DNA of 64,000 nucleotides from Chiloscyllium plagiosum (taxonomy: Eukaryota). The stretch is from NCBI RefSeq assembly GCF_004010195.1, contig NC_057753.1, forward strand, positions 15,075,345 to 15,139,344. Reading direction: 5' to 3'. The first letter of the stretch is position 1. Every line of letters starts with the position of its first letter. A model generated the notes under the pieces. The model was not told the origin of the DNA. It saw nothing but the letters and a program-made list of their open reading frames with translations, and made no database searches. The position numbers were made by a program, and so were the translations under genes. This document shows, in pieces, positions 1 to 64,000 of this stretch.

Positions 1-169
1 ATGAATAACTGCGACGACTACATTATCACCATCATGAACAATTTCATCGAGGACTGTTCCCAATAATACTCCTTGGAAGATCCGGAAAATATACTTCCTA
101 CTCAAGGCCAGGCATGTTTCCTTCCTCAGCATCTGCCTCAGCACTGCACACTTAAATTGTCCTAACTGT

Positions 170-455
170 CCATCTTCCTCCCAACCTATCTGCTGCACCG
201 CTGGTTCTGACCTTTCCCCATCAACCCCCACCTGCTCCGAACTAATTCCTTCCCAGCTACCTTCACCCCACATCTACAACCGTACTCGTATTTATCATTT
301 ACCCCCTTTCCAACACCCTCTACATTCCTGACGAAGGGCTTATACCCGGGTATGTCTACGTTTTGGTCCTCAGATGCTGTTTGACGAGCTGTGCTTTTCC
401 AGCGCCACACTTTTGGACTCTAACACTCCAGCGTCTTCGATCCTCACTTTCTCAA
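170..455 (+). mobile_element. Penelope-like element 3' terminal fragment with decayed hammerhead core
   Basis: Pyrimidine-rich tract, then cattcctgacgaagggcttataccc...gatgctg...cttttccagcgccacac...tcctcactttctc, homologous to the arm of the elements at 30311-30519 and 41823-42040; GAAA of the core is mutated. Confidence 0.6.
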
Positions 456-659
456 TGCGGGATTCACGTCCGACGACATGAACCCTGACAGGAAAACTGA
501 AGATATGACCTCTGCAAGACGAACAAAGATGCCAGAGGTAGCACCGGACTGAGGTAGGGGCCCAGATTGTCCACATGGACACACGCCATTTGTGGCAAGA
601 CCCGTGCGACATGACAGTAGACAAAATTTGGCAGAACACAGTAGCAGACAGAAACACAT

Positions 660-1590
660 CTCACTCTGATGCGCCCAAAGTTTTTGATGCTCATTTTGAG
701 TAGAATTCCAGCCCCAAAAGCCCTGGATGCAGCTGTTCCCTCAGTGACGCTTTTAGACGTCAGACTGGCTTCCTTTGGAGTAAACCCAAGGAAAGTGACT
801 GGCCCAGACGGAGTTCCTGGCATCCTCACCTTGCTAAAATCTGAAGACCCCAACATTTTCAAGGAGAGCTGCCAATATCCTGGTACCTCAGAAAACACAT
901 GCAACGTGCCTCAGCGACTCCTGCCCGCTGGCTCGGACCTCCATAATCATGACGTATTTTGAGAGGTTGGTCAGGGCCATGTCACCTCCACTTTCCTGCC
1001 TGCCTCCATCTCCTGCAATTTGCCTGGTGGCAAAACAGGTCCACAGCAGTCGCCATTGCTGTGACCCTACATTCATCCCTGAAACCGTCTCGACATTAAA
1101 GAAACCTACATCAGGCTCCTGCTCATCGACTGCAGCTCTGCCCTTAACAATTACTTCCCAAGCAAACTCATCTCAAAACTCCGAAAAACTAGGCCACGGC
1201 TCTCAACCACCACCACCCCCACAACTCTGCACCCAGGTCTTGGCACCACCCTCTGCAACTGGATCCTTAGCTTTGTGATCCACAGACTGCAATCCATAAA
1301 CACAGGCAACAACACCTTCACCGCCTTCATCCTCAGCACCGGTGCCCCACAAGGATGCGTACTGAGCCTCCTACTCTCCGCCCTGTGCACTCACGACCGT
1401 TTGGCCAAATTTCATCTGGACAACATCGACAAGTTCACTGACGACACCACCATTAGAGGCCCAGATATCACACAACGATGAGACGGAAAGCAGGAAGGAG
1501 AGAGATGGCTTCGTGCAATGATAACAACCTGTCTCTTAACGTCAGCAAAACAAAATAACTGATCATCGACCTCAGGAAGAAAGGAGACAG
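660..1590 (+). mobile_element. Rex1/Babar-clade LINE reverse transcriptase remnant (frameshifted)
   Basis: ORF pieces VNPRKVTGPDGVPG, MTYFERLV, STGAPQGCVLS..L, KFTDDTT are typical non-LTR RT motifs of Rex-Babar type. Confidence 0.75.
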
Positions 1591-1859
1591 TCTCTGGTGA
1601 AATTAAATGTCGTCGACGTTTTTGAGGAGAAACCTGTTTTTCACAGGTGGGAGTCATTTAAAGGTCAATTGATCAGAATTTGGGATCAACATTGAAACAT
1701 GGTGTTGTACATCACGGGAACAGGCTCTTTGATCTACTCCCAAACTCAACGAGCCCCACATGTCTGCATTGGAGCCTATCCCTCTGAACCGGTCCTACTC
1801 ATATAACTATCCAAATGTATTTTCAATTTTGTAACAGTACCTGCATCGACATATTCCTG

Positions 1860-3260
1860 TGAGGCTGACAGTTCAGGATGGCAAGATTTACAAATTGCAA
1901 ATGACAAGCGATATCGAAAGTTTAGTCAGAACTAGAAAAGGAAACACGTGTTTAGATAACTGAAATTGAACAAGACCCCTGAGGGGTCGAAAGGAAGCAA
2001 TAAACATATTAACAGGTGAATCAGGATGGCTGAAAGAGACCATAAATGTTCTTGGCAGGTCGCAGTAAGTCAACTTATTGTTGCATTAAGAACAAGAATG
2101 AGATGTGAACAGACTCAAGGAGAAAGGAGGGAATTTATGACGAGAGCAAGAGGAAGGGAGTCAGGTCCTTATTGGATATTTCGCATCAGTATTCACAAAG
2201 GAGAACAAGATGGATGATGGTAATTTTAGGGAGGAGCGTGTTGTTATTCTGGGCCATGCCAATGTTAGGAGGGAGGAGTTTTCAGGTGTGTTGAAAAATA
2301 TTTGTTTCGAGGATATTGAAGGAGTTGGTGGCTGGGGTAATTTCTAAGGCTTTGTCAGAGGTCCTTTTATTTCTTTCGTCACGGTGAGGACACATGGCAC
2401 TGGAGAATAGCCAATATGTTATATTTTGTTAAAAAGAACAACCGTGTCAATTCAGGGAATTACATGTAGCTGCGTCTTTCATTCGTGGTAGGTAACTGCT
2501 TTTAGAAGATTTTTACGGATAGGATTTACTGGGAAAGAAAATGCATATTAGTGATAGTAGCCATGGGTTGATTTGGGGATGTCGTGACTCACAAACTTGA
2601 TTTAGTTTTTCGGGGAAGTGATGAGGATGTTTGAGGAGGGTAGTGAGTAGATATTGTTGCCTACAAAGACTTTACTAAAGCAACGAATAAGCTCAGTATG
2701 CATTGTTGATAAAACCACATGGGATCCATGGTTGTGAGTTTGTAAGATAAATCGAAAATTAACTTGGCTAGAGGAGAAAGAGTTAAACTTTTGAGCTGTT
2801 TTTCTGACTGGAGCTTTATGACAAATCGTTTTCCACAAAGATCATTGTTGTCAACCTTATTGTTAGTAAAATTTATTTAAGTGATCTGATTAGTACGTTT
2901 TCAGAAAACACGAAAATCGTGGGTAGTGAGTAAGTGCGACAAAGGATACAGCAAGATATTGAGCAATTGGAAAGTTGGGCAGAGAAATAGTAGATAGAGT
3001 TTGATCCAAATAACTCTGAGATGATTCAATTTGGATGTCAAACCTGAGAGGAAACTGCTTCGTTAAAGGTCATGGATTACTATAAATTACTTGAAAATGT
3101 TCCCGACGGTAGATTCGTCCAGAAAACGAAGTACTATGGAATCCATTGTGGTATGGAACATTTGGTGCAAAATTGAATTGAACTTTGAGGATAGAGGAAT
3201 GCTGTACAACCATGTTTATGTTTTCCTGTCTGCAGGTCAGTGAAAGTTGTGTTCCACAAA
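1860..3260 (+). mobile_element. Highly decayed CR1-clade LINE ORF2 fragments
   Basis: Nucleotide similarity to the CR1 at 11.3-13.9 kb (tggagaatagccaat, tttttcggggaagtgatgagg, ttttcagaaaacacgaaaat, tgggcagagaaatagtagatagag). Confidence 0.65.
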
Positions 3261-3294
3261 GATCTGTGCAAATACTTCTGGTATTTGTTTTATG

Positions 3295-3358
<64 letters not shown>
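3295..3358. repeat. (TCTA)n microsatellite
   Basis: About 16 tandem tcta units read directly. Confidence 0.97.
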
Positions 3359-3430
3359 AGCATCTGCAGTCCTCACTTTTGCCTAGCTATTTAGCTACCG
3401 AGCAGTCTGATCAGTCTGTCTTTCCTTTAG

Positions 3431-3541
3431 CCAACCTTAACACAAGGGGAAGAGGCTCAATTGTTGATTTTTACCAAGGAAGTTATGAAGAAATTGAGAA
3501 TATTCCACTTAACAAGAAGACAGATCAGAAACATGGACGAG
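3431..3541 (+). pseudogene. Upstream SRCR-receptor paralogue, cytoplasmic exon 1 (ANLNTRGRGSIVDFYQGSYEEIENIPLNKKTDQKHGR)
   Basis: Acceptor tttcctttag at 3430; homologous to exon 49967-50074; donor is GC (g|gcatgt) at the homologous position. Confidence 0.8.
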
Positions 3542-5014
3542 GCATGTATTTCCGAATTCGTAGTGATTTGTTACTGGATAAGTATGGCTTTCCTTCAATT
3601 TCAATGAACTGGCTTAATGTGATTCCTTGTCAAATCAGTGTGCTCGTGTGAAGGAAGCTGGCAGTGAACGAATCTCAGTTTGTGTTTAGTAAGAGGAAGA
3701 GTTGCATTTAATAATTCCCTCTGCCCTTCATTCCTGAAAGATTATTTCTGGCATTTGTTTGGAAACACTAAAAATATCAATATGGTTTCACTCCGATTCC
3801 TTCAGATATCCAAACAATAAATCCATTCGCTATTTGACTCTACAATAATATAGTCTTTGTCATGACTTTGTCATGGAAGAGAAATAGAAGAATTAATTTG
3901 CAGGCAAATATGAACAATCACAAAGGTGTAAACAGTGCAGACAGAAGAGCTATTGTCCAGCATGGCTACAATGGTTCTAATACCTGTTCATAAGAATAAT
4001 AAGGGATGTTTGGCTTCTATAATGACGCTTGGGTGATAGTTTTGATATAGCAGAGACATGGATATGTATCTAAAATAATGATCCCTGTCAACCAAGAGTG
4101 CAAGAATACCAAAGAGCAATTGCCTACTGAGCATGGTAATGGGGAACAAAAGAAATCAGAATTAAGGTAATGACAGGAGGTGTGGATCTGACAATTCATA
4201 GCAATAAAACTGGGAACGAACATCACAAACTCACAATGGAAATAATTGACTGATTTTTCGCACTGGAAATAAAATGAAGTCATTTTCAAAGAATGTCACA
4301 TAACAATGATCAGAAGCGTGTAAATGACTTTTAATAAACTCACGAAATGTGTTTTTTCATAGGACTAATGAAATCAGACACAGGGAAGGAAGTTACTGGG
4401 GAAACTGAACGCATTTAAATTTCTTCATCATGTACTCTCAACTACTGATAGAGACTACGAATTCAAACATTAAATGTATTGCATGTGCAAGTGTATGTTC
4501 GATGTGAGAGCAAAAGGTTGCTCCCATCTTTCATCGAAGTGATTTGGCATTTCATTTTCCCTTGAACCAACACAATTTGTGTATTGAATAATTTCCCATA
4601 AGAGGTTCCATTGACAATGTTCTAGTTATTGCCAAAGTTGAGATGAAAAAATAATAGTTTGCATTTTCAAACTCGAATTAAGAACAAAAAAATTAAACCA
4701 TATTCCATAAATCGACGAGTTAGGGGATCAGAATCTGTTCACTTGGATCATCGACTCTGCTCTGCGATTCGTTCATGACTGATTTTTAATGCACTTTCTC
4801 CTGCCTTTTTCCTTTAAGTTCTTTTCCCCTTGCCAATTAAGAACCTCGCTCATTCTACCATGAAGACATCTTGATCTCCATAGCTTTCTGTTTCAATGGG
4901 TTGCACAGATTCATCATACTCTGGCTGAAGAAATTTCGCCTCAAGATAACTCCAAAGGATTATGGCTTCACTAGAAGATTTAACTTGACATTAACTCTGC
5001 ATGTTTGATTTCAG

Positions 5015-5128
5015 AAATTGCTGCTTCCATTGACTCACTCAATCACTTCGAATACTACACCAGCTACAACTTGAGTGGCAATAATCGGGTGTCATAAAAT
5101 TCTGACCTGACCTCCAACAGTAACTAGG
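5015..5128 (+). pseudogene. Upstream paralogue, cytoplasmic exon 2 (EIAASIDSLNHFEYYTSYNLSGNNRVS*NSDLTSNSN*)
   Basis: ttcag acceptor and gtgag donor, 114 nt, phase 1-1; homologous to 51834-51947; in-frame TAA 5095-5097 and TAG 5125-5127. Confidence 0.78.
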
Positions 5129-6395
5129 GTGAGAATGTGTTCACTTTCTGTCAATTCAATTATGTATTTCACTCTCTCTTCCTTCCAAACTTGAAGATGT
5201 TGACGCTCACAAGACTGAGAACGACACTAAAAGCACTGGCTGCTTCATGAGCATTGACAGTTGAAAAGGAAATTTGTTGGTTTCATATCACAGAGACATA
5301 ATTCATCGAGTCTGTACCTGTCTAAAACAAAGACCTAACTATTCTAATCCAATTTGAAATCACTTGACCCGTAGTCTTGTGTGGCTTGACATCACACTAT
5401 CGGGATGCGTGCATCAATAGGAAGGGATTGGAAGGTTATGGGTCAAATGCTGGCAAATGGGATGAGATCACTTAAGGATATCTCTTCAACACGGACACGT
5501 TGGACCGAAGGGCCTATTTATATTCTATTTAATTCGATAATTTGATGTAAAAGTAATACTTCTTTAGAGCTATGAGAGTTTGAGCCTCTGCCATCCTTTA
5601 AGGCAGTTAGTTCCAGATTCCCACCAACCTCTGGCTTAAACAATCGTCTTCATCTATGCTTTACTTCTCCACCCCTTTCTTTATCCAATTTTCCTTTAAA
5701 TCTATAACCCTTAATATTTGATTTCTCCACCAAAGTGTCTTGCTATCCCACCTATGTCTGTCGCAATTCATAATTTAATTGTGGTCTTCTGGATTTATGG
5801 TCTTAATACATTTCAATCATGCCCAACCGTCAAAGAATTCAGCGCCAACGAAGAAAGAATAACATAGAAACATTCAATGAAATCATTCCCGACTGAAGTC
5901 TGACATAAGATCATAGACCTGCTTTTTAACAACATTGCTTAATATTTTTGCTTAACAAAACAATAATCTAGCTGAGATGTAAAATTAAGATTTCCTCAGA
6001 CTATCTGCCTTTTGTGGAATATAATTCCAAAAGTGTTTCGGATTTTGTTGTTATTAACATCTCTCCTGAATGGTCTGGAAACAATTCTCAGTAGTTGCTA
6101 CTAGGTCGAGTTTTCTCCAACCAGTTGAAGTTGTTTTACTTTAGCTACCCGGTATTATCCTTACAATGTCTGGAAGAAATCGATCAGATCACTCTTAATC
6201 TTCTAATTTCTGTAGAAGGTATCCCTAATTTGCATAACCTCTTCTCATGCCATATCGTTTAAATTGCATTGAACCACTTAACTCTTCTAATCCTACTTCC
6301 CAGCTCTAATCTTATCTGCCAGCACGAATCTCATTTTCCAGCTACTGGTGCTGTGTGTTACAATTTGTTTCAGTGTTAACCACTTTTCTTCTAAG

Positions 6396-6529
6396 GTCCA
6401 ATTCATGAAGATGATGATGATGATGTTGAGACTGAAGATGCTGAATCTCAGGATGAACAACTGCAATTGACAGTGATCCTGATGACTTCGTCACACTGAC
6501 AAATTCGGGAAGAATTCTTTGTTCACTTG
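6396..6529 (+). pseudogene. Upstream paralogue, acidic cytoplasmic exon 3 (GPIHEDDDDDVETEDAESQDEQLQ.., frameshifted)
   Basis: ctaag acceptor; homologous to 53030-53152; 1-nt deletion (caattgacagt vs caattggacagc); GC donor g|gcgagt vs g|gtgagt. Confidence 0.72.
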
Positions 6530-8339
6530 GCGAGTTGACTGACAGATACGCACATGTTAACCAGCTCTCTATGCATTCCCACTGCCTTAATTCTTTTCCA
6601 TTCTGTGACCAATATTGTACGCATTTAAATTCGAAGGTCAACATTCAAAGCTATCAGAGCCTTATTTCCACAAACCGTCACTGAGAAGGGGGTGCCCTCC
6701 TGGAGGTTTATCTTAATTTCATTATCATGAAGTATTACTTTAGAAACAAAAGAGTAATTCGATGATATTGACCATAAACTACGTTTTGTCAGCTCTTTGA
6801 ATAATCGAACTTCACGCAATGGTGCAAATACAAACCAACATGACTACTGTTTCAATGGATCATCATCTGGGTCGATGGAAAATATAGACAGATGGTTTTT
6901 AAGTCTCGCCGTTTTAAATGTTTTAGTTTTTGGTGCTCACAGGGAAGACAGAGCCTCAGAACGTTTATATGTGCAGTCCAAACAGTGGTCGGTTGGATGT
7001 GGTTGTTCTGGTGAACTGCATTCATATCAAGTCCCGAGTGCGGAATTAGCCTCACTAACTTGAATATAATAAATGTCAGTGACTCATGGATGCCCTTCTC
7101 ACGAAAACCAAGATTATCTGCTCAACTGGTTAGTCAGATAAATAGTTCCAATCAGTCATTGGAAGAAACTTACTCCAAAGTTCCTCGTTTCTCCAGTGAT
7201 CAACGTGCATCATTTTACCATTTACTCCGAAACCCAACTGAGTCATTTCTCTGTGTTAGTTAATTACTCATTGTGAAATCTTTCATCCAATAAGTGACAT
7301 TCAACACACGGCCCACCAAGTTAATGCATCTCCTCAGAAGAAGCGTCACCGGTCCAGTATCATTAATTCAGAAGACTGTCCACAAAACCGTCACACCTGC
7401 TCAGTGCTTCTGGCAATTTCTGGTTTTGTTTCTGTTTTCCAGCATTCGTGTTCCACTTGTTTTTATTTTTTGCACCTCCTGTGACTTTTTTCTGTCTTCA
7501 ACATCAACACACATAAGCTCACCAGTACAACCCCAGCAAAATATGAGATGTAAAAGGATATTGCAATCCCTCCCGTATCAATTACAAACGTTGCAGCATT
7601 TCGACATCACCTATCAAGATCACAAACATTTCACTGTACACAGGCACATTCGATAACAATAAATCAAAACTAATGAAATAAAAAATCCAGTTGACTTCGA
7701 AAAAAATTAATAACCGTTGTTCATCGTCATTGTAATAAATGTTATGATAATACCAAGACGAGTTGCGGGTGTATGGGAAGGCAAAGTTAAAATTGTGAAA
7801 ACCAGGAATTCAGAGGGGAATTGAAGAAAATAAACATTCTTAAGAGTTTGCTGCGTGTCTCCAATGCGCTGGAATCGATTTCGAAAAGTAGCAGAGGAGT
7901 AGGCAGCGCGGGATCCCTCGGCTGATGTTTATTCTGCAACTAAAAACCTCAATAAACATATTGCTCAGAAATATTGACCTTCTGATTTGTGGAGTTTACT
8001 GCTTTCATTATGGCTGCGCCTCATCCTCAATTACAGCAGAGAGGATATTTCTAAAAGTACAACATTGGTACTGCACGGTTTTGCACGTTGGATGGTCTTT
8101 TTTTGTTTGTTTGTTTCTTTCGCAATGGGAAAAATATCCCATAATTTCTGTGACACGATAATATGCACTTTATCTTATTAATCAGAAAATTTCCATCACA
8201 AGCATCTTTCATTTAACTGATAAACAATCGGAGGGTAGTTGAGGTGGGTAAACTTAGGACTTATAAAACATTCTTGTATGAATTATCAACTGTCATAACA
8301 TTCAAAGCTAAGTGGAGGACCGTGAGACTTTTGGAGGTT

Positions 8340-8383
8340 TTAGATTACTTACAGTGTGGAAACAGGCCCTTCGGTCCAACAAG
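8340..8383 (-). mobile_element. HE1-like SINE 3' tail only
   Basis: ttagattacttacagtgtggaaacaggcccttcgg matches the reverse complement of the tail of the SINE at 46328-46640. Confidence 0.75.
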
Positions 8384-8622
8384 TGCTCAGTGCTTCTGGC
8401 AATTTCTGGTTTTGTTTCAGGGAAGTAATTTGAGGAATTCTATATGCAGTTGCTTTACTGGTTCATGCCCAGTTGGAAAGGATTTAAAACTTTTCCAGTC
8501 ATTTAGTTATCCTAGATGCTTTATCTGTTCATCGAATGAAAATGTTCCCACCAACGCCATACCCTCGATGAACTGGGGTTCTTTCTGTAAGTGGTGATAT
8601 AAAATAGAATTTGGAGTTCATC

Positions 8623-8628
8623 AATAAA
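8623..8628 (+). terminator. Candidate polyadenylation signal of the upstream paralogue
   Basis: AATAAA at the homologous position of three related 3' segments (also 56730 and 60544), with TG-rich sequence downstream. Confidence 0.5.
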
Positions 8629-10320
8629 ACCGTGATAATTCCATGACTGTGTTGGCATTTTGTTTCCCTCTGTTGACGTCAGTGTATTAGTTGGATTTAG
8701 TCATATTCATTCAATCCAAGATCCATCACAATGCTGTTAATTTAAACTTTACAATCCACTGGGGATTTACCCAGTCTGACAAGTGACAGGGAAATGAGAG
8801 GGCGTGTGAGAAAACACACAGGTCCACCTGGGTTTGGGGGGATAGAGTGACACAAGGATCATATGTTACCACCTTCGTCATTCTCGCTGGAGCCAGGCTC
8901 AAGAGCTTTCGTCACAAAGCGGCTTATTCCATGACATTTACATTCTCCTGGATTGGTGGAGGAGCAAGGGGAGGAAGGAGTAATAGCCACAGGCTGTGGA
9001 CCACTGTGGTGTCAATGATTTCATTTGGAAGGGCGATGTCGCCCTCAAGTCAGAATTTCAGAATCTCTGTTCGAAAGTGAGCTGGCATGGACTCAAACGT
9101 ATCCCCTCCCTATCAAGGTCGAATGGCCTCATATTGTTTTTTTTTTCAAGCAACCCCGACCCGTTGATTCCCTAGGACATGAAATCTCTTCATATCTATC
9201 ATTGACATGGTGTTTAATTGTGGTGGGTCATTGTGCTGGCACGTGCTTTTTAAATTCTAAATTCTAAATATTAAACATCATATAATACCAAGCTCGGTAT
9301 AAGTAGGATGGGTAATTCGTTCCTTCGAGTGTGCGCCGTCATTTGATTGATCAATCCCTCTGGAAGCCTGGGTGATCAATATGAGGGCATGAGCTACCCT
9401 CTGGAGTTATGGGTGATCGATATGCTGGGGCTTCATCCATCTCATGGAGGAATGGATGCTCGATATAGGGGATTAAGCCACTCAACCTGGAGGACTGAGT
9501 GATCAAGTTGATGGCGGATAGATCCATCCTAATGGAGGACTGGCTTTTCCATTTGATGGTGAATGCATCCATCCTCCTGGTGGACTGGGTGGTCGATTTG
9601 TTCAGTGATTGAGGTGTACCGCTGGAGGTCCAGGAAGCAGATGCAGGGAACAGCAGAAGCCATGTGTTGCCAACAATGTGCCCAGGATTGTTCATATGGA
9701 AACGCTGTTGTCCATGTGTTGTTTTCATTCATTTAATCTCTCACTATCTCGAATCTTTACCTTTGCTTTTTCACCACTGGCAATCATAATCTTAAATGGT
9801 AAAGACAAAGTTGAAGATATGAAACTGAATAAATAAACAGGGAACAACAGAGCCACAGACTTTTGCCGGATAATGGAAGAAGCTGTTTACAGGATTCCCG
9901 GCATCATCTCAGTAAAACAAGCAGAGCATAACTTCCTTACTTTTGCTGCCCCATAATATGAAGCACAGAATGATATATGAAGCACCGGAACACTGAGAGA
10001 GCTGGACGTGGCCTTTGTGGCTAAAGGGATCGAGGACTATGGAGAGAAAGTGAGAATGGGATACTGAAATTGCATGATCATATTGAATGATAATGCAGGC
10101 TGGAAAGGCCAAATAGCCTACTGTTGCATGCATTTTCTATGCTTTTATGTTTATATGTTTAATTCAAATACAATAGACTTAAGGGAGATAACAGCTTTGC
10201 GTTTTGTGATAAAGAGAAAAATGCGCCCCCGTTGTCCTTGACCGTAGAGAGGATTGGCTTTCTTTGATGAAGGAAACAACTGTGCAAGCTTTGATGTTCT
10301 CTCGAATGAAACCCAGAGTG

Positions 10321-10354
10321 TGCAATAGCATGTGCAGGCCAGCAGAGGGTGGCA
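10321..10354 (+). promoter_or_regulatory. Candidate CTCF site (core plus upstream motif)
   Basis: tgcaatagc-atgtgc-aggccagcagagggtggca resembles TGCAGTnCC-N5/6-GGCCASYAGRKGGC. Confidence 0.4.
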
Positions 10355-10489
10355 TTATATTGCTTTATACACAAGACGGACCGAAAAAGAAAGAGAGAGA
10401 GAGAGAGATGCTGAGCCTTTGACTCATCTTGCTTTAATCCTTCTAACTGCCATCTAGGACAAAGTGCGCCCCATTCTCGCCACAGCCGG

Positions 10490-10740
10490 TCACACGGACA
10501 CATCGCAAAGACAGAAACGCACAAATATAGGTACGCACAGGTGCACACATGCACACACATACACATGCACACAAACACGCAAACTCACATAGCCAGACAC
10601 ATGCAGAAAGGCACAGCAACAAGCATACATTTTCACACACTCGTACATGGATACAGACATACAGATACTCACAGACACATGAAAACAGAGATTTCTCTCT
10701 CTTACACACACACACATACACGCATGTGTATATTGTCAGC
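10490..10740. repeat. Degenerate CA-rich simple repeat
   Basis: Runs of cacacat/acacacg. Confidence 0.85.
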
Positions 10741-10864
10741 AAAAACATTCATTCATTGAATAGACTCATGCTCGTTTCTACAGTCAATCATGTTCATTTG
10801 CACAATGGATCTGTGTGAACACTTAAAGTCCAATAAGAAATAAAAACACATTGAGTGTACAATT

Positions 10865-11065
10865 ATCCGTGTTTGAGAATGTGAGTGTATGTCAGTGAGA
10901 AAATAAATGAGATTGCACGTGTAATTTTCTGTGAACATGTGGATATATTAGTGAGTGCGTGTGAGTAAGAGTGTGAGGACAATCGGGTAATGACTGTGTC
11001 AATCAGTGAATGTGTGTGCATAATTATCCATGTTTCGTTGAGTGCCAGTGAGTGTAGTTGTGTGC
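10865..11065. repeat. Degenerate TG/GTGA-rich simple repeat that resumes at 13890-14050 after the CR1
   Basis: gtgagtgt repeats on both sides of the CR1 insertion. Confidence 0.75.
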
Positions 11066-13886
11066 TTTTCCTGTCCTGGAGCAGCGGGAGACAGAGCGGG
11101 TGTGACGTTGAGAACAGGAGGTTGCGAGAAGGTAAGAGAACAGTATAAATAATTACCTTCAAAGCCCATGGCCTTTTTCCTGTTCTGAATCAGCGGGAAA
11201 CAGAGCGGAAGTGACGTGGACTAGCTGGCTCCCGGGAAGGTAAAGAAATGGTATATATTTGGCCATTGTTTTGTTTTAGTTAGTTGAAATAAAAAGGGTA
11301 CGGTTGCATTGTTGGGACTGTACTGCAGGCCTCCCAGTTGTGAGCGTAAGGTAGAAGAACAAATAGGTCAACAGGTTATGGAAAGATGTAGAGGCAAATG
11401 GGTGGTGGTGATGGGAGATTTCATTTTCCCAATATAGGCTGAGATACATTTAATGTCAGAAAATTGAATGGGGCAGAATTTCGAAAGAGCATCCAGGAAG
11501 GTTTTCTGGAGCAGTATGTCAATAGTCCAACTAGGGAAGGTGCCACATTGGACCTGGTGTTGGGGAATGAGTCTGGCCCGGTGGTAGAAGAAGCAGTGAG
11601 GGATTTCTTTGGGAACAGTGACCGCAATTATGTAAGTTTTAGAATCCTCGTAGACAAAGATGAAAGTGGTCCAAAGGAAAAAGTAATACACTGGGCCAAG
11701 GCCAATTATATCAAAATTGGGCAGGAGCTGGTAAATGTGAATTGGGGGCAGTTACTTAATAGAAGCCCACATTTGACATGTGGGAGGCTTTCAAAGATAG
11801 GTTGAAGATAATGCAAGATAGGCATGTCCCTTTGAAAACACGGGAAAGGGAAGAGAAAGTGCGTGAACGGTGGATAACAAGAGAAGTTGTGCGACTAGCC
11901 AAGAGGCAAACGGAAGTGCACGTCAGGTCCAGGCAGTTGAGAGCAGAACAGGCTTTGGTGGAATATTGGGAGAGTAAGACCAATCTTAAAGGAGGAATCA
12001 AGCGAGCTAAAAGAGGTCATGAAATAATTTTAACACGTAGAATTAAGGAGAGTCTCAAGGCCTTTTTTTCATGTATAAGAAGCAAGAGATAACTAGAGAA
12101 ATGGTTGGTCGACTAAGTGATAAGGAAAGGAGGTTGTGTGTCGAACCTGAGAAAATGGGTGAGATTCTCAATGATTACTTTGCATCAGTGTTCCCTGAGG
12201 AGAGGGACATGATGAATGTTGAGATTAGACGTAGACGTTTGTTTACTGTGGATCACGTTGACTTAAGGAGGGAGGATGTGTTGGGTAGGTTAAAGGATTT
12301 TAAGATGGACAAATCCACAGGACCAGATGGGATCTATCCCAGGTTGCTGAGGGAGACGAGAGAGGAAATAGCTGAGGCCCTGACAGATATCTTTGTAGCA
12401 TCCTTAAACACAGGTGAAGTGCTGGAGGACTGGAGAGTTGCTAATGCTAGCCCCCATTCAAGAAGTGTAGTAGGGATATTCCAGGTAAGTACAGACCAGT
12501 GAGCCTGATGTCAGTGATGGGAAAGCTGCTGCAGAAGGCTTTGAGCGATATGATCTATTTATACTTGGAAGGTAATGGGCTTATCAGTGATAGGCAACAT
12601 GGTTTTGTGCGGGGACGATCGTGCTTTACCAACTTAATAGTGTTCTTTGAGGAAGTGACCAAATTGACAGATGAAGGAAGGTCTGTAGATACGATATACA
12701 TGGAATATAGTAAGGCATTTGAATAAGGTTCCCCATGGTAAACTAACAGAGAATGTGAAGTCACACAGTGTGCACGGTGCTCTAGCTCGGTGGATAAAGA
12801 ACTGGTTGAGCAACAGGAGACAGAAAATAATAGTCAAAGGGAATTTCTCGAAATGGAGAAAAGTGAGCAGGGATCAGTGCTGATACCACTGTTGTTTGTG
12901 ATATCCATAAACAATCTGGAAGAGGGCATTGTTGGTGTGATCTGTAAGTTTGCAGATGACACAAAGATTGGTGGAGTAGCAGAAAGCATAGGGGACTGTC
13001 AAAGAATACAGGACAATATACGTAGACTGGAGAGTTGGGTGGAGAAATGGCAGATGGAGTTCAATCCAGGCAAAATGTGGTGATGCATTTTGGAAGGTCT
13101 AATTCTCGAGCGAGCTATACTGTAAACGGAAGATCCTTATGAACAGTTGATGAGCAGAGAGATCTGGGAGTTCAAGTCCATTGTACCCTGAAGGAGACTG
13201 CACCGGTAGATAGTGTGGTCAAGAAGGCATATGGTATGCTTGCCTTTATTGGACATGTTATTGAGTATAACAACTGGCAGGTTGTGTTAAAATTCTACAA
13301 CACTTTGTTTCGGCCGCATTTAGAATACTCTGTGCAGTTCTGGTCGCCACATTATCAAAAGGACGTGGATGCTTTAGAAAGGGTGCAGTGAAGGTTTACG
13401 AGGGTGATGCCTCTTATGGAAGGTGCTAGCTATGAAGAGAGGTTGAGCAGGTTAGGATTGTTTTCAGTCGAGAAAAATGAGACGGGGGGGAGGGTGACCT
13501 GATTCAGGTTTACAAAATCATGATGGATATTGCCAGGATGTATAGAGACAAGCTCTTTCCCATGGTAAAGGATTCAATGATGAGAGATCATGCATTCAAT
13601 GTGAGAAGAGAAACGTTTAAAAGGGATACACGCGAAAAGTACTTTACACAGAGGTTAGTAGGTGCCTGGAACGCGTTGCCAGTGGGGGTAGTGGAAGTAG
13701 GCACGGTAGCTTTATTTAAGGTGCGTCTCGACAGATGTATGAGGAGGTGGGGAGCAAAGAGGTACAGATCCTTAGGAATCGGGCGATAGGTTTTGAAAGT
13801 GTCTTTGGATCAGCACAATCTTGGTGGGAAGAAGCGCCTGTCCCTGGGCTGTAAAATGTCTTTGTCCTAAGTTTTTTTTCTTTGTT
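11066..13886 (+). mobile_element. CR1-clade (HER1-like) LINE: putative 5' repeats, internally deleted, pseudogenised ORF2 (APE-RT) and 3' tail
   Basis: ORF fragments SPTREGATLDLVLGN, KSTGPDGIYPRLL, QHGFVRGRSCFTNL, QGSVL, KFADDTK, YFTQRLVGAWNALP; several stops and frameshifts. Confidence 0.93.
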
Positions 13887-15039
13887 TACCAGTGAGTATG
13901 AGTGCCTTTGTGTGTTTATGTTTGAATGTCAATGAGTGAGTGCCAGTGTTATCAGTGAGTGAATGTGACTCTAATTTTCCATGATATTAATTGTGTCAAT
14001 GGGTGTGAGTGAGAGTGTGAGTGCAATTGTCTGTGCTTGTGTGAGTATATGCAGATATAGCCCATGTGATGACAAAACCTGGTGTGAGGAGTTTGGGGGT
14101 AAGGATACAGAAGAAATTATTGAGGCACTAAAAGTAGTGAACTCGACTTTGAGTCGAGAAAGGTGAAAGGTGTTAGAGCGGAAATGACGTGCAATCCTTC
14201 CAATTTGTGCTGACACTCACTCAAGAACTGCAGCAACCCGTGACACAGATGTTGGTCAAAGCACATGGTGATGTGTTGAACACTTTCCCGGGCCGACATT
14301 GACCCATTCATTTGTCTGCCAAGTTTGTGATAATAAATAGAAAATGCCTCGTCCAACTCCTTCAAATATTCTCAGTCGCACTGTAAAACTTGACACCCCT
14401 AATACTTGACATTTCAATGCTGGGAGAAAGAAAAAGACACTCCACCGATCGAGTCAATCAATAACTCTCAGAGTTTTATATACTTTGATCAGATCGCCCA
14501 TGAATTTCCAACAATCCAGTGAAAAAAAAATCAAAGTTTGTCGAACATTTCCTTCTTGCACATACATATCAATCCAAGCAAGCATCTTTTGCACCCTCAC
14601 CAAAGCCTTCGTATCAGTTCTAGAACTGAACACGGTGCTCCAAACGTCACCTATATCAGAGCTTCACACAGCTAGAACAGTGCTTGCCAAATCAGGATTC
14701 AGACTGGTTAAAGCTGCTGCAATAAGCTTTCTTGTTCATCTTATCTATGCGTGTTGTCACTTTCAGGACTGGGACTTCAATGTCTTTCTGCCCAGATTGG
14801 ATTTTGCACTTACTTTGTAATTTCATCTTGCAGTTCATCATCTGAAAGTTCCCATCATGGATACTTAAGAATTAATTTGGCTTTGCCAAATTGTATTATG
14901 AGTCTTGACAAATATTCCAGCCTTTATTTCTGATTTTTAAAATCTTCAGTTCCTTTTTTTTTCATCTATTCCATATAATAGAATTGATTAATAGTTCTGC
15001 ATAGGGTGCACAAATTGGTCGGTGGTACATCATAAAGAG

Positions 15040-15560
15040 GATGTTGCCATATTTCAGGAGGATGCAGACTGTCTGGTCAAATGGGCTATGCACTTCAGAG
15101 GATGCCTGTGAGATATTTGACTTGTTGCCCATATGCAGTATTTTAATAGTGAAGAGAGATCGGACAGACTGGGATTGTTTTGCTTGGTTCTCGGGAGACT
15201 GAAAGAGGACAGGACTGAGATAATTCGAATGTTGAATGATAGAGATATTCCAGATAGGAAGAACATTTTCTCCTTAGTGGAGCAATCAATGACTCTGGGC
15301 ATGGATGTAAAGAATTGTCAGTTGGATCAGGAAAAACTCTTACACCTATTGTGCGGTGTGAATCTGGAACACACTGCCTCGCATTGAAACTATATTTAGA
15401 TGCGCACTTGCAATGTTGATGCATATGATGCTATGAGCAAGCACTGGGATTAGAAAATCTGATTGGAATAGTTAGGTGTTTGTTTTTTGACAGTTAGAGA
15501 CTCGATGGACCGAATGGACACTTTGTTCTTTGTATCTCGATGCCTCTATGCCTCTCTGTT
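15040..15560 (+). mobile_element. CR1 LINE 3' fragment
   Basis: ERSDRLGLF...RLKED-like ORF2 C-terminus and CR1-type tail. Confidence 0.65.
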
Positions 15561-15591
15561 GGTACGGTTATTGGGACAACGTGGCTCACAG

Positions 15592-15782
15592 GAGATTGCA
15601 CACGACACCAGGCTACAATCCAACAGGTTTATTTAAAATCACAATTTTTGGAGCATTCTTATATGTCAAGTCGTACTTCACTCCCCGAAAGTATGTGATT
15701 TCAAATAATCCTGTGGAACTATAACTTAGTATCGTGTGACTTCTGACTTTGTCCACCCCATTCCAACCCTGACACCTCCAGA
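15592..15782. mobile_element. Decayed palindromic Penelope-derived element (family of 55086-55283)
   Basis: Arms cacgacaccaggctacaatccaacaggtttattt / aaataatcctgtggaactataacttagtatcgtgtg and tail tttgtccaccccattccaac. Confidence 0.65.
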
Positions 15783-17189
15783 GGATTGCACACAGCAGAT
15801 GAAGAGAAGCAGTTCTTGCTCAAAAATAATCAAGAGCAAGGGGACATTTATTTAAATGATCAGTAAAGAAGGAAAAGTGAAATGTGGATTTTTTTCATGC
15901 AGAGGGATGTTAGCATATGGGGCCACCGCTATGAAATCTGGGGGAGGCATGTGCAAATTTCTGATTACAGAGCGCACGAGATAAGTATTAAGAAGAAATG
16001 CGGACAAAGGTATGGACTTGAAGCAGAATACTGGCACTAGGTAGTGACGATTGCTGACGAGCCAGTGCACACACAGTGCAGAATAGCCTCCTGCAGCTCT
16101 GCAAAACCATTGTGATTCATTTGTCGTGTTGTTACAGATTATCCTCAAATGTGCAGGGCCAGTCTTTCATCCCAGTACAAGCTTGTTCTAAATGAATGGA
16201 CTTCAAACTTACTTATTTTGATATTCTGGATGTTTCTCTAACGCGTTTGTATTCTTCTGACAAGATTGATGGAATTGTGCATGGCCATTCAGGATTTAAA
16301 GTCTTAATATATTTATTTATTCCCAGTTGCTCTGAACCTGGTGCACAGATGCGCTGTGCCCTAATGAAATAATCAATGGGATTATACAGGTTCTGAATGC
16401 TAATTCCGAATTCTGTTTCCAGCTGACACTTTTAATTTTGTAGGGGGACTAGGCGACAAAACCTGCACACAGAATTTACCACACTACCAGGTGTTTCCTG
16501 TTGATTCAACAGCACGGCAATACGATGCTGTGGTTCTGCAGACTGAGAATTGTTTTTCATACATTGAACCTTCCATAAATCTGGCCTAATTCCAAACGAT
16601 CATCTCCTGTAAAACAAGCTTCCACATGTTTTCAGGAAATATGCCATTGTTCCCCGCTTCAGTGCAATAAGGGGGAATGTCCAGAATGTTTGATAACAGA
16701 ATGTGTGTTCATGAATTTTGCTACTCTCTGAAAGATAGACAGCCTCAAGTAGTTGGCAAATTTCCCAGCACCGTAGCGCAACCCGCATATGTTGTGAAAT
16801 TCTGCAGAATATCTGTGAGACGTTGTTCAGGCGACATCATACGGACAAACAGAGTAAAACATCCCATGTTAAAATGGATGCTGTTGGTAATGTGAATAAA
16901 TGTAACCAACACACTAAGGTTAATGCGTTCCATAACCGTGATAACACAATGAAAGTGCCAAGTGTTTTGGAATTTTGAATCAAGATCAGAAAAAGTTGGA
17001 GACACTCGGGAGAATCATAGGGTTTATATTTATTGTCTTTTGAGAACTGAAGAGGGCGGGATGTTGTTGGTGTATGAGCTGTTTACCTAAGATGCTGAAG
17101 TGAAAGAGATAGAGAGGTTAACCAGAGCAAAAGACAAAAAGCAGGTCTGCCAGTCGTCACGGAACGATGTGGGTTTTGAATGGATCTTA

Positions 17190-17520
17190 AGGATAAGTGT
17201 GGCTATGATGAAGTTACTAATCAGACCAAGAACATTTTGATCCAAATCGTTGAAGTAATTTACCAACATCCGAACTCCCAGCATTGAATTTTGTGGAACA
17301 ACACTGGTTAGGGTCCTACAGCGGAAAAATGCCTTTCCTCGGTTTCCTATTCCCTCTGTGAACAAGTCGATTTCGTCTCACATACCATGTGATCTACTCT
17401 TCGACAAAACGTGGTCACCTGGGAAAGGGTAGTTGGACACATTGACTGATATTTTACTCTCTCTCTACTTATACTATCTACTGTCGGCGTGGAAAATTGA
17501 CCACTTGTGTTTCTACATAA
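17190..17520 (-). mobile_element. CR1 RT fragment
   Basis: Minus ORF LTSVVPQNSMLG....NDLDQNVLGLISNF matches CR1 RT (TSGVPQGSVLG..INDLD). Confidence 0.65.
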
Positions 17521-17769
17521 ACTGCAGGACAAAGCCCACGTGGGAAATTATTGACTGAACAGGATGCTCACAATCTGCTTTAATGTGATTGAACTGGTCA
17601 TCAACAGTATTATGCAACAGCATTCACATGACAATAAACTTCACACTGATGCCATCTGAGTTCCAGAAGGGCAACTTTGCTCCAAATCAAAGAACGAGAA
17701 TACTGGAAAAACTCAGCATGTCTCGCTGCATTTGTGAAGAGAGAAGCCAAATGATGGAACACTCTCCCA

Positions 17770-18120
17770 AAGGCGGGATGCGTACAGCTCCAACCAAATA
17801 TAAGTGGCTCGACCACATCCCGTGCAAAATATCTCGTTTCATTGCCACCACATCCACAAATATCCGGTGACTCCACTGCTGACACTCAGTAGCAGCAGTG
17901 TGTACTAATTTCAAAATGTTCTGCTCAATAAACAAATGCTCCTCAGACAAAATCTTCTGGATAAAAGTTGTCATAGCAGATATATGGGAGCACTACGACT
18001 TCCCATCTACGCCACTCTTCATTCTGATTTGGAAATATGCAGGCATTCCTTCGCTGTTTCCATGTTAAAACTCTGGAATCCCTGCCTAACCGCATTGGGG
18101 TACAGTCACCTACAGGATAT
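17770..18120 (+). mobile_element. L2-like LINE 3' fragment
   Basis: Similar to 30010-30680 (gcaccacatccacaaatatcc..actcagtagcagcagtgtgtac; ttggaaatat). Confidence 0.55.
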
Positions 18121-18384
18121 GGATGACAGATATCCAGAATTTTAGTGTCTAGATTGAACGAAGTATAATTTCAATATCATTAGACAGGATGTGGAAAACG
18201 TAGACTTGGGGTCACTGCTGTAGGTAAGCCTACAATTGGAATATGGGAGTCTTTAAACGTGGTACAATGAGAATTCATGCCTAACGTGCTTCTCTAAGAG
18301 TAAAGGACAAGGGCATAAACTTTGAGGGAATTCTGGATTTCAAAGGGATGTTGAGGGGAGTTTAGGGGAGACAAGAACCTAACG

Positions 18385-18718
18385 GATTTATCAGTAGACT
18401 ATTAATTCAGTGTCTCAGATTATGTTCTGGGAACCCGGGTTCAAATCCGGCTGTCGCAGTTGGTTGAATTTGAATTTGATAAAAAAGAACTGGAAAAATG
18501 TTCTAATGATGACCATGTCAATTGAAGGAAAGCTGAACTTGTTCACTAATGTTCCTTAAAAAAGGAAATCTTGAATTCTTAGTGGGTCCAGCTTACATGC
18601 AATCCCAGACCTACAGCAATGTGATTGACTCTTAAGGAACCTCTCGGCAATTAGGTATGGGCAATGAATGCTGGACTAGCCAGATATGCCTCCAGCCCAT
18701 GAGTGAGTATGAAAAAGA
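18385..18718 (+). mobile_element. tRNA-derived SINE, SacSINE1/DeuSINE-like
   Basis: B-box gggttcaaatcc, Deu-like core gttcactaatgttccttaaaaaaggaaatc, tail gggcaatgaatgctggactagccag. Confidence 0.7.
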
Positions 18719-19689
18719 ACAAGCTTCTCAGGGAACAACAATAATGCAGGGCATTAAATGTCAGCCAAGCACACAATGCCAGTATCCCATCGCTAAATTT
18801 GAAAAAAGTCATATGGCTTTGGCCGCAGGGACATCGTTTAGTGTGAACAACAGGTTCTGCACTTACTTTCACAACTGTATGCACTAGAACTCCGATCGGT
18901 CCCTCTTTCTGTTCTAAAGTGCAAACAAGCAGTTGTCTGAACTCCAAATTGGCCTGAATGTGTCACTAAATTGCCCATCCATTACGCCACCCATTTCTCT
19001 GAATCTGTTGTCAAAATGACATGACCATAGGTAACCATTCATGCACACGCGGGTCAATGATTTTCGAGTGTCAACTTCGAGTTTTTGCATCCATGAGGTC
19101 GTATATCGAGTGGAACTTGGATTTTGAGGCGAGACAGTGACAAGAATGAATTGACACTGGACTGGTTATCCGGATGTCCAAGGGCCTTTATTACTAATCA
19201 TGCATTCATAGACGATGGAGTTTTAAATGAATTGAAACAGGAAATTAGATCTGACTATGAATCCATTATGTTAAAAATTCACGTATTTAAATAATGGTAA
19301 AGAGGTAAGGAAATCTGCATACTTATTGTGTCTTGCCAATTTGCATAACTGGAGCCACAAGAGAGTACAGCAGATGTATCCAATCAGATCTCTGAATTCG
19401 TTTGGCAAGCCATTCAGTTCCAAATCAGTTAGGTGTGGATAAAAATGCTGACCAATGTGGAGAATTCTAAGTTGCATCAAAAAGCCTATAAATCTTTGAA
19501 ATAAAAACATTGTGATTGTCTGTCCTAGTGTTTTGCAGTAGATAGTTTAAAGGAAATTGCATCTATAGGAAAGTTGAATAAGCATGTGAAATTGCATCTA
19601 GAATTCACGTAAATAAACAAAATGTGAGCAGGATTAATCTATTCAGTCAAGCAAATCAGGTCCATCATTCATTATGTGAGAGAGTGCTT

Positions 19690-21040
19690 GCAAGATGTTT
19701 CATCTTTGTTTACATTAACTGGTATTACATCAGTGTGGAAGGATTAGACAGGATGGAATTTTTAAAGAGTATCCAGGTGATCATTTTGTAGCAGTTTGAA
19801 GATGGCCCCAATAGAGATGAAGCGGTGTTGGAGCTAATATGAGGAATGAAGTTGGTTCAGTGATCGAAGTGTCTGTGGCCGAGCATTCTGGAAACACTCG
19901 CAATAAGTCTGTAATTTTCAAATTCGCTGTGGAAAGAAATAAGGATATTGCAGAACTTTAGTGTCTAGATTGAACGAAGTATAATTTCAATATCATTAGA
20001 CAGGATGTGGCAAATGTAGACTTGGGGTCACTGCTGTAGGTCAGCCTACAATTGGAAAGTGGGAGTCTTTAAATGTGGTACAATGAGAATTCATGGCTAA
20101 CTTGCTTCTCTAAGAGTAAAGGACAAGGGCATAAACTTTGAGGGAACTCTGGATTTCAAAGGGATGTTGAGCGTTCGATAAAGGAAAAGATGAAACAATA
20201 TATCAATGAGCATGCCCTGAAAAAAAGAGAGCCTGTTCAAAAGGATAAAGAATGCATAATGTTTTTTAAAATATAAGTTAACAGTTAAAAGAGGAGTAAC
20301 AACGTATAGGAACACGGAAACCATGTTCACCTACCACCCTAGGCGTTTTATAAGTACATTACGAGGAAGAGGAATAATGTTATAAGTATATTACGAGGAA
20401 GAGGAGTGCGGCCTAACAGAACACAAAGTGGCACGCTGTGCGTGGAGCCAGAAGACGTAGTTGGGGTTTTAAATGAATATTTCTAATCTCCATTCAGAAA
20501 GAGGAAAGAAATTGTAGCTGGAGATTTCAGGTCGAATGGTGACGTGCTGGAACATGATAAGACTAAAAAGGAAGACATGTTTCATACTGTGGCGGGCAGC
20601 AAGTTCCATTAATCTCAGGCCCTGATTACATGTATCCCAAACTGCTATGAGAAGAAAGAGAGGAGATTATTGGAGCCCTGGAGGATATATTAAACACTAC
20701 GCTGACCCGATGGAAGTGCCAGGTGATTGGGGTATATCTAATAAATTTTTTTAAAAGGCAGGAGGGACTGGCGAGCTAATATCAGGACAGTTATTCTGAT
20801 GTCAGGGGAGTGAAGTTATTGGAACAGAAGTCCTCACTATCTCACAGGATAAATAAAAAATTGCAAGGCATGGGATTGACAAGGAATCGACAGCATTGAT
20901 GTATTACAGAGAAATCCTGCCTGACTAATTTAGCTGAGTCTTTTGGAAAGATTATTAAGTATCTGTCCGAGAATGTTGCAGTTAATGTAGTTAACACAGG
21001 CATCATCAAGGCCTTTGACAAGGTCATACATGGATGCTAA
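19690..21040 (+). mobile_element. Decayed CR1 ORF2 (endonuclease end to RT)
   Basis: Similarity to 11464-12726 (ggccccaatagagatgaagcggtgttgga; aaatcctgcctgactaattt; caaggcctttgacaaggtc). Confidence 0.7.
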
Positions 21041-21069
21041 TTGCTGGTGTGATGAGGTGAAAATGGGTC

Positions 21070-21480
21070 TGTTCTGCTCAGACCAATGCCGACAGGAGAT
21101 AAATATAAAAAGAAGGAAGATGGCGAATAGTATTCCAAAGGATGGACAGATATTCTGCTCTGAAGTTGTTGGACTCCATTTTGAGTCCTGAAGCGTGTGA
21201 AGTGCGGAAGTGGAAATTGAGCTGGTTCTCCACCTGCCCGAGGAGATGCCGAATTGCAAATGTGTTCAAACAACCCGAGACCAATGACCTCTTGTGGTTA
21301 TGTGATACTATGAGATGGTTTCCGGAGTGGAGACTCGCTTCCAAGTCTAAACCTTAAACGTCATTGATCTCTCAAGATGAGTGCATGCTTGGAACCCTGT
21401 TTCAGTATACCCATTAATGGTCACATCACCTCTAATTGGTGTAGAAGACCAGAGTTTATTTCACAGTGCGCACACATCAA
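21070..21480 (-). mobile_element. Penelope-like element GIY-YIG endonuclease C-terminal remnant
   Basis: Minus ORF ..VENQLNFHFRTSHASGLKMESNNFRA resembles the PLE C-terminus LEEQHLIFRLGTLQPxGLNxEFNNFR as I recall it. Confidence 0.55.
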
Positions 21481-22344
21481 AAGCTATTGGTTGATGGAAA
21501 GAAACACGTGCCTCTTTACAATCCTTGGCTGACGAACTAACTCTTACAGAAATAGAGGAGTCAATAGATGCGTTAAATGATGCTAAGTATGTGTAAAACA
21601 GCATTCAGTTAATGTTCAGACTTCACCTGCTACCTCGCATTGGGACGATGTTTGGAACCCTCCTGAATGTACTTGCTCTGCAGCTGTTGAACTGTGAGTT
21701 ATGCAGTTTATAATACATCCCCTTAACCATTGGTTGACCGATCAATACTTAGATACTATGGGAATAATATAATGATCAGTCTGTGTGAGAGCAAGTATTG
21801 ACACCACGTGGAATGACAATTTTGTTCTCTTCATTTTTTTTCTGACAGTTTATGCAACTGTTCCTGAGGCATCACAACCCCCAACCTCACTCCCCAAATT
21901 CTTGGCTCTTTATTCATGCTTTCAGTACAAGTATTGGAGTTACAAATCTACTCATTAATTTGGGTCTGTTAGTAATCATGTTTCTCGCTTATTTAACATT
22001 GTGTGTAACAGTGAAAGTTGCTGAAAAAATTATTTCATTTCTTCGTCAATATTTGGGAGAATACAAAATATAAACTGACTTTATTGCAGTTTTAGAAGAC
22101 TGTGCTGGCACTAATTTTGCCTCGTATTTCGGCTGTTTAGATTCCACGACCATCTTCGAGGAAGTATTGCATTTACCTTGCGCCTTTTTGTCCTCGGCAA
22201 ATTAAAGGAGATTTGCGCCAATTTGATGCACTTTTGTTGTCGAGACAAACCACGTTTGGAAACGTGACCGGCAATTTGTTCGAGAAAAGTATTACAGACA
22301 TTACTGTGATGAGGTGCACAGTTAGCTGTTTGTCTTGGGAGGAC

Positions 22345-22470
22345 AGAATAGACACTGGATCCGAAACGTTAACTCCGCTTTTCTTGCGTAAATGGTGACA
22401 GACCTGCTGAAGTTTTCCAGCATCTGTTTCTGATTTCCAACATCTGCGGTTCTTTTTTTGTTTTGAGCTG
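22345..22470 (+). mobile_element. Penelope-derived 3' tail fragment (third family)
   Basis: ggatccgaaacgttaact..cagacctgctgaagttttccagcatc..tgatttccaacatctgcggt. Confidence 0.5.
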
Positions 22471-22599
22471 TTATCCCTTTTTTTTTGATCTGGTCGAAAG
22501 ATTCTGACTGTACGGGGCATTCTGGATAATGACCTCTGCCTGTTTCTGCATAGTTGTTTTTTAGAGTTCAGGCAGATCATGAGTTTAGCGTCTTGATAA

Positions 22600-22849
22600 T
22601 TAGATTATATTACTTAAAGTGTGGAAACAGGCCCTTCAGCCAACAAGGCCACACTGACCCTCTGAAGAGCAACTCACCCAGACCCATTCCCCTACATTTA
22701 CCCCTTCACTTAACACTAGGGGCAATTTAGCATGGCCACTTCACCTAATCGGCACATTCTTGGACTGTGGGAGGAAACCGGAGCACCCAGAGGAAACGCA
22801 CGCAGACACGGGGAAAATGTGCATACTCCACACAGACAGTTGCCTGAGG
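22600..22849 (-). mobile_element. HE1-like V-SINE, 5' truncated
   Basis: V-domain reverse complement (tgtgggaggaaaccggagcacccagaggaaac) and shared tail. Confidence 0.88.
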
Positions 22850-23049
22850 AGCTTTTACAAGAGACCTTTTTCTTTTTTCTTTTTCTTTTGCAAAAAAAAG
22901 TTACTTTCTTGATAAAATATCTTCATATTCATATGTCTCACTGAATCACGTTGGTTCTGTACAGTACTATGTTGAAGAAAAAAACTACTGGAGTTTGATT
23001 TTATCCAGTAGAGAAATCAAAGCCATTTCTGAACTCTATAACGTCATAC

Positions 23050-23780
23050 TTATATATATATATAAGACATCAGGAGTGTCTGACACCTGAATGGACCCCA
23101 AGTTGACTTCAGCAGGAAGGCCTCAGTGAGTGGTATTTCCAGGCTGCGCCCCAAGCTTCAGTGCATTACTCAGCGCTTACTCCAGGAATTGGATTATGCC
23201 AGTCTGCAACACTCGGTTGAAGTCATCTCCTTGTTCTGTAAGATGAACAAGTTTTGGGCAACCAAAAAAATGTCTTTCAACGAATTAATTGCCCTCTAGT
23301 TGGTATTTGTCGTGTGTGTCCTGGGCAGCACACCGATGAGCACAGCGTCCTGCGTCAGGGAGCAGCTCAGAAGCACCACGTCAAAAGCCCTGAATTTTTC
23401 TCCACACTTATTTTGGAAAGGCACATTCCAGAAGGAGATGTGTGACAGTCTCATGCCCCCCAATCAACCCAGGCAGGTTCTTCGAGTGCACCGTGTGGTA
23501 TCACAGACCAACCGAGTGTGCATGAGGTATCTCACACAAAGCGTCCTTCTCACCACCAGCCAAGTGATCTCTCGTTACATATTGGAAAGTTCTGATGATG
23601 TGGCATATGGCCAAATGACCTGGACAGTCGGCTGAGGGAACAATCCGACCGGATCAACCTTTTCTTTTTCCCACTGAATCTTGATGACACTAAAACATTA
23701 GTGCAATCTGCCTTCAGTACCGCGCTGTTCATTCAGCGCTCAGTTCATTCTCACGCTGCTGGCAATGTGTTTGAACAATT
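23050..23780 (-). mobile_element. Tx1/L1-clade LINE 3' remnant
   Basis: Minus strand reads ETVTHLLLECAF, the C-terminal zinc-knuckle motif of Tx1/L1-type ORF2. Confidence 0.6.
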
Positions 23781-25042
23781 ACCTTTCTGAGCCAGCCGCT
23801 AAACTGCTGCATCTTGAGGCAGGGCTGATAATAACATCAGTTTGCTGCCGGTGTTAGTGCTTCAAAAATTTACATCAAGTTTAGCCATATTTCCTGTTCT
23901 CTGCTTAGAGTTGTACCAAACGTAGTTTTAGAGACGATCTGAACAGAAATAGCAAGGCAGTTTGCGCGTGTTGTCTTGATTTGCATCTGTTTTTTGCCCA
24001 GAGTATTATCGCTTAAGTCAAGCAAACAACAAAAAAACTTTCAGTATTGTTAAGAAAATCTAAGCATCTGGAAGGATTTTCTGTTACACGTCGGTGCAGT
24101 GGACTTTGGACTAATCTTGAACTCGATTCTTGTAAAACACGAGTCAATGCGGTGTTTAAACGTTAATAGAACTCACACAAACACAGACATTTCTCTCCCG
24201 CCGTGCTTATAGCAAGGGCTGCTTGACCACGGTGTGATATAAGTAACATGTATAAGTGCTATATTAAGTCACAGATTCTGCATTCATAATTTATATAAAC
24301 ACATTTATGCAGAACTGATAGTTTTCAATTGATATTAGTTAATACCATAACCGTTCCAAAAAGACATGTCTCTGAAATATCCTGACTGAAACGTTTGCTT
24401 TACTTATTCTTGATGATGAATGCATTAAGTGAAAAAAAAACGAGGATAATAATCCTGCGATTCTTTTCCTGTTTTCTTTTCAAAAATATGACAATATCTG
24501 GTTTAGCCAGCACTCCCGAAATTCCAGATGAGTGTTGGTGATCTACATTCAGGAACCAGGGCATTCCATTGAGTCTGGGCACATCCACAATACCCAAGGA
24601 AGAGAATTACAGAATCGTGTTCAAGCATCAGCCAATTAAAACCAGTGTCTTTCCAGTCAGAATGGGCAATTCCATTTGGCGGAGTTTCTATTTTCTGTGC
24701 ACCTTTGCAGGCGGTCTGCTTGCCGTTTTGTTAGGTTCGAAAGGAACTTAGCTGAGTTCTTGGTGCTAAGTTGATGGTTGAGCGTTGGTCGTGGATGCAT
24801 TAAATGTTTGACACAACGGGATAATATTCATTAAGCATGCTTCAATGGTTACAGCAGCCTTTTGGGAAGCGACTGTCCAGGACAGAGTTATTAATGCTTC
24901 TAAATTTGGTTAATTAAATTAGACCACGTTTTTTGGAACATATTAAACTGATAATAATTGGATTTTATATCGATAATGCCGAATTTATGTGGTCTCATTT
25001 TAATTTTACTTGCTCTCTTTTGCGTCTCAGATTAAATTCGAA

Positions 25043-25328
25043 TAGTTTACTTGCAGTGTGGAAACTGGCCCTTCGGCCCAACAAGTCCACGCCGACCCGC
25101 CGAAGCGCAACCCACCCAGACCCATTCCCCTACATTTATCCCTGCCCCTAACACTACGGGCAATTTAGCATGGCCAATTCACCGAACCTGCACATTTTTG
25201 GACTGTGGGGGGAAACCTGAGCACCCGGAGGAAACCCACGCAGACACGGGGAGAATGTGCAAACTCCACACAGTCAGTCGCCTGAGGCGCGAATTCAACC
25301 CGGGTCTCTGGCGCTGTGAGGCAGCAGA
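25043..25328 (-). mobile_element. HE1-like V-SINE
   Basis: Near full-length reverse complement of 46328-46640. Confidence 0.9.
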
Positions 25329-25523
25329 GTGGCAATAGATAGAAAAAGAAACGTGCAGCGACTTTGTTTACTTTGCTCTATAACTATGTTTCACATTCGA
25401 GAAATTCGAATACGGTATAAGTTATTTTACAAACTGTTTAACACATGGTGAAAGGGCTTTCATATCTATATGTTCACAACAATTCTTGTAGTGTTTGTAT
25501 AACAGGTTCATAATTTTAAGAAA

Positions 25524-25724
25524 GTTATCACACAACACCAGGTTATAGTCCAAAAGGTTTATTTGCTATCACTATCTTTTGAAGGGCTGCTTGTTCAAAC
25601 ACCCGATGAAGAAGTAGCGCTTTGAAAGTTAGTCATTCCAAATAAACCTGTTGGACTATAACCTGGTATTGTGTGATTTTTAACTTTGTCCACTCCAGTC
25701 CAGCACCTGCACCTCCAAATCATG
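25524..25724 (+). mobile_element. Palindromic Penelope-derived element, decayed hammerhead (family of 55086-55283)
   Basis: Inverted arms cacacaacaccaggttatagtcca / tggactataacctggtattgtgtg; centre cacccgatgaagaagtagcgctttgaaagttagt. Confidence 0.75.
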
Positions 25725-25734
25725 ACTTTAAAGA

Positions 25735-25965
25735 AACGGTGAGAATTCTGGAAAAGCTCAGGAGATCGGGCAGCGTTTATAAAAACAAAAACATGTTTCG
25801 CATTTCGAGTCTGGTATGACTGTTCTTCAGAACTGAAATTCAGGCAATAAATATGTAATACCAGATTCGTAAAATTATCATGTGTCTCTCTCTATAGGGG
25901 CTGCTAGGCCTCCTGGGTTTCTCAAGCGTTCTCTGTATTTGATTCAGACTTTTACACTGCAGATT
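25735..25965. mobile_element. Old palindromic Penelope-derived element (third family)
   Basis: Degenerate inverted arms; minus strand ctgaagaacagtcataccagactcgaaa resembles a hammerhead core. Confidence 0.45.
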
Positions 25966-28430
25966 AGAATTCCTTTCGCCTGATGTCTAACTTGTTTTCG
26001 TCAATTTTGTTCAAGCATTTATACTGTTGCAACAAATAATGGTTAAAGATCAGAGATAGAAATTATGAAATCGTTGAAGGTAATTTAATTTGAAACGGTT
26101 GGGGATCAAATGGAAGGAGACCTGACAGGGGAGCGATGCAAGAATAATTTCTCACAGTCAGGGAAGGTGTTCAGAACCAGTGAATAAAAGATTTCAGCGT
26201 TTAGTTTGTGAACCGTCATGACCAGGAGTGTTGTGTTAGAATTACACGAATGGCTAAAAATGCTGAGATTGTCTAATGTTTCAGGTGTACAAGAATCCCA
26301 GAAGTCGATCTCTGAGGGCCCACCAAAAGACAACTCAGCAGATTTGTTAGAGAAGTAAAATTACTCTGGATCTAGGTCTCTTGTACATTTTGTTATTTCA
26401 TTCGACTTCAATCTTTTAGAGTTGTTAAACTGTTAGACACATTGCTTTGTTTCATACGACATCTATTTATCCAGAAATAAAAACAATCTCAGGTCAGACG
26501 ATAAATAACCTTCTGGAGAATTTATTAAATAATGCATGAAATATGAACTTGGAAGTTGCATAATTTATTCACCTTATATCGAGGTTATGAACAGTTGACT
26601 CTGATAGACAAATGTTTTTGTTATAAATGTGTACCATTAAGAAGAAACAAATGGGAGAAGACTTTCAAAAAGCAATGTTCCATTCAATTGTTTTTCTTTT
26701 ATTTGACTTGTGTTCTTTATTCCCAAAATTAATCACGACCCAGATATAATTCAAACTCCATTCAGGACGTTGTTTTCTTTTTGATCAATGACAAAAATCA
26801 TGTAAAACGAGACATGAAATGTATGTTCAATCTTAATCCACATTCAAAAGTGTCAATGGTCCTGCGTTTATGTCACTGTCAGTAATTTGGTTCATCATAT
26901 TGCCTTCCACGATTGTCAAATAATTGCATTATATAGATTTCAGATAAATCATACTTACATTTGAAGTCTAAATAAACAATGCATGTTTCTGAAAAGTCTT
27001 CTTCCCCGTATGTAGTTAAAGTAGACTGGAAATAATGTGTCATGCTATTACATCTATTCAGCTGGATGTATTCAGAAATAGACGTAAGGATAGAGTATAC
27101 CAGAGTGAAATGTGTAGAACTCAGTAATTACACCCACTCTAAGCTCATTTCACATTGAAAGATTTGTCCTCCGCAAAGTTGCAATAGAATTATCATGTGA
27201 AGTAAAAAAAAGTGTTCAAACGCACATGCATGTTCTGAAATAATCAGAATTGTCTGTCATAGCATCCAGTCTACTGTGGCAAACAAAATTGTTTCAGTGG
27301 TCCAAGTTTGTAACAGTGCTCCGATTAATTACTGTATTCGAAATGATGCCACTGATCTGACGTGAATTTATTGTTTTCAAAACTGCCTGGATAGTGAGGA
27401 ACAGCAGAAGTCTGCTATATCAGATTGAGGCCAGCAGCCTATCGTGTGCAATACTGTGCAGACAGTTTCAAAAGTTATTTAATATCGTTCCTACCTATTT
27501 TTCTCTTCGAAATTATCTGAGCTCCTGCAAATTTAAATAATGTGGGGTCTTTGGAACAGTGTATGAAATAATTGCTACAAATTCTTGCAACCATAGCAAT
27601 TATTCAGTAGTATATGGGACAATAGCTGATCCGATGTGTTGTCGAATTAAGTGAAAAAGAGCAGGCTGAGAAAGAGGAAGGGCTGACATTTTATTGGATG
27701 AAAAAGGATAATAACCCAGTGGAGGTATCAACTGGTAAGATATTAGTTTATATTTTTATTGTTCATTTATCATGACGAACTACACTAAAATCAAAGCAAT
27801 ATATATATTTAGCATTGAATTGTAGGGATATTGCCAATGCACCATAAACGGGTAAAAATATGGTTCAAGTAGATGAATGATTTTTGTAAGAGAATTTTCA
27901 CATGCGGTCTGAATAAATCACAGCCAGCGCTGAGTGACCATTTGTGAACACATCTAATGAACTCCCCGTTTTGCCTTAATGCGTAAAAGCAGAAATTAAA
28001 TGATTCCGAGATGGAAATCAATGAATTCAAGTTTTGCAGATTATTCAGAAGTTACATGGGAAAGAACTCGCAGGAAACTAAACATTATCAAAGTTTATGA
28101 CACATGCAGGGAAATTGGAATAGGAGTACAATATATTATCAATGAACATAACTAAAAGGGCAAACTCAATAAATATTTGAACTTTTATAAAATGCCAAAT
28201 CCTGTCCTCAGTTCAAACGAACGTGAAAGTACATATTCAGAGTAACAATTTGAGGGTGATGAGGAAAGGCAATAGAACTGAGTAAGCAGTCTGTTGAAAG
28301 AAGAGCGCAGGCTTCTTTGACAGAATGACCTCTTTGCTTGGATCATTTGAACTATTTTTTGGACAATTACACATCAAACTCTCTCCATTTGCCAATATTA
28401 GAACTGTATGTCTTGGAGTTTGAATGATTG

Positions 28431-28773
28431 AATCATAGAATCCCTACAGTGTGGAAAACAGACCCTTCGGCCACACAAGTCCACACCGACCCTCTAATGT
28501 GTATCCCACCCAGACCCAATTCCGTAGCCAATTACTCCATATTTCCCCCGAGTAGTGCACCTAACCTACACATCCCTGAACACTACAGATAATTTAGCAA
28601 ATCCAATGCACCTAACCTGTACATCTTTGGATTGTGGGTGAAAAAAAACAGCGCACCAAGAGGAAACCCATGCAGACACGGGGAGAATATTGCAAGCTCC
28701 ACACAGACAGCCAGCCGAGGATAGACTCGAACACGGGTCTCTGCTGGATAGCAGCGTTAAACAATGAGCCACC
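28431..28773 (-). mobile_element. HE1-like V-SINE, present in unit A only
   Basis: V-domain and tail; absent from the homologous position near 36550. Confidence 0.85.
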
Positions 28774-29391
28774 TTTTAGGCTACATTCATACTGACCCTT
28801 GCTGCTGCCAGGTAGACAGGGCAACAGCATAAAACATAATGTTCAAGGTGCCAAATGCAACCCTGAGAAAGAATTCCACTTTTCGAATTTTTTTGCTGAC
28901 TAGTTATTGTGAGCCATTGTCCTTTCCAGTTTTGATGTGCGAGTTAAAATCTTACATTACTGCAAACATTTGATGCGAGTGCCTTGCTTTGTCCACTAGG
29001 AAATATGAATGCTCTGTATGGGGATCATAATGATGTTGTGTACGTCCTCAGTGCAGTATCAAACAGAACAATCAGAAATTTTGTGAGAACTTCACACTGC
29101 CAATTCATGGATCACAAACGGGCTCATCAGGGTCGCAGTCCATTTGGTTGTCTGCCTGTGTGGAAATAAATCGTTTGAATTCTTGCAAAGAAATGACCCA
29201 TTGTTGTTTCATGCGGAAATCACATCCCCTGGTTTATATATTTTTTCTTGACATCATGATTTCACACTTCCAATCATCATTTATTTCGCAAATTAATGAC
29301 AATGCTTATCTGCAGTTCAGTTGTATCTGTCGAGCTTATTTCTAAGTGTGACATTGATTCCTCACACTTTATTGTTATTCCTCTATTTCAG

Positions 29392-29424
29392 GCAGACTTG
29401 TCGACACTCAGGCCGTTAGCACAG
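29392..29424 (+). CDS. SRCR receptor gene, 33-nt microexon (GRLVDTQAVST)
   Basis: tttcag|...acag|gtaaat, phase 1-1; splice sites and length conserved in duplicate 37144-37176. Confidence 0.75.
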
Positions 29425-30310
29425 GTAAATGCATGTTATTATCATATGGAGTAGAATCGCGAAACTCTGGTGCCTCCATCCAAATACCAGGTCGTGGTGT
29501 TAATCTCCATGAATTAATTTTTATGTGTGAAGCAACTGTGGTTGCATAACTGAAGGGGGATGCATTACTCCCAAAGTTCTCTATTTTGAAGAATTCTGAA
29601 GGTGACAGTTTGAGCGCTGATCTCCCATTCACACTGCTGTTCTCAGGTAGTTAGTGAGTGACTGAGGATTCCTGCAGAGAAGGGTGTGAACGATCAGCTC
29701 CCACTTTTAATGCTGTTATCAGTTAGAGAGACAATGAACGGGGAGAGCGTGAAAAAATAACCCACAAACACAGTGCTGCCGTTGAAATCCCATTTTAATT
29801 AATTCAGTCACCGTTGAACAGTGGTATTGGTCTCACATGACCACAAAACCCACAATATTTCTGTCTATGTTAGGCGGGAGTACTGTTTCATTTTCTGATG
29901 CTGCCAGGCCGGGTCCATGGAGTTTTCTCACCAGTAAGTGCTGAGCACGACGGAAAGCAGATCATTCCTGACCCGCCCCTCTCGGCTTTCCTGTAGTTGA
30001 AATATTTTCTGAATGCTTGCCTGGATGGCTGCAGCTTCAACAATACAGAAGAAGCTTGACACTAGCCCTCGCTGAATTGGCACCAAATCCACAAATATCC
30101 AATCCATCCATCACCGATGCTCAGCAGCAGCAGAGTGAACCTTCGACAAGAGGCCCTGCTGAAATGCACCAATGCTCCTTGGTCAGCATCTGCTAAACAG
30201 TCGACTAATTCCATTGAAAGGACAAGGGACAACACATACCTGGGATAACCAAAACCGCCATCCAGTCTTGGAGATATATGGCTGATTCAGAATTCTCGAA
30301 TTCCCTCCCT

Positions 30311-30519
30311 GAGGAGAAAATGAGGTCTGCAGATGCTGGAGATCAGAGATGGAAATGTGTTGCTGGAGAAGCGCAGCAGGTCAGGCAGCATCTAGGGAAC
30401 ACGAGAATCGACGTTTCGGGCATTAGCCCTTCTTCAGGTTCCTAGGGAAACGTCGATTCTCCTGTTCCCTAGATGCTGCCTGACCTGCTGCGCTTCTCCA
30501 GCAACACATTTCCATCTCT
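30311..30519 (-). mobile_element. Young palindromic Penelope-derived element with TSD
   Basis: 73-bp inverted arms 30345-30417 / 30447-30519 with 1 mismatch; direct repeat ttccctccctgagg at 30301-30314 and 30519-30532; empty site in unit B near 37910. Confidence 0.88.
30410..30437 (-). ncRNA. Minimal hammerhead ribozyme core (PLE type)
   Basis: Minus strand CUGAAGA-A-GGGC-UAAU-GCCC-GAAA-C-GUC. Confidence 0.7.
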
Positions 30520-30935
30520 TCCCTCCCTGAGGGCATTGTGACTCTACTGACAGCACATGGACTGCAGTGGTTCAAGCAGGTAGCTCACCACCACCTACTG
30601 AAGGAGACGAAGTCGGATCAGAGATAAGTGCTGACTCAGGAAACGACTTCCATGTCCCATGAATGAATAATAAAAATATTAACACGATGTCGTGTTTAGA
30701 ATATTTGTTTCTTTGGAAACATTTCTCTGACCCTCGCGATCTGTGTGAATACCATCCAATTAAACGTCCCTTCCACGTTCACCATATGCTGTTCGTATTC
30801 TGAGTTATGTTGTTGCAGAGTGTAGGTGTGCCATCCCCTCACAGCCATTGCGTGGTGAATGGGGGATGTGAGCTGTGATAAGAGTTTTCATGTTTATAGG
30901 TTGTTATGTTTTCTTGCTATTCCTATATTTTGCAG

Positions 30936-31250
30936 AGTCGGTAAGGCTGAGACTTGAGAATGGGGGCAGTCCTTGTGCTGGTCGAGTGGGGATTCACTAC
31001 TTTTCGTTGTGGGGGACTGTGAATGATGCCGAATGGGACCTTCTGGATGCCTCTGTTGTTTGTCGGGAGCTGGACTGTGGGAGTGCGGTCTCTGCCCCAA
31101 GGCAGGCTTACTTTGGAGAAGGATCCGGACCCATTATGACCCGGAACGTTGAGTGCAATGGGACCGAGCGCTCTCTGCGGGACTGTCAATCAGTGAGATG
31201 GGCTCACTACTCCAGGTCACACTCCAATGATGCTGGTGTCATCTGTTCAG
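30936..31250 (+). CDS. SRCR domain exon 1 (6-Cys variant, unit A)
   Basis: tgcag| and |gtaaaa, 315 nt, phase 1-1; LRLENGGSPCAGRV..WGTV..DASVVCRELDCG..DAGVICS. Confidence 0.92.
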
Positions 31251-31821
31251 GTAAAAAAACGATTGCCGTTTCTGTGTAGTTGTATCACAACCCGGCACTA
31301 TGTGAATCCAGAAAAGAATACGACGACAGAACGACAGTTGTTCAACAACTAACAACATCATTATAACAGTACCACTGATTTATCCATTACAATTTTATAA
31401 CGAGTTCAATATTTGAAGATAATGTGACAAATGAGTACCTGTTGCTGTTTGCACTCCGGTGAAGCAGCAGGAACAGGTGTCCATTGTGTTGTCATTTGAA
31501 GCCACATTGAGAGAGCTGCACCGCTGGAACTATCACGTATACATCCCAACGTATCATGGAATTCGATATTGTGCTTGCCGGCAGAATCATTTTGCGTCAA
31601 TTATCCGCTGACTGAAAGTTTTTATCCCTCTATCAGACCAGCTGAGGCTCCGGTATCTGGTGGTGACTATAAACGAGGTCGACAGAGTACCAGACCCGCA
31701 TAGAATGATGGAACGTTTCATAAGCGAATGTGACAATCTGTCATTAATCAGATGAATGTTCATTAGTCATAATGTAATTATTGTTGTTGCAATTTGTATT
31801 GATTCAGTGATTTTTTTCCAG

Positions 31822-32136
31822 ACCACACCCTTCCCAGATTGGTACCTGGCAATTCACAATGCTTTGGAAGACTGGAGATCCAGTTCGGTGACACCTGGAA
31901 AACAGTGTGTGGTCTTGACTGGGATTTGAAAAACGCCAATGTGGTCTGTGTGCAACTTCATTGTGGGGTTGCCGTGTCTGTGTCAAGCTCTGCTTATTCG
32001 GGAGGCGGTAATGTGCTCATGGCTACTGAGGTCATTCAATGTACGGGAAATGAGACTCATCTGGAGAATTGCCCTCGGTCTACAGCCATTCACCAGGATT
32101 GCAGTGCACACAACAATGTCACCCTGATATGTTCAG
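31822..32136 (+). CDS. SRCR domain exon 2 (8 Cys, unit A)
   Basis: ttccag| and |gtgagt, 315 nt; PRLVPGNSQCFGRLE..WKTVC..ANVVCVQLHCG..VTLICS. Confidence 0.92.
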
Positions 32137-35100
32137 GTGAGTCCAGAGTCAATGAAATAAAAACGGGCTACTTTTCGCTTTAATATTTGTGGAAGTGATG
32201 GCGCAGGGCTTCCTGAATTAGTCAATCAGTGTCAAATCTAAACCAATCCTTCTGATTTCCAGTGTGATCATGCGCTAAATACAACGTGGTAAAATATACC
32301 CGCAACTATTGGAAATTAAGATGTTTCAAAATGTTTGCACTTGCATTGGAAAGAAATTTCTTCAAACTGTTTAACAGTCTGCACTCAACGTACGTTGTTG
32401 GCTGGATTGTCTGAAGGGAAATCATTTTGATAATAGTAAGCACAAATTAATATATACACATTGAAGTGAGTATCGGACAATTAAATTAATGTCAAGATTG
32501 AGGTCTTTTGCTTTTTCCTTTCATGCACCAAAAATAATTTTGAACAACGTTTCTAAACTGTTTGAAATTATTGAACATCACTCTCCCACAAGTTCTTCAG
32601 CAAGAATTTCCAGCTCACAATGCGTCATCGTCTGACATGTATCATCATGTTATTTGTTCCACCATTGTATTCTGAAGCTAACATGCGTCTTAAGGTGATC
32701 TATCTCGTCCCCTCACTTTTCACATTAATTTCCAGTTATCTTGACTGAATATCACGGTGTATTTTATAATAGTCTCCGTGTCATCAACTGAATCATTCAT
32801 TGTCATTCTAATGCAAGCACACTTCTTCCCCTCACCTTACTATTCATGCCCCTGACTTTTCCGATGATCAGTTTATGGCTCAATTATTTTTCTTCACCTG
32901 CCTTGATGGAGCCAATCACATTCTTGCATGACTGTGTCTGTGCCAGTGCGACTGCTTAAAAGCCAAACACATCTAGTCCAATACAACCTTGTCGAAAATA
33001 GAAACTTTTTTCATATTTCTGTTAGAGTTTCACTCATCTGCATCTCCTCAATGGCCATGACACAATTTGTGAATAACGTGTTGAACATAATTGTACACAA
33101 TGCTTTTATACCAGCCTCGGATAACTCGATAAAAGTCATCATAACGTCTCTGTTTCTGCAAAGAATAATTCCATTGACAACTTTAAGTTCATATTGCATT
33201 GCTGATTTCTCTGACAGGCACTCTATCAATTTCAACCATTTCCACTTTTGAAGCCCTTGGTCCTTCTGTCTGAACACACTTTTTCAAAACGTAGATGTTG
33301 AAGAAATAAAAAAAACTTTAAGTATATCTTCCAAGTAAGTTTCTAGGCTGCCAAAATGTATCCTGCCATCTTTCTTTGCCTTAAGTTCCACCCACCATTT
33401 GTCTATCCTTCTGCTGTCATTTGCATGCCCAACTAAAATTTGCAGCCGCCATGATTTGAACACATCAATGTCTGATTTCATGTGCTAATTTGCATTTCAA
33501 TACAAATTTGGGGCAGTCTATGCCCAACGCAAAAATCACTTATACACAGCTTGTTAACGACATCCTTAGTTTGTCATATAAGTTTTATAGAGGTTTAGTT
33601 TTCCGATTTTCTGGCGATTTTGCAGGACTGATTTACTTATCTTTCTCCAATAAATTTAATTGGTTGAAGGATAAAACGGAAACACATGAAGTAGAAGGGA
33701 GCACATATGTAGGAAAAAAAAAACAGAAGCTGGCTTGGAGATTGAAGCTTGTCATGGGGACAATTGCATATTTCAAACAGTATCTGATTCATTGTTCGGG
33801 CCTCCTGGGTTTCTTCATCGTTCTCTTTACTTCAGACTTCCAGCCTTCAGAGCATTTTTCCTTTCGTCTGGTGACTTAGTTGTTTTGATGCTTTTGTGCA
33901 CGGGTTTATATTGTTGTAGTAGACAATAGTTACAATGCAGAGAGAGAAATCGTCAAATCCTTAGAGGTTATTTAATTTGAAACCTTGAAGGAGAATTTGA
34001 AACTTCGAAGGAGACCTGAGTGAGGACCGATGCAAGACTAGTTTGTCATGGAAAGAAAAACAGTTGAAAAAAAAAGTTTCTGACTTTCCTTTTTGAACCT
34101 TCGTGACCAGGAGTGTTTCGTTGGAATTATGCAAATGATTAAAATGCTGAGCGTGTCTAATCTTTCACGAGACACAAGTAGTCCAGAAATAGACCTCTCA
34201 GTTCACAGAAAAGGAACTGAGAATAATCCACTACGAGAGGCCAGCAGATCTGTTAGAGAAGTAAAACTATTCTGGATCTGATTGTTTTCTATGTCATTTA
34301 TTTCATAGAATACTTTGCAATCTTTCTAAGTTGTGAAATAGGTAGACAAATTGACTTGTTCCATATAATATTTATTTATTCAGTAATGAGAACATTCTCG
34401 GATCAGATGACAAATAACGTCATGGTGAATTGCTTCATTCATTATGTTGTTGAAGTTGTTGTTGTTAGACAGTTGGAGAAGTGCATGAAGTATGAGCTTG
34501 GAAGTTGCATGAGCCATTTCAATATTCACTTCATACCGATGTTATGAACAACTGATTCCTTGACATGCGTTTGCTCTTTTATAAATGTAGTTATTCAAGG
34601 AAAGACAAATGGGAGAAACGTTTTGAGGAAGCAATGTTCAAGTGAAATTGTTCTCGTTTAGTGTGACTCGAATTCTTCATTACTGAAATTATTCCAGTAC
34701 TCGGGTAGATTTCAAAATCCATTCCGCAGGTTGTTTTATTATTAAAAAAATAACGAATATCAGACATATCATAACGTGAATATAATAGTTGACATCTACT
34801 TTGTTTTATTTCGTGTTCAAAGTTAATTCACGTTCAAAATTGACAACTGGTCTGCATTTCTGTCACTGTCAGTAATTTGTTTCTTTATAGTCTCCGTCAG
34901 GATTGACATTTGATGGCATTACGAAATTTCATTCAAACTGACGTTACATTTTTAAACCTAAATAAACGGTACAGTTAAATAAAAAGTTCCTGTCCCCATG
35001 TTTAGCTGAAGCAGACTGGAAATGGCCTTGCCATATTGTTAGTTATACTCATTCAGCAGGACGTCGGCAGTAATCTGCATAAGGATAAAATATTTCAGAG

Positions 35101-37143
35101 TAGAGCTTACTGATTACACTACTGTCAGCTCATTCCAATTTAAAATTATGTCCTGTGCAACGTTGCAATAGAATAATCATGTGAGGTAGCAAAGTTTAAA
35201 AAGTGTTCAAACGTTCATGCATGTTCTGAAACAACAAGAATTATTCCATAATAATATCCAATTTGGAGACGCAAACATAATTAGCTCAGTCGTGTCAGAT
35301 TGTACCAGTGCTGAAATCAGTTACTATGTTCAAAATAATGGCACTGAATAATGACATGTATTCATTCTATTCGAAAACTCTGCAGTTAGTGAGGAAACTC
35401 AAATGTCTAATATATCACTTTGAGGTCAACAGCTTATCTTTTGCAATACTATGCAGGGAGTCCCAAAAGATATTTAACACGTTTCGATATTTGTTTCTAC
35501 TAACTCAAAAGAGCTCTGCAATTTTAAGTATTTTGGTATATATGCAACAGTGTACGAAATAATAGTTTGAAATTCTCACAACCATAGTAATTGAGTAGTA
35601 TATTGTAAAACAGGTGATCCAGTGTGTGATTTAATGCAGTGAAAAGGGACAAGCTGAGAAATAGGAAATACTGAAATTTTCTTGGATGACAATATCCTAG
35701 TCCATGCGCCAGCTGGCAAGGCATTGCTACAGATTTTTGATCTTCATTTTCCGCGACTAACCACATTCTGAAAAAAAAAACAATGATTATTCAGCATAGA
35801 ATTGTTTCCGTGCTGTACATCTCTATGACTCTATGACTCTAATTGAAGTGACGTTGCTCACACATCTTAGCTGGTAAAAATGATTTGGTTACTTCGATGA
35901 ATGTAGGTTATTAGAGACGACGTGCAATGGGAACTGAGAAAATCAAATCTAGCACTGAGTTACCAACTGTGAACACATCTGACAGATGGCCTGTGCTGGT
36001 TAAATGCCTGAAAGCATAAATAACGTTGTTCAGAGATTGAAAATAAGGAATTCGAGGTTTATAGAATATTTAGCATTGGCATGGGAAAGAATTTGCAGAT
36101 AGCCAAAAATCATCAAAATAGCAACAATAAGTGTCAGTCATGAATAATATCTAATAGGACACACAATCGGAGAAGGTTAACTAAATTTAAATTTCAAAGA
36201 TGTTTCGATTCTTGCGTTTACTTGTGATAGGAGTCGAAGTTATTTTCAATGAACAGCATTAATAGAGTAGGCTCGGTAAACCCTTGGATTTTTACAAAGT
36301 GCGTTATGGGTTCGTCACCATCCTGCCCCCAGTGCAATTCAACGTGAGTAATACTTACTCAGAGCGACTTTTTGAGGGCAAAAAGGAAAGGGCATGGAAT
36401 TAATTAAGCAGTGTGTTAAAATAGGTAGCATCGAATCCTTGGACAGAATGACCTTCTTGCTTTGTTTTGACCACTGGAATTGTTTGTAGTCAGTTACATA
36501 TTGAACTCTCTCTCATGATCCATGTTAAAACCACATGTCCTAGATTTGGGGAAATTAAAAATTCCTATTAGACGTTATTCATGACTGTCACTTATTGCTG
36601 CTATTCAGGCAGGCAACAAAATAAAACCTAATCCTTAAGGTGCTAAATGCATCACTTGGAAAATAAAACCTTACATTCTGGATTTATTTGCTGACCCGTT
36701 ACTGTGAGTCGTTGTTTATTTCAGTTTTGTTGCTCGAGTAAAAATCTTAAACGTCTGCAAACTTTTTGATGGGGGCACTTTGCTTTGGCCACTCGGAAAT
36801 ATTAATGCTCTGTATGGGGATCATAACGATTTTGAGTAAGTCGGCAGCCAACACATGGATCACAAATAGGCTCACCAACGTCCCAATGCATCGGGTTGGC
36901 AGTGATTCTGCCTGTGTGCAATCTATTCAGTTACATTTCAGAAGATGTTTGACCTTATATGTTTGCTGCAGAAATGACATTTCCTGTTTCATGTGTATTG
37001 CTTGAAATTATGATTTCACAGTTCCAGATATCATGTATGTCGCCAATTAATGACATTTGTTAGCCTCACGTTATTGTTTTTTAAAGTTTGTTTCGAAGAG
37101 TTGCCTTGCATCCTGATACTTTATTTATATTCCTGTGTTTCAG

Positions 37144-37176
37144 GCAGACTTGACGACACTCAGACCAGTAGCACAG
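37144..37176 (+). CDS. 33-nt microexon, unit B (GRLDDTQTSST)
   Basis: tttcag|...acag|gtaatt, phase 1-1. Confidence 0.78.
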
Positions 37177-38319
37177 GTAATTGCATTTCAATATCACATG
37201 GAATAGCATCCCATTATTCTGGTCCAACCGTTCAATACGAAGGGGGATGCATTACTCCCAAAGGTCTTGATATCCTGGATTCTCCCACTCACACTCCTGT
37301 TCTCAGATACAGAGACAATGATTGGGGAAGAGTGTCAAAGCTCAGTTCCAAACACAATGCTGCTGTTGGAAACACATTCAAAGCATATCACTCACTTTGA
37401 GCAGACACATCAGTCTCAAATGACCACAAATCCCACAATATTTCTGGCTGTAACAGGCGAAATTACCGTTTCATTTTCTGATGTTCCCATGACGAGTTCT
37501 TGCTGTTTCCTTGCCAGTCATTGCTGAGCACCAAGGAAAGCAGACCATTTCTGGCTCGCCTCTCTTAACTTTCCTGAAGTTGATATATTTTCTGAACACT
37601 TGCCTGGATAGGTGCATCTTCAACAATATACAAGCATCTCGACATCAATTGGAAAAAAAAAGCAGCCCCACTTGATTGACACGACATCCTCTCCCTCCAA
37701 TGTTCACTCGCAGCAGTTTGCACCATCTACAAAAGGACCTGTGGAAGTTCACCAACGCCCCAGAGTCAGCACGTGCCAAGCACCCGACCACTTCCATCTA
37801 GAAGGGCAAGGGGTAGCAGGTACTTGGGATAACCACAACTTGCGGGTCTCCCGCTTAACTACACAACGTCCTATCTTGGAGATATATTGCTTGGCTAGAA
37901 TGCTAGAACACCCTCCATAATAAGATTGTGCCACTACCTACAGCAACTGGACAGCAGCGGTTCGAGAGGGCAGCTCACCCCCACCACCTTCTCAAGGAGG
38001 TGACTAGGGACACGTAATAAATGCTGACTCAGAAGTGACACCAATATCCCATGAATGAATAATCAATATTTTTATCACGTTGGCCCTTTGAGAGTAAATG
38101 TTTCAGTGGAAGCATTTCTCCGACCCTTGCTATCGTGACTGAGTACCAGTTATTAAAACGTCACATCCCCTTTCACGAAATACAGTTCGGCTTCTGACGT
38201 ATTTATGACAGAGTGCATTTGTTGCACCCCCTCACAGTCATTGCATGGTGAACGGTGAATCCAGACTGGGTTGGGAGTTTTCATGTTTAAACCTTAATTG
38301 CTATTTCTGTGCTTTGCAG

Positions 38320-38634
38320 AGGCGCTGAGTCTGAGACTTGAGAATGGGGGCAATCCTTGCTCTGGTCGAGTGGAGATTCACTACGATGGTCTGTGGGGGT
38401 CTGTGCATGATCGTAACTGGGACTTGCGAGATGCTGCTGTGGTGTGTCGGGAGCTAGACTGCGGAACCGCGGTCTCTGCCCCGCGTGGGTCTCACTTTGG
38501 ACCAGGATCCGGACCCATTGTGACTGGAAATATTTGGTGCAGCGGGACTGAGCGCTCTCTGCGGGACTGCGCATCATGGGAATGGAAGCATTACTTCAAT
38601 TCACAATCCAATGATGCTGGTGTCATTTGTTCAG
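38320..38634 (+). CDS. SRCR domain exon 3 (6-Cys variant, paralogue of exon 1)
   Basis: ttgcag| and |gtagaa, 315 nt, open frame. Confidence 0.93.
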
Positions 38635-39181
38635 GTAGAAATCTGTTCTTGTTTCTGTGTCGTTGCATCAGAATGCGGCATTGTCTGAAATAAGAAAGGG
38701 ATATGACAGCAGAACTGCAAGTGTTGAATAACTGTTAACCCCATTATAATCGCATCACTAATTTATTCAGTATAAATTGCAAATTGTGTGGATATTTGAA
38801 GGTAATGGGAGAGGTGAGTACTGTTACTAATTACCGTCCCTTGAAGGGTCAGGACAGGTGTCCATTGTGATGTCACTTGAATCCATATTGAGAGAGCTGC
38901 ACCGCTGGAACTGTCGCATTTACAACCCAATGTATAATGAGATTCAGCATGGTGTTGGCTGGCAGTATCACTTTGTAAAGTTTATCTGTAGGCTGAAAGT
39001 TGCTTTCCTTTGGATCAGCTGAGGGGAAGGAATCTGGGGGTGAACATACATGATGTCGACAGGGCACCAAACCGATATAGAGTGATGGAATGTCTCACAC
39101 ACGAATCTGTCATCAATCAGCCGAATATTCATTAGGCAATAATTTCAAATAATTTGTTATGATTCGGTGATTTTTTTTCAG

Positions 39182-39490
39182 AGCAAGTCATGTTAGTACC
39201 TGAAAATTCCCAATGCTTTGGCAGACTGGAGGTACAGTTCGGTGACACCTGGAGAACAGTGTGTGGTCTTGACTGGGGTTTGGAAAATGCCAACGTGGTC
39301 TGTGCACAGCTTCATTGTGGAGTGGCTGTATCTGTTTCAAGCTTTGTTCATTCTGGAGCCAGTTCTGTGCTCACGGGTACGAAGGTCTTTGAATGTACAG
39401 GCAGTGAGACTCAACTGGGGAATTGCCCTCGCTCTTCAACAACTCACCACGATTGCCGTGGACACAACAACGTCACCCTGATATGTTCCG
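39182..39490 (+). CDS. SRCR domain exon 4 (paralogue of exon 2)
   Basis: tttcag| and |gtgagc, 309 nt, open frame, 8 Cys. Confidence 0.93.
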
Positions 39491-41347
39491 GTGAGCACAG
39501 ACCCTTAGTGGAAAAAATAACACATTTCATTGTAATGTTGGTGAAAGTGATGGCGTTGGATTATCTGGAATTGCTGTATAAGTGTCAAATTATACTAATC
39601 CTGACGATTTCCAAAGTAGTCACGCATTAAGTGCAATGAAGTAAAATATCCACGCAATTATCAGACGTTAAGCTGTTTTGAAATGCATACACTTGTATGG
39701 GAAAAGAAATTTCTACATGTTTGTAAACTGTCTGCACTCAACATATTAAATTGTCTAGATTGTCTAAAAGTAGATCATTAGCGTAATGGTAAGCACAAGT
39801 TAACATAGGGTTGTTGAAGTGAATATCGGACAATTAAATTCATGTGAAGCCATTCATAATTTTGGCCTTCGAGGACCCAGCAATACTATTGAAGAAAGTT
39901 TACAAACTATTTCAAACAATTAAACTTCACTCCTTCCAACAAATGCTTCAGCAAGCATTTCCAGTTCACAATACCTCGTCGTCTTACATGTGTCGTCATG
40001 GTCATTTGTTCCACCATCGTATTGTGAACCTAACATTAAGTCAGAATGCGATCCTTTTCGTTGCATTACATTGCACGTTGCTTTGAATTTATCTTGCTTA
40101 ATATCAATGTATTTTTTGAAATAGTGTTCAGTTGTCCGAATCAATATGATTCCAATGCATGCCACACCTCTTGTTCGAGAATTTAACATTTCTGCCCACC
40201 ATTCTTCCGACGATCAGCTAATGCAATCAGTTTCTTTTTCTTCACCTGCCTTGTTCAAGCAAATCATATTCTCGTGTACGTTTATCTGCGCCACCACCAT
40301 ATTTCAACGAAAGCCACAATTGGTTAAATATACCCTTGTCGAAAATACTTGCATCTTCAAAAGTAGTGCATCTTCAATTCCCTAAGGACCATGGCACAGT
40401 TTGTGAATTACGTGTTACACATACTTTTACACAATGCTTTTCTATTGGCCTAACGATCACTGGGCAGCAATCACCATAAAGTCTCTGCTTCTGCACTATT
40501 TAACACTACTTACAAGTTTAGGTTTAAGTTGCATTGCTCATTGCTCTGCAAAATATTTTACAAACTTCAAGCAGCTCAGCTTTTAAAGCACGAGGCTTTT
40601 CTTCCTATGTGTGCGTATTCAAAATCTCAATCGAGAAAAATTGAATGTATGTTTCACGTCATTTTCCCGACTGCTAAACTGTAACCCCTCACACTTCTTT
40701 GCATTAAGTTCCATCTGTTATTTGTCTATCCGTTCTGCTATCCTTTGCATTCCCCACTAAAATTAGCAGCTCCAATAATTAATGGTTTGAACACATCAAA
40801 CTCTAATATCGTGAACTACTGTTCAAATGTTGCTTTGCATCTTAAATGCAGAGTTGAGAAAGACCATGTCCCATGTTTAAAAAAAACACAAATGCACAGC
40901 TTTTTATTGATGTCCTTAAAATAACATGTAATTTTCCAAGACCTCTTTCTTTCGATTTTTGACGAGTTTTCACAATTTATTTACTTACCTTTCTTGAATA
41001 AATTTAATTGTTTGAAGCGAAATTACGTAACACAAGAGGCGTAAGGGAACACAAGCTTAAAGCATCGTATCTGCATGCTGAGAAAAGATGACAGTGGATT
41101 CGATTGGACAATAAATTATCGACTCTGGGGCAGTTGCATATTAGATCCAGCATCTGATGGACTGGTCTGGGTTTTGTCAACTGGATGCTCTGCATCTGTT
41201 ACCACAAAATGCCTTTCAACATTTTAGATATCTCATTTGTCTCAAGCTAATAAATTCCTTTGTTGCCAACTTTTTATTAAATTTTCTTCATAAAGTAAAT
41301 ATTGATACCTATGCCATCCTATTCACACTGTGCTGCAGCATCCCTCA

Positions 41348-41560
41348 CGGGCATTTCTCAGCTCAGTTGGCTGAATGGCTGGATTGAGATGCGATAGCAT
41401 TGGTGCATTAACCCCACAGTCTGAGGTTGCCATGAATGTCTGAATCTGCTCGCCCCTCACCTGTCGAATGGTGACCATCAGGTTAAATCACTCTCCGTCT
41501 GCTCTCTCTGAATAGAGTGTCGCCACATGATAATTAGAGCTATGGTGACTTAACCTTCAC
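41348..41560 (+). mobile_element. Old tRNA-derived SINE (family unassigned)
   Basis: A-box-like agctcagttgg at the 5' end; body not assigned. Confidence 0.4.
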
Positions 41561-41822
41561 TGAATCATACTAAATGCCAATCTCCCGTCGCGAGCATACA
41601 TGAACAAATGCAGCACAAACGCAACTTAACCCGAGATTGTTACAAGTGCGCCTGTGCATTCTCATTGCTTACAGTATCTTGGATACTCCATAAAACATCA
41701 TAATCACTATTTTAGGAAAACCCTTTCGTTCTGATTTTTCCAGCAGTTTCATGAAGCAAACGCAAATTTGAAGAAATTGTATCTGTGATGTCTGTCTGCT
41801 GAACTCTGATGGATAAGGCACT

Positions 41823-42040
41823 GCTGAAAAATGTGATGGTGGAAAAACACAGCAGGCCAGGCAGCATCCGAGGAGCGGGAGAATCAACGTTTCGGGCATA
41901 AGCCCTTCTTCCTGAAGAAAGGCTTATGCCTGAAACGTCGATTCGCCTGCTCCTCGGATGCTGCCTGGTCTGCTGTGTTTTTCCAGCATCACATTTTTCA
42001 ACTCTGGTCTCCAGCAACTGCAGTCCTCACTTTCTCCTCC
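41823..42040 (+). mobile_element. Palindromic Penelope-derived element with 13-bp TSD
   Basis: Inverted arms ~41825-41911 / 41914-42000; tggataaggcact at 41810-41822 and 42041-42053. Confidence 0.88.
41912..41939 (+). ncRNA. Minimal hammerhead ribozyme core (PLE type)
   Basis: CUGAAGA-A-AGGC-UUAU-GCCU-GAAA-C-GUC. Confidence 0.65.
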
Positions 42041-42138
42041 TGGATAAGGCACTATTTACTTTCTCGTTTGTATCTTGCACCAGTGCCTGTCATAACAGTG
42101 ATTTGCAAACACCTGTACTTGTATTTGCTCTAAAACAG

Positions 42139-42453
42139 GAAACCATGGACCCCGGTTGGTTGGTGGGGAGAACAGGTGCTCTGGGCGAGTGGAGGTCCTG
42201 CATGGAGAGCAATGGGGAACGCTGTGTGGTGATTACTTTGGCATACGAACCGCCAGAGTGGTCTGTGAACACCTTCAATGTGGGACTGTCAGGTCGATCC
42301 CCAGAGATGATCGATTTGGGAGGGGAGCCGGAACACTGTGGATGGAGAAGTATAATTGCCGTGGAAACGCGAGACGATTGTGGGACTGTCCAATCTCACA
42401 GGGGGAGAGGGTCAACTGTTCCCAGGGAAATGTCGCCAATGTCATCTGCTCGG
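42139..42453 (+). CDS. SRCR domain exon 5 (alternative in-frame donor at 42462)
   Basis: aacag| acceptor; PRLVGGENRCSGRVEVLHGEQWGTLC..ANVICS; donors g|gtgtgt (42453) or g|gtaagt (42462). Confidence 0.92.
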
Positions 42454-43395
42454 GTGTGTCTGGTAAGTCTGGCAGATGTCCTCCGTGAAGGAAAATGATT
42501 GTCCAGATGGGTTTTTTGGACAATTGATGTTGGTTTCCACGTCACCGTTACTTAGAATACACTTCATGCCGAGATTATTCACTTACTTTGAACACCATCA
42601 GCGGTCATTCCGAAATGTAAAAATAAAAAGACAATCTTTCTAAACGTCACATTGCATCGTTTTATTAAACAAAGTGCCATGTTTACTTGGCACAACGATG
42701 TTCTGTGGTATGACAGTGGTTTTTTCGACCTTAATGTGTCTTAAATCCACACTTTTTTCCGAAATTCTGAAGCTTTCACAAATACCATCTGAGACGACAA
42801 GCAATTATCGTCATCTTTGCATGTATCTAGACCATCCTTCAAACGTCAAATCTCTCTCCCTCTCCAAAGATGTTTCCAGACTCATTGGATTCCTCGAGAA
42901 CATTCTATGACTGCTTCTGAGGTGGTGAGGGAATCCGAGTGACAAATGCTCTGACACATTGCAGCATTTTGGGGGAAGTTTGCAACATCGGAACAGACAT
43001 GACAAAAACAAAGAAGTTGAGATCATTACGTGGAATTCTCACTAATGTTTCCTGCGGCAAAATATAGCCAGTCTGCAGTGATATATTGGGAATAATCAGT
43101 GGGCTTTTCAATTCTCTGCTTCTGAATTTCATTGCATCACTTCCCACCAACCATAATGGAACTTTCACTGGCCATTTCACTTCCCCATCACTTCAGATTA
43201 ACGGGATTTGCTTCTCCAGACCTTTCCCAGTTGTTTGGAAGGGAATGGTGATGACAATAACTGCAACTTTCTGCAAATCTGTTGGAGACGCCATCAGGAA
43301 TGATTTTTTAACATCATAAATTTTCCTTTGATTGATATTTCTCGAATGTACCTTATGCACTTTAATGACTGTTCTAAATTAATCTCATGTTTCAG

Positions 43396-43713
43396 ATGAA
43401 AGTTGGTCACCAAGACTGGTAAATGGGAGAAACCGCTGTGATGGCCAAGTTGAGGTTTACTACAATGGAAGTTGGGGCAGAGTGCAGGACTCCCTGTGGG
43501 ATCTGAATGCTGCTCATGTTGTGTGCAGACAGCTGGGTTGCGGTTATGCCTTAGAAACGCATAACTCTTCATACTACGCGGTGAGTGATGAACGTCCGTG
43601 CGTGCATAGTATCCAGTGTCATGGACAGGAATCACAGCTCCGGGATTGCAGCATTTCCAACCCTTTGAGCTCGTCTGTCACTGACAGCGGTGCCGTTGGC
43701 ATCCTCTGTTCAG
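43396..43713 (+). CDS. SRCR domain exon 6 (lacks C2/C7)
   Basis: ttcag| and |gtgaga, 318 nt; PRLVNGRNRCDGQVEVYYNGSWGRVQD..AAHVVCRQLGCG..VGILCS. Confidence 0.92.
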
Positions 43714-43901
43714 GTGAGAAGATGCTTCACAGATAAATGATTGATTGAATATTAATGCTGTCAGATATTCTGTTTCAGGATTTTATTCCATCTCACAAGA
43801 AAACGTACAGCTCGCTTTACCTGATTCAGTATACTACGCTGCATTGAACTAAGCAGGGAGTGGGTATTGCAATTATAATCATCTGGGTTATTGTCCAACA
43901 G

Positions 43902-44219
43902 AACATATCCAGTTAAGGCTGTCAGATGGAGGAACCCGTTGTGCTGGTCGATTGGAAATTTACTACAAAGGGACATGGGGATCAGTTTGTGATGACTCCT
44001 GGGATGTGAGAGACGCTGAAGTGGTTTGTAAACAACTGGATTGTGGAGGTGCACTGGAAAGGGCACTTCCTTCCTCCTGCGGACCGGGCACAGGGCCAGT
44101 TTGGTTGAAAGATGTGAACTGTTCTGGAAACGAATCATTTCTCTGGGAATGCCCTTCAGCACCATTCGGTCAGCAAGACGACTGTTCTCATAAAGAGGAC
44201 GTAAGAATAATGTGCTCAG
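43902..44219 (+). CDS. SRCR domain exon 7
   Basis: aacag| and |gtgaga, 318 nt; LRLSDGGTRCAGRLEIYYKGTWGSVCDDSWD..DCSHKEDVRIMCS. Confidence 0.95.
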
Positions 44220-44269
44220 GTGAGAACACTCTCAATGTTGTTCGTGACATACTATGTTATCAACAAAGC

Positions 44270-46002
44270 TTCATGTGAATGTTTGTATAGTGAATTAGGG
44301 AGTATTTACAGCAGTGACGGCAATTGAATGCCTATGCTGCACCGAGTTCAGTGTTTACTGTGGAGAAGGACATGAAAGATATAGAATGTGGAGAAATGGA
44401 TGATGACATTTTGAAAAATGTTCATTTTACAGTGGAGGAGAAACTGAATGTTTTGAATCATATAAAAATGGAGAAATCACCAAGACCTGATCAGGTGTAC
44501 CATAGAACTCTGTGAGAAGCTAGGGGTGTGATTGCTGGACCCCTTGCTGAGATATTCTATATCATTGACAGTCATAGGTGAGGTGCTGGAAGACTGGAGG
44601 TTGGCTACCGTGGTGCCACTATTTAAGAAAGGTGGAAAGGAAAAGCCAGAGAACTAGAGACCGGTGAGCCTGATGTTGGTACTCGGCAAGATGTTGGAGG
44701 GAATCCTGAGGAACGGGATTTACATGTATTTGGAAAGGCAAGAATTCATTAGGGATAGTTAGCATGGCTTTGTGCATGGTAATTGATGTCTCACGAAATT
44801 GATTGAGTTTGTTGAAGAAGTAACAAAGAGGATTGCTGAGGGCAAAGCGGTAGACGTGATCTTTATCGATTTATGTAAGGTGTTCGACAAGGTTTACCAT
44901 GGGTGGTTCATTAGCCAGGTTAGATCTCATAAAGTACAAGGAGAACTAGCCATTTGGATGCAGAACTGGCTCGAAGGTAGAAGACAGAGGGTTGTGGTGG
45001 AATGTTGCTTTTCAAATTGGAGGCCTGTGACCAGCGATGTGCCATAAGGATCGGTGTTGGGTCCACTAACTTGTGTCATTTACAAAAATGGTTTGGATAT
45101 GTACATAAGAGGTATAGTTAGCAAGTTTGCAGATGACACCAAAATTGAGTTGTAGTGGACAGCAGAGCAGGTTGCTTCAGATTACAATGGGATCTTGATC
45201 AGATTTGCCAATGGGCTGCAGATTGGCAGCTGGATTTTAATTCAGATAAATGTGAGCTTCTGTATTTTGGAAAAACAAATCAAACATGACTTATACAGTT
45301 TGTGGTAAGATCCTGGTGAGTGTTGCGAAACAAAGAAACCTTAGAGTGTTGGTTCACAGTTCCTTGAAAAAAAAAGTCACACGTAGATAGGATAGAGAGG
45401 AAGACGTTTGGTATGAATTCCTTTATTTGGTCAGTGCATTGACTATAGAGTTGGGAGGCCATATTGCGACTGCACATGACATTGGTTCGGCCACGTTTGG
45501 AATATTGCATTTAATTTTTATCTCCTACCTATGGTAGGATGTGTAAAAGTTGGAAGAGTTCAGAAAAGATTAACAAGGATGTTGTCAAAGTTGAAAGAAT
45601 GAGCTTTCGAGAGGGGAATAATAGTTTCCGTCTGCTTTCTCTGAAGCGTTCGACGATGAAGAGTGACCTTATAAAGGATTTTTAAAATCATGAGGGGCAT
45701 GGATGGGATTTTCCCTGGGGTTAGGAAGTCCAGTTTAGGGTGACGGGGAAAGATATAAAAGGAACCCAAAGGACAACTTTTTCACACAGATACATGAATG
45801 AAATGCGCTGCCAAAGGAAGTAATGGAGGCTGGTGTAATTGCAGCATTTAAAATAAATCAGGATGGGTATATGAATAGGAAAGTTTTCGAGGGATATGGC
45901 CGAGTTTTGGCAAATGGGACTAGATTAGATGAGAATAACAGATTACCATAGACGAGTTGGACAGAAGGTCTGTTTCTATGCTGGACATCTCTGTGACTCT
46001 CG
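44270..46002 (+). mobile_element. Intronic CR1 LINE, 5' truncated ORF2 and 3' tail
   Basis: KSPRPDQVY, FDKVYHG, WLEGRRQRVVVE, aagtttgcagatgacacc (KFADDT); many stops. Confidence 0.92.
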
Positions 46003-46327
46003 GACTGGATTCGTAATATACAGTATTTCCATGCATATAGTTCTCCATTTAATATGTCATCATAAGGTTCAAATGTGTTATTGATGGGCCATGGTCAATA
46101 ATCTGGGTGAAGTGAATATTTTCCAGAATGTCTGAAAGTATTTAGATGTAAAAGATTATTACTTATGATCTCAAGTTTTGTACCCAACGGCTGGAAATTT
46201 CATTCCCTTCTGTGTCTCTCGGTCTCTCTGAGGCTAAAACTCCGAAGGAATCCTTATTGCAACGAGTGTCTGTTCTCTTCCTAATTTCTGTCAGATTTCA
46301 CCACATTACATTTAACGGAATTAAAGT

Positions 46328-46640
46328 GGGCGGCACGGTGTTTAGCATTGCTGCCTCACAGCACCAGAGACCCGGATTCAATTCCCGCCTCAGGCCACTC
46401 TCTGTGTGGAGTTTGCACATTTTCCCCGTGTCTGCGTGGGTTTCCTCTGGGTCCTCTGGTTTCTTCCCACAATCCAAAGATGTGCAGGTCAGGTGAATTA
46501 GCCATGTTAAATTGCCCGTAGTGTGAGGTGATGGGGGAAATGCAGGGGAATGGGTCTGAGTGGATTGCACTTCGGCGGGTCGGTGTGGACTTGTTGGGCC
46601 GAAGTGCCTGTTTCCACACTGTAAGTAATCTAAATCTAAA
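46328..46640 (+). mobile_element. HE1-like V-SINE, near full length
   Basis: tRNA-like head ggcggcacggtg..ggattcaattcc, V-domain tgtgtggagtttgcacattttccccgtgtctgcgtgggtttcc, tail gggccgaagtgcctgtttccacactgtaagtaatctaa. Confidence 0.92.
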
Positions 46641-47124
46641 ATTTCATCACACATTGAACACCCATACTGCCCATTTATTACGATGTATTTGTCTTTTTCC
46701 TGATCTTCCTGAACCGTAACCACACTCCATAATTTGTTGCCAATCAGAACGTTTGGAATTGGCTTGGGTTAGCAAATCCAAATTGTTTCCTGCAATATTA
46801 CATAGCCACGAGACCTGCCCGAGTTTCAGCAGATCACTTCCCCTCTTCTGCAAATCTGACAACCTACTTCGGCCACAGACTTTCGGTTTACTGTCAATTT
46901 CTTATCTCCACAATTTTACATAATCAATCGTTTCAAGATTCTACTAGCACATTGTTAAACGTCTTTTCAAATTCCACGAACAATGCATCTTCTGCCTTGC
47001 TTCTAGTTTATTTGTCCTCGTGTACTATGTTAATTTATGACACTTGAGTTGTATATTAGAGTCATTGTCACGTACGGATGACATAAACTATCTGTCAATA
47101 TGGCTATCTGTTATTATAAAACAG

Positions 47125-47442
47125 AACACAAGGAGATGCGGCTGGTGAATGGAAAGCATCGGTGTGAGGGGAGAGTGGAAGTGTTCTACAATGAGGCCTG
47201 GGGGACGGTGTGCTCGGAAAGTCTGGACTTCCACGATGGGGAAGTGATTTGTAAACAATTGCAGTGCGGTGCTCTCCAGTCCATTGATTATTACACTCAG
47301 TTATTCGGAGCAGGAACGGGACCTATTTGGCTCGATGACGTGGAGTGCCTGTCACACGAGCCGACCCTGTGGCAATGTAAGAGAAATCCGTGGGGTCAAC
47401 ACAACTGCGAACACAGGGAAGATGCTGGTGTCGTTTGTTCAG
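47125..47442 (+). CDS. SRCR domain exon 8
   Basis: aacag| and |gtaacg, 318 nt; MRLVNGKHRCEGRVEVFYNEAWGTVC..GPIWLDDVEC..WGQHNCEHREDAGVVCS. Confidence 0.95.
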
Positions 47443-47523
47443 GTAACGCAACAAATCCCAAACTTCAGATGTCATTTCAAACACCGAGTTGCAGTATAGT
47501 CCACATGTTTCTCCTCTTTACAG

Positions 47524-47580
47524 AGAACAATGTAACAAAGGAGCAGTCCCTCAGTTCAAATTCCTGCCATCAGCAATCAG
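47524..47580 (+). CDS. Inter-domain linker exon (ENNVTKEQSLSSNSCHQQS)
   Basis: ctctttacag| and |gtaggt, 57 nt, phase 1-1. Confidence 0.82.
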
Positions 47581-47663
47581 GTAGGTCCTCATGAATGTGT
47601 CAACTCTCGGAATGGCGTTTCTGCTTTGTCATGCTTTCAGTAATAACCAGTTCTTTATCACAG

Positions 47664-47981
47664 ATTCGCAACACAGCGTGAGCCTGGTTGGAGGAAGCAG
47701 CAACTGTTCTGGGAGAGTGGAAATCCTGTGCGGAAAAGGCTGGGGAACGTTGTGTGGTGATTCCTGGGATACAACTGATGCCAATGTTGTCTGCAGACAG
47801 CTGGGATGTGGCTTTGCTGTTACGGCCAGAGGAGGGCCCACTGTTTCTCAGGTTAAAGGCGTTACCTGGCAGAATGATGTGAAGTGTAAGGGAAGCGAAT
47901 CCTCCCTATACGACTGTCTCTCCCTGGAACAAATGCAAAGCGAGTGCAATCACAAGGAAATTGCCAGTGTGATCTGTTCTG
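47664..47981 (+). CDS. SRCR domain exon 9 (membrane proximal)
   Basis: cacag| and |gtaagc, 318 nt; SLVGGSSNCSGRVEILCGKGWGTLCGDSWD..ECNHKEIASVICS. Confidence 0.94.
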
Positions 47982-48099
47982 GTAAGCATGATGCTAACTT
48001 TTCTCCAATCACTCATCATTAATTTTGCAATCTCGCGCTGGCATTTGTCCTCCTGAATAAAATATCAAATTCACGAATATTTGTATATGTCTTCCACAG

Positions 48100-48141
48100 G
48101 ACCCGATTTGTTGCTGACATCGCCTTCGCCTCCACCTGCTG
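48100..48141 (+). CDS. Pro/Ser/Thr stalk exon (GPDLLLTSPSPPPA)
   Basis: cttccacag| and |gtattt, 42 nt, phase 1-1. Confidence 0.8.
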
Positions 48142-48323
48142 GTATTTATGATTGATAATGTCATTAATATTTGTGTTTTAAAGTTCCTGCCTAATGGCAT
48201 TGATACTCATGGCATTTTCGCGATTTTAACTGTTAGGTCAGTATTTTCTGATGTGCGGACTCAATACAGTTATACAAAGCAGATGGTAACTCAGCTAAAT
48301 CTTTCTGTGATCTTTTCTTGAAG

Positions 48324-48443
48324 GACAGGCAAGTACATCTATTTCCATACCAGTCGTCATCTGCTTAACCTTGGGATTCCTGTTAATCTGTGATTTAATC
48401 GTTGTAATGCTCGTTGTAATGCAGAGAAAATTTCAAATGAAAG
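48324..48443 (+). CDS. Transmembrane exon (GQASTSISIPVVICLTLGFLLICDLIVVMLVVMQRKFQMK)
   Basis: ttcttgaag| and |gtgagc, 120 nt; hydrophobic helix followed by a basic stop-transfer QRKFQMK; not in the ORF track. Confidence 0.88.
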
Positions 48444-49966
48444 GTGAGCCTCACATTTCCCGACTGAGCTAACACTACACCTCTGCTCTTTTTCCATGCT
48501 GTGTCGGAGTTGTAGATTGATGTTGCACTTTCCCATCACTTCGCTTTGATCGTGATGACTGTGAGGCCGTTTCTGGCTTTTTCTTTCCTCTTGAAACGCC
48601 TCATTTAAATTGATGCAAAGAAAGAACACTAAACTACTGCAAATCGGACTTAAAAGAAAATCAGAAATGCATTAAACATACATTGGTCTCTCAATACCTG
48701 TGGAGAGCAACAGAATTAACCTACAATACAATTTTCGTCCCAAATCATTATCAACGAGCAAGAAATGTGAAGACTGAATATCTCTTATCTTTTATTAATC
48801 TACACATGGCACTCCAGAAAAAGTTATTAACTATAACAGTGTGCCTTTAATATTATTGAAGCATTGGCCCTCTGCCGCTAATTAGTTATTCCTCAGTTAG
48901 TCTTTCTTTACAGTTCCTCACTTTCATGGTGCTGATGCCAGAATTCAAGATCAGCGAAAGGATTAAATGCACTTCTCAGTCATCATTTGACTGGGTGCCC
49001 TTGAGACACCTGTTCACATTTGATACGGATTTCAAGAATTTGTCTTCCACAGGGTGGCGATGGAGATTAACACAAATTTTGTAATATATTGTAAAGGACA
49101 AATGCTGGAGTTCACAACGGGTCAGAAAATGTCCATGCAGCTCTGCTGAAGAGTCATCTAGCTTGCTGTCTCTCCAAGGATGATATCAGACCAGCGTGAT
49201 CTACAGCATTTGCTGTTCTCATTGCAGATTGCAGCATCTGCAGGAATTTGCTTCTACAAATTATATAACACTTTAGTTTCTGCATGTTTTGCATTATCTT
49301 AAATTCAAGTTACATCCAGCCATCAAAGGTGTAAACTTCTTTTCTGGCTATAAATGGCAATAAGCTTCTCCAAATTTCATGTGTCTCACGTTTTTGTATT
49401 CAACTAATATTAACAACTAGACAATTGTCTCGTTACAATATTCAAATTCGAAAAACATCGTAGCATTCGATGTTTTTTTTCAGCTCTGTCATCTTGAACA
49501 TTGATGTGCAACTGCCTCACAGTCATCAAGGCTTTTTTCTTTTGTCGAGAAATAAAAAAAAGAACATTTTTCCTTATCATTGTGTTAAGCAGTTTCAGTT
49601 ACAACTGTCACCATTATACCTCACACTGTGAGCTGATAATTTTTTGAATAAGTATTTGCATCTAGAAGGGGTCATTCGTGATTCGAACACAACGGACCAT
49701 ATACATCCCAAAAAGCAACATTTCGCACTCACTGATCAAGATAAAAAGTTTTTGTATACCGATGAGAAATGACTATTAATCATGGCCTATTCACTTGCTT
49801 GTCCAAATTGGTGCTACCCTCAATAATCTGACAATCCTGTGCGAAGACTTTGTCCGGGAATTCACTAACTACAAGTGTTTTGTTCTAACATTGCTCCAGA
49901 AATAAAGTCCCGATTGTTGCGTGAGTCCAGCTCCTAATGCTGACCTGCCTATCCCTCCTTCAACAG

Positions 49967-50074
49967 ACCGTTACACGCGTGGCAAAGGCTCCAATCTTGA
50001 TTTGTACCAAGGAATTTATGAAGAAATTGAGGACATTTCCCGTGGCAAGAAGCCCTCTGAGATACATGAAGCCG
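49967..50074 (+). CDS. Cytoplasmic exon 1 (DRYTRGKGSNLDLYQGIYEEIEDISRGKKPSEIHEA)
   Basis: ccttcaacag| and |gtactg, 108 nt, phase 1-1; homologous to 3431-3541. Confidence 0.87.
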
Positions 50075-51033
50075 GTACTGTATGCATTTCCAATCCCGCA
50101 GTGACTCATAACTGGATAGGTTCAGCTTCCCTTTAATTTCCAGTCTTCAATGATACGTGAACAAATTGAACATGACTAGTTTTAAAAACATTATCGTCGT
50201 GTGAAAGCAGCTATCATAGGGAATGTGTCTTTGTCTGTGTTTATTGACAGACATATTTGTTGTTTTATATTTGTCATTGTCCTTAATTGCGGCAAGAAGA
50301 ACATTCCAGATATTTATAATTAAATACGAACAGAATGACCATTTCCAATTAGACCCTGATTCCAAACTGAATCTATCAGGTATCTGAACCTGTGACTAAT
50401 CAGTCTATTCGCCGATTCACTGAACAACAATATAATCATAGTCATTACTGTCAGTTACACATAACTCATCTTGGAAGGATACTTAACGAATTAATATGGA
50501 CAGTCACCAAAGTAGCATCAGTGCAACCAGAAGTCGGTTGGCTCAATTTGTCAGCACAAATTCGAATACTTGATGCTGATTCGCCTGCCTTTGCCAGTGT
50601 CTCTGAATACAACTTGTATTCAAATAATCATCAATTGCCCACTTGAACCGGTGTAAAAGAATAATCAAAAGGGAATTTTAACTTTTACATGGTTACTTCA
50701 CTGATACTGTGAGAAAGGTAGTGCTGATGAGGACCGAGTAAAATCAGATAGTCCTTAGAATTTAGGTTACCACTGGAGACTTCGATCTTCCTCTTAGGAT
50801 CATGGTGATACAAGAAAGAAGGAATATTACATGATCATATTTGAAATGATTGACTATGCTTCCAACCGAGAATAATGCTGAAAAGTTATGAATCGAAGCA
50901 TTCTCAAAGAATGGCATGTAACAATAAGCAAAAATGCGGAAATGACATTTAATAGATTCAACAAATGCACATTGTGTCACCGAATTAAGAACACTTAAAA
51001 GCGAATCACACGCAAAGATGTTTTTTAAAAAAA

Positions 51034-51196
51034 TTAGATTAGATTACTTACAATATGGAAACAGGCCCTTCGGCCCAACAGGTCCACACCAACCCGCCGA
51101 AGCGCAACCCACCCAGACCCATTTCCCCACATTTACCACTTCACCGGACACTACGGGCAATTTAGCATGGCCAACTCACCTAATTTTTTTTTGGAC
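51034..51196 (-). mobile_element. HE1-like SINE 3' half
   Basis: ttagattagattacttacaatatggaaacaggcccttcggccc.. Confidence 0.85.
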
Positions 51197-51833
51197 TTTG
51201 TTTTGGTTGTTTGGAGACTGAAAGCAATCTATTCACCTTCTCACATACTTTGACCTAATTGTGGATATTGAGAATTAAGTAATTGAACACAATGTTTCCA
51301 AAAATGTTTGTCTGATGTTAGGATAAATGTTTGTTTCTAGCATGTCATTGCAGTTATATTGAAGTTGAGTAAAGTTCCGTTGAACTACTGCAATATGTGC
51401 ATTGAATGCTTTTCTATAAGTGGTTGCACTGAAAATATTCCAGCGATTATTACAGAGAAGATGAAGGGATTATGCTTTCGACTTCGTTGGTCCAGTTAAG
51501 ACTATAAGTGACGAATCCATAAACTAATAGACTAAGCGATTTTGGAGCCAAATCAGGACATTCGGCCACTCCAGTTCGCTTTTTATCGAACATAGCTAAC
51601 AGGTTTCTCAACCCCTTTCTCCTGAATTCTCCCAGATTCCCCTTTACTCACGCAGAACCCATTTATTGCTTCGTTCCTACAGTCAAAAACATGGCAACCA
51701 GAGCTCTTTGAGTTAATGAGTTCTACAGAACCACCACCATGTGGCTGAAGAAAATTTGTCTGATTACATTTCTAATGGGTCGTGCCTTCACTTTGACATG
51801 AAACCCGACAATAACTCTCCTTTTTCGTTTTTG

Positions 51834-51947
51834 TAAATTTTGCTTCCTTTGATTCGCTCAATCGCTTCGAATTCTACACCAACCATAGCTTGAATGACAA
51901 TAATCCGGCATCAGTAAATCTTGAGGTGAACGCCAATAGTATTTCGG
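51834..51947 (+). other. Cytoplasmic exon 2 homologue with mutated acceptor (TG instead of AG)
   Basis: Open 114-nt homologue of 5015-5128 (NFASFDSLNRFEFYTNHSLNDNNPASVNLEVNANSIS) preceded by tttttg rather than ag. Confidence 0.7.
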
Positions 51948-53029
51948 GTGTGCATGCGTTCAGTTTCTATCAGTTCAATTTTGTCCTTCTCTCTCTCTCT
52001 CTCTCTCTGCGTCCAAACATAAAGATGTCAATGTTCACAAGGCTGAGAATGACTCTGCTCCCATAACTGTTACATGAGCAATGTTAATTAAAAAGAATGT
52101 TGTTGGTTTGGAGTCATCGAGACATGGCCCATTGAGTCGTGCCTAACTATTCTAATCCCATATACGATCACGTGGTTCATTGCCCTATATGGCCTGACAT
52201 CGCAACAATACCACTGAGTACTTGTGAAATATTACCAGCATCTTTTGCCTCTAACACCCTGATGGTAAATGAATCCCAGATTCTCACCAAGTTCCAGGCG
52301 AAAGCAATTTTCCTCAACCCTCTAATTCTTCCTTCCCTTCCTTGAAATCGATGCACCTGATCTTTGATCTCACCTTCTGAAGAGAAAAAAAACATTACTG
52401 TCTACATATGTCCTTTGTAATTTCTCATCAACCCCTCAGTTTCCTCAGCTCGATGGAAACAAATAGGAAAATGAGGGACAAGAGCAAGCCATTCAACCAC
52501 AAAAACTTGTTCTGACGTTAAGTGAGATCATGGTTGGCTGATGTGTGGTCCACATACAGATACCTGCCTTTGGCACATAGCCCTTATTGATTTTGTTGGA
52601 CAAAGAATATAATGTGTCTCATATTTAGGATTGACATTGGATCTGAATCAGCTGCTTTGAGAGGAAGACAATTCCAATTCCCCCCTAGCCTTTCTTCTTC
52701 GTGATGCCTCAAGAACTACCTCTCTTAAAAGCATAGATTATGACCGTGAGATCTAGAATCTCCAGCAATTGCAGATAGTTCATCCTTATCTATTAGTTTT
52801 TTGATAGTTTTAATGCCTTCAATATTCTGCTTAGCTTTCTAATTTAGAGAGAAAGCAGACCAAATTTGCTGTTGATCTCTGCACTTGCCTCGAGCGCTGA
52901 GCTCCTTTAAACCATCCATCTCCTCGAATTCCACATTCCAGCACTAATGTTATATTCCAGCACGAATGTCATTTTCGTGCTCTTGGTGTTATGTGTTGCA
53001 ATGAGTGATAATCATTCGTTTCCCTCAAG

Positions 53030-53145
53030 ATCGAATTCTTGGTAGTTGCAAAGACATTGACACTGAATCTCAGGATGGTCAGTCACAATTGGACAGCGAT
53101 CCCGATGAATCCTTCGCACTAACAAATGCTGAGAATGGTCTTTGA
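53030..53145 (+). CDS. Cytoplasmic exon 3 to stop (DRILGSCKDIDTESQDGQSQLDSDPDESFALTNAENGL*)
   Basis: tccctcaag| acceptor; homologous to 6396-6529; TGA 53143-53145 just before donor g|gtgagt at 53152. Confidence 0.68.
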
Positions 53146-53496
53146 TCACTCGGTGAGTTGAATTACAGTTACTCACATATTTACCACCGCTCTGTGTGTC
53201 CATACTGTCTTCATTCATTTCCATCTTGATCGATATTGAATTTACTGTAAATCTACAAACAAGATTGAAAGCTATCAAAACCTTATCTCAACAAACTGTC
53301 TCTGAGAAAGTGTTGTGTTCCTGGAGAGGATCTGAATTACAAAACCATGGAGAATTAACTTATTTTAACTTATGAAATACTTTGATATTGGGCAGATACT
53401 GCGTTTTGTTAGCTCATTGAATGGCAAACACTATCCTCAACCCACTGATTAGATTGAAAGTCAATAAAAGTGCTGTTTGCAATGAATCAGTGAGTG

Positions 53497-53835
53497 TCTG
53501 GATTTAAAAGATGTCGCTGGCTAGGTCTGCATTTATTGCCCATCCCTAATTGCCCAGAGAGCATTTAAGAGTTAACCTCATTGCTATGGGTCTGGAGTCA
53601 CATGTATGCCAGACCAGGTAAGTATCGCAGTTTCCTTGTGTGAAGGACAGTAGTGAACCAGATGGACTTTTAGGACAATGGACAAAGGATCCATGGTCTT
53701 CATGAGATTGCTAATTGTAGTTTTGTTGGATTCAAATTTCACCAAGGACCGTGGGGGATTTGAACCCGGATCCCAAAATTGCTTGGGCCTCTGGATTAAC
53801 AGTCCAGAGATAACACCACTTGGCCATTGCCACCG
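53497..53835 (-). mobile_element. SacSINE1/DeuSINE-like SINE
   Basis: Reverse complement of the 18385-18718 family (gggatttgaaccc B-box; tagtgaaccag core; atttattgcccatcc tail). Confidence 0.75.
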
Positions 53836-54359
53836 CCCAACCAAGCTACTAAATGAAACACAAACAAAAGAGAACAGAGCAAAGAATAACTTAACCTATT
53901 CAAAAACCCAGCAGATTATCCGAACTTACTGATGGGCTTCCAATATTTGCAACGATCCCTTTAAACACCCCTTGACGCAAAAGGAAAAATCAAAGACAGG
54001 GTCTGATGGAAGGAAAGTTAGAAACAGTGTACCAGCCTGGGTCTGCTTCTTTGTATCGAGCAGCTACCATGCTGAAATCAAACCTAACCAGAGATAAACT
54101 GAGCTGGGAGAATCTGCCACTCCGCATTCATTTACAAGTGTTTTGTTTTCAAAAACATGAAAGGCTGTTTCCTGAGGCAATATCTGTCAGCTATAATCAA
54201 ACTGACCATAAAACGCGTCAACTTCGACTTTTCAGAGCCTATGTCTTTGACGACCTCTCTGAAAAAAAAATCTGAGGACCGCATAACCTTGTTGAAGGAG
54301 CAGCTTCGTCAAGTAGGATGACTCTGTGGAACTGCACTCATTCCATTTCCAAGAAAGAA

Positions 54360-54647
54360 TGATTAGATTAGATTCTCTTCAGTATGGGAAGCAGGCCATT
54401 CGGTCCAACAAGCCTACGTCTACCCTCCGAAGAGTAACCCATCCCCCTACCCTATATTTATCCATGACTAATGCACCTAACACTATGAGAAATTTAGCAT
54501 GACCAATTGATATAACCTGCACATCTTTGGATTGTGGGAAGAAACCTACGCAGACATGGGGATAATGTGCCACATAGTCAGTCACCCTACTTGGGAATTG
54601 AACCCCGATGCCGTGTGCTGTGAGGCAGCAGTGCTTACCACTGTGCT
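54360..54647 (-). mobile_element. HE1-like V-SINE
   Basis: Tail gattagattagattc.., V-domain remnant, head gaattgaaccc..gaggcagcagtgct. Confidence 0.85.
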
Positions 54648-55085
54648 TCCCCCCCCCCCTTGAGTGCTTCTTACCTGAACATTATAACTGTCTGTTATTC
54701 ATGAGTGTCGTTCTACTAAAATCCAGGCAATCTCATCAGCAGCTCAGCGATTTTCAACATTTCCAATCGGTCATTGAAACATACTTACTTCAATCCTCCT
54801 AGCTATTCCAGTGACCAACTTGGATTCTTCTCGAGTTCAACCTGCAGCTCTCACTGAGGTCATTTCTTGTTTATTTACCTGTCGACAGATCTGTCCTCCA
54901 AAGTATCGGTTTTACCACACTCCCACCCAAGATGCTGCATCTCGTCAAATTCATTTCCCGTTTTAACGTTACTTCATTACAATCTTTGTCAAGTGTGAAC
55001 TACAACAATACATATTCGATTTCTCCATATATTGTTCAACTGCCACAATATTTAAATATATCCTATCAATGCCACAAATTAAATC

Positions 55086-55283
55086 ATGATTTGGAGATGC
55101 TGGTGTTGGACTGGGGTGTGCCAAGTTAAAAATCAAACAACACCAGGTTATAGTCCAACAGGTTTAATTGGAAGCACACTAGCTTTCGGAGCGTCGCTCC
55201 TTCATCAGCTGGTACGCTCCGAAAGCTAGTGTGCTTCCAATTAAACCTGTTGGACTATAACCTGGTGTGATGTGATTTTTAAG
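55086..55283 (-). mobile_element. Young palindromic Penelope-derived element (second family) with 10-bp TSD
   Basis: Perfect 55-bp inverted arms 55140-55194 / 55214-55268; aaattaaatc at 55076-55085 and 55284-55293. Confidence 0.88.
55180..55208 (-). ncRNA. Minimal hammerhead ribozyme core (PLE type)
   Basis: Minus strand CUGAUGA-A-GGAGC-GAC-GCUCC-GAAA-G-CUA. Confidence 0.72.
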
Positions 55284-56729
55284 AAATTAAATCGTTCGTG
55301 ATTCTGAAAATTATGAACAACCGTTGCTCATAATTATCAACCTGACTATAGGGTCAATAATAAGGATGACATAATTTAAAAGAGAATGGCAGGAGGTTTG
55401 GAAGGGACGTGAGGAAACAAATAACTACTCAGAGGGCAGTGTGTGACCCGCAAACACTGTCTGTAAAGTAAAGAAAATGTGATTCCTCAAAACGTTTAAA
55501 ACATACTGTCCTGAGTACTAGAAGTGTTATAACATGAAAGGCTATTGTCTAGTGCAGGACCGTGACACTAATATAGAGAGCAGCATCTATTTGAAAGTGC
55601 AGACCCCGTTGGCCAAAGACCCTCTTGCCCACCAAATGATTCGATGATTCTATGATGTAACCTTTGACATGAACTCATCATCACCTTCAAAACCATCTCA
55701 ATTGCACAGCTTCCTGGACAGCTTTCAACGATATCAATTGTTACTTGAATCATCTCAGCCCAGGGCATCACATGCTATGGCAGGCCCTGTAGCGTTTCCT
55801 CTGATGGCCTGTCGGAAAAATCATGCGTTGTCTTCTGATAACTCATGTATACAATGTGCCTTCAGTGTTGAGGTGCATTGAAATTGCGATGCCAAAATTT
55901 TGCAGCAGACACATCAAACGGATAAGAGCCACCTTTACTATTTAATTTTTGAAATACGTAGTTTATAATCTTCAGAATAGATTTCATGCAGTCATTTACA
56001 ACCCGCTGAGCACGCAGATCGAATCACACATCAATGCCCTCTTTGAAATACGACCCGTTATCGGTCTGACATTTCAAATGCAGATCTAATCTTTTCTCCA
56101 ATCCCTGAAGTGAGAGTTTTAGCAGGGGATTGGCAGATTAATATGCTGTACATAGGGTCACAGGTGATATTACCTCAAGTAGACTGAAACTGCTTTCTTT
56201 ATCTTGTCAGGTAAATGTTAGAATCTGTTTCGGCACGAACTGTCCTAAGGCAGATAAAATTGCGAGAAGCCATCCAGTAACATTTCCAACGTTTCGAATA
56301 TCTTTTTTTTCTCAAGATAAGCTTCACTTGATTGTACTTTATCAGCATTTATTTTGTATTGAACTAACTATAATTGCATTCTCTTCTTTATTTTTGTCTC
56401 CTCTACTTTGTGATTTATCATGACTTAAAATTGGAAGTGAAAAGAGTGCATCGATTATTGTAATGCCTGTACTAATCATCTAATTCATTTCTATATGGAT
56501 TATTTGACTATATATATTTGGGCGACGTTCCTGTCGTTTATCAAAGAAGCATATTGAGGAATTCTATGTGTAATTGCTTCGCTTTATCATAGCCCATGAC
56601 GGAGGGTTATGTCAAATCAAATAATTGTCCTATCTTTCCTTGAACGAAATGCTTCTTTCGTCTCCATATTTTCCATGAACTGGGAATCGTTTTGTTAGTG
56701 ATCATGTACAATGTGAGTTGCTGTTTATC

Positions 56730-56735
56730 AATAAA
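56730..56735 (+). terminator. Candidate polyadenylation signal of the SRCR gene
   Basis: AATAAA conserved at 8623 and 60544; TG-rich downstream. Confidence 0.5.
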
Positions 56736-57019
56736 AATGCAGTGAATTGATTCTTGTGTTGAGATTCTGTGTCTCTTTGCAGACGTCAGTGTCACCGTGA
56801 GCATGTGTGAGTGTCAGTAGTGAGTGTGAACGTTCCTTGTGCTTGCATGAATGTGCATGATTGTCAGTGGATGAGAGTGTGAGTTTAGTTTTCAATGTTT
56901 CTCCGAGTGTGTGCAAGTGTCAATGAATGGGTGGGAGTGGGTGTAATTATCTGTGATAACGTAACTTTATCCGTGACTGCAAATGCGAGTGAAATGGTGT
57001 TAATGTGACTATTTGAAAT

Positions 57020-57630
57020 GTTTATTGCAGGAAGGAAGTATTCAGAAGATAGTGGAGACTTTAGAAATATTAACACTAAGAGGGATCTTGATGTAGAGAA
57101 TCACAATTCCCTGAAAGTGGCAACGCAGGTAGATATTGTAAGTCGGTCCTAGAGCAATATCTTGTCATTGTAATCGGTTCTAGAGCAATATTTTGTCAGA
57201 TTGCTTGTAATAGAACTTTAATTCGGCCATATTTGGATTACTGTGTCCAGTTCTTTTCGCCACACTGCTGAACGCATGAAAGATATTACTTATTCGGAGG
57301 GCCTGATTTGGAGGGTGTTGGCTACGAGGAGAGATTGAACAAACTTGTTTTGTTGTCACCTGAAGCTCAGAGGTTGAGGGGCGACCTGACAGATGTTTAC
57401 ACATTGATGGGAGGGACGGATGGAATGGATAGTTGAAGTCCTTTTTACCCAGGTCAGCAATTTCAGTGATGAGAGGTCATGGGTTTAAGAGACATCCCTA
57501 CAGATACGCTGTGTATGAATAAGCAGGGAGTAAAGGGAAATGGTCATCTCGAAAGAAAAGGTTTGTAGTTTAACAAGTGGCAATGTGTCATTGCAATCTT
57601 CGCTGGCCAATGGATCTGTTCCTGTGGAAG
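57020..57630 (+). mobile_element. CR1 3' fragment (paralogous copy 60720-61480)
   Basis: agagggatcttg..cctgaaagtggcaacgcagg; gaggagagattgaacaaact; the copy encodes RFARMVPGLEGIGDEERLGKLGL. Confidence 0.7.
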
Positions 57631-58844
57631 ATTCATAACTGACGAAGGAGCAGGATGCATCTGTGTGATCCTACACAGGCTTTGGTGTCAAATATGAAAG
57701 GGGTTGCAAACTGGGACTGAGGCGGCGCGAAGTATTTGGAAGTAGAGAAATCTGAGGGAGTGGATGCCAACATTGGGGAGTGGGAACATTTTGAAAGTAT
57801 CCTTCTTTGCTAACTTCACCAGGTTTTCCTGACATGCTTCGGTGTGCCGTCCGGCGCTCTGACAATCCAAAACAAGCGAAAATGCTGAGACAGTGGCAGC
57901 CAGGAAATTTAACCACCACCGCAGGGCGCAGGTTGTGATGCTAAATTGGGATTGTCTTGCAAATTTGGTGTTGGGGGTGTGGATGGGGACCAAGTATTTG
58001 GGAGGACACAAGTTTGTGGTGAATGGGAAAATTAGGAAGGTACAAAGTTTGGAGTTGCTAATTTGAGAAGAAGGTGGTGGTTCAATGTTTTGGAGGGGCA
58101 CAAATGCACAGGCGAGGAAATGGCAGATGTATGTGCATTGAGGTGACAATATTTGAGGGGCAAACCTTTGAGCAAAATATTTTGTGGGCAGAAATTACGG
58201 TTGAAAGTGAGCCAGAGGGAACTAAAATACATAAAAGAGACTTGGTGAATGAAAGAAAAAGAGAAACAGATGGTATGCCTATGTCTCTATCTCTGTGCAA
58301 TGAGGCCTGTTTTGCTTTTGGGGTGAATCCACTGAAATGGGGTGAACGCCCTCTCGTCTTTCACTCTATCTGTCCCACTTGTGCTTAGAGTGATAAAATG
58401 TTGCTAATCATGTTGATGTGTGTTGCCATATATGTGTCCCTGTGTTTTTGTGTCTGTTTTTTTTATTGCTTGCTGCAACAGGACACACTTTATACTGGAG
58501 GGATGCTTGAATGAATGAATTAATTAACAAATGATGCACTAAAGGCTCAGCATCTCCTTCTTTTGTTCAATATAATAGAATGTCAACCTCTGATGGCCTC
58601 CCCATGCCACTACACAAGCCTGTATCAAAGCCTGTGAATCTATCAGGTTGCACAATCGTTTCGTTCTTGAAACAATGTCTTTGAAGACCCAGGGCAGTTT
58701 TTTTTTTGTCTGATCCAAGAACAGCAGATGTGTAAGAATACTGCAAGTACCCATCATTATCCAGACTTGGAAATATGTCGGTATTCCTTCCCTACTGCTG
58801 AGCCAAACTCCTGAATTCCATTGTACACTGCATTGTATACCTAC

Positions 58845-59491
58845 TGTTGTGGACTAGGCCAGACCACTCGAATATTCTTAAGCAAGCAGCACCAGGCCAT
58901 AACTTTGTAATTTGTTGCGGTCAGTGTACAGTGAAAATCATCCGGAGTAAAATCGCTAGGTTGACTACTAGATCTTAAAACAGACAACACATGTATTCAC
59001 AAAATTATGGAATGAAACACAAAGAACAGAATAACGACCCCCTACAGAACTCAAAACCTATTAAACTAGACTTAACTGTGCTGTTCCGAATAGACACCAC
59101 AGTCCCAATAAGAAACCTCCCTTTAAAAACCCGTATAAATGGAACACTATTTATAGGTTGACGTTGAAGGCAGAAAGATAGAGACTTTCCACACAGCTCA
59201 CTGTTGAACCTCCCAGTTCAAGACTGAGCTAAAACTGCTCAGATGAGCTAGCTCGAGAACTGACCACTCCCCTCTGTTTATATAGGTCACTTCTAAATCA
59301 TGACCACTTTGGCCTGAAGTGTCATCTTTTTACACAAAATAACAAGAAGCCTACAAAATCCTTTTCATCTCTGTACCAAGCCAGACTGATCAGAGTCCGG
59401 CCTGGTTTATTGCCCCTCTGAAAATAAATCAAGGACAGAGTTTCCTTGTGGCAAGGAACAGCTTTCAGAAAAAAAAGACTAGATTTGTGAT
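58845..59491. mobile_element. Possible solo LTR
   Basis: Starts TGTTGTGG, ends ..tttgtga(t), and interrupts an L2-like remnant; no coding content. Confidence 0.4.
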
Positions 59492-61484
59492 CCCACCTGC
59501 AGCAGCTAAATTGTTTTACCGGAGTGAAAGAAATAATTAACTTTTCTGTATGATGCATTTTCTACCAATACCCGACGTGCAAAAACATGCACAGCCAATG
59601 ATGTACTTTTGGAAATGTCTTCTCTGCTGCACTTTAGGGTAAGGCACAGCCACAAATCAAAATGAGATAATTACAGTATGATATATTCATTAAGGGTGCT
59701 AATTGTACAATAAATATTTGCCAGCGGATCACTTGCAGCCCACTCCTGTTCTACTCTTTGAAATACATTGCTGTTACTCTGTAGAATAGATTCCAAGCTG
59801 CTTTACAAACAGCTGAGTGCTCAGGTAGAGACACACGTCATTGTTTCTTTTGAAATATGGCACCTCATCAGTTTGAATTTTCAGAGGCATACCTAGTCTC
59901 TTTCCCAATCCCTGTAGTGAGAGCTTAAGGTGGGATTTCCCAGGTTCATGTGCTGTAAATATAGCCACAGATGACGTAATCTCGAGTGGACTCAAGGTAT
60001 TTTCTTTATTATTTCAATGTTAGATTCTATGTCAAAAAGGGACGTCTTGAAACAAATGACATTGCAGGCACTCACCCACTATCATTTACAACTTGCTGAA
60101 TACCTTTTTTCTCTCAATCTAAGCTTCACGTGATTGTAATTTGTCAGCGGTTACATTGTATTAAAATAACTATATTTGTATTCTGTCCTTTTTAAAATTT
60201 TCATCGTGTGGGTTATTATGAATTAAAAGGGGAAATGCAATGCATAGAGATTATTGCAGTCGTTGTATTAATCGTGTAATTTATTTCTTTGCATGGATTA
60301 TTTGACTCTCTATTGGGGCAACATCCCCGTCGTTTATCAATGAAGTCTGTGACAGATTCCATGTGCAATTATTTAATTTTATTCATACCCCACCAAGAAG
60401 GGTTTAAAATCTGTTGAGTCACCCGATTGTCCTAACTTTTCTTCCGCTATTTGCTGAATGAAATGTTCCCTCCAATTCCATATTCTCCATGAGTGAGGAA
60501 TATCTCTGTAAGGGAAGATGTACACAGTAAATTGAATTTCAACAATAAAAATGCAGTAAATTCATGTTTGTATTGAGATTCTGTGTCTCTTTGCAGACGT
60601 CGGTGCCGCAGTGAATATGTGTGAGTGTCTGTGAGTAAGAGTTGGTGCAATTATCTGTGATTGTGCAACAGTGTCTGTGACTGTGAGTGTGAGTGTAATT
60701 GTGTTTTGTGAGTACTTCGGGAAATGTAACGCAGGAAGGAGCATGCATTAAAGGAAGAACCCTTGGATACATTAATATACAGAAGGATCTCGGTGTAGAG
60801 TACCACAGTTCCCAGAAATTGGCAACTGTGGTTTATGGCATGCTTGCCATCAGCATTCGAGGATCAGGGCATAACCTTTTGAAGTCAGGTTGCTTGCTAT
60901 CGAAATTTAATTCACCCACACTTGGAATACCGTGTACAATTCGGCTCACCACACAGCCGGATGGACGTGGAGGATTTGGAGAGGCTAAAGACACGGTTTG
61001 CCAGGATGGTGCCTGGTTTGGAAGGTATTGGCGACGAGGAGAGATTGGGCAAACTTGGTTTGTTGCCAGCTGAATGTCGGAGGCTGTGGTGCGGCCTGAT
61101 ATAAGTTTGCAAATTGATGGGAGGCGTGGATACATGGATAGCTGAAGACTATTTCCCAGGATATAAATACCAATGACGAGGAGACATGGGTTTACGAGAC
61201 ATCTAGACAGATAAATGAAGAGGTAGTGAATAAAGGCATATGGCCAGATAAAAATAAAGTTTTGATGGTCAATCTGATTTTCGCAGGGGTCAAGGAGTTC
61301 CCAATCAAATGCGAGAATGCCGGAAAAAAACCTCTGCATGTTTCATTGTGTCTATGGAGAGAGTAACCGTGTAATGGAATCTTCTCCAAATGTTAGAATG
61401 GCAAATGCTCGCCATTTGTCATTACAGTCCTGGAGGGCGGATGGGCCTGATCCTTTGTTCGACTGTTCTTTGTTTTTAGATATT

Positions 61485-61880
61485 AATAGAGTTGTAGAGA
61501 TGTACAGCACGGAAACAGACCCTTTGGCCTGAAACATCCATGTCGACCAGGTATCCTATATTAATCCAGTCACAAATGCTCGCATATGGTTCATATCCCT
61601 CTAAACTAGTGCTATTCATATATCTATCCAGATGTTTTTAAATGTTGTAATTGTAGCAGCCACCACCACTTCCTCTTGGAGGTCATTCCACACTTCCCCA
61701 CCCTTTGCATGATAAAGTTGCACCTTAGATACTTCTTAAATCTTTCCCATCTCACCCCTAAACCTATGCCCTGTAGTTCCAGACTCTCCCACTCCAGGGA
61801 AAAGATCTTGTCTTCTTTCCCAATATATGCCCCTGATGATTTTATAAACTTCTATAAGGTCACCCCTCAGCCTCCAAGAT
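61485..61880 (-). mobile_element. CR1 3' end fragment
   Basis: gatgtacagcacggaaacagacccttt is the reverse-complement CR1 tail; tataaggtcacccctcagcctcc. Confidence 0.7.
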
Positions 61881-62090
61881 TGGGGGTGGGGGTCGTGGTG
61901 GGGGGTGGGTAATATTGTGGCTCAACGAACCGCTGCTTTTTGTGGTAGTTTAGTCATTGAAGCTGATCTCCTTGAATTCTAGATGTCGTAATTGAAGTTT
62001 CAAAAGCGGTTGCATTGGTTTGATATTTTGGGAGAAAATGATCAAAGGAATTGCACGTTAAAAAGGAGGAGGAGAGACATGGTCAGTGAC

Positions 62091-62163
62091 AGAGAAAGAG
62101 AGAGGGAGAGAGAGAGAGAGAAAGAGTGTGTGTGTGTGAGAGAGAGAAACAGAGAGAGAGAGA
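62091..62163. repeat. Compound (GA)n/(GT)n microsatellite
   Basis: Read directly. Confidence 0.92.
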
Positions 62164-63207
62164 AACCTACACTGCTATCTGTTAGTGCAGTGAATAAGCA
62201 CTGCTTCTGTGTTTGTTGTTTGTATTCAAGTATTTTCAGCTCTTTGATGCTTTGTTTGCAGGATTGCTAAGCTCTATAGATCGCTTGCTGCTTAGAATGT
62301 TTGTCATGCAATTTGTCTTGTTTGTTAATTTCACCAGGTTCGCCTTTCCTTTTTAGGTGCTCTCTGAATATCCAAAACAAGGAAGAATGCTGAGACTCTG
62401 ACTGTTGGGAAAATTAATCACTGCCAACAGATCAAGGTGCAGCTCTGGGGTCTGGTGCAGAGTGTGGTGCAATATCTGCAGGGTCTTGCAAATTGCTGCC
62501 TGGGATGTATGCGTGGGGACTGAATGTTTAGCAAAACACATATTTATGGTGTTTGTCAAAATAGGGAAGATACACAATTTTGGAGTTCAAATCTGATGGG
62601 AAGGTGGTGCAAAATTTTGAAGAGGCCCAAATACGGGGGCAAGGAAATTGTGGAAGTGTGCGAACTGACATGAAAACACTTGAGAGATAAAATTTGAGGC
62701 CAATATTTCGCGGGCAAAATTGCTAGTCATAGAGAGCCAGAGAGAAAACAAAAAATAAAATAAGAATAGTGATATAGAGAAAATGTCTACACATCTGTGC
62801 CTGTGCAATGAGGGTCTCTGTTGTTTTTGAGTGATTCTACTGAAATGGGTGAAACATCCACCCAGCTTTTTCTCTGCCTGTCCCTCTTTGTATTTAGAGT
62901 GATACATTGCTGATTGTCTTGCTCATGTCTATTTCCTTATATGTGTCCCTGTGTTTTTGTGTCTGAGCATCTAACTCTGACTACAATGTGACACACTTTG
63001 TAGAGGAGGGAAGTTTGAATGACTGAACGAATCAACGAATTAAAAAAAGATGTATCAAAGACCCAGAGTCTCCATCATTGTTCAAAGCGATTCAGTGTCA
63101 CCCTCTGGTGGCTTCCCCACGATACTACACAAGAAGCATTTTTTTTGGAGAAAGAATCAAAGCCTGTGAATCTCTGAAGTTGTACAATACTTTCATACAG
63201 TGTCTTT

Positions 63208-63830
63208 ATTGAATTGAATTGAATTGAATTTATTGTCATGTGTACCGAGGCACAATGAAAACCTTTATCTTGCGAGCAATACAGGCAGATCACAGAGTTA
63301 AGTAGTGTAGATAAGTAAATAATATGTAAACAGTGGCAAAAGCAAATGCACAGGTACAGGCAAATGTTAAGCGTTTGTGAGTCAATTCAGTATTCTAACA
63401 GCAGCAGGGTAGAAACTGTTTCCAAACAGGCTGGTGCGTGTGTTCAGGCTTCTGTACCTTCTCCCCGATGGTAGAGGTTGTAGAAAAACATTGCTTGGGT
63501 GGGACGAATCTTAGAGAATGCTGCCGGCCTTTCCTTGACAGCGGGCCTGGTAGATGGATTCTAGTGGTGCGAGGTTGGCCTTTGTGACTGTCCTGGCCGA
63601 GTTCACCACTCTCTGTAGCTGTCTCCGATCTTGAATTTTACAGTTGCCATACCAGGTTGTGATACATCCGGATAGAATGGTGTCGATGGCTCACCTATAA
63701 AAGTTGTCAAGAGTATTCGCCGTCATGCCAAATTTCCTCAGCTGCCTGTGAAAGAAGAGACGTTGTTGGGCCTTTGTAAAGAGTGCGTCCACATGAAGAG
63801 TCCAAGAAAGCTTGTTGTGGTGACCACAAT
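63208..63830 (-). mobile_element. Rex1/Babar LINE 3' end
   Basis: Minus strand encodes PLPSGRRYRSLNTRTS (Rex1-type C-terminus); (ATTGA)n tail at ~63208-63230. Confidence 0.8.
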
Positions 63831-64000
63831 ACCAAGCAGTTTTATCCAATCAGTGTCACCCCAAGAAATGAACAGAAGTAGAGGGAAAAAACCCAATGTT
63901 GGTTTCACTCCCTCAGTTTTGAATTCTTTCGTCACTGAGCAATTGAGAGAGTAAATTACAAGAAAAATTACAAATTGCTGAAATTACGGAAAGGTTAATA

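Follow-up and report, generated by a model that had tools for sequence, protein, structure and literature searches.

The 64-kb window of Chiloscyllium plagiosum DNA analysed in this study carries a multi-exon SRCR receptor gene and, farther upstream, the broken tail of a paralog. The features are listed below by their positions in the window.

3407..6545, +, orphan broken paralog tail, T1-T3 (stop in T2, frameshift in T3)
21648..21693, +, coding part of exon 1 with ATG and signal peptide, MFGTLLNVLALQLLN; four other copies precede paralogs
25907..41053, +, old internal tandem duplication, micro-D1-D2 doubled
29392..29424, +, exon 2 (micro1), second leader exon, 33 nt
30936..31250, +, SRCR D1, N-terminal type, 6 Cys, without C2 and C7
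31822..32136, +, SRCR D2, b/c superclade
37144..37176, +, micro2, the duplicated leader exon, in frame
38320..38634, +, SRCR D3, 6 Cys, copy of D1 (70% identity)
39182..39490, +, SRCR D4, copy of D2 (72% identity)
42139..42453, +, SRCR D5, b/c superclade; in-frame alternative donor at 42462
43396..43713, +, SRCR D6, domain n clade (99/98)
43902..44219, +, SRCR D7, d by position and FastTree; near-invariant in close paralogs
47125..47442, +, SRCR D8, domain e clade (80/96)
47524..47580, +, linker exon between D8 and D9
47664..47981, +, SRCR D9, d' by position, with weak tree support
48100..48141, +, stalk exon, Ser/Pro-rich
48324..48443, +, transmembrane (TM) exon
49967..50074, +, tail exon T1, YQGIYEEI
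51834..51947, +, tail exon T2, EFYT motif; open frame, acceptor lost, likely skipped
53030..53152, +, tail exon T3, without YDD motif; TGA in frame, 7 nt ahead of the donor
56211..56736, +, last exon, GKC-stop in paralogs, with 3' UTR to AATAAA near 56731 (putative end)

The 15 exons between 29392 and 50074 (micro1, D1, D2, micro2, D3-D8, linker, D9, stalk, TM and T1) all have AG/GT ends, a length that is a multiple of three, phase 1-1 and an open frame; with the signal-peptide exon counted in, all 16 exons up to T1 are intact. All nine domain exons passed the PF00530 (SRCR) cut-off of 26.1 bits with scores of 75.8-115.2. Each SRCR domain occupies one exon and contains 6-9 Cys, which places the gene in group B of the SRCR superfamily, whose marks are 6-8 Cys and a separate exon for every domain. 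A single TM helix was detected (hydropathy 2.86, no other segment above 1.6). When T2 is left out, the joined exons form an open frame of 1131 aa that begins at the ATG and ends at the T3 stop. Splice sites, phase, Pfam and hydropathy agree on the architecture proposed in the preliminary description (nine SRCR domains, linker, stalk, TM and tyrosine tail), and T1 does encode the tandem YQGI-YEEI reported there. That description regarded all exons as spliceable and open, which is true of the 15 exons above but not of T2 (acceptor TG) or T3 (TGA), and its gene span of 29392..53152 was too short, since the signal-peptide exon starts 7.7 kb farther upstream and the last exon lies at 56211.

The micro exon is a second leader exon that was duplicated together with D1-D2. 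The repeat arms (25907-33705 and 33799-41053) share 67-71% nucleotide identity, with the signal exon outside the duplication. Both micro-D1-D2 repeats appear to be constrained, because dN is below dS for D1/D3 (0.23 and 0.39) and for D2/D4 (0.15 and 0.39). A two-gene reading was ruled out, there being no second signal exon ahead of micro2, and automated models from Hemiscyllium and C. punctatum hold both repeats within one protein. The carpet-shark RefSeq models P0100 (XP_072410632.1), P0070 (XP_060677683.1) and P0089 (XP_060677690.1), judged by sequence, are probable orthologs or sister paralogs of the gene. Such models were automatically named 'DMBT1-like', 'M130-like' or 'antigen WC1.1-like'; they share the duplicated N-terminal pair, match D7 and D8 at 97-99% identity and differ in missing the true signal exon, and some of them fuse neighbouring genes.

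The T2 acceptor reads TG in this copy and AG in all seven others, and no AG that could replace it occurs in the 84 nt upstream. T2 is thus likely skipped in the transcript, and the resulting T1-T3 join keeps the reading frame. The in-frame TGA of T3 corresponds to Cys in the C. punctatum model P0100 and places the stop six codons early; both lesions are absent from that model. A contig from DNA run X1 crosses the T2 acceptor with six differences, the five listed lying elsewhere, and no difference is listed at the T3 TGA, which is weak support for genuine lesions as opposed to errors of the assembly. A six-frame search of the window for the YQGIYEEI-type pattern returned six matches; as three of them fall outside the two tail exons, the evidence for the tail is the conserved exon context and not the motif alone.

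Domain trees were built without redundant proteins and partial domains, using 226 of 377 domains for FastTree, 108 for IQ-TREE and 42 for the AU test. In IQ-TREE, D6 grouped with n-position domains of turtle, bird, lungfish, frog and milkfish (99/98), the label n being assigned by position from the accessible part of PMC2906472 and the tree containing no mammalian SCART. D8 fell among e domains (80/96) and D2, D4 and D5 inside a b+c superclade (100/99), whereas d (0.96) and d' (0.63) were separated in FastTree only and IQ-TREE did not resolve them. These groupings, with the linker exon between D8 and D9, are those of the CD163 family. The CD163A/L1 k clade (100/93) contained no window domain, and DMBT1 domains lay outside every clade with window domains. 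For D1, the AU test rejected grouping neither with WC1 domain a (p 0.445) nor with CD163 h-k (p 0.311); an AlphaFold model of D1 computed without alignment had a pLDDT of 46.5 and was set aside. Bird and turtle first domains contain 8 Cys, and the 6-Cys state common to shark D1 and sheep WC1 may therefore be convergent.

The closest known counterparts are the bird and turtle WC1/CD163c-alpha hybrids, among them models P0078 and P0119 and chicken CD163_1 and CD163_8 (Herzig et al. 2010, PMC2906472, in the portion available). The hybrids share with the shark gene an N-terminal first-type domain, b/c domains, n-d-e-d', the e-d' linker and a TM, and with the shark paralogs a YEEI...YYT...YDD tail and tandem arrays; the nine-domain order of the bird model P0078 is identical. 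They differ in having 8 instead of 6 Cys in the first domain; the trees do not separate b from c for the shark, and this shark copy has lost YDD, probably lost T2 and carries an additional upstream tyrosine (YQGI). Ruminant WC1 resembles the shark genes in its one exon per domain, multigene array, 6-Cys first domain without C2/C7, least constrained first and most constrained d domains, and YEEL/YEEI tail spread across several exons. It differs in lacking n, in its 11 domains of another order (a-b-c-d-e-d-b-c-d-e-d') and, according to the accessible part of PMC2906472, in its chromosomal neighbours on bovine chr 5. CD163c-alpha/SCART1-2 (m-l-b-c-n-d-e-d') shares the n-d-e-d' cassette and a Y-E-x-I tail motif with the shark gene and is present as 1-2 genes in eutherians, in contrast to the shark arrays. 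CD163A (M130) also has nine group-B SRCR domains with b/c, d, e and d' types and a TM, but includes h-i-j-k, lacks n, ends in a short YREM tail and is single-copy.

The tails were compared with a profile built from nine shark sequences, which matched 32 of 180 tails at E<=0.001. Half of these (16/32) were non-chondrichthyan, namely eight turtle, camel WC1, three deer, mole, two bird and coelacanth tails, and the best of 900 shuffles reached E 0.2. The camel WC1 tail matched at E 1e-5 and the sheep WC1 tails at E 0.86, while the CD163A/L1 tails P0069, P0081, P0113 and P0029 were unmatched at E<=1. The YEEI of T1 fits Y-(Q/E)-(D/C/E)-(I/L), a motif which the available part of PMC2906472 describes as common to WC1 and CD163c-alpha, with YREM in CD163A.

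Six genes or fragments, the receptor gene included, lie in tandem on this contig (C44), flanked by IPO4 and PIP4P1; two complete neighbours have seven SRCR domains each, and other members have stops or broken tails. A second array of at least eight related genes is located on contig C13. A genome search with the tail exons gave five matches only, the query being too short for gene counting. Mean pairwise dN/dS (seven copies per domain; domains with stops, gaps or fewer than 95 residues and pairs above 97% identity left out) was highest for the N-terminal domain (0.64) and lowest for d (0.27), although by identity among copies e (65%) and the N-terminal domain (66%) are equally divergent. In bovine WC1, domain 1 is the most and domain 9 the least variable (PMC2681482, accessible part), and the shark genes likewise combine a multigene array with a first domain that is the most variable by dN/dS. 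Domain n, the tail profile and the array narrow the earlier assignment to a WC1/CD163-like family to its WC1/SCART branch. The term 'WC1 analogue' was too weak, since the types of domain, like the motifs of the tail, look homologous. The n-d-e-d' cassette and the tail appear to place the gene with WC1/SCART, not with CD163A or DMBT1, and it is very probably a WC1/SCART-type membrane protein of the CD163 family.

Other readings were weighed against this one. The automatic name 'DMBT1-like' of the closest database proteins would imply a secreted agglutinin, but that reading is largely refuted and extremely improbable: DMBT1 is secreted, with near-identical repeats and CUB and ZP domains, whereas this gene has nine domains of different types and TM and tail exons conserved among paralogs, its closest relatives have no listed CUB or ZP family, and DMBT1 domains cluster apart from its own. 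Signal peptide, single TM, tail and the lack of any CUB or ZP exon from D9 to the tail bear out the original view of a membrane receptor. A CD163A-like myeloid scavenger or endocytic receptor, with the tail tyrosines as internalisation signals on macrophages or granulocytes, seems rather unlikely. Yxx-hydrophobic is the endocytosis signal consensus, matched by both YQGI and YEEI; the domain number is that of CD163A, and D1 is inseparable from CD163 h-k (AU p 0.311). Against these points stand the n domain, the missing k domain, a tail profile that matches WC1-like tails and skips CD163A/L1, and genes that are multi-copy and diversifying instead of single-copy.

The gene is unlikely to be a recent pseudogene, or a weak allele, in a birth-and-death array where function rests with other paralogs. 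The lost T2 acceptor and the TGA in T3 could mark early decay, and neighbours have stops and orphan tails. Three RNA runs, compared with positions 46700-57000 only, gave no read or contig on any exon, which is no test of silence (X5 repeats only, ~2% of the run; X6 nothing; X7 repeats). Every exon up to T1 is nevertheless intact, skipping of T2 needs only the frame-preserving T1-T3 join, and the TGA costs only six residues. Under the 50-nt rule, a stop 7 nt before the last junction is not expected to trigger decay. D7 and D8, moreover, share 98-99% identity with four protein models of two other carpet-shark species, and we predict that this copy is probably expressed as protein. A seven-domain product, made by leaving out one of the micro-D1-D2 repeats or by using the two in alternation, is very unlikely. 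Seven is the number in both complete C44 neighbours, phase 1-1 throughout means that skipping keeps the frame, and WC1 transcripts are widely alternatively spliced (PMC2681482, accessible part), but constraint acts on both repeats, the upstream region has a single signal exon, and the Hemiscyllium and C. punctatum models carry the two repeats together. Such a product is compatible with the WC1/SCART reading as isoform variation.

The explanation we favour, by a modest degree of confidence, is a type I receptor of the WC1/SCART branch serving as a pattern-recognition co-receptor on lymphocytes. A signal peptide, nine SRCR domains, one TM helix and a tyrosine tail would form a type I membrane protein, whose variable six-Cys N-terminal domains (D1, D3) may bind microbial ligands, and whose near-invariant d-e pair (D7-D8) may keep to a fixed partner or act as a scaffold. 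If the protein clustered with an antigen receptor, Src-family kinases could phosphorylate YQGIYEEI, and the phosphorylated tail would recruit SH2 proteins and strengthen the cell response. In this copy, signalling would depend on a shorter tail, with T2 likely skipped, YDD lost and the last six residues cut. Bacterial binding and tyrosine-dependent TCR co-activation are known for WC1 (PMC8356672, accessible part). We regard the lymphocyte co-receptor role as an evenly balanced candidate, and a role specific to gamma-delta T cells as a more tentative one. WC1-type receptors had been traced to birds and monotremes in the available part of PMC2906472, and the same domain cassette and tail are now seen in sharks, in arrays. 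The open-access literature searched contained no description of shark WC1/SCART genes, which are new in that sense; the kind of receptor is already known. WC1/SCART terms were absent from the accessible text of a shark single-cell paper (PMC11372145), with no relevant row in the accessible part of its supplements. The exon models offer candidate surface markers for shark T-cell subsets with which existing single-cell data can be queried.

A V-J-C-J locus lies 0.26-0.53 Mb from the SRCR array in this assembly, with 31 N gaps separating its last J from the first SRCR gene. It comprises 14 V exons (nine with a 22/23-bp RSS), six J, a C1 exon and 24 J, with a 12-bp RSS; neither C-alpha nor D segments were found there, and DAD1 is on an unplaced contig. 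A Pfam search for the TCR-alpha constant family gave no match, the control being silent too. PDB searches returned Ig heavy chains for the C exon and, for the V exons, a mixture of antibody constructs and TCR alpha/delta chains that is not decisive. From its layout, the locus appears to be organised like TCR alpha/delta. Among 299 of the 402 ORFs from the J cluster to the array and at the contig end, only retroelement matches and one SCAN fragment were seen; 300 of 343 ORFs near the C44 array gave matches to IPO4, PIP4P1 and transposons, and all 226 ORFs around the C13 array one claudin-family match. Since the C13 array is away from the TCR locus, TCR linkage does not extend to the entire family of SRCR genes.

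Linkage of the array to TCR was not described in the open-access literature searched, and a paper on the shark antigen-receptor complex (PMC12227049) leaves SRCR genes unmentioned in its text and two supplements. The array beside the TCR alpha/delta-like locus, in the IPO4-PIP4P1 block, offers that complex a candidate T-cell co-receptor family. It is conceivable, though doubtful as a whole, that the gamma-delta co-receptor system of WC1/SCART type arose with the jawed vertebrates and once belonged to the antigen-receptor complex itself. Sharks would then retain a diversifying array beside TCR alpha/delta, expressed on T-cell subsets of gamma-delta (or NARTCR) type; its receptors would have variable microbe-facing tips, a d-e pair kept alike by homogenisation and tyrosine tails that differ between paralogs. 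A second remnant of that linkage would be the SRCR cluster that chickens have on their MHC chromosome. A T-cell subcluster of cod with putative tcrg/tcrd is marked by an M130-like gene (PMC9276791, accessible part).

A six-frame scan of the window confined SRCR motifs to the forward strand at 31-48 kb and detected YEEI in two tail exons, one at 50.0 kb and the other at 3.5 kb. Exon boundaries were set from the window sequence. The exons micro1, D1, D2, micro2, D3-D8, the linker, D9, the stalk, TM and T1 are all bounded by AG/GT, in phase 1-1 and open in frame, and all nine domain exons (D1-D9) were recognised at the Pfam SRCR cut-off, so that the domain architecture in the preliminary description was correct. 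Its claim of open GT-AG exons in phase 1-1 held from micro1 to T1 and failed for the tail exons T2, with a TG acceptor (AG in 7/7 other copies), and T3, with an in-frame TGA where the Chiloscyllium punctatum model has Cys. The gene start had been placed too late (29392), overlooking an upstream exon that was traced from relatives with intact N-termini:

21648-21693, forward strand, signal-peptide exon

Four other copies of this exon were found, each before paralogs, and the leader is completed by a micro exon. A 7.7-kb block with micro-D1-D2 was anciently duplicated (67-71% identity) without the signal exon, so that the locus is a single gene whose tip is doubled. Each copy of the repeat is under constraint (dN 0.23 and dS 0.39 for D1/D3, dN 0.15 and dS 0.39 for D2/D4), and both are present in models from Hemiscyllium and C. 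punctatum; a seven-domain product is very improbable. The tail comprises four exons, the last of which would contribute three residues only, and the YDD motif is gone from T3, as it is from the C. punctatum model. When T2 is skipped, a frame of 1131 residues runs from ATG to the T3 stop; it encodes a single TM helix and has 11 sequons for N-glycosylation. That the gene is a decaying copy appears unlikely, and a secreted form is scarcely credible. Three low-depth RNA runs of unspecified tissue, inspected over 46700-57000, gave reads on repeats only, or none. A 3' UTR block including AATAAA is present twice (55948-56890 and 59757-60700, 69% identity), decayed LINE reverse-transcriptase fragments lie at 11400-13800 and 44380-45900, and several SINE copies occur in introns.

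The best database matches of D7 were carpet-shark models (98-99%), from which a hemiscylliid shark is inferred as the source. In an IQ-TREE analysis of CD163-family domains, typed by lower-case letters (108 domains, 104 columns, bootstrap not fully settled), D6 grouped with n-position domains of turtle, bird, lungfish, frog and milkfish (99/98), D8 fell in the e clade (80/96), the b+c superclade took in D2, D4 and D5 (100/99), and D1/D3 joined other shark first domains and one lungfish domain (97/99) within the N-terminal-type clade (96/99); no k-type domain was found among those of this gene. Types d and d' were separated by FastTree only (0.96, 0.63). Herzig et al. (PMC2906472) use domain a to diagnose WC1, domains m, l and n for CD163c-alpha/SCART and domain k for CD163A/b, and their chicken hybrids carry both a and n. 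C2 and C7 are missing from D1, as they are from sheep WC1 domain 1, but bird and turtle first domains have eight Cys; AU tests for D1 rejected neither grouping with a nor grouping with CD163 h-k. A profile built from nine shark tails was run against 180 tails, with 900 shuffles as control (best shuffle, E 0.2), and gave 16 non-chondrichthyan matches at E<=0.001, all to WC1-like or unnamed CD163-family models; the sheep WC1 tail scored weakly and four CD163A/L1 tails gave no match. The order Y[EQ]EI, YYT, YDD was seen in tails of shark, turtle, mole, squirrel and camel. This gene belongs with the WC1/SCART-type hybrids; the proposed term 'analogue' is too weak, since domain types and tail motifs look homologous, and WC1 in the strict sense fails on domain order and the n domain. 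Such models already exist in automatic annotation under misleading names, and a literature search found no account of a shark WC1/SCART-type family.

pYEEI is a Src SH2 ligand. The shark protein is likely to work in the WC1 manner, with every functional step drawn from homology: the variable tips would take ligands, the membrane-proximal pair would be the conserved part, and YQGIYEEI may serve as a docking site. In WC1, the SRCR domains bind bacteria and tail tyrosines phosphorylated by Src-family kinases boost TCR signals (PMC8356672); one T-cell subcluster of cod, with putative tcrg and tcrd, has an M130-like gene as its marker (PMC9276791). A myeloid scavenger role is rather doubtful, being only slightly more probable than decay. 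Among few, related sequences, the first domain had a mean pairwise dN/dS of 0.64 and d one of 0.27, and by identity e had diverged as far as the first domain; in bovine WC1, domain 1 varies most and domain 9 least (PMC2681482).

The array on C44, the contig with this gene, spans 14.96-15.22 Mb and holds six genes or fragments (one with stops, two gap-cut) plus orphan tail exons, with further copies on unplaced contigs. Orphan paralog tail exons lie at window 3407-6545, where GC follows T1 in place of the GT donor of others, and in L023-L024 (minus strand); two more SRCR exons, with stops, lie at C44 3.70-3.84 Mb. DNA identity between this gene and contig C99385 was 99.4% for D7 (window 43902-44219), 97.5% for D8 (window 47125-47442), 86% for D9 and 63-84% for flanking introns, which suggests exon-limited homogenisation (gene conversion) or very strong constraint on D7/D8. 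A second, divergent CD163-family array on contig C13 (59.86-60.45 Mb; L100-L114, L118-L119) has at least 8 genes of the form n-d-e-d'-TM with a VYEEI tail; L136, nearby, contains a claudin-family ORF. Contig C42 (12.730-12.747 Mb; L115-L117) carries a single C44-type gene whose YEEI and YYT exons are intact and whose first domain is followed by a short half-domain exon.

An importin-4 exon (E 5.8e-24) lies immediately upstream of the C44 array, and this gene is separated from the next copy by PIP4P1. Whale shark data point to the same linkage: a PIP4P1 model there and an SRCR model with 81% identity to D7 lie on equal-sized contigs (11,734,621). V exons were found upstream of the array at 12.4-14.5 Mb, where 16 stretches yielded 14 translated exons, 9 of which have a 22/23-bp RSS. 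After them come 6 J segments, then one C1-set exon (14.569 Mb) and another 24 J reaching 14.694 Mb, the arrangement typical of TCR alpha/delta; no C-alpha was found:

G000:C44:12.4-14.70 Mb (L040-L055, L060-L078), V-J-C1-J locus, gaps after the last J

The last J lies ~0.26 Mb from the first SRCR gene and ~0.40 Mb from this gene, and the C exon 0.53 Mb from this gene. Since 31 N gaps separate the last J from the first SRCR gene, the distance depends on scaffolding; the join is argued to be right because human 14q11.2-q12 carries IPO4, PIP4P1 and TRA/TRD together. This linkage of the array to a TCR alpha/delta locus, identified by layout, is the point for specialists. This antigen-receptor complex of sharks has been described before, SRCR terms being absent from the text and two supplements (PMC12227049). 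The epaulette-shark UrIg2 accession therein, XP_060677870, is numerically near the epaulette SRCR models XP_060677683-691, which is no more than a weak hint. Chicken WC1/CD163-like genes sit on the MHC chromosome (PMC4988538). L081 (C44, ~14.717-14.724 Mb) holds a retroviral remnant with zinc knuckle, protease, RNase H and integrase (MLV-type C-terminal domain) in separate ORFs, and at the far end of C44 (0.57-1.36 Mb) an Ig C1-set exon cluster was observed, with 10 of the 150 matches listed.
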